Source: Rhynchopus sp. YZ270_cl-10 (Eukaryota). Taken from it: 64,000 bases of DNA. Below, one piece after another: positions 1-64,000 of this stretch. Within the stretch, counting starts at the first letter, position 1; each line of letters begins with the position of its first letter. The notes under the pieces are model-generated. The model had not been told where the DNA came from and made no database searches. It saw only the letters and a program-made list of their open reading frames with translations. The stretch covers positions 1,550,001 through 1,614,000 of the forward strand of contig OZ037842.1 in NCBI GenBank assembly GCA_964035575.1, written 5' to 3'. The position numbers and the translations under genes were made by a program.

Positions 1-8
1 CGGAGTTC

Positions 9-3000
9 ATGCGTGATGCGCTGCTTGCGCCTAATGCGACAGAAGAGTCACGCCGTGTGGTGCGCACCCGTGGATACAACAACTGGAAGGTCCACAGAGA
101 TGTGTACCTCGCACGTCTCCGTGAACTGCTCACAGAGGCCGGCAGCGACGGTCTGCACAAAGGAGAGATCTACCGTGAGTTTGAGGCAAACCTCCCCGCC
201 TCTGCAGTGTCGTCGGAGGACATCTTGAAGCTGGTTGATATTTGCCAGGAGTTTACCCCGCTCTGCATTGACAGCGCCTGCGGGGATGTGAAGGGCAACG
301 TCACGACGTACCTGAAAAAGCTGTCGCGCGAGGGGCAGCTCACTGCCGACTGTCGCGCGGTGCTTCCGGTGTACCCGAGCCAGCCGCTGCTGCTGCGCAT
401 TTCTGACCGGGTTGCGTTCTTGCGTAGTCTGCTTGACCAGCGTGATGGTGGCATGGGAGCAAAGCCTGGCTCCGAGGCGGTGGTGTCGTGCATCCTTGCT
501 GCGAAGATGCTGCGTCGCCACCGTGCGTCCATCTGCACACTCTTCTCAGACTCCTTCGCTGCCGTCCCCGCAAAGGCCTTCTGGCTGCACCTCCTCCGTG
601 ACCATAGGAACCATCCCAACGTCGGCGAAAAGAACACCCTCAACGCACCCATGATGCGCCACATCGCTGCAGTCATCAACGGCGTCAACGCCATCCACTC
701 CACAGGAGAGAACAAACTGAGCCTTTCCCTCGCCGTCTCCTGGATGGCTCTGCACCACAAGAATATGCCGACATTGGAGCTGGTGTCCGAGGTTGCAGCA
801 ATGGATGAAGCGCTCAAGCCGATTCCTTCTGGAGTAAAGGGACAGCACTTCCTGTGGAAGCTGTGGATGAAGAGTGTGACGGAGAACATCGAATACGTGG
901 TGCGCAAGGCGGCGGAGAAGGGTGCACGCATCGCCGAGCATGCGCCGCTTGATGCGAAGCGGTCGGGTCTGACGTCGTATCTGGGATTTGCTGTCGTGAT
1001 GATGGATGTTCTGGAGGACGCGTTGAAGCCGGCGCATGCGTTTGTGGCAGCCCTGCCTGCAGGGAAGGACAGAGATGCTGTGGAGCGCGACGTCTTGGCG
1101 ACAACGGCAATGTTCGCTGTCGCAATGCTGCCCACAAAGTCGATGGAGAAGCTGCTGTGGGAGGAGCGCTCATGCCCTGCGGTCGAGGCGTACAGAACGA
1201 AGCTTGCGGACATGGTGGTGCGTCACATCCTTGCGAACATGGAGACACTGATGAAGAAGGTGTTCGACGTGAAGCAGGACGGCTACCTCTCCACGGAGCC
1301 AGTCGAGCTCTGCAAGCGCTTCCTCGACAGTGTCGCAACAGGCATGCTGCCGGTGCTCATGGAGCGCTGTCCCGACCTCCTCTCTGCAGTGCTGCGCTTC
1401 GTCTGCAAGTACCTCGACGCCGTGCAGCTCACCCAAGAGCACGCAGACCTCGGCTTCTTCCAAAGCACCGCCAGTGAAGACGACGGCAAGTTTGGTTTCC
1501 GCCACTTCTCCCTCGCAGATCATCAGCGTCTCAGTGCCAAGGGGCAGACAGCGCTGCTCGCAGTGCTGAAGCTTCTCAAGGTGAAGGAGCAACGCGAGAA
1601 GTATGCTAAGGACGCAGCTGCCGATGCGGTTGCAGCAGAGGGCTGGGGTGTGTACCGGCAGAGCGTGTATGGGCACCACGTGCGCGACGGTGTGGCGCAG
1701 TACCAAGCCCTGCAGGAGGCCCCGAAGGAGAGCGGCGAGTGGAAGACCGAGCGTCTGCAGTTCCTCAGCGCGCTCGCGCAGCAGCGCCGTGCAGTGGTGT
1801 GCTCCGAAGAGTGTGCTGCCCTCGCAGTGGCGCAGCAGCTGCACCTGCAGAGGGAGAACAGCCTGGCCTTCATCGGGGCGATGCGGACGATGCGCCTCAT
1901 CCACAAGCTCTACCTCGAGGGCGACATCGGGAACAAGACAGCCTGCTCGCAGAAGTGGCTTGAGGGCTCCTATGCCTTTGGGGTTGAGGCGTGTGGGCTG
2001 CGTGACGAGCTTATCAAATACACCAAGGGCAAGGACATGCACGAGCGCATTTCTGGCCATGTACGCTTCCTGCAGTCTGCGGTGTTCTGCCTGGAAAAGG
2101 ACCTGCTCCCAGGTGAGGAGGACATCACAGCCTTCCTGAGTGCGCTGGAGCACGTGGCCAAGGCGATCAAGAACGAGGCCGGCCTTGTCCGTCCACGTGT
2201 GTACGAGCTGCTCGAGCGCAATCTGTCGGCCATCGTGTGTGGCACACTTTCACAGAAGACGGAGGCGGCGGCACTCAAGGCGGCAACGTCTGTCGCACAG
2301 CAGCTGGAGCAGATGCTGAAGGACGACGTGGGGAAGCGCGACAGCGTGGCGAAGTCGCACTTCGAGCGCATGGCAGCAGGCATCATCGAGGAGGCGCTGT
2401 ACGCACCCATCTCGCCCAAGGACATCACCAAAGGGCTGCCGACGATGCAGCAGCGCTACACCGCTGTGCGCAAGGTGTGGGTTGAGTGCGCCATCCGTCT
2501 GCAGTTCATTGTCACCCGCAAGAACACTGGCGAGCAGGACTGGAAGTACTACGTGTGGCCTGCACAGAAGAAGACACTGCACCCAAGCTGGGACATGGCA
2601 CAGGTGGATGAGACGAGGCTGCTCGCTGTGGCAGAGGAGAACTTCGGTGAGGCCGGTGTGTTTGCTGTGAAGATGAAATACAACACACTGCGCAACAGCA
2701 TTCCTGCGCGGGCAAGCCCCTTGAGCATTCTGGACTGTGCTGCGGTGCTGTGTGAGACCCTCGAGGCAGTGAAGCAGCAGATGCACAAGGCGGAGGGGAG
2801 TCTGCAGTTCCTTGCGCTGCCTCTCGGACACTTGCCCCCCATCGACGAGAAGGCAGATGACGACGAGCACGACCGCACCAAGCGTGCCACACAGAGCGCC
2901 TTTGATCGGATGACCTACCTTGTCGACCTCTGCGGTATCAGGTGTCTAGAGTGTGCCGACATCTGGACCTTTGCCCAGGCTGCCGTCGCGCAGATCTCGA

Positions 3001-5072
3001 CCAACAAAGCCAAGGGCGTACGCAAGGCCATCCGCCTGGAGCATCTCAACCACTGCGTCGCGTTCTACACAAACCTCGGCAAGAAGGTGCAGGGCAACCC
3101 GCACCACAGCCCTGCACCCCTCGAGACGATGTGCAAGGCACTGCTCGTAGAGGCTGTCGACCTGTCCAGTCGCCACGCAGTGTCTCTGGCTGAGATCTGG
3201 CTTGACTTGCAGAAGGCGCGCGTCTACACCGTGGCAGACCTGCACCCCATGGAGCGGCAGCTGCTCTTCCATGCTCGGACAACGGAGCACAAAGACCGCA
3301 ACAGCATGGACTTCAAGGAGGCTGTGATGGAGCGTAGGCTGTGCGCCATGCGTGAACTCATCTTCGATGTGTCCAAGAGCGCCATCCACATGTACGCAGT
3401 GCAGTCGGAGATTGTGAAGCGCAGAGACGACCTGCTCGATCAGTTCATAGGTGCGCGGACCGGTGACTTCTGGGGTGCGCTGCGCAGCAACCCACCAGGC
3501 GAGTTCGAGAAGGCAGACGACATCTACAAAGTGCCCGTGAGCGGGTCGGACCTGTCTAAGCTCAACGGCGAATGCTCGAAACGCTATAGCGAGCTCTCGC
3601 TCAAGATGGCGCTGCGTCCTGGCAACAGCACCAATGTGCGCTCCGACGCTGTGGTGCAGTACGTGATGTCGCCGTCCACAGGGCACACAGACATCGTGCA
3701 GCTCCTGAAGACGCTCATGGGCGACCCAGAGAACGATGCGCTCATCGAGGCGGTGGTGCTGTCTGTGTTCAAGACGGATGCAGCGTGGCACGTGCTCGCG
3801 CACCTCATGACACCCGAAGCGCTTGCCAGCTCTGCGCAGCGCACCATGGCCACAGTCCTGAAGAACCTCTGCAAATGGGCCCCTGCCTCAAGCGCCGTTG
3901 CTGTCATGAAGCGTCTGCTGGGGCCGGAACGCCGTTTTGCTGTGAAGGCGCTGCTCCACAAGAACATCATCCGCGAGCTGCTGGCCTCCAACGCACCTGA
4001 GGCACAGGACGTGCTGTTGGACGAATGGAACAACCGTGCCAAATTCGACATGCACAACGACGTGCAGCACGAGCTGGTCCGCACCGCCCTGGCGCAGATG
4101 CACACCGCAGAGGACAGGTCGAAGGCAAGCGCTGCTGTGTGGCAGATCCTGGAGGAGGCCTCCGACCCTGCGCAGTGCGCCATTGAGGAGGTGCACCTGC
4201 TCTTCCTCCGTGAGGAGTGGCACCCCAAGGCGCGTTCCGACTTCCCTGACGCAAGCAACTCGTTCCCTGGAAGCTCGTTCATCCCTTTCGAGAGGGCACA
4301 CCCGACGGGCACGGCCACCGACATCCAACGCGAATGGGACGTGCTGATGCAGAAGCGGTACCAGCCTGCAGGGAACTACTGCACCTACGACCAGGTGCAG
4401 TACAAGCGCCACAGCCTCGTGGAGGAGGATGTACAGTTCAAAAAGGAGAACGACGCCTTGAAGCGCTACACGGACCTCATGGCACGTGGTGTGGCTCGCA
4501 TTGCGGAGCATGGGGCAAGCCGCATGATTCGTCTTGTGGCACGCAAACAGATGTTCGACTTTGACTGGGAAGCTGCATCTGGACACGTCACCAACGAGAC
4601 GCTGGAGAGAATTGAAAAGGAGCTGCTGACTGGACTGCCCGCTGAAGCTACTGAACTGGATACTGTTCCGTACATGGAGGGACCGCACCAGCGCGTTGTG
4701 CACCACTTGGCCCAGAGATATGTGTCAAATGTGATGTGCGCACTGCAACTCGCGGAGGCGTGCCCGAAGACGTACACGGACTTCCAACGCAGACAGGGCT
4801 TTGCGCGTTCCGATGTGGTTGCGAAGCATCCTGCAGCACAGCACCACACTGCGCTCACGAGGAAGGTGCTGACCAATCTTCTCGACACACCTATGCGGCA
4901 CGCACTGCGCAGACAGCACCTCTCGCTTGTGGCGGCAGGGCTCATGATGATCAAGAGGAGGAAGGCCGAGTGGCACGGCGACCTCATCCAGAAGCCGCAT
5001 GCAAAGCTGCTTGGCTACTTCATGCAGGATCGCCTCAGCCTTGGATACGGAGATGTCTTAGGCAGCGCATAG
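9..5072 (+). CDS. Large alpha-helical (HEAT/ARM-like) hypothetical protein, possibly 5'-truncated by the window edge
   Basis: 1687-aa intronless ORF with strong GC3 bias; frame is open from base 3. C-terminal 'VKALLHKNIIRELL...MHNDVQHELVRTAL' resembles, from memory, a KVT..KE..RL/HRDVR family of large uncharacterised proteins. Confidence 0.8.
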   Translation: MRDALLAPNATEESRRVVRTRGYNNWKVHRDVYLARLRELLTEAGSDGLHKGEIYREFEANLPASAVSSEDILKLVDICQEFTPLCIDSACGDVKGNVTTYLKKLSREGQLTADCRAVLPVYPSQPLLLRISDRVAFLRSLLDQRDGGMGAKPGSEAVVSCILAAKMLRRHRASICTLFSDSFAAVPAKAFWLHLLRDHRNHPNVGEKNTLNAPMMRHIAAVINGVNAIHSTGENKLSLSLAVSWMALHHKNMPTLELVSEVAAMDEALKPIPSGVKGQHFLWKLWMKSVTENIEYVVRKAAEKGARIAEHAPLDAKRSGLTSYLGFAVVMMDVLEDALKPAHAFVAALPAGKDRDAVERDVLATTAMFAVAMLPTKSMEKLLWEERSCPAVEAYRTKLADMVVRHILANMETLMKKVFDVKQDGYLSTEPVELCKRFLDSVATGMLPVLMERCPDLLSAVLRFVCKYLDAVQLTQEHADLGFFQSTASEDDGKFGFRHFSLADHQRLSAKGQTALLAVLKLLKVKEQREKYAKDAAADAVAAEGWGVYRQSVYGHHVRDGVAQYQALQEAPKESGEWKTERLQFLSALAQQRRAVVCSEECAALAVAQQLHLQRENSLAFIGAMRTMRLIHKLYLEGDIGNKTACSQKWLEGSYAFGVEACGLRDELIKYTKGKDMHERISGHVRFLQSAVFCLEKDLLPGEEDITAFLSALEHVAKAIKNEAGLVRPRVYELLERNLSAIVCGTLSQKTEAAALKAATSVAQQLEQMLKDDVGKRDSVAKSHFERMAAGIIEEALYAPISPKDITKGLPTMQQRYTAVRKVWVECAIRLQFIVTRKNTGEQDWKYYVWPAQKKTLHPSWDMAQVDETRLLAVAEENFGEAGVFAVKMKYNTLRNSIPARASPLSILDCAAVLCETLEAVKQQMHKAEGSLQFLALPLGHLPPIDEKADDDEHDRTKRATQSAFDRMTYLVDLCGIRCLECADIWTFAQAAVAQISTNKAKGVRKAIRLEHLNHCVAFYTNLGKKVQGNPHHSPAPLETMCKALLVEAVDLSSRHAVSLAEIWLDLQKARVYTVADLHPMERQLLFHARTTEHKDRNSMDFKEAVMERRLCAMRELIFDVSKSAIHMYAVQSEIVKRRDDLLDQFIGARTGDFWGALRSNPPGEFEKADDIYKVPVSGSDLSKLNGECSKRYSELSLKMALRPGNSTNVRSDAVVQYVMSPSTGHTDIVQLLKTLMGDPENDALIEAVVLSVFKTDAAWHVLAHLMTPEALASSAQRTMATVLKNLCKWAPASSAVAVMKRLLGPERRFAVKALLHKNIIRELLASNAPEAQDVLLDEWNNRAKFDMHNDVQHELVRTALAQMHTAEDRSKASAAVWQILEEASDPAQCAIEEVHLLFLREEWHPKARSDFPDASNSFPGSSFIPFERAHPTGTATDIQREWDVLMQKRYQPAGNYCTYDQVQYKRHSLVEEDVQFKKENDALKRYTDLMARGVARIAEHGASRMIRLVARKQMFDFDWEAASGHVTNETLERIEKELLTGLPAEATELDTVPYMEGPHQRVVHHLAQRYVSNVMCALQLAEACPKTYTDFQRRQGFARSDVVAKHPAAQHHTALTRKVLTNLLDTPMRHALRRQHLSLVAAGLMMIKRRKAEWHGDLIQKPHAKLLGYFMQDRLSLGYGDVLGSA

Positions 5073-5307
5073 TACCCCACGAAGAAGTGACCCCCGTGTC
5101 CCTCATTCCGGGTCGTGTTCCACAGATCGTTCTTTGCAAATTTCATCACCTAACCATCTCGCAAAGGATGCTGTTGGCAACCGGCTCGCCCCAAAATATT
5201 CATATTTTTTACGCACGAAATTTATCTTTCAACGTTTTCTTTCATCATCTCTGGCAACAAACTTGTGGAAGCCAGCGCAGCTGATGCTGTGCGATAACGA
5301 ATATGAT

Positions 5308-5342
5308 AAGGTGACTAAGCACGAGAGGCTTAGGGTCATCTT
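5308..5342 (+). repeat. Hairpin module family A, reference copy AAGGTGACTAAGCACGAGAGGCTTAGGGTCATCTT
   Basis: Identical copy at 5756-5790; variants at ~5599, 6471, 11615, 12621, 13520, 17745, 18543, 18978, 35106, 38050, 44924, 51055, 58560, 59348. Confidence 0.85.
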
Positions 5343-6932
5343 ATAAACCATTCTTCTTTTCTTTTCTGAAAAAAATTGTGTGGAGTAGTGTAGTTGCCCT
5401 CGGTTGTGTTGCCACAGTTGCGCAATCTCCACTTTTCAAAAAGTTCACTCACGAAAAGGCCTCTGATCTTTGGCCTTTCTTTTCTGAAGAATTTCTTTCT
5501 TTTTTTTTTTTATCGTGCTTGTGACCTGTTGAGGTGTCGTGTTAGCAACGTTTATAAAAAAAATTGTCCGCAGCTGACGCTGTCCGATAATTATATACAA
5601 GGTTACTAACCGAGACTTAGGATAGCATAAAAACGTTTTTTTACTGGCGGTTGCACTTTCAATTCTTTGTTTCGAGATGACTCAACACAGACTGAAGATC
5701 CTACCAACTCCGTGTTTGGTGACTTCGTCTACAGTACATCTTACCAATTGCGTTGAAGGTGACTAAGCACGAGAGGCTTAGGGTCATCTTATAATTTTTT
5801 TCTTTGTTTCCGTTTCCGCTCTTTTTTGTGTTGTACACTGTCGCGCCTCACGCTCACTTTTCTTTTTTCTTTTTATTTGTAAGGCGTTTGCACTTTTATC
5901 TCTTTGTTCCTCTTCCAACGTAAATACCCGCAACTTTTTTTTTGGGTGGACAAAACTCCGTCTATTGAAAATATTATCTTATTCATTTTTGGCTTCAGTG
6001 CATTTTCGAGTGGGTGCACGTTAGTCAATGCTTTCATAAAACACTTCGTATTGAAGCCCTCAGTCCCCTACCCCCAAGTGGGCACTCAGGCGATGGTCGA
6101 TTCAATGAAATAGGTGGAAACCTGTTCAGTTGATCGCCAAGTTTTCAAAAAAAAAAAAAAAATGCTCTTTAGGGTTGACGGCTACTGCGTCTATACCTTC
6201 CTTAATACAAAGGCTTCAGTCAACATTGACCTGAGTTACCCCACTGAGGTGGATACTTAGGCGATTGTCGACAACAAAAAAAGGAAAAATGCACCAAAAA
6301 AAAAATGAAGCAAATCTTCCACACAAACGTTTACCTCCCCTCCCATTTTTTTCTGATTTCAGCATGAAAAGCAAAAAAGCAAGAAAGAACAAACAAACAA
6401 AGCAACAAAAGTAACTTTGTGATCTGGGGTTTTTGGGTATAGAGAAACCCCATGCAGCATTCCTCTTTGGAAGGTGAGGCTCACACAGTGGGGCTAGACT
6501 TCATCTTACCAATATTTTTCTTTCTTTTCTTTTTTGCGATCTTTCAAAATAAGGACCCAGCTTTTTTTAACAACCCCTTCCACGGTAATATAACAACGAT
6601 CTAACACCCCACCCCTCCTTTTTTACCTCTCCTCTCTCCCTCCGAAATTCTGTTTCAGCCACAGTTTTGCCCATGCACACTTCGCATATCGAAGTGCTCT
6701 CAGGGGTTCAACAATTCGCGGTGAAAACCCCTATCCTACCCCCATGTTCTTTCCCCTGATCTATGGACATCACAGGACACTTTTGAAGACGAAGTTAATG
6801 ATAGGATCGAGATTCGGACTGAACGTCGTAGGAATCTTATCAATCTTTTTCTTTATTTCCTTTTTGTTGTTGCACACTTTATTTTCCCCTCCTCCCCCTC
6901 CCCCATCTAACCAATCCAGGGCAACACACACA

Positions 6933-8169
6933 ATGGATACTTTTCCCATAGAATTATCGAGTTTGAAGTTGGTCGAATGGATCAGCGCACGGTCTGAGAT
7001 GTACAAAGCTCATTCGGATTTTGTAGAAGTGAAGGGGAAGGCGGTGACGATGATACAACTGGTGAAGCATGAACTGGGGGGGTCGAGAAAGATAATACAG
7101 AAGGCGAAGAAGGCTGCAGCGGATGCGGAGAAACGCGAGAAGGCGCATATGCAGTCGGTTGCAAAGCTGGAGCAGGAGCTGGCAGGTCTGATCGCAAGCA
7201 TGGGGCTGTCAGAGGAGGACAGCACCGAAGCTGCCCTCCTGCACCACGCAGAGGTTACCCTCCGTGCACACCACACCACCGTCGCAACGTCGCTGTCAAA
7301 GCTAGAAGCTCCTCTCCAATCATTTCAAAAATTTGTCCAAACCGGTCCAGAACCCTTAAAGACGCTGCAGTTTTGCATGGCGTACGGTGTATTGTACACA
7401 CCAGAAGCGTGTGCGGCATTTGTTCAGAAAGGTGTGGAGCCAGAGGAGATGCAAGTCTCAACCCTATTCAGTGCGAAAAGGGAGGAAGAAAAGGGAGAGA
7501 CGGAGCAACAAAGTGGTGTTGCAGACGCGGATTGGGACCTTCTGCTTGCGGGAGAAGAGGGTGGGGGTGGTGATGTTGAAGAGGACAAATGGATGCAGTG
7601 CATGCATGTGGCGGAGGCAGCTGCGACAGACAGCACCGTGCTGACGGAGAAAGACGCCAGGTATGACAGCTTTCTTTATTAGGTATTGCGAGAGGGTTTG
7701 TGTACGACATTTTTTAGCTGAATTCAGATTCTACGGTTTGACTTTCAAAACACCACACAGAGTGCTTCTTCTGGACGACCTGAACGAGCTGTTGTACTTC
7801 ATGAAACAGCGTGCTGTGGAGGGTGATGTTGTGTCGAAGACTCAGTTGCCTCTTGTGGAGTCTGTGGTGGAGCAGGTGGGTGGGGCTGTGTTTGAGGACT
7901 TGCTGCTGCGCTTCTCCTCACGCGCGCATCGAGAGGCAAGCCTGCGGGGGCTGAAGCAGAAGCAAAGCGAGCTGGAGCGCATGAACACCTTGGCACAGCG
8001 CGATCGTGACGCAATGATGCAGGCTGCCCTCGAGCAGTCCGCTGCATCAGACGCTGTGGACGCTCTCATACCCCGTGCACGTGACCTCAAAGCATACCTA
8101 GAAGAACATCTCTCCGTATGGACTCACCCAAAAGACGTTCACCTCATTGGCGAGCTCAGCCGCTTATGA
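6933..8169 (+). CDS. CDK5RAP3: CDK5RAP3/C53-like protein (DUF773); exons 6933-7660, 7761-8169
   Basis: N-terminal 'PIELSSLKLVEWISAR', central 'RVLLLDDLNELLYFMKQR' and C-terminal 'VHLIGEL' match the C53 pattern; acidic linker with 'ADWD'. Intron 7661-7760 (GTATGA...CACACAG) joins the two ORFs in frame. Confidence 0.75.
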
Positions 8170-8249
8170 AGCAAGTGTGTATCGGGTGGGAAAGGGGGAT
8201 GTGCCCTCTTTAGCAAAAACAAAAGTAAAAAGTAAACGTAAAAGAAAAA

Positions 8250-9120
8250 AATGGTAAAGTGTGGTTTTCTCTCGGTACACTGTTCATAATCCGTCTGGCC
8301 AAAAGCGCCGCCGTTTCTATAGAAATGTGCCCAACGCTTGACCAACATACATCGAGTTGCTGAGAACTCTCCTCGTTTCCAACAGTACGACGCCCATCAA
8401 AAACCCCAAAAGCCCGGAAAATGGGTGCGTCGTCAAGCTTCGCTTTGACCTCTTCAATCAGCTCGTCGAGGTACGGCCTTCCGTGCGTGTCGTGGAAGAC
8501 GCGCACGTGTTCCTGAGTGAGGGGAGCAATCCCTTCCCAAGCGTCGGAGATGACGACGTGCGCAGACCAGTACAACGGTTCGTTCCGGATGATCACACAA
8601 GGCTTTGATCTTGGCGATATAGTGCTTGCACAACATGGGAAGCGCAAACAGGCAGAAACGACACCGTAGAAAACCCACTCTCCACCTCAACGGTCGATGG
8701 TGAAGAAACCAGGACGGCCTCGAGGATGGAAGCAAGATCCTCTTTCGCCTGGTCACTGGGGTTCTCTCCACACACGAACCCTGCTGCAGCTGCACAAGGA
8801 TCGCCTTCCGTCTCCGTCTTCCAGTGCCGCCAACTGGCAAGTAGCCCATACTTCCGGGCTGTCGCGATTTGCATGCTTTGGAGACCATCAACGACTTTGC
8901 CTGTTCAACGACGGACTTCTCGGATGTCAGCAGTCTTGCAAGCTGAATTACTCCGAGTGCCTGTTCCACCGCATCTTCAGGTTCCTCTTGCACCCATTCG
9001 CCAAGGAAGCGCGCCATTCCTTAACATGGATGGAGTCTTTGATGCTATCGTCGATACCTTCAAGGCTGCCTCCTAAATACCCCCAGCTTGTTCAAGTACA
9101 GTCTTTAATGGGCCTTTGAG
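8250..9120 (-). pseudogene. Degenerate hAT-like (ZNF862-type) transposase fragments
   Basis: Broken minus-strand frames carry 'LASILEAVLVSSPSTVEVESGFSTV' (like the hAT dimerisation motif P.ST..CERGFS) and 'YLDELIEEVKAKLDDAPIFRAFGVFD'. Frameshifted and opposite to the gene strand. Confidence 0.45.
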
Positions 9121-9386
9121 CCTCTTTATTACAGATTTTGAATATTTTTTCCACGCCTTTCATCTCCAGCACACTTTTTTCTTATGACCTACGAGCCTCC
9201 TTGACTCTCTCATCTCACAACCCCCCCATTCCTGCTACATAAACCTAACCTCTTCATACCCCTAGGACACACATCAAGTCTTCTCTCGCGAGAAGCACAC
9301 ACCCCAGAAGGGGGGGAGGTGCCACCCATTGTTGTCCCTCCCCTCCGACTCCTTTCTCCTTGTCTGTCATTGTCTCCTTGGCAACG

Positions 9387-12300
9387 ATGTTGCTGAAGAT
9401 CGTAGGCGATGCGGTGGCGTTGGCGCAGATCAAGGCTGCGAACCAGGAGCCGTTGATTGTTGTGGACCCGATGCTTCCGTTTTCGGACCCTAACACGAGT
9501 GCAAAGTTTGCGAGTATATTGGGGTGCGACCCAGCGTCATCGATGCACAGTCTTGGCCTGCAGATGTCTGCAGGGAACGCGACTGACCCAATGTCCGTTC
9601 CCGTAGACCTGAGCAGATCACCCCAAGAACAAGATATGCGTACAGGAACAGTGCTCTACCTGACACGTGAAAGCAGGCCCTTCGCATACCCTCTCAGCAG
9701 CCCGACCCCCACTGGAGAGCCTGCACAGATGCATGCCAGAGTGACCCCCGCAGCCCCGCATAACGATGCCTGGCAACGTTCTGCATCGTCTCCGCTTGAC
9801 TCGAGGCACGTCGCTCCCATCGTATGTTATATTGGGTAAATTGCGAGAATACGTACACAAAAAAGTGTAGCGATTTCCCCTGTCATGTTTAATTTGGTGG
9901 AAATATTGTCTTTTTTTTACAGCGTCCAACACCGCAGTTCATGTCGCAAACACCGACAACGCTGTTCCAGCCGGAGCCGAATGTGATGTATGTGAAACGT
10001 GGAGTTTTTGGAGGGAATTTTTGAAATTTAACACAGAGAGCAAACACCACGCAGCGTGCCGTGGGATGTGACCTCGCAGATGGAGGAGGCTGCAGCGAAG
10101 CGGCGTGCGCAACAGATCATGGGCGACTTTATGCGCAACAAGGGGCGTGTCACGGATTTGGAGGCGGAGCTGGACGATGCACGCAGGGAGGTGCTTGCAC
10201 ATCGGGAGACGATAGGTGGGCTGGAGCGCACGCTGCGTGACACTCAGCTGTACCGCGACGAATTGAAACACAACAACGATGACGCGGACGAGCTGCGCAA
10301 GCAGATCTACGACCTGAAGAAGGACAACCTTGAACTCCGCAAAGCGAACACACTCTACGAGCGCAAAGAGCGTGACCGGCAGGGCGAGGTCGAGGCGCTG
10401 CAGATGGGTGTCGAGTCCGCTGAGCAGCGCGGGCGTGCGTCTGTGGAGAAGCGGCTGAGCGCGACGCAGGAGGAGCTGCTCGAGGCGAAGGCGTTCATCG
10501 ATGCGCTGAAGGAGCGTCTCATTGCACAGGCGGCAGAGATGAAGAAGCTGCACGCACCGCATGCAAACGAGCCACACACAGAGCACATCATCCTGCCACC
10601 GGGCATGCTGCGCAAGCTCGTCACCGTCAACGGCGGTGGCGTGCAGTACTACCGCGAGAAGTTCAACATCGACATCACACTCCTCGACAACACCATGACC
10701 GTCACAGGTGACCCGGTCGACATCAAGCTTCTCAAGGAGGAGTGCGAGCAGACCCTCGGCCTCACAGACCCAACAGCAGTCTCGCAGGCCTTCCCCGACA
10801 CTGACATCACCAACCCCAAAGTGCAGGAGCTCATGGAGCGCGAACACGAGCTGCTTGAACTCAACGGAGAACACAGGCAACAACTCATCGCTGCGCAAAG
10901 TATGTTAAAAATAGGTGAAAAACAACAAAAAAAAAACATCACTGCAGACACGATTGACTCGCTGCACCTCGCCCTGAAGCATGCCCAAGGGCGTGTCGAA
11001 AGTGATCTAGAAAGCACAAGAGAGCTCCGAGAAGCGCAGCTCCGTGAGACGAAGAGGAAAGGAGAGGAGCTGGAAACCCTGAAGGCACACACACATACCC
11101 TGCAGAAGGAGCTTGAGGCTAAGTCCGTTGCGCTGGAGGATGCGAACAAGGCGCTGTCCAGCACGATTGAGACCTTCCAGCTCGAGTTCGAACGGTCGAA
11201 GGCGGGCAAGGATGAGCTCACGATGCTGCGCTCGCTTGTTGCGAAGAAGGACGAGGAGCTGAAGGGAGCCGTCCAGGACCACCTCCTCACCAAGAAGCGT
11301 CTGGACGAGCTGACGCTTGTCAAGCTCGACATGGAAAGGTACGTAGCCCTCCTCTGACCCACAAGAGTCAGCCACCACCACACTCTTCACACCACCCACA
11401 CAGCGACCTCACCCATAAGAAGAACCTCGTGGGCTTAGTCCCCACCCTTGAGGCCAGCTTCGCCTCCGCCAAGCTGGAGGCACAGAACACACGCGAGGAC
11501 CTTGCCTCACGCTGTGGGGAGTGGGGGGCCGAGAGGGGGATGCTCTTAGAGAAGGTATGCATCACACCACCACACCCTTCCTTTCGTGAGGTCAACTTTT
11601 CCATTGCTTTCAGACCCTTTAAACCGAGGCTTAGGTTCACCTTTATAACCCACCCACCCCCAACAGAACCAACGCATCCAAGAAGCCCTGGACACTGCGG
11701 TTGCGCAATTAGAAGAGTCACGCCGTTTGAGAGAAGACCTGCGTCTGTCACGTCTTAAGGAGGAGGAGCTGACTGCAAGGATACATGCCATGGAGTTGAA
11801 CCCTGAGAGCCAGAGGACGGCTGATCAGCAGAGGGAGATCCTTCACTTGAGGGAGGGTGCGGACCGGGCGAGCCGTGAGCGGCAGGCGCTGGTGGACTCG
11901 CTGAATGACTACAAACTGCGTTACGATACTCTGCTGACCGAAAACGAAGGTGTCAAGCGTGAGTACATCACCGCAGTCGACAACGTCACTAAGGCTGAGC
12001 TCAAGGTGGCCAACCTCTACGGCCAGATCGAGGACAGCCGCCTCACTGCCATCCACAACAGCGCTGCTGCCAATGCAGGCGACCTTGCCATGCTCCAGAC
12101 AACCGCAGTGCTGAACGCATCGACTGTTGATGCGCTCAAAGGGGAGCTCAACAACGAGGCAAGAAAGCCGTACACAATGACACCGTCGATGCCGACATCG
12201 GAGGCGGCTGCGCTGGTCGATGCCATGCGTGCTGAATTAGAATCAAAGAAGCGTCAACTCTCAAAGTCGCAGGCCCTCTTGCTCGGCAACACCAGCTCTC

Positions 12301-12500
12301 CAACAGCCGCAGTGCTGAAGTCGAAGTCCATCTCGCCACACCACCGCCGCCAGCAGGACCTCTGCGATATCTCCCCTGCCAAGCCAGTGTCACCCCCACC
12401 CGGCTTCGTCTCCCCCACATCACCTAAAAAATCGCTCAGAAGACCCGCCCACACAACACCCCTCTCAAAGAGGCTCTCTCCAGTGAAAAAGAAGTGGTAA
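9387..12500 (+). CDS. Coiled-coil protein with one KH-like domain; exons 9387-9821, 9923-9987, 10037-10899, 10948-11338, 11404-11554, 11667-12500
   Basis: Five GTAYG...CAG introns (9822-9922, 9988-10036, 10900-10947, 11339-11403, 11555-11666) join four ORFs in frame. 'IILPPGMLRKLVTVNGGGVQYYREKFNIDI...VTG' resembles a type-I KH fold with degenerate GxxG. Confidence 0.8.
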
Positions 12501-13030
12501 TTGTTTTGACAAAGAGTCAAAAATGCTGAGAAATATGCAAATAATTGGGTGTTCAAAAGGATAACCAACACCACCTCTTCGCTGATGGTGGATGTTTTAC
12601 GTATTTTTTTTTTTTTGTATAGGTGACCAGCAACGAGTCTTAGGTTCATCTTATATAAAATTTTTATCTTCAGTGCCTGAGCCCCCAGAGGATAGTTTGC
12701 ACTATCCACTTCACTTTTGACTTAGAGTGGTTGTTTCTGTTGCTCTTTCAGGAGCAGTGTGGTTGCAGTGTTGTTTGGACCTTAAAAAATTGAAAGTCGA
12801 GACGTCTGCTATGCAACTACACTACTCCAATATTATTTTTCAAAAAAAAAAAAAAAAAAAAGGAGTGAAAGAGGGTAGAACGGTGAACACCTTTTTTGAT
12901 AGTACAATACAATAAGCTTACCCTGGTAAAAATAATTGTTACGGTTTTTAGTTCTGACAAATTCAACTTCCAAACAAAACATTCAGAACATTATTTTACC
13001 ATGCGGGTCAAAATAAATTTAAATTTTGGA

Positions 13031-13486
<456 letters not shown>

Positions 13487-14544
13487 ATACTATGAAAGCA
13501 TATCACCATGTAATCAACCAAGGTGACCTATCCTGAAAGGCTTAGATCCATCTTATAAACTTTTTTTTTTGTCCCCCCCGCAATTTGAAGAAAATAAAAA
13601 TGTTCAAGTCTTTTGCAGTCTTGCCAAAAAAAATTCATCATTTCTTCAATTTCCCTATTCTTTTCCCCCCCTCCCTTAGAATGTATTTGATGTTTCTGCT
13701 GGCAGCACATACAGGAAGTCATTCCTCCCAGAAGAGAGTTGCTCGCACGGCAGAATTTGGAAGAAAAAAAAAAAGTTTCAAAGTTTTTTTTTACGCCCTC
13801 TTAGATATTTCAAAGCAATTTCACTAAAGTTTAGATGCCCCACTACGCCCCCCATGCCACCCTGTTTCCCCATTGTTCACCTTCAAAAAAAAAACAAAAA
13901 GCAAAAAAAAAAAAAACTGTAAACAAGAAAAATAACTGTGAAAACTTCGAAATGTGGCTCTCTTAATATCTGTTTTGTGTTCTGACTGAAGAGAGAGAGA
14001 GAGGAGAGTTTTTTTGCTGTCCTTCGATTTGCGCTCTTTTTAAAGATGTGAAAAAAAAAAAAAAAACAAATCATTGGCTGCTATCTTACGTAGTCTCGAA
14101 GCATTATACCAGTAGGTGTAAAGCGATTTTGTCGGTACAACAAAAACAGTGGAGATTGTACAACTGTGGCAACACAACCGAGGCATCTCCACTTCTCCAA
14201 CAATTTATCAAAAAAAAAAATATAGTGGAGCACACTCTAGGGTGGCTACACTAATACAACCAAGTTTTCAAAAAAAAAAAAAACAAATACAAACACAATA
14301 TGAGCTACCAGATCGCATTTTCCCCCGCTGTAAACAATGAGGTTGACACATAAAAGCAAAATACAAAAAAAAAACGCGTTTATGTTGCTCCACTTTCCCA
14401 TTTTTTTTCCTCTCACCCCCTCCACCTCCCCCCTTTTGAAAACCCCAAATCCACTCTTCACCCAGGACAAACCACCATATTGCACCCTATCACATAAATG
14501 GCCTAACAACCTGAAAAACCTTCTTTTTTTTTTTATCTTTAGCG

Positions 14545-17500
14545 ATGGCTGAGTACACTTTCTGGCTGCCTGTTTGCCTATTTTGCTCTGTTTTTCTTAC
14601 CCCAGCACTTTCCGTTTCATCCTGTCAGATCGGAACACCATCGTCATTGCATGTCTTCGAAGGCGATACCGTAGGGAAGGATATTTGCTGGACACATCAG
14701 TGCAGTAGATTTGCACAAATTAAATTATGGCACAACCTTCAAGGAGCGGACCTCTACAGCATACGGGTTAGTACCATAGAAGGGACGACTCTGGGTCGTG
14801 CAAGCAATATTGACTCTTTGTTCACCCAGCCTAACATCTTTGAGGTAAACGGCGCCTTCGCTATACACCATACCCCTCAAGGGGCCCTACAGACGCAGGA
14901 AATATACTACCTGGGGATGGAGATTGAGTGCATTGAGGAAGCCCCAATTGACACATCGTGCCAGGTTTTGGAGGATGTAGAAGGCTCGGTCGTGTTTTCT
15001 CAATCATCAACCAATTTTGGTGTAAAACGGTGCTGGACATTTGGCTCTTCTTGTGGGGAAATGCATTTTGCAGGGCAAACGGAGTTTATCAAGAAACCTC
15101 TCGGAGAGGGCTATCTGCATCTCGGGGTGCGTGGGGAAGGTGTGGCGGCGTCTCCAGGGGCGTTCCGTTATGAGCATCGTGGTGAGGTCGGGGATGTGAC
15201 AATAGTCTTGCAGCACCCTGAGCTCTTTTATACCGTTTTTGGCCAAGCTTTTGCCTTTGCTTATAATTGTAGTGGTGAGGCGACATTACCAAGTCTTACT
15301 CCTCCAGAGATTCCTTTTAGTTCATTTGAAAACTGTGCGGGGTAACTGCATTTCATAATGTGTTTGCATTGCAGTATGACAGTCAAATCGAGGAGACAAC
15401 CTGTTGGAATGCAGTTGCGAGCTGCTCTGGGGTTGTGTTGGTGGAGTTTTATTTGGATTTAGCTGAATTCGATGTGCTCAGTGTGTACAGTGATGGTGTG
15501 CTGGTCGATTCTTTGCAAGGAACTGCGCAGATCGCAGCACGCTACGCATCTAACAAGAGCGCCTTCACCTTCCACCTCTTTGCACCGCAGGCCCAGAGGG
15601 GTCTGTCTCACTTTGCGGCAACGGCACGATGCGTGCCAATAAGTATTCCTCAAAAAGCAGAGCAACACCAAGAATGCCAGGTCGCAGAGAAAGGGTACGC
15701 CGTGGCACGTTCGTTTTTGGGGTTTCCTGCGCATGATTTCAGATGCTACGAAGTGGTGTGCAGTGCAGTGATCATAACGCTCGATATTCAGCTCGGGGAG
15801 CAGACCCTCCAAATTGTCGACGGTGAAAGCAATGAGGTGGTGAAGAGCTTCACGGGTGTGCTGTCCGAACGGTTCAGCCTATCCTTTAACAGCACCTTCT
15901 ACGTCAGGGTGTCGAACCCTGATGGTGTGCGCGGCCACCACTACAACATTTCGTGGGAGTGCCCCGACCTCACCCCTCCGACGTTGACCCCATCTATCGG
16001 TAATGTGAACACCCCTTCGCCTCCTACCGCGTCACCTCCTTCTTTTGCACCTCCCTCTTTTTCACCTACTTCACCTTCTTCACCTGCTCCGGCTCCAACT
16101 CCACCATCGGTAAACTGTTTCGTGTTCGCCCCAGGTGGTGGTGGTGGTAATTTGTCTCAGGACGTAACAACGGCAGATGCTCTCTGCTGGGAGATGCAGT
16201 GCCCCTCGCGCCACACAATGGTCGTGCAGTACGTGGTAGCGTTGTTGCGTGATCAGAGCGTTGCGCTGAACAGCTTTGTTATAACGGGGTATCGTTCTGA
16301 AAAGGTTGTGTTCACAGAGGGGACGTTGTCTGTGGTGTACCGCCCTGGGTATGTCGACAGCGTGCTGAAGACGTCCTTCTCTTTGCAGTGGGCTTGCGAG
16401 GATCAAGCCAACACCCCAGCACCCACCTCAGGAAGAGACGGGGGCTGCACCAGCATTGCGGTGGGGGACCAATCAGGCTCGCGCCGGGTGTACCTCGACC
16501 ATGGACAGAACATTGTGGAGAGACAGTGCTGGTCGACACAGTGTTCCCTTCCGGGGGACACCTTCGAGCTGAGTGCAGTCATTGCAGGACACATCAGTCT
16601 CTTTGTACTTAAGGACAACAATATACATGAACATTTTGACGAACCTTCAACCGGCACACAACGCAACTGGCCTTCCCAGGGAAGCATTTTCACGATGGAA
16701 ATCAACTCAACGGGGGAGTCAGGCTCTGTCTGGTTTGGGTGGAGGTGCTTCCTCGAACGGACCCCTTTTCCAGACACACTTACCCCACCTGCACCGAAAC
16801 CGTACTCTTGGTGTAGCATCGATGAGGACTGTCGCACATTAGGTGACACCACTGCATCCTGCAGCGCGACGAAATGCATCTGCACGGAAAGATCCCCCCA
16901 CAGCAACCCTATCCACGAAGGGGAGGTCAACTACATTTGTGTCGACACTACGGTGCGTCCGATGACTCTGTGGTTTGAGTGGGGTGCGGTGAGTTCTGCG
17001 GAATCAGGAGATTCCTCTTCTTGCGCCACGTTGACAGCCTTTTTTATTGAAAATGAGGCAAAAATTCGGGACGCAGTGCAAGCCGACACCCCTGATGCAA
17101 CCCCCTCTGTTTCCTGCACAGATGTCAACGGCGGCCACATCGTTACCCTCCAAGCAAAGCAAAGCCTCCACCAGGTTAACATCCTACGCTTAGAAGAACG
17201 TTTTGCAGAGGTTCCTGGTACAGAAGCGCTGCCTCCCTTGGCTGGGGCAGGGGTCACCCAGGTAGACGAAGGGTCCTGTCGAGGGGACGGCATCCTCCAC
17301 GCTGCAAAGACATCAGGGGGTTGTGTCTCCCTTGAATGTCAGAACGGCTATTCCTTAGAATCAGGCCAATGTGTGGCCCCATCTACCGCGAACCCCACCG
17401 GTGTGCCTACCCCAGCTACTACCGCAATCCCGACAGGAAGTGGTACTGTGAGCCCCGAAGAAGAAACGTCCGGTGGTTCTGTGAACATTGCAGTGATCGT

Positions 17501-17696
17501 GGGGGCAATAGTGGGTTCGGTTGTGCTTATTGTTCTTGTAGTAGTGGGGGTGGTGTGTGTGTGCAAAAGGAGGGGGCGAGGGAAAGGGGAAAAGGCAAAG
17601 CAATCCGTTGCAAAAGACCTAGAATCTCATGAACCCACATCAGACTTAAGTAAGGTGAAGGGCCTGGGCGGGGGTGACAATGTGAAAGAAATTTGA
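14545..17696 (+). CDS. Type I membrane protein with tandem CUB-like domains, Pro/Thr linkers and an EGF-like segment; one frameshift at ~15341
   Basis: Signal peptide, repeated C-x(20-26)-CW/Y modules, C-terminal TM 'IAVIVGAIVGSVVLIVLVVVGVVCVC' followed by basic residues. ORFs 14545-15345 and 15360-17696 join by a -1 shift at the GGGG run. Confidence 0.75.
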
Positions 17697-19671
17697 AAGA
17701 AACAAATCCCCTACGATTTTGGGTAACATTGTAAATTTTTTTTGAAGGTGGCTAAGCAGAAGAGGCTTAAGATCTTCTTACTAGCTTTTCTTTTTTAAAC
17801 GTCTCAAATAGTGAACAAATTCCCCCATTTTTTCTTTTTAGAAAGCAAGTTAATGTGGTAAAAAGTGAGTGGCAGGTAAAAACCTTTTCGTAAAAGCCCC
17901 TTACGACTAAGGCCGTGGCAGGGCATTACGTTCCTGTCTATATCTCTATCACAGTTTTTAGAAAGCAAATAAAGTAAAATTGGTACGCGTCACAGTGAAG
18001 ATTGCACAACTGTGACAACACAACCGAGGCAACTACACTACTCCAACAATTTATCAGAAAAAAAACAAAGTTGACATTATAGGGCCTTGTGGAGAGAATT
18101 CGGTGGTTCAAGATACTATATTCGTGTTTCAAGCAGATCTTAGAGTGTTTTATGTACTTCTGCCTCTCTTCATCGTGGAGACAAGTTCACTAATAATCCC
18201 ACAGGCTCGTTTGTGTGCTAGTGAGCTACAAAACTAACGCACAAAAAAAAAAAAAAAAAAACAAAAAAAAAAGTTGCTCGATTCATAGCGTCGTGCAATA
18301 TTGGCAAACCCCCGCTACACACAGCTCTCCCCAAGGGCTGGAGGGGGTGGTATCCAAAAAAAAAAGGCGATTTATTCGTTAAATAAATACGTACGCCGTC
18401 GTGTTTCATCCACGCTCAGCTCATCTGTGTCAGTACCAACCCCACATCGTCCCTGAGTCTAAGTAACCGATATGTATTACAAAAATTCCCCTTGAAAATT
18501 TTTTCAGTAAGTGTGCGTGATGCATATTTCAGCTTTTTCTTCAAGGTGACTAAGCGTGAGAGAATAATCTAATCAGACTAAGCGTGAGAGGCTTAGGATG
18601 TGTATGCACGCGAGGCATATTCATTTTGCAGCTTTCTCTCTCTCTCTCTCTGCCCTCAGGATGCACCGGAGTACAAGGTGCTTTCCTTTAATATTTTTTT
18701 CCACCTTCATTTTTGTTTGTGTTTGAGACCTTCGGTTGGTTAATTTTTTTTTGTTGTTGGGGAGAGCAATTTTCCCTCTTCAGACCATTTCGCGGAGTAT
18801 TGTACCGCCAGTTTCTATCTATTGTAACCGTAACATATAGCAGACCGTACCAATGTTCCACGCTCCCCAAAACTGAAAATGTTCACGGTCCACATTACTT
18901 ACGGTCCACTATTACAGTTACGGTATTTCCTGTCACATGGTGCGTGAGGCAATCATACTCCACCACCTATCTTTTATTGACTAAGCACAGGCTTAGGATA
19001 ATCTTGTAAACTTTTCTCCATTCTTTTGAGATGTCAGTGCCTGCGGTCTGCCGATGCACGGTGAGGCGTTTGCACTTTTTCAGCTTTTTTTTCTTCAACT
19101 TCATTTGTGGTTATTTATGGTGCGCAGCAATGCACGGCACTTTATATGAATATACCGCATCAGCTTTCGCAATCCTTTCCAGTGTAGCACGCAAGCAACG
19201 AGATAAACTTATTTTCTAGCAGGTGACTTCCTTTGTGTTGTCACAAGAGTTGCATTGTGTTCATCAAACGAACGAAAACAACTGAAAGCTCCTTATACGT
19301 TACGTTATGTTTCAAACTGAATCACACCCCCTCTCGTGGGTCTGGGTACCCAGAAAAAAAAATACTCAAAAAGTGTTTACGACTGATACCCGTGGATATC
19401 GTAAATGAGTATTAGTTCCTTATTGTCATTCCCCAAACAACCTTTTTTTTTTGATCACTTTTTTTATTTTCAGCACGCATCTCTACAGTGCGTTTTCCAC
19501 AACTCTGCCCCCTTCTTTTTTCTCTCCTGAACATGAAAACACATCCCCTCTTCCCCAACACTTTTACCCATTTACGACAAGGTTGCATTCCCCTGCAATC
19601 TTCCTCTTTCCCTGACCACCCCATCACCCCATCACCCACCACCCACCCTATCCCAAAAGAAGAATAGGAAG

Positions 19672-21282
19672 ATGTCCACACCGCATGCAACAGGCACCGT
19701 AGTCGTTGCGGGAGATGGGGGGCTCCTGACGTTTGGGCTTGCGTATTTTTTGAAAAGGGGTGGTTGGGAGAACGTTGTGCTTGTGGGGGAGGAGAGACCG
19801 CATGAGAGCGCGCATATTCAGGGGGTCGTGGATGTGCATCCACCACGGGTGCATCGACGTGAGAACACAGCAAGTTTGTTTCAGCATGTGTGGTTTGGGG
19901 CGTTGCAGAAGATGCTGAAGACTGCAACACCACCGCAGCGGATTGAGATTAACCAGGGTGCGTACTGGAATCCGTTGTTCTGGAATTGGGGGGTTCGCAT
20001 GCTGTTCTGCACGAGAGAAACGCAGCTGGATGTGGCGGACATACACCATGCAAAGCTTCTTCAGGGACAACAGAAGATCTACGAGGACATGGCAGCAGAG
20101 CTCTCACCTGGTCCATTGAAACGGATCAGCGCAAACGTGACGGACCTCTTCTTTGACCGTGGCTCCTTTGCGGTGCAGCGTTTCCTTCTCGTATCCTTGG
20201 CGAAGGAGAAGCTGAAGTACGACCTCATAGGATCGAAGGGGAAGACCAACACAGGGGACCACTACCCTACACTGTACCGTGCGAAGCAGCATATTCGTGG
20301 TGCGTTAGAGTACTCAAGCTGCCCGCAGTTTCATATGTCGTCGTTGTCGGCGAGGCTGGCGGAGTACTGTACTCAAAAGTGGGGAACCCAAATCAAACGG
20401 ATTCCATCCAATGTAACCTCCTTCAACCTTGCATCGGAAGGCGCAAAGCGGGTGGAAGCAGTGGTGCTCGAGAATGGAGAGGTTGTGGCGTGCGATGCAG
20501 TGGTGCTTGCAAACGGTGGTGGCATCGTGTCGCTGCTGCACAAAGCAGGGTGTTATTTGCTGCCGCCGTTATACGAGGTATGCCTACACAAAACCAAAAG
20601 AAAGTTCAACAATTTATCAACAATTTTTTCTTTTGAAACTACACCATCATACAGGGTACTGCATACAGCATGGATGTCGACACAACACGAGAGTACCGAA
20701 CCGGTGGCATCCCTGACCGGAGTCTCAACCTCGAGCACGACATCTTCATCACCAGAGAAGACGGTACTGACAAGGCACGCATCTCAGGGATGATCACCTT
20801 TGGCGACTACGAGTATGCAAATGAATCTTTTTGCGTTTGTCGTGCAACAACACACCCAAACAGGAACACACCTAGCTTCAAGGAAACCGAGTCAGCGGAG
20901 TTGAAGAAGTCGGTATGGCTCTTACAAATTATTTTTCCACAATTTGTTTTCAGTTTTATAAATAACCCCCCCACAGGTGTACACTCGCTTCTGCAACCAG
21001 TTGGATAAGTACTGTCTTATCGAGAAAATGCATATCGATGAGGAAGCGACATACGTAGATGCAATGTCGCTTACTGCAGACAGTGTGCCGCTGATCGGGA
21101 GGATACGCGAAAAGGGCCGTTTCTTGACAAGGCCTAACAACGTATACGTGTGTGGTGGGCTTGGCCAGTCAGGTGTCCACATTGCGCTCTCCTCCGCAAA
21201 GCTTCTCTCTGAGATCAGCACCGGTGGTACACCCTCTCTCGCAGAGCACTTCAGCCCAGAACGTTTCTGGCTTAGTGCTTGA
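19672..21282 (+). CDS. FAD-dependent D-amino acid dehydrogenase/oxidase-like (DAO family); exons 19672-20577, 20655-20812, 20864-20912, 20977-21282
   Basis: N-terminal 'VVVAGDGGLLTFGLAYFL', 'CDAVVLANG', 'YEGTAYSM', 'DSVPLIG', 'CGGLGQSG..IALSSAKLL'. Three GTATG...ACAG introns restore the frame. Confidence 0.8.
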
Positions 21283-21799
21283 GAGGGTGTGTATATGGGG
21301 GGTAAACAAAATATAAAAGCTCAAGCAGTGGAGAGAAATGACCATTTTGAACAACATTATTTTTCTTCTCCCTAACGGGGTTTGATAACCCCACGGAGTG
21401 TCAGTGCTTGCGTCTCAGTGTTTGCATCAACTTCACCTTTTTTTTTTTGGAATTTGGAGCTGAAGCTCACCAAAAAAAAGAAAACGTTGGGGTGGGGTGG
21501 GGTGGGGCGGGGTGGGGTAAAATAACCTGGGGGGAGAATTCTTGAGGGAATCTTGTCCACCCTGTCACAAAAGAAAAAACGGACCCACCTCTCACCGAGC
21601 TCTTTTTCCCCTATCTCCTACCCTTCAACATTTCTCCAGATATTCTCCCATCCCACCCTCATCCCCGCCCCCCACTTCTAACCCTCCAATTTGATTCTCC
21701 TTCCGACTGCCCCTCCACTCAACGTTATTTCCTTATTGAGTTTCTCTCTCACTTTCCTTTGGGTCTCAAAAACTCAATAAACAACATACCACAACGCCT

Positions 21800-24700
21800 A
21801 TGAGGATAAAGCATGCGTCGTTCCAATCTGTGGCAGAAGGTTCAGTGAAGGTGATAGAAGACGTAGAGGAAGCTGGTGAAACCGAACTTGGTGGTGATCT
21901 CCTTGAGGAGATCCCTTTGAAGCAACAGTTTGTGTCTGTACGTGATGTTGTCTCCGGAATTGTTCAGGCCGGGTTGGGGGACAGCCTGAAGCTCATCGCA
22001 CATAGTCGGGAAGAGTTGAACCTAATATTCCAATGCTTGAAGGGAGATATTGGGTCGACATTGCTTGCTTTTGAAAGTACTATTCCTGAGGATACGTTGC
22101 AATATGACACAACGTTTGACGATGAAAACGATGTTGACAAGAAAATGAACAATCTTCGTGCAGACCTTTCGTTGGCGCAGCGGAATGTTGATATGTTGCG
22201 ACGTATTCAGCAGACGCTTACGAAGCAGATTCTTGCGCGAGACGCATCGATCCATCAGGTCAAGAGTACACTGTGGAGGCATATTTGTATGTTAAAGTTT
22301 CAGCTCCGTCAGGCCTACGATGCCGCTCAAGGAGGGAACAGTTTTCATATTCATCCGTGCGCATTCGACCATATGACTGTCATCGCTGAGACCGGTGAAG
22401 CATCACAAAACCTCATGCAAGGCCTCCTCTCCGAACACGACAAACACTGCCATTCAGTTCTACAAGATTTAGAGGACAGCATGAACCGTTTAGTCCTAGA
22501 GACCACCCGAGGCAAGCAAAACTCAATAAATAAGAAAGAATTAGAAGAAAAAATGAAGTTTTTCGAAAAAGAGTACCACAGAGAACATGCACAGGTAAAA
22601 GAAACTCTTGCCAACACCGAGCAGGAGCTGGAACAGATTCATGCGGAGAACCATGCGTACCACAGACAGCTTTTTGGGAAGGACGCGGATTTCACTTTTG
22701 TGCTGGAACGCAGCCGCTTTGAAGTGGAGGCGGATTGTCTGCGGCAGACGATCGTTGAGGTGGAGGCAGCAAGCGCAGAGGGGCTGCTTCTGTACCACAC
22801 CATGGGCACTGCACTATGCGAACAAAAACTGTTGACCCAACACGAATGCAACCGAAAACATGACTACCTTGAGCACATGAACGACATAGACAGACGTGAA
22901 TACAAACCTGTCAAACAAGACGTTTTCTTGGGCACATTACAAGAAGATGAAGCGCTATTTACCCGCATGGACGTCACTCTGCGTGGCGACCGTGGTGATG
23001 CAGGGGAAGTCCCGCATGACCGAGAATCCTTTATGCTGGATGGGGTGTGCCTGCCGCAGAACCCTTTACTGGAGGTGGGTGCAGATGAGGATGCGTTCTT
23101 TGTGTTGGAGGTTGGTCTGTACAAAGGTGAAGAAAGGATTTCCACAGTCTCTGCGCTGAAGGCAGAAGGGTACGTCGAAGGGCCGGAATGCGGACGGATC
23201 GCAGAGCTGTTAGAAGCGGCGGGAATCGCATCAAATCTTCCAAAACCACGCAAGCTGACACCAGAATTTGAGGACCGAAGCTCCGAAGGCATTCCTGCAC
23301 AACACGACGTTTTCGACTTCCGATTGAACATAAAACCTACGAGTCTTGCTCATCAAATGGGCATCAAATCTACATGCGATGCAGGCTATTCTGGGAGCGA
23401 CGAAAACAAAGACGGGACTCACTACGAATACCATGCAAAGGGCGCACCCAAAAACAAAAAACCTCGGTTCAAGGCAGGACGTCGCACGAAACGTGCTTTG
23501 TCATATGACAGATCTGACTTGAAGGTTCTTGTACCGCCTGGGTCCGATGCCGACTCCGCGGAAGACATCCCCCTTGATAACGCGAAGCACCACGCAGTTC
23601 TGCAGGATCGCGCAAAGTCTCTTGGTCATATGAAGCCCAAGGTGGAGGCGGTGTGCGTGACTGCGAAGCAGCAGAAGCGGCGCAAGCAACCTCACACATA
23701 CACACCTCAGCGCCACGCACACAGCATACCCTCTCCTACAGAAGACAGCAGCATCCACTCATGGGCCTCCAGCGAAGTCCAAGACACTACAAAGCCCGCC
23801 CTCCCCCCTACATCACCACAGCATCTTTCACCGGTTCACCATGAAAAGATGGCAACGCAACAGTTTGGCTCTCTCTACCGTCCTACGTACAACACAAAGG
23901 AACGCACCCCAGCACCACCACAGGCAGCGGCTCCTTCGCAGGAGACTCTTCAGAAGACACCTACGCTACGTCTCAACCAGCGCACCATCAATAGGCAACC
24001 ACGTGAACGTGAAGAAATATCGCCTTTAGATAGACAGATGAGTGTCAGGCAGGAGGTGCAGAGGGCTCCATCAAAACGTAATCTTACGAAAGGGGAGCGC
24101 CGTGGGGCTGATGAGAGTCCGACAAGTAAAGGGGGTGGTGGTGGTGGTGGTGGAGGCATCGAACGAAGTGAAACCCGGCGTGCCCCACCGCAGTCCTTCG
24201 CGCATGCAAAGGGGCTTCTCCAGAAGCATGTCACAAAGAGGAGGATTCCGCCCCCAGAAACGTCCCCCACACAGACCTCCGATTCGTACCTAGAGTTCCA
24301 GCAGAACACCCCCTTCATGGTGGACAATGAAGAGCGCAGTAACATCCAGGATTGCTGTTCCCAAGGGTTCTCGGACAGCCAAGGGGAGAGCTCAGAGGAA
24401 GGGGAGCAAAGCTTTTCCAAAAACCCGCGAAAAAAGGAGGAACAGCAATCAAAGCTGAAGCGTGGTTTGAAGAAGATGGCGTCGGAGGTGAGTCTCAAGG
24501 CGGCGCGATCGGAAGTGGGGAGGGCATTAATGAATAACGGCTTGGTTTCGTGGAGGAACAGAGTCAACCATGCGCAGGCAGGCATCCCAGCACCTCCACT
24601 GTCACCGCGATCCATCACACAAACAATCGAAACCAATGCTGACGCAGTCTCCGAATCAATCGCATGCATACCACAGTCCGCCCGCTCATCCCCACGCCAC

Positions 24701-25573
24701 AAAACCGAATCCGTGCATATGATGCACGAAATGCACGAAATGCAAAACGAAATCCAGCGCCTCATGTCCTTTAAAAAATCATTCCGAAAGGAAGCACGCC
24801 AGCTCTCCTGTGTTAGCATTGACTTCACTAACTTGACGCGCAACGAACAAATCGCCCGGGTTCTGGTAGAGTTAAAGGCACTAAAAACTTCTGGCGTCAA
24901 AGGACTCACTTCTGCGATCATAACGTTGACCAGGCTTTTAATGGGGAAACCCGACCTCATCCGCGAAGTTGCACAGGAAGACGAATCATGCGAACGGGAG
25001 TCAGTCTTCCTGCCAATGAAAGCACCGTCCATGGCGTTTGACGACACACAGTCTGCTGCTTCGAGACAAGAGACCGGGTCTTTGGCGAAGAAGTGGCATG
25101 CCACGTGCAGCAGCATTGCATCTCTTAAGCAGAGCAGAGAAGGGGACCCGCCGCCTTATGCTCCTCCCATGGGCGGGTTCACAGCGGCAGGCGAACGCAA
25201 TGCAGGAAAGGGTGCGTCTGGTGCAGATGGCATGAGACGGCTGCAGCGTATGGCGCTTGGCTCGCCTGCATTGCTGGTAGATGAGGGTGGGGGTGGAGGT
25301 GGCTCGGCTGTGTCCCCTGGTCCACGGGTGCTTTCGAGTTGTCCAGGGGCGATTCTGTCGTTGCTCCCGGAAGGTGCGTGCGGTGGGCGTTCCCCCGAGC
25401 CACCGCAGTCGCCGCGTGACCGTCCTTCGCGTGTGACAAAGCCTTCCTCCACACCTGTCTTCAGAACAGCTCCAAGCATGCCCTCAAAAACCACCGCCTC
25501 CCCCATGTTCCAAGTTTCGTCGAATAAATGGCGGATCCTCCGCAACGGTGATTCCATTAATGAAGTTGTTTGA
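21800..25573 (+). CDS. Hypothetical protein, N-terminal coiled coil and long low-complexity/disordered region
   Basis: 1257-aa ORF preceded by a pyrimidine/CA-rich leader; no recognised domain. Confidence 0.75.
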   Translation: MRIKHASFQSVAEGSVKVIEDVEEAGETELGGDLLEEIPLKQQFVSVRDVVSGIVQAGLGDSLKLIAHSREELNLIFQCLKGDIGSTLLAFESTIPEDTLQYDTTFDDENDVDKKMNNLRADLSLAQRNVDMLRRIQQTLTKQILARDASIHQVKSTLWRHICMLKFQLRQAYDAAQGGNSFHIHPCAFDHMTVIAETGEASQNLMQGLLSEHDKHCHSVLQDLEDSMNRLVLETTRGKQNSINKKELEEKMKFFEKEYHREHAQVKETLANTEQELEQIHAENHAYHRQLFGKDADFTFVLERSRFEVEADCLRQTIVEVEAASAEGLLLYHTMGTALCEQKLLTQHECNRKHDYLEHMNDIDRREYKPVKQDVFLGTLQEDEALFTRMDVTLRGDRGDAGEVPHDRESFMLDGVCLPQNPLLEVGADEDAFFVLEVGLYKGEERISTVSALKAEGYVEGPECGRIAELLEAAGIASNLPKPRKLTPEFEDRSSEGIPAQHDVFDFRLNIKPTSLAHQMGIKSTCDAGYSGSDENKDGTHYEYHAKGAPKNKKPRFKAGRRTKRALSYDRSDLKVLVPPGSDADSAEDIPLDNAKHHAVLQDRAKSLGHMKPKVEAVCVTAKQQKRRKQPHTYTPQRHAHSIPSPTEDSSIHSWASSEVQDTTKPALPPTSPQHLSPVHHEKMATQQFGSLYRPTYNTKERTPAPPQAAAPSQETLQKTPTLRLNQRTINRQPREREEISPLDRQMSVRQEVQRAPSKRNLTKGERRGADESPTSKGGGGGGGGGIERSETRRAPPQSFAHAKGLLQKHVTKRRIPPPETSPTQTSDSYLEFQQNTPFMVDNEERSNIQDCCSQGFSDSQGESSEEGEQSFSKNPRKKEEQQSKLKRGLKKMASEVSLKAARSEVGRALMNNGLVSWRNRVNHAQAGIPAPPLSPRSITQTIETNADAVSESIACIPQSARSSPRHKTESVHMMHEMHEMQNEIQRLMSFKKSFRKEARQLSCVSIDFTNLTRNEQIARVLVELKALKTSGVKGLTSAIITLTRLLMGKPDLIREVAQEDESCERESVFLPMKAPSMAFDDTQSAASRQETGSLAKKWHATCSSIASLKQSREGDPPPYAPPMGGFTAAGERNAGKGASGADGMRRLQRMALGSPALLVDEGGGGGGSAVSPGPRVLSSCPGAILSLLPEGACGGRSPEPPQSPRDRPSRVTKPSSTPVFRTAPSMPSKTTASPMFQVSSNKWRILRNGDSINEVV

Positions 25574-26087
25574 GGGAAAGTGAGAGTTTGAGGTGGTTGA
25601 GATAAAAAGAAGTTGGGGTCACTTTGTCTCAACTTTTTCTGTGTTTTTAAAGATGTGTGCATGAGAGGCACGTTCATCTTGCAAGTGTCAAGTGTTCTAT
25701 TTGTTTTGCTATGCCGACTTCACAGTTGGGGAAAATTCCCCCCAAAAAATATCGTTTCACAACGAATGGGGTTCTTTTTTGCAGGGTCAGGGTTGTCTCG
25801 ACTATCGTGCATCAAGGTTTCCGTGAGAGAAATGTTCCACAAAAGAAGCCCCGTTCCATGCCCTCTCTTTTTTCTTCCTTTTTTTTACACCGTTTTCAGA
25901 AATTTTGTGTTTTTTTTGGCAAAACAATTTCCACTCCACTAATTTAATTGAGTAAAAATATGGTGGACTCAGCGGAGGTCAGGCCCAGCGGATCTAATTT
26001 TACTAATCTTTAGTAAAACTTTGGAATTGTGTTCGCGCGCGCGAAGCGCGCGGGGAAATTTTTTTGTGCATAGTTTTCATACTTCGG

Positions 26088-26182
26088 AGTCCGCCTGAGT
26101 CCGCCCTGAGTTGAGACGGACTATGGCGGACTTTGAAAGTCCGCCATAGTCCGCCAAAACTCGGGCGGACTTGAGGCGGACT
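26088..26182. repeat. ~95-bp imperfect palindrome built from AGTCCGCC/GGCGGACT units
   Basis: Core GGACTATGGCGGACTTT-G-AAAGTCCGCCATAGTCC is a perfect 17-bp stem; arms extend outward with mismatches. Confidence 0.85.
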
Positions 26183-26226
26183 TGAGACGGACGGCAGAAG
26201 TACACCCTTACACACCACAGTGCACA

Positions 26227-27942
26227 ATGGGCTGTCTCGAGCGTACACTGTCGCTTGACGGGATACTGGACACGCACAGCAGACAAAAACGAAAACTTTT
26301 CTTTATCTTAAGCTGTGCGTCCTTTGTAGCCTCGTCTGCCTTCATCCTGTTCGAGGTGGCATCCTTCCGTGAGAGCTACGTCCTCATGGCAAGTATGATG
26401 TGCTCTGTGTTTTGCAGCTTCTGTTCTCTGCTGGTTATTCTGTTAAAGTACGAACTGACCACGCTCGTCATGGTGTCAGTCGGCGGACTGTACGCTGTTG
26501 CTATACTGGGCAGTGACCTGAGTGCACGCACTGAGTATGGATACGCCTGGCCAATTATGGTGCTTTTAGTGGACTATCTCCTGGTAATGCAGCTGCCCAC
26601 ACAGTACAGCACAGCTGCCGTGGTGTGCACATTGGTGTATTTGTGTGTTATTGTTGCAGAAGAAACGTGGAGGTTTGGTCTGTTCGACATACCCGGGCTC
26701 ATGCCTCAAGAACATCGACGTTCCTTCGTAGATCGCATGGGTGACTGTGATGTGCTGCCTTGCAAGGAGAAGAAAGCTATGGCGGAGTTTATGACGGCAG
26801 CTGCCGTCTTCGTCTTTGATTTCATCGCAACGCGAGGCTTTGCACGGGGTCTCCTGAAGGAGCAGACATCAATGCAGCGTACAATCGCGACAGTGCAGGA
26901 CATCGCCTCGCTCCTTGCTGGCTACGACGTGGAGCAGGTGGCGGAGCTGTTGGAGGAGCACGGTGGTGAACTGCCTGAGGGGATGACGACAGCACTGCGG
27001 AAGTTGGAGCAGAACCTGCGTGTATACAAGGCGTACCTCCCGCAGACGTGTCTGCCGTTTGAGGACGAGAAGGACCAATGTGTGGAACCTGGTGGTGAGC
27101 TGGATGGTGCTGACAGTGACGATGAAAGTACAGTGTCAGCGGCAACATCGAGCACGTCTGCTGCAGTGCGACGTACTTCCTTCTGTGCACAGCCGCTACT
27201 GCTCTCATCCACAAAGGCAACACTGCTGACACTGAACATCAAAGACACCCTGCACCGCCTGGAGGAGGACAGTGCACGCTTCTCCGACCTCTTCACAACT
27301 GTTCTTCTGAAGACCCTGCAGGCAACAGACAGCAGACGTGGGATGGTGGACGTCTTTGTTGGGGACAGGATCCACTGCTCGTTCAACACGTCGAAGCAGT
27401 GTGCGTCGCACGCAACCTCAGCACTGCACGCAGCAAGCATGCTCATGAGAGCCGGCCTGGCAACCTCTGTGAACGTGGGTGTTGCAATGGGGACATTGTT
27501 GCGTGGTGACATGGGTTGTGATGTGATGCGCCGCTTCAGCATGGTGGGGACACTTGTGTGTGATGTGCACGGGATGGAACGTGCAGGACGTATGCTGGGG
27601 TGCGATGTTCTCTGCAACCGCCTTTGCTTCAGCGACACTGAGTGCGAACACGACCTGCGTCTGCTTCCGTGCAAGGTGGAGGTTGCTCGAGACTGCGAGG
27701 CACAGGTTGTGGCTGAGCTGGTTTCGAAGGAAGAACGTATTTTAGGAGAAGACGAATGGATGTACCAGATAGGCGGGAAGAAGCACTGGGATTTGTACAA
27801 CACAGTGGTGCGTGGGTACCTGCGTGGTGAGAGTCGTGCCACGGACGTTGCGAAGGCGTGGGTGGAGGCGGGTGGGAAGGGCACACCAGCACACGCAGTT
27901 CCTTCCGGGACGTGCAGTGTTGTGTGTTCCTATCTTCGGTGA
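26227..27942 (+). CDS. Multi-TM protein with C-terminal class III nucleotidyl cyclase-like domain, catalytically degenerate
   Basis: About 6 hydrophobic segments, then 'LRVYKAYLP', 'VDVFVGDRIHCSFN', 'NVGVAMG', 'GDMGCDVMRRFSMVG'. ATG at 26227. Confidence 0.75.
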   Translation: MGCLERTLSLDGILDTHSRQKRKLFFILSCASFVASSAFILFEVASFRESYVLMASMMCSVFCSFCSLLVILLKYELTTLVMVSVGGLYAVAILGSDLSARTEYGYAWPIMVLLVDYLLVMQLPTQYSTAAVVCTLVYLCVIVAEETWRFGLFDIPGLMPQEHRRSFVDRMGDCDVLPCKEKKAMAEFMTAAAVFVFDFIATRGFARGLLKEQTSMQRTIATVQDIASLLAGYDVEQVAELLEEHGGELPEGMTTALRKLEQNLRVYKAYLPQTCLPFEDEKDQCVEPGGELDGADSDDESTVSAATSSTSAAVRRTSFCAQPLLLSSTKATLLTLNIKDTLHRLEEDSARFSDLFTTVLLKTLQATDSRRGMVDVFVGDRIHCSFNTSKQCASHATSALHAASMLMRAGLATSVNVGVAMGTLLRGDMGCDVMRRFSMVGTLVCDVHGMERAGRMLGCDVLCNRLCFSDTECEHDLRLLPCKVEVARDCEAQVVAELVSKEERILGEDEWMYQIGGKKHWDLYNTVVRGYLRGESRATDVAKAWVEAGGKGTPAHAVPSGTCSVVCSYLR

Positions 27943-27986
27943 TTTTGTTGATTCGGCCTCGCTACTACGCCCCCGCTAAGGCCGGC

Positions 27987-28048
27987 TCAGACGTGGCTGA
28001 GGCGTACTCGGGAATACTTACGTTTAAGTGCGCCTCAGCCACGCCTGA
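27987..28048. repeat. 22-bp-arm inverted repeat downstream of the cyclase-like gene
   Basis: TCAGACGTGGCTGAGGCGTACT ... AGTGCGCCTCAGCCACGCCTGA, 2 mismatches. Confidence 0.85.
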
Positions 28049-28243
28049 AAAGTTGGTTGGTGGAAGCGTGCAATGCAACAAACGGTCGAGATCTGATCAA
28101 AGCGAAACGGATATATTTTTAATTTAGTTCAACATTTTCCCCTCTCCCCACAACCACCCATAAACAGGAAGACACTTTCGTTTAGTTGTCTTGTTTTATT
28201 TGCACGCCCCCCTCCCCTGTTCCCCTCTCCCTCCCACACCAAC

Positions 28244-30188
28244 ATGAGCGTCACACAATCAGCCATGCCACGGTACAGCGTATCACAACGACAAGTCGCT
28301 CCAATACAGCATGAACTCATACCCGCCCCTCCAAAGGGCGCTCCGTATGCAAAACATTACGCCACACCCCATTTTTTTCCCGTAGCGCGATACAGTGTAG
28401 CAAAGCGTGGATGTGAAGAAGTGGCAAGAATGGCCATCTTTTTTTGCACGTCGTGCTTGGCACGAAGTCACAAAAAATCTGTTTTCATTTTGCGAGTATG
28501 CAATACGTCTGGAAATGAAAGACGCGCTCGGTTGCCATGAGTCTTACCGTTTTTCCCTTGTGCTCCACCTCTCCCCCGTACTTCAGGACGTGGGTTTTCG
28601 GGTTGTTTGTGGATGCGATCAATAAACAACAAACAGCGAATAAATGAAGAAGGGGAAGTATTTCATTTTCAAAAATGTAATCATTTTTTTTTCCCCTCAA
28701 CCCCACAGAGGCAGCAACCCACGACCTGGCCTAATATCAGGCCCGAAGTCATCCCTCAAACCTGCGTTGCTACCTTCGATCAAGCAGGGCAAACAGTCGA
28801 CTTCGCTTGTAGTCAAGCCACCTGTGAAAAAGAGTGTTGGGGGGACACGCGCATTGCTTACTGCGGGCGATTTGAACAGCATCAAGGGTTATATCTCTAA
28901 TAATGAGCGTATACCGTTTCAGCATCGGCGTGGTGACCTGGGTAATTTGATTCCGTACAGCCCGTTTAAGAAGACGGATGACCCTGCTGATGAGGAGACG
29001 GGGCTCAAGCTTGCAGGGATGCTGCCGTTGGAGTCGAGCATCGACGTACCGATACGTTTCGACCCGCCACAGGAGTACCACTCACCGCCCGTAGTCGACC
29101 CAAAGCCCACAGCACCCCCAATCCAACAGCTCTTCGCCTTCATGAAAGGCAGCACCACACACATCCAGCCAGGCCAGACAGCGGAGCTTCTCCAGACATC
29201 AGACCTTGCAGGAACTAACCCCACCGCAAAAAGCAGCACCGGGTTCAAACCTCTCGACCCACAGGACTATAAACTGCGTGCGCTCACCTCGCGGCGCGCA
29301 GGGCAAAGGAAACACGAGGCAATCGCGTATTTTAATGCAGCGTGTCTGGCGTATACGAAAACCGACTTTGAGAAGTGCATTGAACTGTTGCAGAAAACCA
29401 TCGCGATTCTAGAGAAACTGAGCGACCGTCGGGGGCTGGCTGCGAGCCACAATATGTCTGGGGTGTGCTGCCATCGTTTGCAGCGGTATAAGACTGCGAT
29501 TCATCACTTCAAGAAGCAGGAGTCGCTTTGCGGGTCTTATGGGAAGGCGATAAGCCAGATCAACCTGGGCATTGCGTACGCAAGCCTCGGGGAGCGCGCG
29601 TATTCTGTACATGCACTTATGGATGCACTCAACAACTCACGCATGACGCAAGACATGTGTGTCGAGTCTCTTGCGCTAGGCAACCTCGGCCTAGCCTTCC
29701 TCAGAGTAGGCAACCTCAGTGCAGCGCAAGAGAACCTCGAAGCATGCATGGAGCTCTGCAGTATATGTGGTGATGAAACCGGTGCCAGCGCCTGCCTGCT
29801 CCTCCTTGGCGAAGTGTACAGCCTCGCAAAGGACCACATGCGCGCTCAATTCTATTTCTCCAACGCACTCCGCGTTGCGACAGACGGAGGGGTCAAAGAC
29901 GTCGAGCACGTTGCGCGGGTGAGTCTTGGCATCTCCCGAGGGAATGACAGCTACATAGAGTATGTGAGGGGTATTATGGTTATCACTGTGCCAATCTTTC
30001 AAAATATCTGATGCTGTTGCGTGAGGGAATAAAGGGAAAGTAGAGCTTGTAGAAGTGGGAACTGCACTATTCCAACAATTTATCAACAACAAACAACACA
30101 CACCTACAGAAAATGCACGGAAGTTGTACAAAACATCACATCGCCACGAAAGCAAAACGAAGACGAAGCGGACACCGAAGGTGGCTAG
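28244..30188 (+). CDS. Tetratricopeptide repeat protein; exons 28244-28344, 28709-29959, 30110-30188
   Basis: TPR motifs ('AISQINLGIAYASLG', 'SLALGNLGLAFLRVG', 'CLLLLGEVY'). Introns 28345-28708 and 29960-30109 are both GTATG...ACAG and phase-consistent. Confidence 0.8.
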
Positions 30189-30745
30189 AATCTGGAGGAA
30201 ATGGTGTATTTTGTTTTGTTTATTGTAACAGAGCCATCATGTCCTGTTCGAATAAAGCTACCCTGTTTCTGCTCATTTTCATTTCCTCAGATGGCAAATG
30301 AACAGACTCATTTACCAAGACGAAAGATGTGTATGCACTGTGAGACATATTCGTCTTTCAACTTTTCTTTACCTTCGGTACTGTATGGGACAATAAAAGC
30401 CCGTAGTATTCCTACCTTGGTCTTAGCCGAGAGACATTCGCTGTTTCCCCCGACGTTTAGTTTTTACGGTTACTTTTTAGGAGTATTTTCTATTTTATAC
30501 CCCTCGCCTTTACTTGCTTTCCAGCAAACACAAAAGTTGAGGTTGACAAATTCATCTTTGAACAACAATATCACGCCCCCTCCCCAACCCCCATTTTTCC
30601 AACTTTTTTCAAACCCGATTTACAAAATTTTTCCGGGGCAAACAAACCAATTTTTTTACCATTCAACCCCACAAGGAGACACACACCTGCACACATTTTC
30701 CCTTTTCTTTTTCATATGAGGGTGCACTAATAGAGGGTCTCAGTG

Positions 30746-31456
30746 ATGTGGGGGTTGGACTGCGATGAGGCTGTCGGGCATGTCCCCGCTGTTACACCAC
30801 TCCCTCTGAGGCGTTGCTCCACAGTCGACACGGATGTATCTGTCGAGCTGCCACCACCACCCTTACCTCAGGCCTTTGGGGACGGAACCCCACCGCCACC
30901 CCCGCTGCCTCATGTCAGCGATACAAGCGACCCGCACCCCTCGGGGCGACAACGCACCACACACTCCGTGCTGCCCCAGCAGGCAGGCCTGCGGTGTATC
31001 AGACGTTGGGCCGACTCCCAGCTGCTGTCGCGTACATTTCACAAATGGAGGCGGAAAGAATACACTTCAGGGGAGACGGAGCTGGTCAACGCAGTGAAAC
31101 AGCTTTCCCAAGAACGCCAGGCAGCGGTGTTGCATCTCACGGCAATACAAAATGAATACTCCGCAGTGTTGCGGGAGCGGGAGGACTGGGTGGAGAGGAA
31201 TACCGACCCGTCTGTGGTGGGTGTAGTGCATAAGGAGAAAAGCGATGGGGCAGGAGGGGGGTTTGTGGAAGCAGGGGGTGGTGGTGGAGAGAGGTCCCGA
31301 GTGCGCATCTCCAGACACCCCCAATACACCCCCACCGTCCGTCCAACTCCTCGTAGAAACATAACCTCGCCTCTCCTCCAGCCAGCCCTCCTCTCCCCGC
31401 AGGTTATCCGTGATGAGTACTCAATGAGGTCAGCAAGTACATTTACATTGAAATGA
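30746..31456 (+). CDS. Small Pro-rich/coiled-coil hypothetical protein
   Basis: 236-aa ORF with coding-like GC content between AT-rich flanks. Confidence 0.6.
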   Translation: MWGLDCDEAVGHVPAVTPLPLRRCSTVDTDVSVELPPPPLPQAFGDGTPPPPPLPHVSDTSDPHPSGRQRTTHSVLPQQAGLRCIRRWADSQLLSRTFHKWRRKEYTSGETELVNAVKQLSQERQAAVLHLTAIQNEYSAVLREREDWVERNTDPSVVGVVHKEKSDGAGGGFVEAGGGGGERSRVRISRHPQYTPTVRPTPRRNITSPLLQPALLSPQVIRDEYSMRSASTFTLK

Positions 31457-31595
31457 GTTCCAAAAAAAAATTCGCCTTTACGGAATACAGTCCTGTCCTC
31501 TCCACTTATAGCCTGGACCACACTCTGACGCAGGGATAAAAGCCTGACCCAAACCTATCTCGGGCCTAGCTAGCCTGGGTATCCAATGATCTCTG

Positions 31596-31664
31596 TTTTG
31601 TTAACTGATGAGTGGAGGCGGGAGTAGGATGTAACGGTATCCACGAAACGAAAAATTGGCGAGG
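31596..31664 (+). ncRNA. Hammerhead-ribozyme-like core (degenerate)
   Basis: CTGATGA (31605-11), stem II GTGGA/TCCAC, GAAAC (31645-49); wobble-rich stem I possible, but no canonical NUH cleavage site. Confidence 0.3.
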
Positions 31665-31744
31665 AACGGCTTCGTGGAGCTCATACGAGGAAAAAGCGAT
31701 GTGTACACCTACACGTCATCAATTATTCAAAAAAAAAATATGAC

Positions 31745-31808
31745 AGTGGAGATTGCACAACTGTGGCCAACACAACCGAGGCAACTACACTACTCCAACA
31801 ATTTATCA
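31745..31808 (+). repeat. Hairpin module family C, reference copy AGTGGAGATTGCACAACTGTGGCCAACACAACCGAGGCAACTACACTACTCCAACAATTTATCA
   Basis: Near-identical at 14148, 17994 and on the minus strand at 5373-5433; shortened at 12796, 30039, 55705; sub-type C' (AGTGGAG..CTACACTAATACAACCAAGTTTTCAn) at 14224, 54408, 55766. Confidence 0.85.
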
Positions 31809-32152
31809 AAACCTAAAAACCCAAAACGTATTGTGAATAGAATGTATATCGATCCGACAAAAATAAATTAACGGTTACCATACAGATGGTTCCATGCCGT
31901 TCCCTCCTTTTTTTAAAAATTAATTCAGGGGGGGTAGAATAAGAATTTACCCCCTAAGTTTCAAAACCCCTTTTATGAATTTGTCCACATTTTTTTTCCC
32001 TCTCTCCAAAACATTTTAGATAATTTCTCCACAACACAAAGCATTTCTCTCACTCTCTCACTCTCTTCTTCCCCCCCTCTTCCCCCTCTACAACACCCCC
32101 TTCTCACTACAGAAGAAAAACATAACCCCTCTTTTCTCAAAAAAAAAGAAAA

Positions 32153-35101
32153 ATGAATTTTGTGGCAGTAGATGAAACATCCGGTGCAGAGCGCGTTGTG
32201 GATATCGAGGCGGATGATACAGTGCGTTCCGTGAAGCGTCGTATGGGAGAGGCCTTTGGATATGATGATGACGCAACAGTACGTGTCAGTGGTGTTTACC
32301 TTGGTGGTGATGATGATGACATGCCAATGGGTGATGTCGAAGGGATTGAATCAGGGACGATCGTTAGTGTGTCGCCAAGCGGTGCGAAGTATGCCAAGGA
32401 AATCCTTGGTGGCAGCATCGAAGTTAGCGACCTCCCCCGCTGGGCGCTCCTTAAGCGCGACGTTGCGATGGCGGTTGCCACGAAGACTGGAGACCTTCGC
32501 ATTATCCCACCCATCTTCCGCGGGGACAAGGACGTAGTACTAGCCGCACTCTGCTGTAAGGAGCGAGACGACGACATGCTAGAGTTTGCCAGCCCCGAGT
32601 TGCGGGGAGACAAACAGGTAGTCGCAACCGCGTTGTCTGTGCACCCACGTTGTTTCCGTCACGCTGCTGTTGAACTGCGTGACGATAAGAGCACCGTCCT
32701 GCTTGCAGTGGAGACATGCGGACAGCATTATGAGTTGGCAAGCGAAGCGCTGCGTCGTGACAAAGATGTTGCCTTAGCCGCCATAGCAGGTGGAGCGGAG
32801 GTGCTGCACCCATGCCACGACAATGATGTTGACATTGCGCGTGCCCTCCCCTGTCTCCGATTCTGCAGTGATGCCATGCGTGACAACCTCGATGTCGTGC
32901 TTGCCGCAGTCAAAACCGCACCACACCAGGTCCGCTACGCATCAGAAAGGGTACGCAATCATACTGACGTCATCGTCGCCTGTCTCGGTCTCATCCCAAA
33001 CCTGCATTTTGAAGCAACCGACAAAGAAACAGCCCTGCGTGTAATCCGCAGGTCTACAAGCAATATGCTTCAGTACTGCAGTGAAGCGCTCTGTGCAGAC
33101 AAGGAGGTGGTGCTCGAAGCAGTGGTGAAGTGTGGCGACTCCTTGCGGCATGCGTCCGCAGCGTTGCGCGGCGACCGTCAGGTTGTTGCTGCTGCGTTGG
33201 CCACTTCGCCACGGTGCTTCGTGCACGCTTCTCCCGAGCTACGTAACGACAAAGAAATCACCCTCCTAGCAGTAAAGGCACAGCAGGACAACTACGTGCA
33301 CGCCTCAGACGAAATGCAACGCGACAGAGACGTCGCACTTGCCGCAGCATCCGCACAGTCCAACATCAACATGCCAGGAGACTTTGTGGTGCACCCCTCA
33401 CTCCGTAATGACAAAGCCATCGGCCTTGCCCTGCGGTCTCTTGTCCACCTTGGTGATGAGCTGCGTGATAACTTTGATGTTGTGAAGTGCGCCATGAAGC
33501 ACAATGGTGGGTTTGAGCTTGCTTCGCAGCGCCTTCGTGCAGAACCTGCGATTGCGTTGGAAGTGATCGTCAACAGCACTGATCCGCCTAAGGCAGCGTG
33601 GAAAGTGGTGGCGAATCAAAGGGAAATCATGCTGCGTATGGTGATGTGGAACGGTCTGCATCTGCAGCATGCGTCTGAAGCGCTGCGCGACGACAAAGAG
33701 TTTGTTCTGGAGGCTGTGCGCAACGACAGCAACGCGCTTGAGCACGCCTCCACCGCACTGCGCTCCGACTACGACTGCATCGCTGCCTCAAACCAACTCC
33801 GCACAGCGTCTGCCGCAGCCCGCTCAGACAAAGACATCATCAAGCGCCTCCTCGCTGCAGAGGATGTAAGCATGGACATCGATGAGGACGATCTCAAGCC
33901 CTTTCTCTTTGACAAAGACGTCATCATTGCTGCGCTTGCGGCAGGCGTCCTCGACTTCACCGTGGTACCACACCAATTCCACACCGACGAAGATGTGATG
34001 ATGCGCAGTGGTGGGTACTTTGCCCGCTATTCCAACAGCACCCTGCGTGAGACCAAACGCGTCGTCCTTGCTGTTGTCGCTGAATGTGGGGATAATCTTG
34101 GGGCAGCGTCTGCTGCGTTGCGCGATGACGAAGAAGTGGTGCTTGCTGCGATCGAACAGATGAGCACAGCGTATGACCATGCGAGTGTTCGGCTTAAGGA
34201 GACGCGGAGTGTTGTGCTTGCTGCGGCTGCGAATGCGGATACAGAGTTGTTTCGACGGTTTCCATCCCGCTTTGCTGATGATCGGGATGTCGTGTTGGCG
34301 GCAGTGGCATTTGATGGTTTGACACTCAAATATGCGAGCACGGCTATGCGTGACGATCCTGGTGTTGTGCTTGCCGCAGTTGAGTCAAAAGGAGAAGCGC
34401 TTCGCGCTGCATCCGAACGCATGCGTTCCAACCGAGACATAGTTCTTGCTGCTGTCCAGACAGAAGGGCATATGATTTTCATAGCTAGCCCGGACCTCCA
34501 GGAAGACCCAGAAATATGCTCCGCAGCCGTCTCCAGCGACTTCAACATCCTCGAACAGCTCAGCCCGACAATGCAAAACAACAGAGACATCGTGATAGCA
34601 TCCATCACCCATACCAACATAATTGACTCAATCAAAAAGACGCGGTGGATGGCAGACAAGGTGGTGGTCTTGGTTTGCTTGGAAATGGATGGGTCCTTCT
34701 TTGACTTTGTGAGCGCTGAGTTGAAAAAGGATAAAGAGGTGGTACAGTCTGCCTTGGAGCATGATCCGTATATGTTGAAGCATATGGACCCGGAGTTGCG
34801 GAAGGATAAGGATGTCATTTTGACGTGCGTTTCGCATGGTCTAGAATTGGACGATATGGAGGATATGGTAGGCCCCGAGGCTTCCGCGCATTGGTTAAAC
34901 CAAAAGGATGTAGTAGTGGCAGCCGTCGCCCAGGATGGCTCCCAACTGGAATATGCAAACGATACATTCAAAAACAACCTCGAAGTTGTCCTTGCAGCTG
35001 TCACCTCCTCACCAGACGCACTCCGTTACATCGGCTCTGAGATCCTCAACAACCCCGAATCAATGGCTCGAGTCACAGAAGCTTTTCATGTATTTCGTTA
35101 A
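32153..35101 (+). CDS. Ubiquitin-like N-terminal domain followed by many DUF4116 repeats
   Basis: N-terminal 'VVDIEADDTVRSVKRRM'; recurrent 'ASxxLRxDKEVVLAAV' repeats along 982 aa. Confidence 0.85.
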   Translation: MNFVAVDETSGAERVVDIEADDTVRSVKRRMGEAFGYDDDATVRVSGVYLGGDDDDMPMGDVEGIESGTIVSVSPSGAKYAKEILGGSIEVSDLPRWALLKRDVAMAVATKTGDLRIIPPIFRGDKDVVLAALCCKERDDDMLEFASPELRGDKQVVATALSVHPRCFRHAAVELRDDKSTVLLAVETCGQHYELASEALRRDKDVALAAIAGGAEVLHPCHDNDVDIARALPCLRFCSDAMRDNLDVVLAAVKTAPHQVRYASERVRNHTDVIVACLGLIPNLHFEATDKETALRVIRRSTSNMLQYCSEALCADKEVVLEAVVKCGDSLRHASAALRGDRQVVAAALATSPRCFVHASPELRNDKEITLLAVKAQQDNYVHASDEMQRDRDVALAAASAQSNINMPGDFVVHPSLRNDKAIGLALRSLVHLGDELRDNFDVVKCAMKHNGGFELASQRLRAEPAIALEVIVNSTDPPKAAWKVVANQREIMLRMVMWNGLHLQHASEALRDDKEFVLEAVRNDSNALEHASTALRSDYDCIAASNQLRTASAAARSDKDIIKRLLAAEDVSMDIDEDDLKPFLFDKDVIIAALAAGVLDFTVVPHQFHTDEDVMMRSGGYFARYSNSTLRETKRVVLAVVAECGDNLGAASAALRDDEEVVLAAIEQMSTAYDHASVRLKETRSVVLAAAANADTELFRRFPSRFADDRDVVLAAVAFDGLTLKYASTAMRDDPGVVLAAVESKGEALRAASERMRSNRDIVLAAVQTEGHMIFIASPDLQEDPEICSAAVSSDFNILEQLSPTMQNNRDIVIASITHTNIIDSIKKTRWMADKVVVLVCLEMDGSFFDFVSAELKKDKEVVQSALEHDPYMLKHMDPELRKDKDVILTCVSHGLELDDMEDMVGPEASAHWLNQKDVVVAAVAQDGSQLEYANDTFKNNLEVVLAAVTSSPDALRYIGSEILNNPESMARVTEAFHVFR

Positions 35102-35541
35102 ATTCAAGATAACTAAGCACTCTGCCTTAGGATCATCTTAAATGGGAAAATGGGATGTATTAAAAGGGGGGAAGGGAGGGGGTTATTAGGAAAAAATATG
35201 AACAATAAAACGAAAAAGAAAAAAAAAAAATGGAGAGATTTTGTGAATATTTTTTGCGTGGTAGCTAAAGTACTGCAAATCGATAATAATAATAAAATTG
35301 CCAAACGTCGAGGAGGTTTTCTTCTACAAAAAATGATGAAAACGTTGCCTCTGTTAGTAAGGTCCTAGCCTTTGGAAAAAACTGTACCAAATCCCTCCGA
35401 TTACCGTTCCTGCAAATTATAGGAGGCACCATAACGTCAACCAACGAAATCGTACAAAAAAAAACCCCCCTCCATTTTGAGAAGTTTACAAAGCAACCTC
35501 CCTCATACAAAAAAAAACCTCCCCTACCTTCTGTAGTACAT

Positions 35542-35610
35542 AGGCTTCGGCCGACATTGAGTACAGATCATTATACCAGTAGGTATAACGTGATTGTCGA
35601 TACAACAAAA
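35542..35610 (+). repeat. Hairpin module family E (GGCTTC..YCRACATT...GATTGTCGATACAAC-An)
   Basis: Related copies at ~6045, 6211, 14095, 38910, 44305. Confidence 0.65.
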
Positions 35611-35792
35611 AAAAACCCCATCCCCTCTTCCCAAACTTTCCCACAGGAAAATACACACCCGCCCTTCCCCCGCTCCCTCTCAGTATGGACTGAGTTTCTT
35701 CCCCTTTTTTTTCTTCTCTCACTCACTCCCTCTTTCTCTCTCTCCCCCCCTTTTCCCTCCCCTTTTTTGTATCATATAACAAAATCGGACTA

Positions 35793-37304
35793 ATGTCCAA
35801 ACTAACCCCAATCTGCGTACTGTTACTGCTTGGGGTGAGTGAGGGGGAGAGGGAGATTGATGTACGCGCCACGAGGGTGGCCTCACATGGGACCCTGCTG
35901 GCAGTTCTTTCCCCCGACACGGTACTGCTTTACGAGACGGATGCATTGTGGAACACCACGGAGGTGACGATCCCTTCCTCTTCTCTTTTGCCGTATGCTT
36001 CTTTCGATCTTGGCGATGCGAACTGTGGGCACGATGTTATATTCTTGAGTCCCGAATATATTGCTGTTGGCTGCGATGCTTCGATCCGTCTCCTACACAG
36101 CACCGCCTCAGGCTTGGAGGAGGTTCTCAACATCGACGACGCTGGTGTCGACTACTACCGATTCCATGTGGGCGAGGGGTATCTCTTTGCAGAACGCTTT
36201 CTGCGCGAAACCATCGACGGTGTGGAACGGTACTCTTCCCTGCACATTAAGGCCTATCGCTTTGACGACGGCCTCACATACGTCAATCAATACGATAAAC
36301 TCCGTTTTCATGACATATCTCGTGATGCATCAGGAACGCTCCTTGGGGTGTTCAGACAACATGGTGAAGGTGTCGTTCTGGCGACCTTCAAAGAAAGCAC
36401 AATGTCGATCGACAAGACGAGACCGATATTTCAGATGTTTGGCGACTACTACCCAAATCAGTGTCTCTATGAGTTGGGGATGTGGTTTTGTCTGTTCCCC
36501 TCTGGGCTCGCTTCGTATCTTCTACCAGAGAGTTTATACCCGGTGGGGTATCAACATCTGATAAGACAAATGCAGTTGTCGCATTTAAGGGTGTTGGGGA
36601 GAGGGTTGTTTGCGGTGAATATTCGGCTTCATAAAATCATGGAGTTCTATGTCGGTGATGAAGATGCAGTGATGCAGACCGTGAACGAATATCCCCTGGT
36701 GGGGCCAACCTTTGGAAACTTCGCTGTCACCCCGGAAGGGGTGTTCTGTGTGCAGGGGACGGCGCTGGAGGACAGTTTTGTTGCGGTGGTGCGGCGGCGT
36801 CCGGTGGTGATGCAGACGTTCTCCCCGAATGATGCTGATGCGCAGCTCCTTACTCCCGCACCTTCTACGGATTCGCCTTCTACCTTTGCGCCTGAGACCC
36901 CTACCCCCGACTCATCTTGGAAAGCGCACTTCGAAACAGCCGCGCCATTCGGCCTAGCAGGGGGGGTCTCCCTCGGAAGCGATGCATCGCAAATCGCGTG
37001 GTGGGTGCTGGCAGTGCCGTTGCTAGCGTTTGCGTGCATTATGTTATGCGCAGTGCATGCCTGCGTCAAATGGAGCAACCGATGGGATGCAATGCACGAA
37101 GATGAGGAAGAAGAAGAAAAAGAGGAGGAAGGGGAGAAAGAACTGCACCAGAGTGACCACGAAAATGGGTCGGTAGAGGGAGTTGGGGGTGAAGGTGGAG
37201 GGGATGGGGATGGGGATGGGGCTGTGGAAGACCTGACGCTTGTGACCGATGAGGTGCAAGTAGAGATGAGTGAAATGTCTGACGTTCAGAGCGTAGGCAT
37301 ATAG
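35793..37304 (+). CDS. Type I membrane hypothetical protein with beta-rich ectodomain and acidic tail
   Basis: Signal peptide, TPAP linker, TM 'WWVLAVPLLAFACIMLCAV', Glu-rich tail. Confidence 0.75.
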   Translation: MSKLTPICVLLLLGVSEGEREIDVRATRVASHGTLLAVLSPDTVLLYETDALWNTTEVTIPSSSLLPYASFDLGDANCGHDVIFLSPEYIAVGCDASIRLLHSTASGLEEVLNIDDAGVDYYRFHVGEGYLFAERFLRETIDGVERYSSLHIKAYRFDDGLTYVNQYDKLRFHDISRDASGTLLGVFRQHGEGVVLATFKESTMSIDKTRPIFQMFGDYYPNQCLYELGMWFCLFPSGLASYLLPESLYPVGYQHLIRQMQLSHLRVLGRGLFAVNIRLHKIMEFYVGDEDAVMQTVNEYPLVGPTFGNFAVTPEGVFCVQGTALEDSFVAVVRRRPVVMQTFSPNDADAQLLTPAPSTDSPSTFAPETPTPDSSWKAHFETAAPFGLAGGVSLGSDASQIAWWVLAVPLLAFACIMLCAVHACVKWSNRWDAMHEDEEEEEKEEEGEKELHQSDHENGSVEGVGGEGGGDGDGDGAVEDLTLVTDEVQVEMSEMSDVQSVGI

Positions 37305-38284
37305 TAGGCATATAGTGTGTGTTTGATAACCAACCTAGGGATAATTCTTGCGCAGAATATGGCCCCCAAAATAGTGTGTTTGAAAAATTAATTTATGAGG
37401 AAATCTGTGTGGTTGCGTTGCTCCATATCTAAGGGTTTCTTTAGTTAGAAGCCAGGGTAGCTTTCAAAAAGGCTAACCCCCCCTTTTTTTTGTGGCTCAG
37501 GTGACGTTTCACATAACAACATCTTTTAGGAGTTGTCAGTACTAAACATATTGGAGGCAGCGCTTTGGGGAAAACGGAAAACAAAAATCATGATTTAGTA
37601 ATTGTCTGTTTTGATTCATGTTGCTTTTTTTAAAAAAAAGTAACAGCAATGGCAATGCACACACTTTTCCCCGCCTTTTTGTTACGCCCGGTTTTGAGCG
37701 CACAAAGACCCGATATTTTTTTTTTATGCGAATGAGAAGCAGAACCATATTTCAAGCTGTATTTTTTGCTGTGGGGTAAATAGGTTCAGAAGAAGAGGGT
37801 GTGATAGGAAGAGAAATGCATTTTTTTTGGAACAAAAGTGGAGATGAAGGATATCGACTGCATCCCTCCCAACAGATGATATGTGGTGGGGGAGGGGGCA
37901 ATTGCTCTAAATGACTTCAAGTGACACAAGGTCCTACAAAAACATCTTATTTACCCAACAGGTGAGAGATTGTGTGTGTGAAAAAGCGTATCAAAACAAA
38001 CGCATCAAACAACAAGGTGAGGGAACGGACATTTCTTCAACCGTTTTTTGGTGACCAAGCATTGAAGCTGAGGTTCATCTTGCGAACATTGTTTTTTTTT
38101 TTTTTTGTGCCTCGCAACCCTGTTTGAGGTGCACGAAAACCCCACATTTTACATCATCTCGTCTCAACTTCCCGAACATCGTTTCCTACACTTTTTTCTG
38201 CATGATTGGGGTCCTGGTGCACCGGTCATGTACAAAGGTACACTGTCACGAGAGGGCTTTGTATTTCAAGAAAAATTTCAAGTA

Positions 38285-38503
38285 CCGACCCTCCCCCGTG
38301 AAATTGTCCCCCCCTCCGACCCCCTTGAAATTGTCCCCCCTGGGGGAAAAAGTGAGGGGGGGACAATATCTCGTACTGTAGGGGGGTGGCCGTTTTGGTG
38401 TGAAGAAGGGAGAGCAAAGGTTGTCCCTGCGACTCCCTTGAAATTGTCCGTGGGGCAAAATACCGGTTTTTAGGGGGGGGACAATTTCACGGGGGAGGGT
38501 CGG
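38285..38503. mobile_element. MITE with ~29-bp TIRs (CCGACCCTCCCCCGTGAAATTGTCCCCCC)
   Basis: Reverse complement at ~38475-38503; internal copies of the AAATTGTCC motif; left end preceded by TA. Confidence 0.8.
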
Positions 38504-38734
38504 AAATTTTTTTTATTCAACAGATGATGCTCTATCCATCTCCTTACATCAGTATTTTTGTTTTCCCTTTTTCATAAGGCGGCGAAAAGTACTCTTCTTC
38601 ACCCCCACTCTTTTTTTTCTTTTGTACGTCTTAGTTTCGTTATGTATTGTTTTCCCATTTGTTTCTGTGAACTCTGATGTGAAACCCTGCAAGAAATTTC
38701 GAAAAAAAATATTTCATCTAAAAGGGGGGCCCTT

Positions 38735-38865
38735 TAAAGGGGGGGTCGAACATAACTTTATTATTCGGTAACTTTGAAAATCCAAAATCGTGGCAGGGAG
38801 AAAAAGTTATTCGTAAACTAAGTTATTTGGGGGGGGTAAAGTTATTTGGGACCACCCCCCTTTAG
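38735..38865. mobile_element. Short MITE-like element with imperfect TIRs (TAAAGGGGGG...ATAACTTTA)
   Basis: Inverted AAAGGGGGG/CCCCCCTTT ends with inward ATAACTTT/AAAGTTAT motifs. Confidence 0.55.
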
Positions 38866-38980
38866 AACCTCTCAAGGGATTGGGGCTGTGCTACATTTCT
38901 ACTGTCCGAAAGGCTTCAACCTTGAGAATAAACCTTAGGCAATTGCCCGATACAACAAGAAAGTGGCTCTATTCGGTATA

Positions 38981-39080
38981 TCGTATTCGTACAAATTATC
39001 GACCGTAAAAGTGTTCGACCTTTTCAGGATTTTTCTGGAAGTTCGACCTTTTTTACGGTCAATACTTTGTACGAATACGG
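38981..39080. mobile_element. ~100-bp MITE with 29-bp TIRs (CGTATTCGTACAAA.TAT.GACCGTAAAA)
   Basis: Arms 38982-39010 and 39051-39079 differ at 2 positions. Confidence 0.75.
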
Positions 39081-40234
39081 TGAGTTGCACAGGTGGCGAC
39101 TTCCACTGTTCGTAAACAATGTATCTGCACAAAAGTATTGCCTATTTTGGAATTGTTTGAGCAGTTTTGAGAACTCCTTTTCTTTTTGTTAAGGTGGCTC
39201 CCTGTAAAAGTACCTGCAAAAGGCTTTGATGCATCTTATTTTTAAATCCTTTTTCTTTCCCTATTTTATTCACAACCACTTTTGCTCCCAGTGATGTCAA
39301 ATCCTCCGGGCTCCAAAAAAAAATAGGGGGTCGTTTTCCCCATCCAGAACTGAAAATTTTTTTTAAGGTACACTGTCACGAGAGGGCTTTGTATTTCAAC
39401 TTTACAAAGCGTAGCTTAAAGGAGAAATAGTTTCCTCCGATACGGTCGCCAATCCCCCCCCGATAATTGAGCAATCAACGAAAAAAAACCCCTTACATTT
39501 TACTTACCTATCAGAGTTACTATTTTTCAGTGTCTTCGTCCGCCGAGGCGTTTGCACTTTCAACCTCACTTTTTATTTTGTGTTACGATGCGAGGCTTGT
39601 GCCCCCATGAAAGACCCAGGTTCAGGGTGTTCTTTCAATTTATCTGACCCCACACGCACCAAGCACGATACCCGCTTTCCCCCCCCCCCTCACCCAACAG
39701 AATGCAATACCCCCAGATCCGCTCATCCGCGGATCGTCCTAGGAGGCGTTTTGCACTTCGTCAACTTCACCACCAGAGACATGTGTTCTGCTTCCCCCCG
39801 CACATCAATATTCTTTGGCTTTTTAAGGTGTGCACGAGGGGCACATCCATCTTACAAATTTTCTACTTTTTTTTTTCCATTTTTTCAGCAACACCACATC
39901 CTATCAGAGAAGAGCAGAGCGTTTTTTTTTATTATCTTCAAAAGGGGGGGAGTAAGGGGGAGGGGGCAAATATATATGCGACACACACACACATGAGAGT
40001 TTCGCAGGGGCACGGAAAGCACCCGGAAGAAGGGAAAAATAAAGCGATTTTCTTTCCCCCTACTCCGCCTCCTCCTCCTCTTCCTCCTCCTCCTCCCCCC
40101 TCCTCACCCACAAAAATAACAGGCAAAGGGGTGGTTGGGTGGGTTTTGGCGTTCCCCTTCCTCTCTCTCCCCTCCCGTTTAGGTCCTTCTTCTAGAAAAA
40201 AAAGATGCTCTCCCACAGCGCGCGACGGGGCGCG

Positions 40235-41353
40235 ATGCAGGGTGTGTTCTACAGCACCATTCTGCTGTTTGCAACCGTAGCTGAGGGTGGCGGTGGTGGT
40301 GGGACGGTGTATTTAGCGTGCGATGGATCGGGGACTGGGTCGGGCAGTGGCAGTGGTGGGTGCAAAGAGCTGGTCCTAGATGCAGAGGGTTTCGAATATG
40401 TTGACGCGAAGAAGTGCGAGCTGAGCTACGGGAAATACACTCTGTTTGTATGTAAAACTAAAATCTCTAAAATCTCTAAAAAAAAAACACACACCAATAC
40501 AGACGGTCGACAACATCGACCAATGCCAAGACGCTGTAGGGAACGGTACCGAAGTCGCAAAACGGTCCACCTCCAAGCTGCCGTACGGATGTGGTTACTT
40601 CGACCACCCACTGCTGAACGGCGCTGTGGTGTACTTCAACGACGATGCGACGTCCTCTGTGGAGTGCGACCCAAGCATTGCGATGTGCGTCTGCAGGAAG
40701 GAGCGGCGTTCCGTGGAAATCGGAACAAACTTTTTGTATCTGTTGTGCGCGTTCCTCGGGTTCATCGCGTGTGTTGCCTTCTTTACATGGTTCCAATGTA
40801 TCCGAATCACCAAATACGAACGCGAACGTATCAAACACATCCAACACAAACTCGCAGAACAGATCGGCCCCGGTGGAGCCGCCTCCACGCTCGCCCTTAA
40901 GCCCTTTGGGGACAGCTGTGTGTCACTCACATGGCGGTTTGGCACAACAGAAGGGGACTGTATAGAAGACTATAAAAGGCAACACAGAGAGAAGAACCCT
41001 GGTGTCATTGGTATCGTCACGCAAGGCAAGCCGCAGTGGTATGCAAATATTCAAATATTCAAATGTCTTGGCTTAGGACCATATGACTCTTAAATAGTTT
41101 TGTTATTGATGGGTTATTTTGTTTCTTTTTGGTCAATTTTAACACAAATTGTAAAATGCACAGGGGGACGGTCAAAGACGACGGGAATTCCTACAGTGCA
41201 AAGTCACGTCCGCTGGCACAAAGAGAAAACACTTCGGCAGACATCGAGAACGGGCCGGTATCTGGCGGAGAGGCGGAGGGTCTCAACACGACAACCTCGA
41301 ACAAACCCGGACAGTACGCGCAGTTGGGAGTTGACCCGGAGATGGATGTGTGA
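40235..41353 (+). CDS. Single-pass membrane protein with small Cys-rich ectodomain; exons 40235-40447, 40503-41038, 41164-41353 (alternative ATG at 40205)
   Basis: Signal peptide, 'LPYGCGY...CVC', TM segment. Introns 40448-40502 and 41039-41163 (GTATG...ACAG) join three ORFs in frame. Confidence 0.75.
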
Positions 41354-43762
41354 GGGGACGTGACAAAATTCACATAAATGGGTTGGGTGGTGGGTGGGGG
41401 TACGTTATCCTCATACCCGTAGATGGCTGCTCGAAGCTGGCTATTCGAGCTTAGGCATGGCAACTCGAGGGCGGAAAGATGTAATGTCCCCGCAGGTCCT
41501 GCTGGTGGTGTCTGCTTGACAGCATTTTCCCCCATTTTTCTTTTTCCCTTTTGAATTCAAGATGTGTGCATCTTTCAACGCGAAAGATGAGATACACTGA
41601 GGCCGTCTTTTTACAGATGTTTTGTTTTTTTATGATTGACGCGGTTGTGTTGTCTTTTCTTTGTTACAACCGACGTGCACTTATTAGAGGGCATTTCGTT
41701 GACCCGATTTTAAAAAAAATACAAAAAAAAATAAAATGAAAATTCATCTTTTTCGGGCAACGTCGTGTTCAAAACAGGGCGCGCGCTAACTTTTCGGAAA
41801 TTTCCCGAAAAAATGGATATCGGGTCCAAAAAAATGTACCTACAGGAAGTATGTGAAGGGGGGCAGAAAAATCAGGGTCATGTTACATTTCCGAGAAAAT
41901 CCCGGGCTGTGGTGGGGGATATACGGAAAAATGGACAAAATTTTGGTGACTTAAATTTTCACAAAATATGAACCCATACTCGTAAACAAGGGTCATTTTC
42001 AGGTCTTTCGGACAGCCAGTACACAGTACACAGTACACAGTACCGTGACTTCACCGGCCAACACCGGAAAACACCGGCAAACATGGTCAAAATCAGGTGG
42101 AATATACATAAGTACATCATGGGGGGGTAGGGAACAGGTAGCGCCGCAGGCGCACGGTACCCAACTTTTTTCTTTTTTCTTTCCCCTTTTCTCTGCTTTC
42201 TTTTGATTGCGCGAGCCGATTGCTCTCCACGGTGGGTCACATGTGTGTCCAAAAACTATCTGAAGTGCCCTTACTGTACAACATGGGATTCTCTGATTTT
42301 CTTAAGGAAATCGTGTAATCAAAAAATTTTTGTACCGCGAAAAAACCTCGAAAAAACCGGGTGTGAGGGTGTGGATTTAGCGCGCGCCCTGGTTCAAAAC
42401 ATTGGTCGAAAAAATAAAAATAAACTGCTACTTTGCTGTAGAAGAGTTATACGAATGGTAGGGATTGGGGAGGGGATGGGGCTAGGAAGAAATTGCTATT
42501 TGTCCAGTATGTGGCGTGTATTCAGTATTTTGTTTTGTAACTGATTGTCCCACAAACGATAACGATTGTGAATAAGAGAGACAATCCCACACAAAATCTC
42601 GGCAGGTTATTTTTCAAAGATGAGACTCAGGTTCGTCTTTCAAAACCTGAGCTGAAGTCAAAGATTGGTGTAACGTTGCAGCGGTTGAGTGCCCCGTCAT
42701 ATAACTGATTCGCACTTATGCTGGCAAAGTTAGCTACTCAATGTTCCTTGAAAAGTGAAAAAAAAGGCACCTTTGTGCTCTATACGCAGTGGTGATGGTA
42801 TTGGCTATGAAGTCTGCCACTGTGATCTACACTTTTTTTCTGATAATATTATTTCAAAAAATAGTTACAAAAATATTTGAGGGGGAGGGAAACGAGGATA
42901 GATGTTGGCCATCCTGATTTTTCAGGATGTGTATTTTTTAAACAAGGTTCTCACACATCCTAGTGCAGACCTTATGGAACGTTTGGTACGTGTCAAAAAA
43001 AAGAGGAAAAAAAAACTTCATTTTAGTTGCCTTTGCCCCTTTTGTCTTTGCCCCCCTTTTTTTGAATCATCAGAAGAAAAACATTTTTTTTTTTTATTTT
43101 TTTTTTCTAGATTCGCCACAAGAAAGATGTTTGTCCACCGAAACCACTTTGTGGATGGCACACCCCCGCGTTGGTCGTTTATTTGACGTAATCTCAGCCT
43201 CTTCTTTCCTCCCATTTTACTTAATGATGTGTGCAGGGGAGGTGAGGCACTTTCATCTCTGGTGTTCTTTGTGTCTGCGAGGAGCTATGCATATTTCAAA
43301 CAAAATATTAATGAACAAAAGATGGTCGTGTGTGCACGGAAGGCACAGTCATCCTGTAAGTTTGCTTTTGTACTCAGGTAGCTACGTAGCCTTCAGGGAG
43401 GCAATCGTGTGCTAATACAGAAAGTATCAGTCAAGGCTGTCCTTACAGACGCATGCCAAAGCGGCCGCCACATGGGTGTGGACTTTAGATTGAAGTTTCA
43501 TCATTGTACTAGCCCAGGGAGGGTTCCCGGCTACCGGCGAGGTCTCTTCCAATCCGTTCCCTAGTTTCCTAGGGGGGCCTCCTTGGCTTCACTGGCTAGG
43601 GCTCTGCAGGTCCCTCCACACATGTTGTGTGCCTGCCTTCAGCACCCAGGGTAGCATACCCAGCACCTTTTACCCTCAGGTCAGACCTTCATAGAGTTTC
43701 AGGAGGAGTGCCACAAAAGGGCCCCCGGATGCAATTTAACGTCCAGCCCAGGACGGAAAAAA

Positions 43763-43810
43763 CGGGTTTGCGGGTTTGCGGGTTTGCGGGTTTGCGGGTT
43801 TACGGGTTTG
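43763..43810. repeat. (CGGGTTTG)6 octamer tandem repeat
   Basis: Direct reading; one variant unit. Confidence 0.9.
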
Positions 43811-44874
43811 CTTTTATTTTATGTTTTTTTTGTTTTGTGTGTCTGCATGTGTTGAGCATGCTCGGCAAATGCCTGCGTCACATCCTCATTTTGTTTGTAT
43901 TATTCCCTCCAGTACTGTAGAGAGCTCCAATGGAAAAAAAAGACGAGAAAAAAAATGATAAAAAGGGGAGGGGGTGACACTTCTTACTTCACCTCCCCCT
44001 TCACGCGCGAAACACGCACAAAAAAAAAAAAAATAGCCCGAACTTTTTTTTGATGTGGGGTAGAGTCTCAGAGCCTCACAGGTTCTTCCTAGAGTACCCA
44101 CCGACCAAAGCAAACCGTCTGTGTGTGTCCTAGCCCCTTTCTTGGGTGATATACAGTAGTCGGAGCGAAGTACCCCTTAGTGCACGACGGTGAAGTAAAT
44201 GACTTGACTTGCGATTTTTTTTTAAAATACTTGCACGGTGGAGCCCGCCCAAAAGGGTCCTCCCATTTTGGGCGGGCTCCATCGTGTGGGTTCACAAGAA
44301 AATTCAAGTCATCTACTTCACTGTCGTGGGATGTGATTGTCGATACAACCAAAACCCCCCTGCTTTGAACCCAATGCATCCGGAAAGGGGTGTATTGTGC
44401 CCCATGTAGCGACAAAACACATTTTTTTTTTCTTCCCCATTCTTCTGCTGTTTTTTTTTTGGCGACATGCCTAGCCTACAACACAACGTGCTTCCCCATT
44501 GAGCCTTCTGAGCTCAATCAGCTCGGTGATGTACATTTTTTTTCTTCTTTTTCTCTTTTCTTTTTGCTGCATAGACTTGTTTTCATGGGTGCTTCTTTAT
44601 GCACAACGTTTAGGATGTGTATGCACGTGAGGCATATTCCTCTATTCAACTTTTCTTTTCCCCCCTTCCCATCGTATACAATAACTTACCCCTTATACCC
44701 CGTGTTTTGATGTGAAGCTGCCATTTTAGTAAAGGAACAGCAAAGCTTTTGAATGCAGATAACTTTTTTTTTTCTGTAATTCTGCACCCCGTTCCTTTTT
44801 TGATGAGCGGTGACGTATCTTTTTCAATCGCGGGGGGTTAAGCAGTAAGTAACAGTCTTTTTTTTTTTTTTTTT

Positions 44875-44906
44875 GATGTGCGTGCACGAGAGGCACATTC
44901 ATCTTT
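44875..44906 (+). repeat. Hairpin module family B, reference copy GATGTGCGTGCACGAGAGGCACATTCATCTT
   Basis: Variants at ~18597, 25652, 28410, 30326, 39826, 43226, 44614, 45320, 46688, 47033, 48579, 51133, 59314. Confidence 0.8.
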
Positions 44907-45020
44907 CAACTTTTCTTTTTTTCAAGAATTACTAAACACCAGAGGTTTAGGTTCATCTGATAAAACTTTTTTTTTTTTTGTGCAGCACTCCGGGGGGGTT
45001 CGATAAACCCACGGAGTGTC

Positions 45021-45063
45021 AGTGCCTGCGTCCCAGAGGCGTTTTGCACTATCAACTTCACTT
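45021..45063 (+). repeat. Hairpin module family D, reference copy AGTGCCTGCGTCCCAGAGGCGTTTTGCACTATCAACTTCACTT
   Basis: Variants at ~12672, 19036, 21403, 39529, 46988, 54212, 60161; 3' halves at ~5645, 5882, 39743. Confidence 0.85.
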
Positions 45064-45687
45064 TGTTGTTTTTTTTTAAAGGGTTTTGTGTATACCAGTT
45101 TGTATCTCTAGAAAGAAGGGTTCTTTTGATACCAACCATTGTGTCGTTTTGTACAAATAAAAAACAATGTGCAAACGAACGCCTTCGGTTATTCGTTGGC
45201 CAATAGGAACCCGAAAAAGGTGTGCAAATAATGTTTTTTTTTTTTGCAAATACAAAATCGGTTCCCATCTCCCTCTCTCCCTTCTCGTACTTTCGTCTTT
45301 CCATTCTTCATTTTATTAAGATATATGTGTCATGTGAAGGCCCATTCATCTTCAAACGTTTCTGTACTCGGGATCTGGTAAGATCTGTTTCTGACCCCGT
45401 TTCCCGCAATCTCCACAGGCGAGTTCCCGCCGATGTGGGGCAGAAAAATAACCCACAAAACTTTCAGTTTTTTTGTTGCGTAGCCTTTGGGGATGTGGAC
45501 GGCGACTTGCGATGCACAGCGAATATGCCCCACCTCCCCGTTTTTTTTTTTTTTTTTTGAACGAAACATTTCAACAGTACTTTAAAAAAAAAAGAAGGTG
45601 CTATCAGTTCTTCCCTCCTTCCCTCTCCAACCCTGTTTCAAAGCCAAAGCAGAGTTTTACTTTATCGAACACAACACCTAACATAAA

Positions 45688-46647
45688 ATGCTGCGTGTGT
45701 TTGCTGCTCTCGGATGTGTGATGTTGGTTCAGGGGTCTGGCTTCTGTCTCGACAAGACGGACTGTTCGGCGAGTGAGGCGTGTGTGGTGGAGCCAAGCAC
45801 CTGCACAGACTCTGGCCCCGCGCTTCACTTCTTCGATGTGTGCACACACAGGCCGAACTGCTGTGGTGCCTCGTTGAGGTGTGTGCACTACTTCGTCAAC
45901 TCGTACTGCCTCCCATTCGGCACGTGTGCCGAAACCCCTGCACCGACCCCTGCATGCACACCGTACACAATCCACAAGGACAGGAGATGCCACTTCACTG
46001 AGTGCTACAACCCAGACACGTGTTCGTGTGAGCTTGACCAAGGCACCACATGCACCGAGAACCCCTGCGACAGCCCTCTTGCCTGCACAAGTGGCTTCAC
46101 CTGCATGCCTGTGCAGTGCAACGGGTGCCACTTCCAATGTGTCGAGGCGCCTCCAGCACCCGTCCCCGCCCCTGTGCCGACGATGGGGCCGTGTGAGAGC
46201 GACCTGGACTGCGGACTTGGGTGGTGGTGCAGGAGCACGAAGGGAACGGACCCGGTGACAGGGCTTGCGACGTGCCTTCTGGAGGAGAAGGTGTGCACGA
46301 AGAAGCAGGACGAGGGGGCGTCGTGCGGTGGCTTCACCGTTGAGTGTGAGAGACATGCGTGCTTGGAGGGACTTGAGTGTGCCTGCTCGGAGCCCACATG
46401 CGACGCACCTGGTGTGTGCACACCACGTGAGTGCACAGCTGCGACACCTGCCCAGACGTGTGAGACAGGATGCTGGAACCCTGCCCTGTGTGAGTGTGGG
46501 AACTTCCCCCCTCTTCCCTGCGCCAGGTTCATGTGTGACGGCGTTGACTGCGGTGAGGGGAAGCACTGTGTTGAGCAGGTGACATGTGGGGTGTGCAGGA
46601 CGATCTGTGTCGATGGTGCAAGCCCACCGACACCCCCGCTTATCTGA
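45688..46647 (+). CDS. Secreted cysteine-rich protein, copy 1
   Basis: 319 aa, signal peptide, very Cys-rich, PAP linkers, no TM. Confidence 0.85.
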   Translation: MLRVFAALGCVMLVQGSGFCLDKTDCSASEACVVEPSTCTDSGPALHFFDVCTHRPNCCGASLRCVHYFVNSYCLPFGTCAETPAPTPACTPYTIHKDRRCHFTECYNPDTCSCELDQGTTCTENPCDSPLACTSGFTCMPVQCNGCHFQCVEAPPAPVPAPVPTMGPCESDLDCGLGWWCRSTKGTDPVTGLATCLLEEKVCTKKQDEGASCGGFTVECERHACLEGLECACSEPTCDAPGVCTPRECTAATPAQTCETGCWNPALCECGNFPPLPCARFMCDGVDCGEGKHCVEQVTCGVCRTICVDGASPPTPPLI

Positions 46648-47347
46648 GTTGCCCCCCTGTCCTGCCCTTCCCTGCCCCCCCTTTTTAGATGTGCACGAGA
46701 GACACATTCATCTTACAAGTTTTCTTTGGATGTGTTATCATGAAGCCTGCCTGTCGATGCTGCGACACCCAAAAAATGGCGGCCAGTGGCCAACCTGAGA
46801 CGGGCTGTCTGCAGGCATTGTGTTTGCAAACCCTGATTATCACACTTGCATCTTCTCTTTCTTGCGGATGTGATGCGTTCGGGGAAAGCAAACTTAGGCT
46901 GCATTATCTGCTCCACCCTTTATGAATGATGCTTCTATGAAAGATGTATGTGTGTGTGTATGTGTGTGTGTATGTGTGTGTGTGTATGTGCCTGCGTCCC
47001 AGAGGCGTTTGCATTATCATTCTTCTTTTTGCAGATGTCCACATCCGTGAGGACAGTGCATCTTGCTGATTTTCCTTTGATGCATTGTTTTGCTGTGCCA
47101 CACCAATGGCTGAAACAATGATTCTTTGTGATGCCCTTTTTATATCCCATCCTACGAAGCATATCGTTTGTGTGTTAACACTGAATCGCTAAAGTAGTCA
47201 AACAAACCACAGACACCCCCACCTACCCTTGGCCACTTCCTCATGCCCTTCACCTTCACCCCCACCCTTACACCGTGTGCACATGCACCGCACATACCGC
47301 AACACGTAACAGAATTTTCTGAAAACACAAGACCACTCTCCTTCACC

Positions 47348-48307
47348 ATGCTGCGTGTGTTTGCTGCTCTCGGATGTGTGATGTTGGTTCAGGGGTCTGG
47401 CTTCTGTCTCGACAAAACGGACTGTTCGGCGAGTGAGGCGTGTGTGGTGGAGCCAAGCACCTGCACAGACTCTGGCCCCGCGCTTCACTTCTTCGATGTG
47501 TGCACACACAGGCCGAACTGCTGTGGTGCCTCGTTGAGGTGTGTGCACTACTTCGTCAACTCGTACTGCCTCCCATTCGGCACGTGTGCCGAAACCCCTG
47601 CACCGACCCCCGCATGCACACCGTACACAATCCACAAGGACAGGAGGTGCCACTTCACTGAGTGCTACAACCCAGACACGTGCTCGTGTGAGCTTGACCA
47701 AGGCACCACATGCACCGAGAACCCCTGCGACAGCCCTCTTGCCTGCACAAGCGGCTTCACCTGCATGCCTGTGCAGTGCAACGGGTGCCACTTCCAATGT
47801 GTCGAGGCGCCTCCAGCACCCGTCCCCGCCCCTGTGCCGACGATGGGGCCGTGTGAGAGCGACCTGGACTGCGGACTTGGGTGGTGGTGCAGGAGCACGA
47901 AGGGAACGGACCCGGTGACAGGGCTTGCGACGTGCCTTCTGGAGGAGAAGGTGTGCACGAAGAAGCAGGACGAGGGGGCGTCGTGTGGTGGCTTCACCGT
48001 TGAGTGTGAGAGACATGCGTGCTTGGAAGGACTTGAGTGTGCCTGCTCGGAGCCCACATGCGACGCTCCTGGTGTGTGCACACCACGTGAGTGCACAGCT
48101 GCGACACCTGCCCAGACGTGTGAGACAGGATGCTGGAACCCTGCCCTGTGTGAGTGTGGGAACTTCCCCCCTCTTCCCTGCGCCAGGTTCATGTGTGACG
48201 GCGTTGACTGCGGTGAGGGGAAGCACTGTGTTGAGCAGGTGACATGTGGGGTGTGCAGGACGATCTGTGTCGATGGTGCAAGCCCACCGACACCCCCGCT
48301 TATCTAA
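47348..48307 (+). CDS. Secreted cysteine-rich protein, copy 2 (identical protein)
   Basis: Same 960-nt CDS as copy 1, with only synonymous differences. Confidence 0.85.
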   Translation: MLRVFAALGCVMLVQGSGFCLDKTDCSASEACVVEPSTCTDSGPALHFFDVCTHRPNCCGASLRCVHYFVNSYCLPFGTCAETPAPTPACTPYTIHKDRRCHFTECYNPDTCSCELDQGTTCTENPCDSPLACTSGFTCMPVQCNGCHFQCVEAPPAPVPAPVPTMGPCESDLDCGLGWWCRSTKGTDPVTGLATCLLEEKVCTKKQDEGASCGGFTVECERHACLEGLECACSEPTCDAPGVCTPRECTAATPAQTCETGCWNPALCECGNFPPLPCARFMCDGVDCGEGKHCVEQVTCGVCRTICVDGASPPTPPLI

Positions 48308-48870
48308 GACCCTTTTCCCAACTACTTGCCACCTCCCTGTGGGTTGTGGCAAGTATCCACGAAGCCTACCTGATGTGGCACCCAAAAAATGGCGACCTCA
48401 TAAGGCCAACCTGAGACGGGTGTCCTGTGTTTGCAATACCTGATTATCACACCCGTATATTTTTTGTGCAGATGTGATGTGTTCCGGGAACGCAATGCCA
48501 GGTAATATCCCGCTTCACCTTTTCCATTGATAAATGTGTCCGTGAGGATAATTCATCTTTTTTCTTTTCTTTTTTGCAGATGTCCATACCCGTGAGGCCA
48601 GGACATCTTTGCTGACGTCTTATTTTGTTCCTTTTCTTTTTTGTAATACCGCTGTGTCACCCCACACCGATTATTCCAATACAAACCACACGACCCATCC
48701 AACCGGATGTGTCTCGCCATTTTTCTTTTTCATCAACTCATAAATACTGCCCTCTCTCTCCTCACCCCCTCCCCCATTGCCATCTTCCCCCATCACCCCT
48801 CTCCCCTTCCCCTCCTCTACCAGCACCAGGAAGACTCCCCATCCCCTTCCCGTTCTCTCACCCCTTTCCT

Positions 48871-50733
48871 ATGCGTACACGAGTCCCCCTGCATGGGAGG
48901 GGTGGTGACCATGTGTTCCAACAGGGAGAGGAAGAGGAAGAGGCGGACATCGCGCAGAGCCCCACCTCAGCTCGGAACCTGGTTGGGGATGTGGGGGGGA
49001 AGGTGGCGGTTGTGTTCTTGTTGTTGCTGATATTGTGGGCGATGCAGGGGCGAGCATCTGGGGCAAGTCTCTTTGGCGATAAGAGCGGGGCGGCGACGGT
49101 GACAGGGCGGAAGTTTGTGAACTCAGTGGAGTCGCTGGGTGATGTGATTGATATGTTGACGTCTGTTGGGTTGGAGGAGCACTTTGCGGATCTGCGCAAT
49201 AATGGGATGACGAATTTGGTATGCCAACGCTTTCGATTTATCTAAACCTGAACCCTGAATGACAAAACACATCAACAGAACATCATCTCCTCGCACGAAG
49301 GTGCCTGCCCAGGCGGCATCAAGCCCTTCCACTGCAGACGCATGAAGAGTGCTGCGTACAACCTTCTCCTCCCCGACGCAGAGCGTGAGGTGGAACGCGA
49401 CGATGAAGAGGACGACAACACAGGCCCGCTCGACCCTGACCACCTCCTCACCACCATCTGCCAGAGCTGGAAGAACACCCGAGGCGTGCATATGTACATG
49501 AAGGGGTACCGCAAGCTGGACAAACCGACGCTCACCCCGTTCGAAGTGCCTGCATGCCCCAAGGACACATCTGAGCGTGGTGTGCTGCACACACGTGAAC
49601 AGAGCACCGAAGGCACCATCATCACCAGCGTGGTAGGAGACGATAATAGGTGGTACCAAAACCAGCTGACCCTACCCCTCGTGAAGAACCTCCGCCAGAC
49701 AGGAGTGTTCGACCAGATGGTCTTCGACAAGGTGCGTCGCATCATGTTCTGCGGCAACCCCAAGGCAGGTCTCACCTTCTTCAAGTCGTGGCTCATGAAG
49801 CACTACGACCTGTGGCGGATAAAGGACCCAAAGCGCATTACGCATGCCTTCGACGGGAAGAAGCAGAAGGGGCTGGTCTCTGGCAAGCATATGAAGGACT
49901 CCGAGCTGCTTGATGCGCTGAATTCGGGTGGCTACTTTAAGGTTTGCATTCCCCCATCACACATCATATCCCATAAGCGCCATATTCTGCGCAAGAATTA
50001 CTCTCACTAGACATCAACCATCATATCCCAACAGTTTACATTTGTCCGTGATCCACTTACACGTGCCCTGGCTGCATACCACGAACGTTTCGCGGACTGC
50101 CTGAACCGTGCCTCCCCAGTAGAGTGCAGGCAATGGGTGCAAGCCCTGACAAGGATGCCTACCCGACGTGGTCGTTCTGACGCCATCTCCTTCAGACAGT
50201 TCGTCATGATCCTCCTGAAGACGAAGCAGCGTGGTGCCGTCCCAGAGGTGTCCTACCAGACCGCGCACTGGCACCCGCAGACCACAGTGTGCGCGCTGGA
50301 CCAAATCGTGTACGACTTTGTTGGGAAGATCGAGTCCGACGACAACGATACACAGGTACGTTCCAACCACACATCCCCCTACCCTTCCCAAACCTGGGCT
50401 AGCCCAGAAATTTTGTGATTTTGGTCTTACAAATGGGTACATTGTTTTGAGTTGAGTGTTCATAAAATGTCAACCCTACAGCTGATCTACGACATTGCAG
50501 GCTTCCAGAGTATGACTGCCTCGCAAAGACGTACTGTCGACCCGTCCCTCATCAGCGGAAGTCTTCTTCAGTACATCGGCTCCGACCCGCAGACCGTGAA
50601 GAAGAACATCCAGGACCTGCGCAAGCTCTACGCACAGGACAACCACCTCCTGGGCTACACAGGCGAGTCGCTCCTCAACTACCTCAGCGAGGAGGAGGCC
50701 AGGAGGAACGAAGCCGACGCAAGAGGAGATTAG
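48871..50733 (+). CDS. Type II membrane carbohydrate sulfotransferase (Sulfotransfer_2/CHST-like) with SAM-like domain; exons 48871-49218, 49279-49941, 50035-50355, 50482-50733
   Basis: 5'-PSB 'FCGNPKAGLTFFK', 3'-PB 'FTFVRDPLTRALAAY', 'HWHPQ', 'YDFVGKIE', 'LYAQD.HLLGY'. Three introns restore the frame. Confidence 0.85.
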
Positions 50734-51884
50734 AAATTTGGCATATTTTTTTTTTTTGATGCTTTTAACGATATGACAAATACGCATCATTGTACAGAGT
50801 GGTTAGCACAGTACCTTTGCGCAAAAAAAACCCCATGCGGTATAACAAGTTTTTCCACACAAGAAACCTCTAGCATGGCGTTTTTTTGGTGAGGTGCCAG
50901 CACCGCTCTCTTCTTGGTCCTTGAGGCATCAAGCCGTGGTGGCAACGCTATTGATGTATCCACCTAAGCCCTGTGGAGACCTGGGCGAGGTGGGTTCTAT
51001 TTGGATGGTAGCTGAGCAATGAGAGAGGCGCGGCTTTATAACAGCAACCCTTTCAAGGTGACTAAACGAGAGGCTTAGGTCTCTCACAAACTTTTTTTTC
51101 TTATTTTCAGGTGAAAGCGAATCCTTGGTTTGGATGTGTGCCTACACAAGAGACACATTCATTCTGGTAGTTTCTTTCAAAAAAAAAGACCGCATCGATT
51201 CTTGAGGAGAAATGAATCCGCAAACGTGGTGTACTTTTTTTGGTTTGGCGACTGCGCCAATAAAACTGTTCACTGAAAAGGGTACCATTTTTTTATCTCA
51301 ACGTGTAGATAAGGCGGTTGACTACACGTTCACCTATTTTCAAGGTAGGAAATAGTGGAGTAATGTTTTTAGAACTTACGAAAAACGAACGAAAAATAAT
51401 ATCGTTTTTTCCCTCTTGAGAATCTGAGGGAGGAGACAAAGCCAACTGAACGGATTCACCTGGGCCATAGTACAAGCAAGACGGCGTGGAGCCGTCGCAG
51501 AAAGTGCCGTACGAAACAAAATTCAAAAATTCAAAAAAATAAGTAACAAACACGCAAAAGGTCTTTCCCCCCTAACAATCCACCCCACAGATCTTAGTGG
51601 GGTCTCAAGGTTAAAAAAAAAGGGCGACGTCAACTTTCCTCTTCCACAAAATACACTCCGAAAAGCGCCAACACTCTGAGCACCCTCCGTCAGCCCCACA
51701 CAATACCAGAACCGAACGATTGTTTTTGTTCTGTTTTTTTTATTCTTTACTTTATCCATTTCCCCTTTGAACAACACCCTGCTCTCCTCCGGACCGAAAT
51801 ATCCGTTTTTTTTCCTCCTCTTCCTCCCCTCCCCCTATTACACCCCTAAAAGATACAAAGTACACAAAAAAAAAACACTACACA

Positions 51885-53612
51885 ATGGAGCTCGCACAGG
51901 CACTTTGCCGTGTTGTGACAAATGAATTTGACTGTGCATGGGAGTACATACGACCGAAGGAGACAATGGTGGTCGACGCGCCTGCAGGGAAGATGCGTGG
52001 GTACGTGCGGGACGAGGCTGTGTCGTTCCGTGGGATCCCTTACGGCGACGCTGTGTCAGGGCAGTGGAGATGGAAGGCACCCCGCCCTGCCCCAAAGTGG
52101 GAGGGTGTGCGCGACTGCAAGGACTACGCCCAATGTGCGCCGCAGGACTTCAAGGGCAATCTGCTCGCACAGAACACACACTCCGCCATCTGGACGATCG
52201 TGGAAATGGTGATTCAGATCATCTCCTGGATCTTCTTCGGCATCAAATGGAAGGGCTCCGAAGAGGAAGCGCTCTCCCTATCTGTCTACACCCCACGCAA
52301 TTACATGAAGGAGCACAACGGCAAACCCCCGGCAAAGCTTCCGGTGATGTTTTACATTCATGGAGGGTTTTATGAGGTGGGCTGCTCTGGACCTCCGATT
52401 GTGCGTGGTGAAGAGTTTCCGAAGCACGACTGTGTGTTGGTTTTGGCAAACTATCGGTTGGGGGTGTTTGGGTTTTTGAATGTTCCTGGGTGTGATACGA
52501 ACAGAGGGCTTCGTGACATGCTTCTTGGGTTGGCTTGGGTGCGTGACAACATTGATCGGTTTGGTGGAGATAAAAACAATGTCACCATTTTTGGCGAATC
52601 CGCGGGCGCCATGGCGTGCGCAAACCTTATGTCTACGCCACTCCGCTTCTACGAAGAGAACGGCGAGAAACGCTCACTCTTCCACAAACTCATCTGCATG
52701 AGCGGTGCCTCCCATGCTGTCTACTCCTCCGCAAAGAGCGAAAAGATCTACAGACAGATCCTTTCGTACCTCCCAAAGAAAACCACCGCCGCCGATTTAG
52801 ACCGCATCCCCGTCTCTCAGCTTCTCGACGCGCAGGATGCATACATGGTAAGAGAACGCATCGGGTATGCAGGCAACCACACTGCAGACAGCATTGTGAT
52901 GGGCCCGCACATCGACTCCGTGGTTCTCCCTCAGCATCCGATTGCCGCAGTGCGTGCCGGGTATGCGACTGACCTGGTTCTCATGACAGGGACAACCAAG
53001 GATGAGTTCTCGATGTTCTCCTCGCTGTTTCTGTGGCCGGTGCGGCTGTCTGATGGGTTGACTGCTAGGTTCGACTCTTGGCTGCATGGTGTGGAGGCAG
53101 AGTGCCGTGACCGCATCGTGGACTCATATGAATCCGAAGACTACTCCACCGAGTTTGCAGGGCTAGGCCACCATAAGAAGTACAACGCTGCAGCAACGGA
53201 TTGGCTCTTCAGAATCCCTTCCGAGAGGCTGGCCTGTGCACAGACTGCCGCAGGTGGGTTGGCGCACGTCTACCGTTACGACGACCACAGTACAATGTTT
53301 GGTTCCGCCTTTGGTGCCTGCCACGGTTGTGACCTCCCCGCAATGTTCGCAACCAACCGTAATGCGCCCCTAATGGTGGGAGTTCACAAAAAGATCGAAG
53401 GGACCGGTGCGTTCATGAGAAAGACCTGGACAGATTTTGCAAGGAATGGGGCCTGTACAACGGCCTGGCCTTCCTTCAGTAGCAAGTCTCGCATGATTAT
53501 GTCTCTCGCAGTGGGTGAAAATGCGAACGAAAAGAAACTCCTTGAAAACCCAGACGAAGCCTGCATCAGAGCCTGGGGGGATCTTTCGCGTTATGACTTT
53601 GTGCATGCCTAG
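51885..53612 (+). CDS. Type B carboxylesterase (COesterase, para-nitrobenzyl esterase-like)
   Basis: 'FRGIPY', 'HGGFY', 'NYRLG', 'GGDKNNVTIFGESAG', 'GTTKDE', 'GACHGCDL': full catalytic triad. Confidence 0.92.
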   Translation: MELAQALCRVVTNEFDCAWEYIRPKETMVVDAPAGKMRGYVRDEAVSFRGIPYGDAVSGQWRWKAPRPAPKWEGVRDCKDYAQCAPQDFKGNLLAQNTHSAIWTIVEMVIQIISWIFFGIKWKGSEEEALSLSVYTPRNYMKEHNGKPPAKLPVMFYIHGGFYEVGCSGPPIVRGEEFPKHDCVLVLANYRLGVFGFLNVPGCDTNRGLRDMLLGLAWVRDNIDRFGGDKNNVTIFGESAGAMACANLMSTPLRFYEENGEKRSLFHKLICMSGASHAVYSSAKSEKIYRQILSYLPKKTTAADLDRIPVSQLLDAQDAYMVRERIGYAGNHTADSIVMGPHIDSVVLPQHPIAAVRAGYATDLVLMTGTTKDEFSMFSSLFLWPVRLSDGLTARFDSWLHGVEAECRDRIVDSYESEDYSTEFAGLGHHKKYNAAATDWLFRIPSERLACAQTAAGGLAHVYRYDDHSTMFGSAFGACHGCDLPAMFATNRNAPLMVGVHKKIEGTGAFMRKTWTDFARNGACTTAWPSFSSKSRMIMSLAVGENANEKKLLENPDEACIRAWGDLSRYDFVHA

Positions 53613-54737
53613 GGATTATTTTCAACTCCAATTTTTTTTTTTTTTGCATTCCGTTTTTTTTTTGAAAGAGGGTTCACGCATCAACAGAGAACAATCATTA
53701 TCAAAATAGGGTTAGGGTTGGGGAGGGGGGCAGGAGATTGGGATGGACCTTCGTCCAACATCTTTTTGTTATTGCTCTGAGTGTGTGGTTTTCTTTTAGG
53801 TGAGAAACTTAGTTTTATTCACCAACTTTTTTCTCCGAACATCTCTTTTTTTTTTGTTTCCTTTTTACATTTTTTACATTTTTTTTTTTTGCAAACAAAA
53901 AATATTGGACGCATCTGTAGAGAGCATCTTTGTACTTTCTCTTCTTTGATTTGAAAGTATATGAGACCAATTATTTTCTTTGAATTTGAAGAGTTTCTTT
54001 CACGACGTGTGTGTCCGTGAAGACTCAATTTTAAAGTACTTCCCCACCCCCTTTTTTTGTCCCCCTTTTTTGTGTGTTATCTTTGCGAAAGTGACTTCGC
54101 CCTCCTGCCTGGACATACACCGTGTTCGGTAGACGGCTATAGTCCTTCAAAACGTTGTGGCACGTCCCAAACAGTTATTTCATATTTATTTTTTTCAAAT
54201 GAAGTGTTAGGACCTGCCTCCCAGAGGCGTTGTGCACTATCAACTTCACTTTTTCTGAATTTTATATCTTTTGAGTTTTATTGTCTTTTTTTTCTTTTTT
54301 GAATTCCAAAACAAATACATTGAAACATAAAAAGGGCGTGGGGCTCACACGAAAAAAGCGAGGTGTTCACACGTCATCAATTATTCAAAAATAAAAGCGT
54401 TTAGTATAGTGGAGTCAACTTATCCTCGGATGTCTACACTGATACAATCAAGTTTTCAAAATAAAGAAAAAAGTGTGCAATTTAGTGGCAACTCCCACTT
54501 CCAAGCAACGTATCGTTGAAATAGTATGTTGCAAATTCCTTTGTAAAGAAACCTTGAAAAGGTGTTGTGCCCATGCGCGTTCGTCTTTCAAGCATTTTTT
54601 TTTTTCCCGTTTCTTTTTCTCCAGCAAAGCCCTTTCGTTTTATCCCAGGCAAGCTGCACCATCATCTACTGTCGCAACCCTACTACTAACTGGGGAGGGG
54701 AGGAATGACACTATGTTGTTTCCTGTTTTTTTTATTA

Positions 54738-55257
54738 CTGGGGGGGAGCTATTAAAGTATACGTATACTTTATTCGGCGGGAATTACTGCTTAAATGGCC
54801 AAAAAACGAAAAAGGAAAAAAAAAAAAAAAAATCACTGTTATTTTGGGGTTTCTAGTGGCCGAAACCTCGCGAAAACACCACCATTGACATTTTTGGGCC
54901 AATCCCAGCCAGTGGTGGGGTCAATGTGGAAAAATGAACAATTTTTTGGTGACTTAAATTTTCACAAATCTGAACCCTATCAGCACCAATCGTGTAAAAA
55001 CTGATACATGCGTTTTAGGTCAAAAATACTCATTTCTCAGGTCAAAGTGACCCCATCACAGCACGCACAGAATCCGGACCACCAAACTCAAAAAATTTTT
55101 TTTTCGATTTTTTGTGCAAAAATTGCTGTAAAAATTTTTTAGTAAGAAAAATGTACACAAAAACCGTATACTTTATTTCACAGATTTCCACGCTCAAAAT
55201 GGGTTTCCGCGCCGTATACTTTATTACCCCCGTATACTTTATTAGCCCCCCCCCCAG
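54738..55257. mobile_element. TA-flanked MITE with TIRs CTGGGGGGG..CTA.TAAAGTATACG
   Basis: TA|CTGGGGGGGAGCTATTAAAGTATACG ... CGTATACTTTATTAGCCCCCCCCCCAG|TA; subterminal CGTATACTTTATT repeats. Confidence 0.75.
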
Positions 55258-55259
55258 TA

Positions 55260-55606
55260 ATCATAGGGCGTATCCGGATCCAGATTCCAGGTAATTTCAG
55301 GAATTTCAGGAAAAACAAATAAAATGAAGCAGCAGATCCGAACACGACCGACGCGAGACACACGCATCAGACAACAATACAGCCGTTGCTATGTAACCTG
55401 GAGTTCACCTGGAATACACGGGAAAAAAACCTGGCATTTCGTGAAAAACATGAGAAACCTGGAATCACCTGGATCTGGATCTGGATCTGGATCTGGATCT
55501 GGATCTGGATCTGGATCTGGATCTGGATCTGGATCTGGATCTGGATCTGGATCTGGATCTGGATCTGGATCTGGATCTGGATCTGGATCTGGATACGACC
55601 CATGAT
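55260..55606. mobile_element. TA-flanked MITE (TIR ATCAT.GG.CGTATCC) with expanded (GGATCT)n in the right arm
   Basis: TA|ATCATAGGGCGTATCCGGATCCAGATTCCAGG ... CCTGG(ATCTGG)n ATACGACCCATGAT|TA; hexamer array ~55471-55594. Confidence 0.75.
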
Positions 55607-56220
55607 TAACTTTTAGAACGTGATGTTTTATCTCCATGTGAGTCACATCAAAACGTTCTAACGATTTTCTTTCACTTAAATACCGCCTTAAATTGAAAAA
55701 GAACAGTGAAGACTGTCTACATGGCAGCTACACTAATCCAAATTATTGAAGCAAAAATGGGAAATAGTGGAGTTCATCCTCGGGTGTCTGCACTAATACA
55801 ACCAAGTTTTCAAAAAAACAATGCCCACCCCCCAAATCTCGTGAATATTTCATTTTTTTCACGAGGCAACCTTTCCTCTTGGTTTCCCATTGTTTCTTTC
55901 CCTATTGAGATGAGTTGTCACCAAACCGTTAGTAGGACCGCACAGCGGCGAGAGGTAGAACGGTATGGGACCACCGTGGACGTGCTCCGCGTGGTCTGAC
56001 TTTGCTTCATCCAAAAAAAATAACAAAGCGGCAGTGAAGACGATCTAGCTTACACCATTATTCAAACAAATCGTCAAATACCACCGCTCTTTTTTTTAAA
56101 TGGTGCCGTAAAAACCTGAACTTCTGGAACGTAACATAATACGTAAAACCCCCCCTTTTTTTTTGGTCAAAATCATAAATGACCACCTGATTTTGCCCCA
56201 AAAAAAAAACCGGCTTTTGG

Positions 56221-56300
56221 CCCTATCCGGTCTATCCTTGCCCTATCCGGCCATATCCGGGCCTATCCGGACCTATCCGGACCTATCCGCGCCTATCCGC
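56221..56300. repeat. Decamer array (NCCTATCCGG-like); second direct copy at 58411-58470
   Basis: Both arrays end in CCTATCCGCGGGGT..AAAATCAG. Confidence 0.9.
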
Positions 56301-56330
56301 GGGGTCGAAAAATCAGAAAAAAACTATTTT

Positions 56331-57519
56331 TGTACTGTGTACTGTGTACTGTGTACTGTGTACTGTGTACTGTGTACTGTGTACTGTGTACTGTGTACTG
56401 TGTACTGTGTACTGTGTACTGTGTACTGTGTACTGTGTACTGTGTACTGTGTACTGTGTACTGTGTACTGTGTACTGTGTACTGTGTACTGTGTACTGTG
56501 TACTGTGTACTGTGTACTGTGTACTGTGTACTGTGTACTGTGTACTGTGTACTGTGTACTGTGTACTGTGTACTGTGTACTGTGTACTGTGTACTGTGTA
56601 CTGTGTACTGTGTACTGTGTACTGTGTACTGTGTACTGTGTACTGTGTACTGTGTACTGTGTACTGTGTACTGTGTACTGTGTACTGTGTACTGTGTACT
56701 GTGTACTGTGTACTGTGTACTGTGTACTGTGTACTGTGTACTGTGTACTGTGTACTGTGTACTGTGTACTGTGTACTGTGTACTGTGTACTGTGTACTGT
56801 GTACTGTGTACTGTGTACTGTGTACTGTGTACTGTGTACTGTGTACTGTGTACTGTGTACTGTGTACTGTGTACTGTGTACTGTGTACTGTGTACTGTGT
56901 ACTGTGTACTGTGTACTGTGTACTGTGTACTGTGTACTGTGTACTGTGTACTGTGTACTGTGTACTGTGTACTGTGTACTGTGTACTGTGTACTGTGTAC
57001 TGTGTACTGTGTACTGTGTACTGTGTACTGTGTACTGTGTACTGTGTACTGTGTACTGTGTACTGTGTACTGTGTACTGTGTACTGTGTACTGTGTACTG
57101 TGTACTGTGTACTGTGTACTGTGTACTGTGTACTGTGTACTGTGTACTGTGTACTGTGTACTGTGTACTGTGTACTGTGTACTGTGTACTGTGTACTGTG
57201 TACTGTGTACTGTGTACTGTGTACTGTGTACTGTGTACTGGGTACTGGGTACTGGGTACTGGGTACTGGGTACTGGGTACTGGGTACTGGGTACTGGGTA
57301 CTGGGTACTGGGTACTGGGTACTGGGTACTGGGTACTGGGTACTGGGTACTGGGTACTGGGTACTGGGTACTGGGTACTGGGTACTGGGTACTGGGTACT
57401 GGGTACTGGGTACTGGGTACTGGGTACTGGGTACTGGGTACTGGGTACTGGGTACTGGGTACTGGGTACTGGGTACTGGGTACTGGGTACTGGGTACTGG
57501 GTACTGGGTACTGGGTACT
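56331..57519. repeat. Heptamer satellite: ~130 x TGTACTG then ~40 x GGTACTG
   Basis: Direct reading; sharp switch at 57241. Confidence 0.97.
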
Positions 57520-58238
57520 CCTTGTAGGGTTTTGTTGCCTTTTGGCACATGAATTTTGCGCCCAGTGTTGTGTTCACTGCTCTGAAGGTGCTGGCTCTTA
57601 TCTACCGATGCATGGGGTAAGTGACACAGCGTCTGACCCGCCATCTGTAATCTTCTGGTTTCAACACTGCCTTTCAGTTCTGCATGCTGCATTCGCAGCG
57701 TCCCGAGCGTCTCACAACCTCTTATTACTCTTTGCCTGAGAAGGATGTGTTTGGACTCACTCAAACCCCGTTCATCACTCTTGTGCCAAAGAAAACATCG
57801 GACAAACAGTACAAGTTCACGGGAGCAAAGGGGTGGATCCCTCCCTCTGCGCGTATCGCACTAACGTAGCGAAGAAGATCCAGAGGTGTGCAGAACGTGA
57901 TGCGGTCTATTTTCCGACAAAAAAGACGAAGAATAGTTGTTCAATGGTGTGCTAATTTCGTCGCAAGATTTTGCAGTGGAAGTTGAAGAACACTGCAAAT
58001 GGTTCAACACAGATGAGGTTCGTCTCACAGTATTGATGTGCTCCACAACGGAAAGCCCTATCAAATATGAGAAGAGTGCTGAAGGACTCTGGGGGCATGC
58101 GGATGACAAACGATCATCTGCGGGGTGGAACAGCAGCCCGAAACTTCCACAGCCCAATCCGACTTCCTCTTCCAACCCTTTGTCTTGGAGTTTGCGAAGA
58201 AGATTGCTGCCGAGAATGAAACAGATCTCTAACGTAGC
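57520..58238 (+). pseudogene. pogo/Tigger-like (Tc1-mariner superfamily) transposase relic
   Basis: Broken + frames give 'YKFTGAKGW' (CENP-B HTH F.AS.GW-like), 'WFNTDEVRL' (first catalytic Asp, like IFNxDETGL) and 'PKLPQP', in the expected order. Confidence 0.5.
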
Positions 58239-58374
58239 TACCCAGTACCCAGTACCCAGTACCCAGTACCCAGTACCCAGTACCCAGTACCCAGTACCCA
58301 GTACCCAGTACCCAGTACCCAGTACCCAGTACCCAGTACCCAGTACACAGTGCCCAGTACACAGTACACAGTAC
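58239..58374. repeat. Inverted heptamer arm: ~14 x CAGTACC then CAGTACA units
   Basis: Reverse complement of the 56331-57519 array with mirrored subunit order. Confidence 0.95.
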
Positions 58375-61300
58375 GTATGGGGAAAATACGTGGGGTTTGG
58401 CCTGTACGGTCCTATCCGGCCCTATCCGGACCTATCCGCGCCTATCCGGACCTATCCGGGCCTATCCGCGGGGTAAAAATCAGGTGGAATGAACCCAAAA
58501 AACGTTTCAGAAGAGAGTTATGTTGGTTTTTTTTTGCACGAAACCTCCCCTTTTTTGTCAAGGTGATCAAGCACGACAGGCTTACATCTAAAAAAACTTG
58601 ATTTTGTTTTGATTGACGACAGCTGTCTATTATAGGTGGTCTGCGAACTAGCGGTCACCATCAGCTGTCTTCGTTTTCAGTTCTTTTTTTTCCCACAACC
58701 CCCTTTTTTCAGTGATTGAACTTCACTTTTTTATTCCACTTACTGATGCCCATCTGTCTCAGACCACTGAAGCAGCGGGGACACCAGATTCCACCCCCTT
58801 TTTTTTTCCCACGATGCCCAAAGCACGAGAACGCGTCTACATTTTTTGTGTATATTTCATTACGCCACAACCCACTCCCTCTTCCACCTTAGTGGTGTAC
58901 TGTGATAATTGCCTATCATACATCACAATACAGCTGTTTTGTGTATTATGTATTATGATCAACTTACAGTACAGCCACCACTATTCCACCTCCACCTCTA
59001 CCACAACCCCTTGCTGCTCGGGCACTCCGTTCGCATTCCGATCGAAGTGACAGTGTAGCCACAAGGGTAGCTTTGTGTTTATTCTGTACCAGCAGCTTGG
59101 GTGTGTCCTCTTCTGTGTCTCTTTTTGTATTAGAGACAGTGCAGTTGTTGACGTATTCAGGGAACATGCCTTAAAAGGTTTCATAAAGGGCAGGTGGGGG
59201 AGGAGGGAGCGCATCTTGTACCACCCATTTCCGCGCTTTTATATTTTAGTGATCCATCTTGTCCTTTGGAGTTCCTAATTCGGGACGTAAGGAACGTATA
59301 AAGTTTTTTTTTAGATGTGTGATAAGAGACACATTCATTAAGTTTTTAAGGTGAGGCAGAAGGGATTAAGGTTCATCTTATGATTAATTTTATTTTTTCC
59401 GTGGCGGCAGGATCATTTCTGCCTGCATCCTGTTGAGTGCATGGCTCGTAGTGAGGTGTATTTAACATCTTCGATTTGATTTTACAAGGTTGTACGTAGT
59501 GCATTCATGTTTTTTTTTAATTTTAATTTTGTTTGTTTTCTAAGATGTGTATACACTGTGCATACTGATTTTATAACTTTGCTTTTCTAAGGTGATCCAA
59601 TATGTGGCGTTTAAGTTCTTTTGATGAACTTTTCAAAAAAATAATAATGAGATCAGGTGTGTCAAACGAGGCACATTTGACTCTCAATTTTTCCTTTTTA
59701 TTTACTTTCTTTCTATTGTGCCTGCAGCGAGGTCTTCAGCGACAAATTGTGACAAAATGTATGTCTTTTTATGTGATATTTTTTTGTTGAAACGGCTCTG
59801 GTCAGTTTTTGTTTTTTTCATACATCAAACATAAAAAGTTGGTTTCAAGGGGGCCAGAATACGCTTTTATTTTTTCAACTGTATCACTGCTTTGGTACAT
59901 CCCACAAAGGCATTTCAACACCCGACAAGATTTCTTTGTTTTTTTCTTATCCCTTTTTTTTTGGGAGCTCCTGGTTACTTTCCGTCCTTAAATTAAGAAT
60001 TTACAAATAGCGAGAAGCTTGGTTCATATCTTACAATTATTTCTCTTTCTCGCAAAGGGTGCATTGTGTCTGACCCTCTCAAATACTTTCAATTCTGTGA
60101 ACTGAAAGTATATGAATCTAATTTTTTCTCTCTTCTCTCTCTCTCTCTCTCTCTCTTTTCAGTGCCTGCGTCCGGCGTTTGCACTATCAACTTCACTTTT
60201 ATAGGGTACATTTAGTGCACCCTATTATACCTTCTATTCAGTAGAATAGTTAGTATATGAAGTATATGAAACAGGGTCCTAGCTCAGTAGAACGGAAAAG
60301 GTGGCCCACCTTTTCCGTTCTTTTTTTTTTTTTTTTGGGTTTTTTTTACACGGTGCAAAAAACCGGTTGGCCAAGGAGGTCCTCAGTGTCGTCAGCCAGT
60401 CCCCTTTGCTGTTAAAAACAGCGACTTGGCGTGGTCAATTTTTCCGCGCGAACAGGGATTACGCTCCACGTGTGGAACGTATGGAAATCCATACGTGAAT
60501 TGTTTTTGAAAAGGTGGAATCCATACGTGTCCATACGTAGGTAATTTGGGTTTTGGATTGGGGCTGGGGTGGGGTAGGTGAGGAGTGGGGCTCCGCCCCC
60601 ACCTCTCACCTACCCCCTACAGAATTCTATTTGTAGGAGACAATTTTCTATTTTACCGGAAAAGGAGCATGCAGCATGGCGAAAGAAAAAAGTAGCGTAC
60701 CGTGCGCCTGCGGCGCTAGATTGCAATACACCCTTCCCATGACATAATAGGCAGTTTTAAGCGCAATTTTTAGAAATGTTGCGTACCGTGGCTTCGCCAG
60801 AAACTTTCGTTTTAGCAAAATATGGAAGTAAAGTTTACGGAACTGGACCATAGTTACCAACGAAAGTGCCATTTTATGTCAAGATTTTTTAAAAATGTTG
60901 CGTACCGTGGCTTCGCCAGGAACATTTGGATGCCATGACTGATGATTTCTCCAGTTCTTCGAACTTTCACAACCCTTCTCAACCAACTTTGCCAGGGAGA
61001 GCGCGCGCGAAGCGCGCGCGGTTTTTAATTGTTTTTGCTTAGAATTGTACGTGTTGAAAATCCATACGTACTTTTTTTATTTTTGGGGGAGCTGCGCAGG
61101 GCGTTCGCCCCGGGGCGAAAAATATTTTTTTTCGTTAAAAAAATCTTTTCCTGAAAAAATGACATTTTATTTCGCCCCAGGGCTTCGCCCCACCGGGGCG
61201 AAACCCTGTATAAATAAATAAATAAATAAATAAAAAAAGGGGGAAAAAAAAAAAAAAAGAGAGAGAGAGATTTCTCCCCACCACCCTGTAGACCCCCCCG

Positions 61301-62603
61301 GAGGGGGGGTCGCAGAGGGGTGCATGTCCACTGTACTCAAAATCATCCGCAAACCCGCCTGCCGTGAGAGGAAGTTTCCCCAGCACTCCCGCTCGCTCCT
61401 CAATCCTGCAGTCTGCTGAAGGTGTACCGTACCCCCTGTTATAGAAGGTGTCACTGCTCGTGTCAACTCTACTTTCAACGGCAGAGAGTTGAAAATAATC
61501 AAAATAAGGATGAAGTCTCATATGACAGATGCCTCTCTTGTACATCTGTTTGATTAAACAACACAAAGAGACCCTCAGTGAGGGGGGATTGATGAAATTC
61601 TCCATCGTTTTGCTGGTTTTAGTATCAGGAAAGTTCAGCTGTAATATCACTTGTGCTGGGGAAGGGATCACGCGCAAATAGCAAATTTTTTTTTGACCAT
61701 TCAGTACCAGGGATTCACCCCACGAACTAACTTCTCTCCGGCGGGAAAATTTTTTTTGACCTATTTTAAGCACTAGTAAAAAAACGAAAATTTCGGGGTT
61801 TTTGGCATTTCGCCACGATCAGGAAAAAACGATGGCGATAGCGAACGCCCTGGAGCTGCGTAATCCCTGCGCGCGAAGCGCAGAAAATTTTTTTTTGAGC
61901 CACCTTTTCCGTTTCTTTTTTTTTTCTTCTGAGCTAGAACCCTGTATGAAACAACTTCACTTTTTTTTTTTTATTTTCTTCGTCATATTTGGGGTTCTCC
62001 TTTGCTCCTACTATGGAAAAACTGATGTGACTGCCACTTCTGTTCGAACTCGAGACCCATCGGTCTCTGGAAGAGAAGAGAATACGATGCGTTGTTCTGT
62101 GCACCTTTCCCCCCCAACAGTGCACCCTCACCCACCCCCTCTCCTCCCTCCTCTTTTCACAAAGTTGTTTTTTTCGTATCATCGCCTCACATTGCAAAAG
62201 GGGGTATCACAACCCCCCTTCAGGCAAATGCGGGGGGAAGGTGGCTTGCTGGTGATTATTTATTTGTTTATTGTTTTGTCAAAAAAAATCCCACACCGCC
62301 GTTAGGCCGCACATTAAAACATGCAGGAAAAGAGAGGAAAAAAAAGAGGACGTTTTTTTTTCTTCTTGCATCCGTTATGTAGATTCACATGAATCACTAC
62401 TATTTTTTATTGAGACGTTTTTCACTTTTTGAAGTTCCTAGTTGCGTTCATTGTATTGCATCAGATGCAAACGAACATCATCTTATTCCAGAAGGCGCCA
62501 CTGAGGGGGTTCATTCCTTAACCAAAGCACCCTCTCTCACCTCAATTTGTCACATCCATACGTTCTCACCTCTTCCTCAGATATTACACACACAAAAAAC
62601 AGA

Positions 62604-64000
62604 ATGGCGTTCTCAGCATGGTTCGGCGTCAGCGTGGTAGGTGTCTTCACGACACTGAAGACATATTTGTGGTGTTTGCTGGTGACACTGTGGAGGATTT
62701 TGCTTCATGAGATCGAGGTTGTGTGGGAATGTGTACGCCCAAAGCGGACGTTTGTTGTGCCGACTGAGAGTGGCAAGGTGCGTGGGTACAAACGTGGTAC
62801 TGCATTGGTGTGCAGAGGTATCCCGTACGCGGACTCCGTGGAAGGTGCTTACCGGTGGAAGGCACCACGCCCTCCACAGCCTTGGAAAGATGTGCGCGAC
62901 TGCAAGAACTTCTCGCCGTGCTTCCCACAGGACCAGACCGGCATGGTGACGTCGTCCTTCTCACTCACGCGCTGTGTGCTCATGGGCATTGCAAAGGGCT
63001 TCCTCCGCATCACCGGCCTCGTACGCAACCACAAAGGCTCCGAAAAAGATGCCCTCACAATCAACGTCTGCTCCCCCTTCAACCACGTCCAGATGACCAA
63101 CAGCGTCAACCCTCCCGCACAGCTTCCCGTTCTCGTTTTTGTACACGGAGGTGGTTTTTACCTAGGCTCTGGTGGGGCGCCCTTCTACAAAGGCAATGAA
63201 ATGACCGAAAAAAACTGTGTTCTAGTAACAATGAACTACCGTCTCGGTGTGGTCGGGTTTTTGAATGTTCCTGGATGTGACACAAACCGGGGGCATCTTG
63301 ATCAGCTCTGTGCTCTGCAGTGGGTGCATGATAACATTGCAAACTTTGGTGGTGACAAGAACAATGTCACTATTTTCGGTGAGTCCGCAGGCGGCATGTC
63401 GTGCGCAAACCTGATGGGGTCACCCCTGCGGAAGACACCCGAAGGGAAGCAGCTCTTTAGGAAGGTCATCTGCATGAGCGGTGCTGCACACAACGTGCAT
63501 TCCCTGCAACGCTCTGAGGAGATCTTCGAAGAGGTCCTGGGCAACCTTCCCAAGGGGAGCACCCGCGAGAGCCTGGACACTGTGCCCTACTCTGTCCTCC
63601 ACTCTGCCATGATGAAGTTCATTTGGAAGCACCGTCGTGCATATGACACCAACCGCGCTGCCGACGTCATCGGCCTGGGCCCGCACATTGACAACCTGGT
63701 GCTTCCCAAACACCCACTGCAGGCGGTGAAGGACGGCGATGCGAATGATCTGATGCTTCTCGCCGGCACCACCAAGCATGAGTACACTCTGTTCACCTCC
63801 TTTCTCCAGCCGCACCGTCCTTTAACTTCGATGCTTCCCGATCGCTTGGAGTCGTGGATGAGCAACACTGCGACATACAACTGTGCACACGACATCTCCG
63901 AAACGAAGCAGCGCCTCCTTGCTGCGTACCTCACATCCGACTATTCGAAGACCTTCCCCGGGTTCACTTACCACAAGGAATACAACGCGGCGGTGACCGA
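62604..64000 (+). CDS. Type B carboxylesterase paralog, 3'-truncated by the window
   Basis: Open frame from ATG 62604 (MAFSAWFG...) with 'RGIPY', 'HGGGFY', 'NYRLG', 'GESAG', 'GTTKHE'. Absent from the ORF track because there is no stop in the window. Confidence 0.9.
   Translation, partial: MAFSAWFGVSVVGVFTTLKTYLWCLLVTLWRILLHEIEVVWECVRPKRTFVVPTESGKVRGYKRGTALVCRGIPYADSVEGAYRWKAPRPPQPWKDVRDCKNFSPCFPQDQTGMVTSSFSLTRCVLMGIAKGFLRITGLVRNHKGSEKDALTINVCSPFNHVQMTNSVNPPAQLPVLVFVHGGGFYLGSGGAPFYKGNEMTEKNCVLVTMNYRLGVVGFLNVPGCDTNRGHLDQLCALQWVHDNIANFGGDKNNVTIFGESAGGMSCANLMGSPLRKTPEGKQLFRKVICMSGAAHNVHSLQRSEEIFEEVLGNLPKGSTRESLDTVPYSVLHSAMMKFIWKHRRAYDTNRAADVIGLGPHIDNLVLPKHPLQAVKDGDANDLMLLAGTTKHEYTLFTSFLQPHRPLTSMLPDRLESWMSNTATYNCAHDISETKQRLLAAYLTSDYSKTFPGFTYHKEYNAAVT

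Follow-up and report, generated by a model that had tools for sequence, protein, structure and literature searches.

Sense-strand hairpin modules between the genes of a diplonemid: candidate miniature retroposon-like elements

The 64-kb stretch of DNA analysed here (the window) comes from a diplonemid, a marine protist, and the DNA between its genes is dotted with short repeat modules of 30–75 nt in nine families (A, B, C, C2, D, E, F, G and H). The modules occupy 2,393 of the 28,689 nt of intergenic DNA in the window (~8%). Of the 16 intergenic regions, 14 hold one or more listed copies when gene boundaries are judged by eye, much as an earlier sequence-only reading had placed copies after or between nearly every gene. 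For D. papillatum, the available portions of PMC10161547 report one-strand gene clusters, a median 3′ UTR of ~800 nt, an RNAi pathway, and both LINE-like and Helitron-like ORFs; they also describe diplonemid 3′ UTRs as unusually long and as proposed regulatory platforms.

We located copies with nhmmer, using nine family profiles seeded from the plus strand of the window (Table 1). At E ≤ 0.01 there were 57 copies, 56 on the plus strand and one on the minus strand; at E ≤ 0.1 there were 62 (60 plus, 2 minus), and the second minus-strand match (14968–15004) is weak and lies within a coding region. The hairpin families, sizes, numbers and gene-strand bias first noticed by eye are thus borne out, and the one antisense family C copy is real. 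None of five locally shuffled windows gave a match at E ≤ 0.1, and leave-one-out searches found 42 of 49 held-out copies again at E ≤ 0.05, so the strand bias is no artefact; minus-strand matches in those searches were zero for the A, B, D, H and E models, at most two for C and at most one for C2. Nor is the bias due to base composition, since runs of at least 5 nt on the plus strand of the window are nearly equal in number (217 T-runs, 163 A-runs). A rough covariance model of A, B and G gave 30 plus-strand matches and 1 minus-strand match in the window at E ≤ 1. A 56:1 orientation is not predicted by ordinary retroposition alone.

Table 1. Module copies in the window, by position.
Position	Strand	Feature	Remark
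5276..5305	+	Family F	Chained to A
5308..5348	+	Family A hairpin, best preserved	Core identical to 5756 copy
5372..5433	-	Family C, sole clear antisense copy	E 7e-17; 93.5% to 31745 copy
5569..5597	+	Family F	
5756..5794	+	Family A hairpin	
5880..5896	+	Family D 3′ remnant, weak	E 0.044
6050..6110	+	Family E	
6224..6280	+	Family E	With A run
6471..6512	+	Family A, degenerate	
11611..11649	+	Family A	Within intron 11555-11666
12620..12656	+	Family A	Chained to D
12670..12715	+	Family D, short form	
12812..12841	+	Family C, 3′ half	E 0.014
13520..13559	+	Family A	
14095..14272	+	Chain E (14095-14145), C (14148-14212), C2 (14224-14272)	A runs as joints
17745..17784	+	Family A	
17994..18058	+	Family C	
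18544..18632	+	Fused chain: partial A, partial A, B (18596-18632)	
18973..19082	+	Chain A (18978-19011), D (19034-19082)	
21368..21436	+	Family D, long form	Extra 5′ palindrome
25650..25685	+	Family B	
28416..28446	+	A/B-like hairpin, under family threshold (E ≤ 0.1)	Folds; candidate intronic only
30039..30085	+	Family C, partial	In possible intron
30324..30362	+	Family B	
31673..31809	+	Chain H (31676-31732), C (31745-31809)	
35106..35142	+	Family A	Stop codon 5 nt upstream
35560..35610	+	Family E	With A run
38048..38086	+	Family A	
38235..38270	+	Family G	Tail adjoins inverted-repeat element 38280-38508
39365..39400	+	Family G	Core identical to 38235 copy
39527..39570	+	Family D, short form	
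39735..39770	+	Family D, 3′ part	
39825..39858	+	Family B	
42620..42644	+	A/B-like, weak	E 0.087
43319..43360	+	Family B	
44165..44354	+	Family E	Interrupted by palindromic insert 44183-44328
44612..44650	+	Family B	
44874..45062	+	Chain B (44875-44910), A (44929-44964), D long form (44986-45062)	
45318..45356	+	Family B, degenerate	
46686..46719	+	Family B	Missing from paralogous 3′ region of duplicated gene
46988..47068	+	Chain D (46988-47020), B (47033-47068)	
48528..48611	+	Chain B (48529-48561), B (48578-48611)	Second B is paralogue of 47033
51055..51170	+	A (51055-51090) and B (51132-51170)	
54207..54250	+	Family D	
54338..54460	+	Chain H (54340-54390), C2 (54408-54460)	
55705..55814	+	Two chained C2-type copies	
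56027..56067	+	Family H/C-type, short	
58560..58593	+	Family A	
59312..59383	+	Chain B (59313-59339), A (59349-59383)	
60159..60197	+	Family D, short form	

Copies are not enriched downstream of stop codons (8 within 180 nt, 6.6 expected), and they are depleted upstream of start codons (0 versus 6.6 expected). Three had been read as intronic. One of these stands, the family A copy near 11615, in a well-supported GT-AG intron that is the sole frame-keeping join; the intron around the family C copy at 30039 is possible, with ambiguous ends, and the hairpin near 28410 folds but matches no family at E ≤ 0.1. Two copies, G at 38235 and E at 44165, are abutted or interrupted by inverted-repeat or palindromic elements. 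When the 3′ regions of two gene duplicates are aligned, a 35-nt gap covers the family B copy at 46686; the gap lies in DNA that is 20–25% diverged and is not a clean empty site.

Eight of the nine families (all except F) folded as hairpins. Most of the hairpin families have a common closing stem and then a short tail ending in AAC, with a T run behind it in A, B, G and D and an A run in C, C2, H and E. The A run is one-sided and resembles a poly(A) tail (78% A behind versus 41% before); A, B, G and D have T on both flanks (55% and 60% T), a pattern that speaks against retroposition, since it is commoner in Helentrons than at the tails of LINEs. The loop of B and G is cGNRAg, with the G and A invariant and the third base a purine in 11 of 11 copies, and the YGNRAG motif is present in 16 of 38 T-tailed copies compared to 5.7% of background windows. 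Conserved stems around free loops had been proposed; the interior of the C/C2/H group does vary freely, but the B/G loop keeps its GNRA pattern, and substitutions are little rarer in stems than in loops (15.8% versus 21.6%, p = 0.05).

As RNA, family G reaches about −7 kcal/mol; folded as DNA it gives about −0.3, and the opposite strand −0.9. The plus strand gave the better fold in 31 of 38 copies, a preference due in part to composition, since shuffled copies show it in 67% (p = 0.036). Genome-majority alleles folded at −11.3 and −22.7 kcal/mol, versus −9.8 and −16.5 for the two corresponding window copies. In the long form of D a palindrome ends ~42 nt from the 3′ end, and behind it comes a second stem-loop, 11 nt short of that end. 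In A, B, G and C, no conserved terminal inverted repeat precedes the hairpin. An Rfam search, suggested along with the original observation, brought up no known RNA family: there were no matches at the gathering threshold, and none of the 19 weak matches overlapped a listed module. No module received a tRNA call.

The stems of family A decay as if unselected. This family has no covariation (76.2% paired versus 76.9% in shuffles; 1 compensatory cell versus 1.1), and of the single stem changes in A, B and D, 67 disrupt a pair and 24 preserve one, G.U and A.C outcomes being equally frequent (20 and 22). The paralogous B copies at 47033 and 48578 differ at 5 of 37 sites, versus 17 of 89 in a nearby alignable block. 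Between subfamilies, compensatory cells were more numerous than in shuffles (13 versus 6.3 for B+G, 0/500; 3 versus 0.5 for the C group, 2/500), in controls that used 10–13 hand-picked copies and ignored kinship between copies. Covariation, as a check proposed from sequence, is present between the B/G and C-type subfamilies and absent within family A. Compensatory changes and GNRA loops between subfamilies are what we would expect if structure were selected only in source copies.

The modules are dispersed, high-copy, genome-wide repeats with many different flanks. In DNA read sets apparently from the same strain as the window (single-copy depth ~140), summed depth reached 1.02 million for G and 1.47 million for D, giving ~230–7,300 copies of G and ~340–10,500 of D, which are very rough, depth-derived values and not true copy numbers. 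Contigs ran into unrelated sequence behind G (104), behind D (110) and before G (54), and both families were still high-copy at 97% likeness. Elsewhere in the genome modules occur in the orders B-G, B-D, G-D and D-G; in the window, 11 of 54 gaps between copies are ≤20 nt, compared to 2.3 expected (maximum 8 in 2000 placements). Both identical pairs in the window, A5308/A5756 and G38235/G39365, lie close together. Module ends are sharp and recurrent, with the start of short D corresponding to 45016–45021, unlike random 5′ truncation. Target-site duplications were not above chance (33 T-tailed copies, p = 0.36; 10 A-tailed copies, p = 0.55); this result and the recurrent start of short D speak against retroposition. 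Among the read-set matches listed, no joint omitted exactly one module. The 64-kb window holds no parent element and no reverse transcriptase, and scans of viral and metagenome contigs with the D tail gave no matches.

We put at roughly one in two the probability that the modules are miniature retroposon-like elements whose hairpin acts as a reverse-transcriptase handle, most copies being probable unselected relics. In favour of this reading are the high copy number with many flanks, the chaining, the difference in B46686 between the gene duplicates, the neutral decay of single copies, the RNA-type structure at source level, the one-sided A runs, and the precedents of LINE stem-loops, SIDERs and the D. 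papillatum genome. The gene cluster would be transcribed as a single long RNA, so that a sense copy would be an RNA template without a promoter of its own. The hairpin is what a LINE-type reverse transcriptase would recognise; with priming at the A or U run directly behind the tail, the enzyme would copy the hairpin unit alone or sometimes with a neighbour. Its target would be A- or T-rich DNA, often adjoining an older copy, and insertion there would build chains. Source subfamilies keep an RNA-type fold, with G.U pairs, a GNRA loop and compensatory changes, and some copies may later serve as putative 3′-UTR signals. The weakest step is the near-absolute sense orientation: insertion into transcribed DNA might be strand-selective, or antisense copies, which would pair with thousands of sense copies in a cell equipped for RNA interference, might be eliminated. 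A broader proposal, which we regard as doubtful, is that promoter-less micro-retroelements, each no more than the hairpin (30–65 nt) recognised by a reverse transcriptase, breed from polycistronic transcripts, become inserted or persist in sense only, and have coated nearly every diplonemid 3′ UTR with modular GNRA-capped hairpins, a post-transcriptional code that the host could read and a eukaryotic counterpart of bacterial REP/BIME mosaics.

The sequence-only reading had weighed SINE- or retroposon-like fragments, which fit, against an RNA-level cis code, which is weakened by the lack of covariation in family A and of enrichment behind stop codons. Such a code, with binding sites in 3′ UTRs or pre-mRNA setting cleavage and polyadenylation, stability or translation, spread by duplication and kept in sense by selection, is in our view unlikely. 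It would account for the 56:1 orientation, the occupancy of 14 of 16 intergenic regions, and the GNRA loops with compensatory changes between subfamilies; most copies would probably lie in 3′ UTRs given the D. papillatum median (PMC10161547, in the portions available), and SIDERs are a precedent (PMC2689281, likewise). However, family A pairs at the shuffled level, G.U and A.C are equally frequent among single changes, the zone behind stop codons is not enriched, a sense copy sits inside a well-supported intron, inverted-repeat elements abut or interrupt copies, two nearly identical gene duplicates differ in copy content, and module order varies freely. Less likely still is the reading of the modules as rolling-circle (HUH) relics, in which minimal units of Helentron/HINE or REP type would have travelled as single-stranded DNA and entered T runs. 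Sense bias would follow directly if they entered the non-template strand while it is displaced, or the template for lagging-strand synthesis at forks moving with transcription. T on both sides without target duplication and a stem-loop 4–11 nt from the 3′ end are HINE-like, the palindrome and second stem-loop of long D resemble a collapsed HINE, module ends are fixed, and Helitron-like ORFs occur in D. papillatum (PMC10161547). Yet A, B, G and C have no conserved upstream terminal inverted repeat, the young G family hardly folds as DNA, C, C2, H and E have one-sided A runs, and the portions of PMC4067079 and PMC11417382 at hand describe no strand bias in HINEs.

Transposase-free local spread of hairpin-plus-homopolymer units, by template switching, RNA-templated repair or gene conversion between UTRs, is improbable: the proximity of the identical pairs and the fused, tandemly duplicated partial copies at 18544–18632 suit it, and RNA-templated repair in cis would retain sense orientation, but G and D have >100 unrelated flanks and high copy number at 97% likeness, and module ends are sharp and recurrent. 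Most improbable are clustered small-RNA genes, such as single-hairpin guide RNAs, released from polycistronic transcripts; sense orientation and a hairpin followed by a short conserved tail are as expected for these, but 30–45 nt is short, the copies decay, and Rfam gave nothing at its gathering threshold and only weak matches away from the listed modules.

Diplonemids are abundant marine eukaryotes, and such filling of 3′ UTRs is without description in the literature we searched. If the modules are micro-retroposons, they would be among the shortest eukaryotic mobile units known, and an example of polycistronic transcription shaping repeat orientation. As defined, mutable targets, they allow us to ask whether diplonemids, as Leishmania did with its SIDERs, have turned selfish repeats into regulators of mRNA. 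SIDERs are several hundred nucleotides long, with a signature of 77–79 nt. According to the available portions of PMC2689281, SIDER1 and SIDER2 of Leishmania (ingi clade) are dispersed, degenerate intergenic or 3′-UTR repeats of a polycistronic euglenozoan, ~4:1 sense in gene clusters; some are reported to regulate mRNA (PMC2943621, PMC11520807). The modules resemble them in all these respects of distribution, with 56 of 57 copies in one window on the gene strand, but they are 30–75 nt single hairpins in chains of variable order, 56:1 sense and also intronic. They lack the 5′ signature with its HDV-like ribozyme (Pr77), being shorter than that signature, and no Rfam ribozyme appeared even among the 19 weak matches. 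Direct repeats are not in excess, and a one-sided A run is found in C, C2, H and E only.

Stringent LINE proteins bind a stem-loop with a short tail, and in the 3′ tails of the LINEs/SINEs ZfL2-1, ZfL2-2 and UnaL2 the element's protein recognises loop and stem (PMC4176376, in the portions available). The modules share the lower and upper stem, specific loop and short tail, but stand alone without a Pol III head or LINE body, and many end in T runs. HINE/DINE-1 elements (non-autonomous Helentrons, HLE2) also have a T-rich target, T at both ends, no target duplication and a 3′ stem-loop near the end (available portions of PMC4067079, PMC11417382), and HINEs have subterminal inverted repeats of 12–15 bp, the 3′ one 38–60 nt from the end. 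The likeness in composition is confined to T-tailed families, A-tailed families not fitting, and the geometry is loosely matched by long D, which has the only comparable palindrome; most families (A, B, G, C) have no subterminal inverted repeats. The modules are also far shorter than HINEs, with an RNA-type fold, A-tailed families and a strict strand bias.

SINEs have a tRNA, 5S or 7SL head with an internal Pol III promoter, and none is present, in keeping with the tRNA and Rfam results. MITEs do not suit a conserved tail on one side of the stem only, the absence of duplication, or the 56:1 orientation, and described ncRNA or cis-regulatory RNA families gave no curated covariance-model match in Rfam. 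Bacterial REP/BIME elements are tiny high-copy hairpins between co-transcribed genes, arranged in mosaic chains, in which REP units are typically inverted pairs in both orientations. The modules are likewise tiny, high-copy, chained hairpins between co-transcribed genes, but their chains run head-to-tail on one strand, and in a eukaryote.

Searching the window with nine nhmmer profiles, we found 57 non-overlapping copies of the hairpin modules at E ≤ 0.01, 56 of them on the plus strand and one on the minus strand; the profiles were seeded from the window itself, and the seeds make up the majority of the matches. At E ≤ 0.1 there are 62 copies (A 16, B 14, D 10, G 2, C 5 plus 2 on the minus strand, C2 4, H 3, E 4 and F 2), and the same profiles gave 0 matches at this threshold in five locally shuffled windows. 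In a leave-one-out sensitivity test 42 of 49 copies were found again, and the A, B, D, H and E models gave no minus-strand match. The sole clear antisense copy belongs to family C and is well preserved (Table). The sequence-only reading, which had described such families on the gene strand with one antisense C copy, was thus largely right: the families and their strand bias are real. Runs of five or more T (217) or A (163) on the plus strand of the 28,689 intergenic bases are far too even in number for base runs to account for the 56:1 ratio. An Rfam search, as that reading had suggested, gave no match at the gathering threshold, and 0 of 19 weak matches fell on any listed module. Modules occupy 2,393 of the intergenic bases in the window, and 11 of the 54 intervals from one copy to the next measure at most 20 nt (2.3 expected). 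Given the A/B-like hairpins that lie below the profile threshold (Table), the real density exceeds the count.

With its TPR protein at 60% identity to Diplonema papillatum DIPPA_59178 (other close matches are 47-63% identical), the window is diplonemid DNA. Every gene that could be delimited from the window sequence and Pfam matches is on the plus strand, a layout that agrees with D. papillatum, for which parts of PMC10161547 describe genes clustered on one strand, introns of GT-AG type and long 3′ UTRs. By positional statistics drawn entirely from this single 64-kb window, where gene ends were placed by eye, the 180 nt after stop codons hold no excess of copies (8 vs 6.6 expected), and the stretch before start codons is depleted (0 vs 6.6 in the last 180 nt; 1 vs 9.1 in the last 250 nt). 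Removal of insertions near the trans-splicing acceptor would leave such a gap. An A copy is found inside a well-supported intron; two other intron placements proposed from sequence were not confirmed, and a list of further introns drawn up by eye, whose ends are inexact, was left out of account.

In alignment, A, B and G form one group. Their lower stem pairs AAGRTG with a CATCTT-like sequence, followed by a 3′-side pyrimidine or GG bulge, an upper stem, in many cases with an A bulge, and a loop rich in purines; the 3′ end is a 4-6-nt tail finishing in AAC or AAG, then a T run. The loops had been said to vary freely, which was not confirmed: 11 B/G copies have the loop cGNRAg, where N is the sole varying position, and YGNRAG is over-represented, occurring in 16 of 38 T-tailed copies (families A, B, G and D) vs 5.7% of background windows. 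A possible likeness of the apical loop core to the rRNA sarcin-ricin loop was dropped: a motif scan returned 13 viral-contig loci, of which the 4 that were aligned and the 3 that were scanned were not recognised as rRNA. One closing stem, in which AGTGRAG pairs with CTRCACT apart from one conserved mismatch, is common to C, C2 and H; their interior is of highly variable length and leads into a tail and then an A run. In D the closing stem is likewise AGTG/CACT and the tail is CAAC, but T stands at the end, and the long form carries an additional 5′ palindrome; the 3′ arm of D is similar by eye to that of C2, which suggests that the two may be one superfamily. Family E has a different closing stem. 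T-tailed copies have T on either side (55% before, 60% after), and A-tailed copies (C, C2, H and E) have A chiefly behind them (41% before vs 78% after). Target duplications were detected in neither class; an initial signal (p = 0.003) was an artefact of pooling the two and vanished within them. RNAalifold predicted no pairs from a 30-copy MAFFT alignment because A and B are out of register in it, and R1, our covariance model of A, B and G built on this same alignment, is rough. An automatic stem parser mis-anchored several copies, and its lower-stem count of 45 G.U vs 9 A.C is mostly family consensus, not independent evidence.

Copies that each worked as a signal should keep their stems intact in place. 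In the 10 copies of family A, neither pairing nor compensatory changes differ from shuffled controls. Among single changes in the 32 A, B and D copies, 67 broke a pair and 24 kept it, and the numbers giving G.U (20) and A.C (22) match the neutral expectation; departure from consensus is 15.8% in stems and 21.6% in loops (p = 0.05). Two window copies fold more poorly than the genome-majority alleles. In a tandem pair of cysteine-rich genes, the coding sequences are 99% identical and the 3′ regions are about 20-25% diverged. The B copy at 46686 lies opposite a 35-nt gap in the second duplicate's 3′ region, and the B-type copy that both share differs at 5 of 37 sites, about the same divergence as its neighbourhood (17 of 89). 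Palindromic inserts split one E copy and one C-like copy, and a G tail adjoins another insert. Against this neutral picture at the level of copies, covariation is present between subfamilies: in hand-picked copies, with a control that ignores relatedness, B and G have 13 compensatory cells vs 6.3 (0 of 500 shuffles as high) and the C group has 3 vs 0.5 (2 of 500 shuffles). Structure kept across source lineages and lost in offspring copies is the pattern of a mobile element.

Genome-wide behaviour was followed in Logan contigs of DNA runs, apparently from the same strain as the window: long pieces have 0 differences, and no single-module skip between strains was seen among the joints listed. 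Eight read sets behave as DNA contigs, with even cover over introns and intergenic DNA; set X7 is RNA by guess only (about 2x depth). In set X4, where single-copy depth is near 140, depth sums to 1.02 million for G and 1.47 million for D. With up to 31-fold overcounting from overlapping contigs allowed for, this corresponds to roughly 230-7,300 and 340-10,500 copies, an order of magnitude rather than a count. Contigs run out into unrelated T-rich sequence from G (104) and from D (110), and contig joints contain module orders absent from the window (B to G, B to D, G to D and D to G). Alignment of the TPR protein gave three related loci, one nearly flankless and two compact (34% identical), on which R1 reached a best E of only 1.6, an uninformative result.

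Features of the window and their coordinates
Feature	Position	Observation
Antisense C copy	5372-5433 (minus)	93.5% identity to 31745-31804
A/B-like degenerate hairpins	5718-5745, 41559-41612, 46867-46906, 48468-48520, 59542-59575, 59654-59685	Found by eye or stem parser
Palindromic MITE-like inserts	26088-26182, 38280-38508, 38982-39079, 44183-44328	Three adjoin or split modules
Tandem cysteine-rich genes	45688-46647, 47348-48307	Secreted-looking; read depth is several-fold over single copy, which suggests that the assembly has too few copies
TPR protein gene	28644-30008	
DUF4116 repeat protein gene	32154-35101	
Carboxylesterase-family paralogues	51886-53612, 62605-64000	60% identity at DNA level
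tRNA-Val call (ARAGORN)	15897-15987 (minus)	Within coding region; probably spurious
Very high-copy repeat	43360-43760	Separate, about 400 nt; summed depth 370,000 vs about 140
Inverted pair of 7-nt tandem arrays	56140-58520	Arrays of about 1.2 kb and 140 nt, bounded by short CCTATCCGG-type repeats; frames are broken in the 700-nt core between them; resembles a foldback element or a DNA element carrying microsatellites
Pieces similar to the preceding element	41700-42450	Very high copy
Imperfect inverted pair	60250-60330, 61890-61960	By eye, with about 1.6 kb between them; may be the ends of a relic DNA transposon
(GA)n and (GGATCT)n microsatellites	13035-13485, 55465-55595	Long; within intergenic repeats

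As to how the modules spread, we give about even odds to a retroposon-like route through RNA, in which the hairpin would be the handle for reverse transcriptase, as in stringent LINEs. GNRA loops, G.U-rich stems, one-sided A runs, the LINE precedent and better folding of the plus strand all argue for such a step. G is predicted to fold at about -7 kcal/mol as RNA and about -0.3 as DNA. The plus strand folds better in 31 of 38 T-tailed copies, an advantage that is partly compositional (67% in shuffles) and was not seen for A-tailed copies (9 of 14). Antisense copies of a poly(A)-tailed, L1-like element were ruled out because the minus strand folds poorly, and random 5′ truncation of D was dropped because the start points of short D recur. 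Rolling-circle transposition as single-stranded DNA would suit the T at both flanks, the fixed ends and the lack of duplication, and long D shares the geometry of HINEs, non-autonomous Helentrons, as described in parts of PMC4067079 and PMC11417382; most families lack subterminal inverted repeats, and we consider this route unlikely, and local copying more improbable still. No parental ORF was recognised in the window, and scans for the D-tail pattern gave 0 hits in the viral contigs and 0 in the metagenome contigs scanned.

Taking the three routes together, we put the probability that the modules are relic rather than code at about 0.75. The sequence-only reading had offered both an RNA-level cis code and fragments of a SINE-like parent; the relic half of it fits, and the code is weakened, a regulatory role being possible for some copies. 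The likeliest identity of the modules is an undescribed variant of dispersed, retroposon-derived repeats, very short and restricted to the sense strand. We found no description of such hairpins in the literature on diplonemid and Euglena genomes, repeats, transposable elements and 3′ UTRs; Additional file 1 of the D. papillatum study (repeats, UTRs), outside this search, may bear on novelty. For D. papillatum, parts of PMC10161547 put the number of dispersed repeat motifs at nearly 10,000, many without obvious origin, and the available part of bioRxiv 10.64898/2026.07.29.740908 does not treat such repeats.

The 56:1 sense ratio applies to T-tailed and A-tailed families alike. It could reflect strand-selective insertion into transcribed DNA. 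Antisense copies could instead be removed, plausibly via RNAi, as each would pair with many mRNAs and the RNAi set of D. papillatum is full (parts of PMC10161547). The lone antisense copy is young, which fits removal, as a single case. Among known systems, the proteins of stringent LINEs recognise a hairpin of two stems that has a specific loop and adjoins a short tail (parts of PMC4176376), and the modules likewise set a hairpin with a specific loop beside a short tail. The SIDERs of Leishmania, which are retroposon relics, are biased about 4:1 towards sense (parts of PMC2689281), whereas the modules of the window are biased 56:1.
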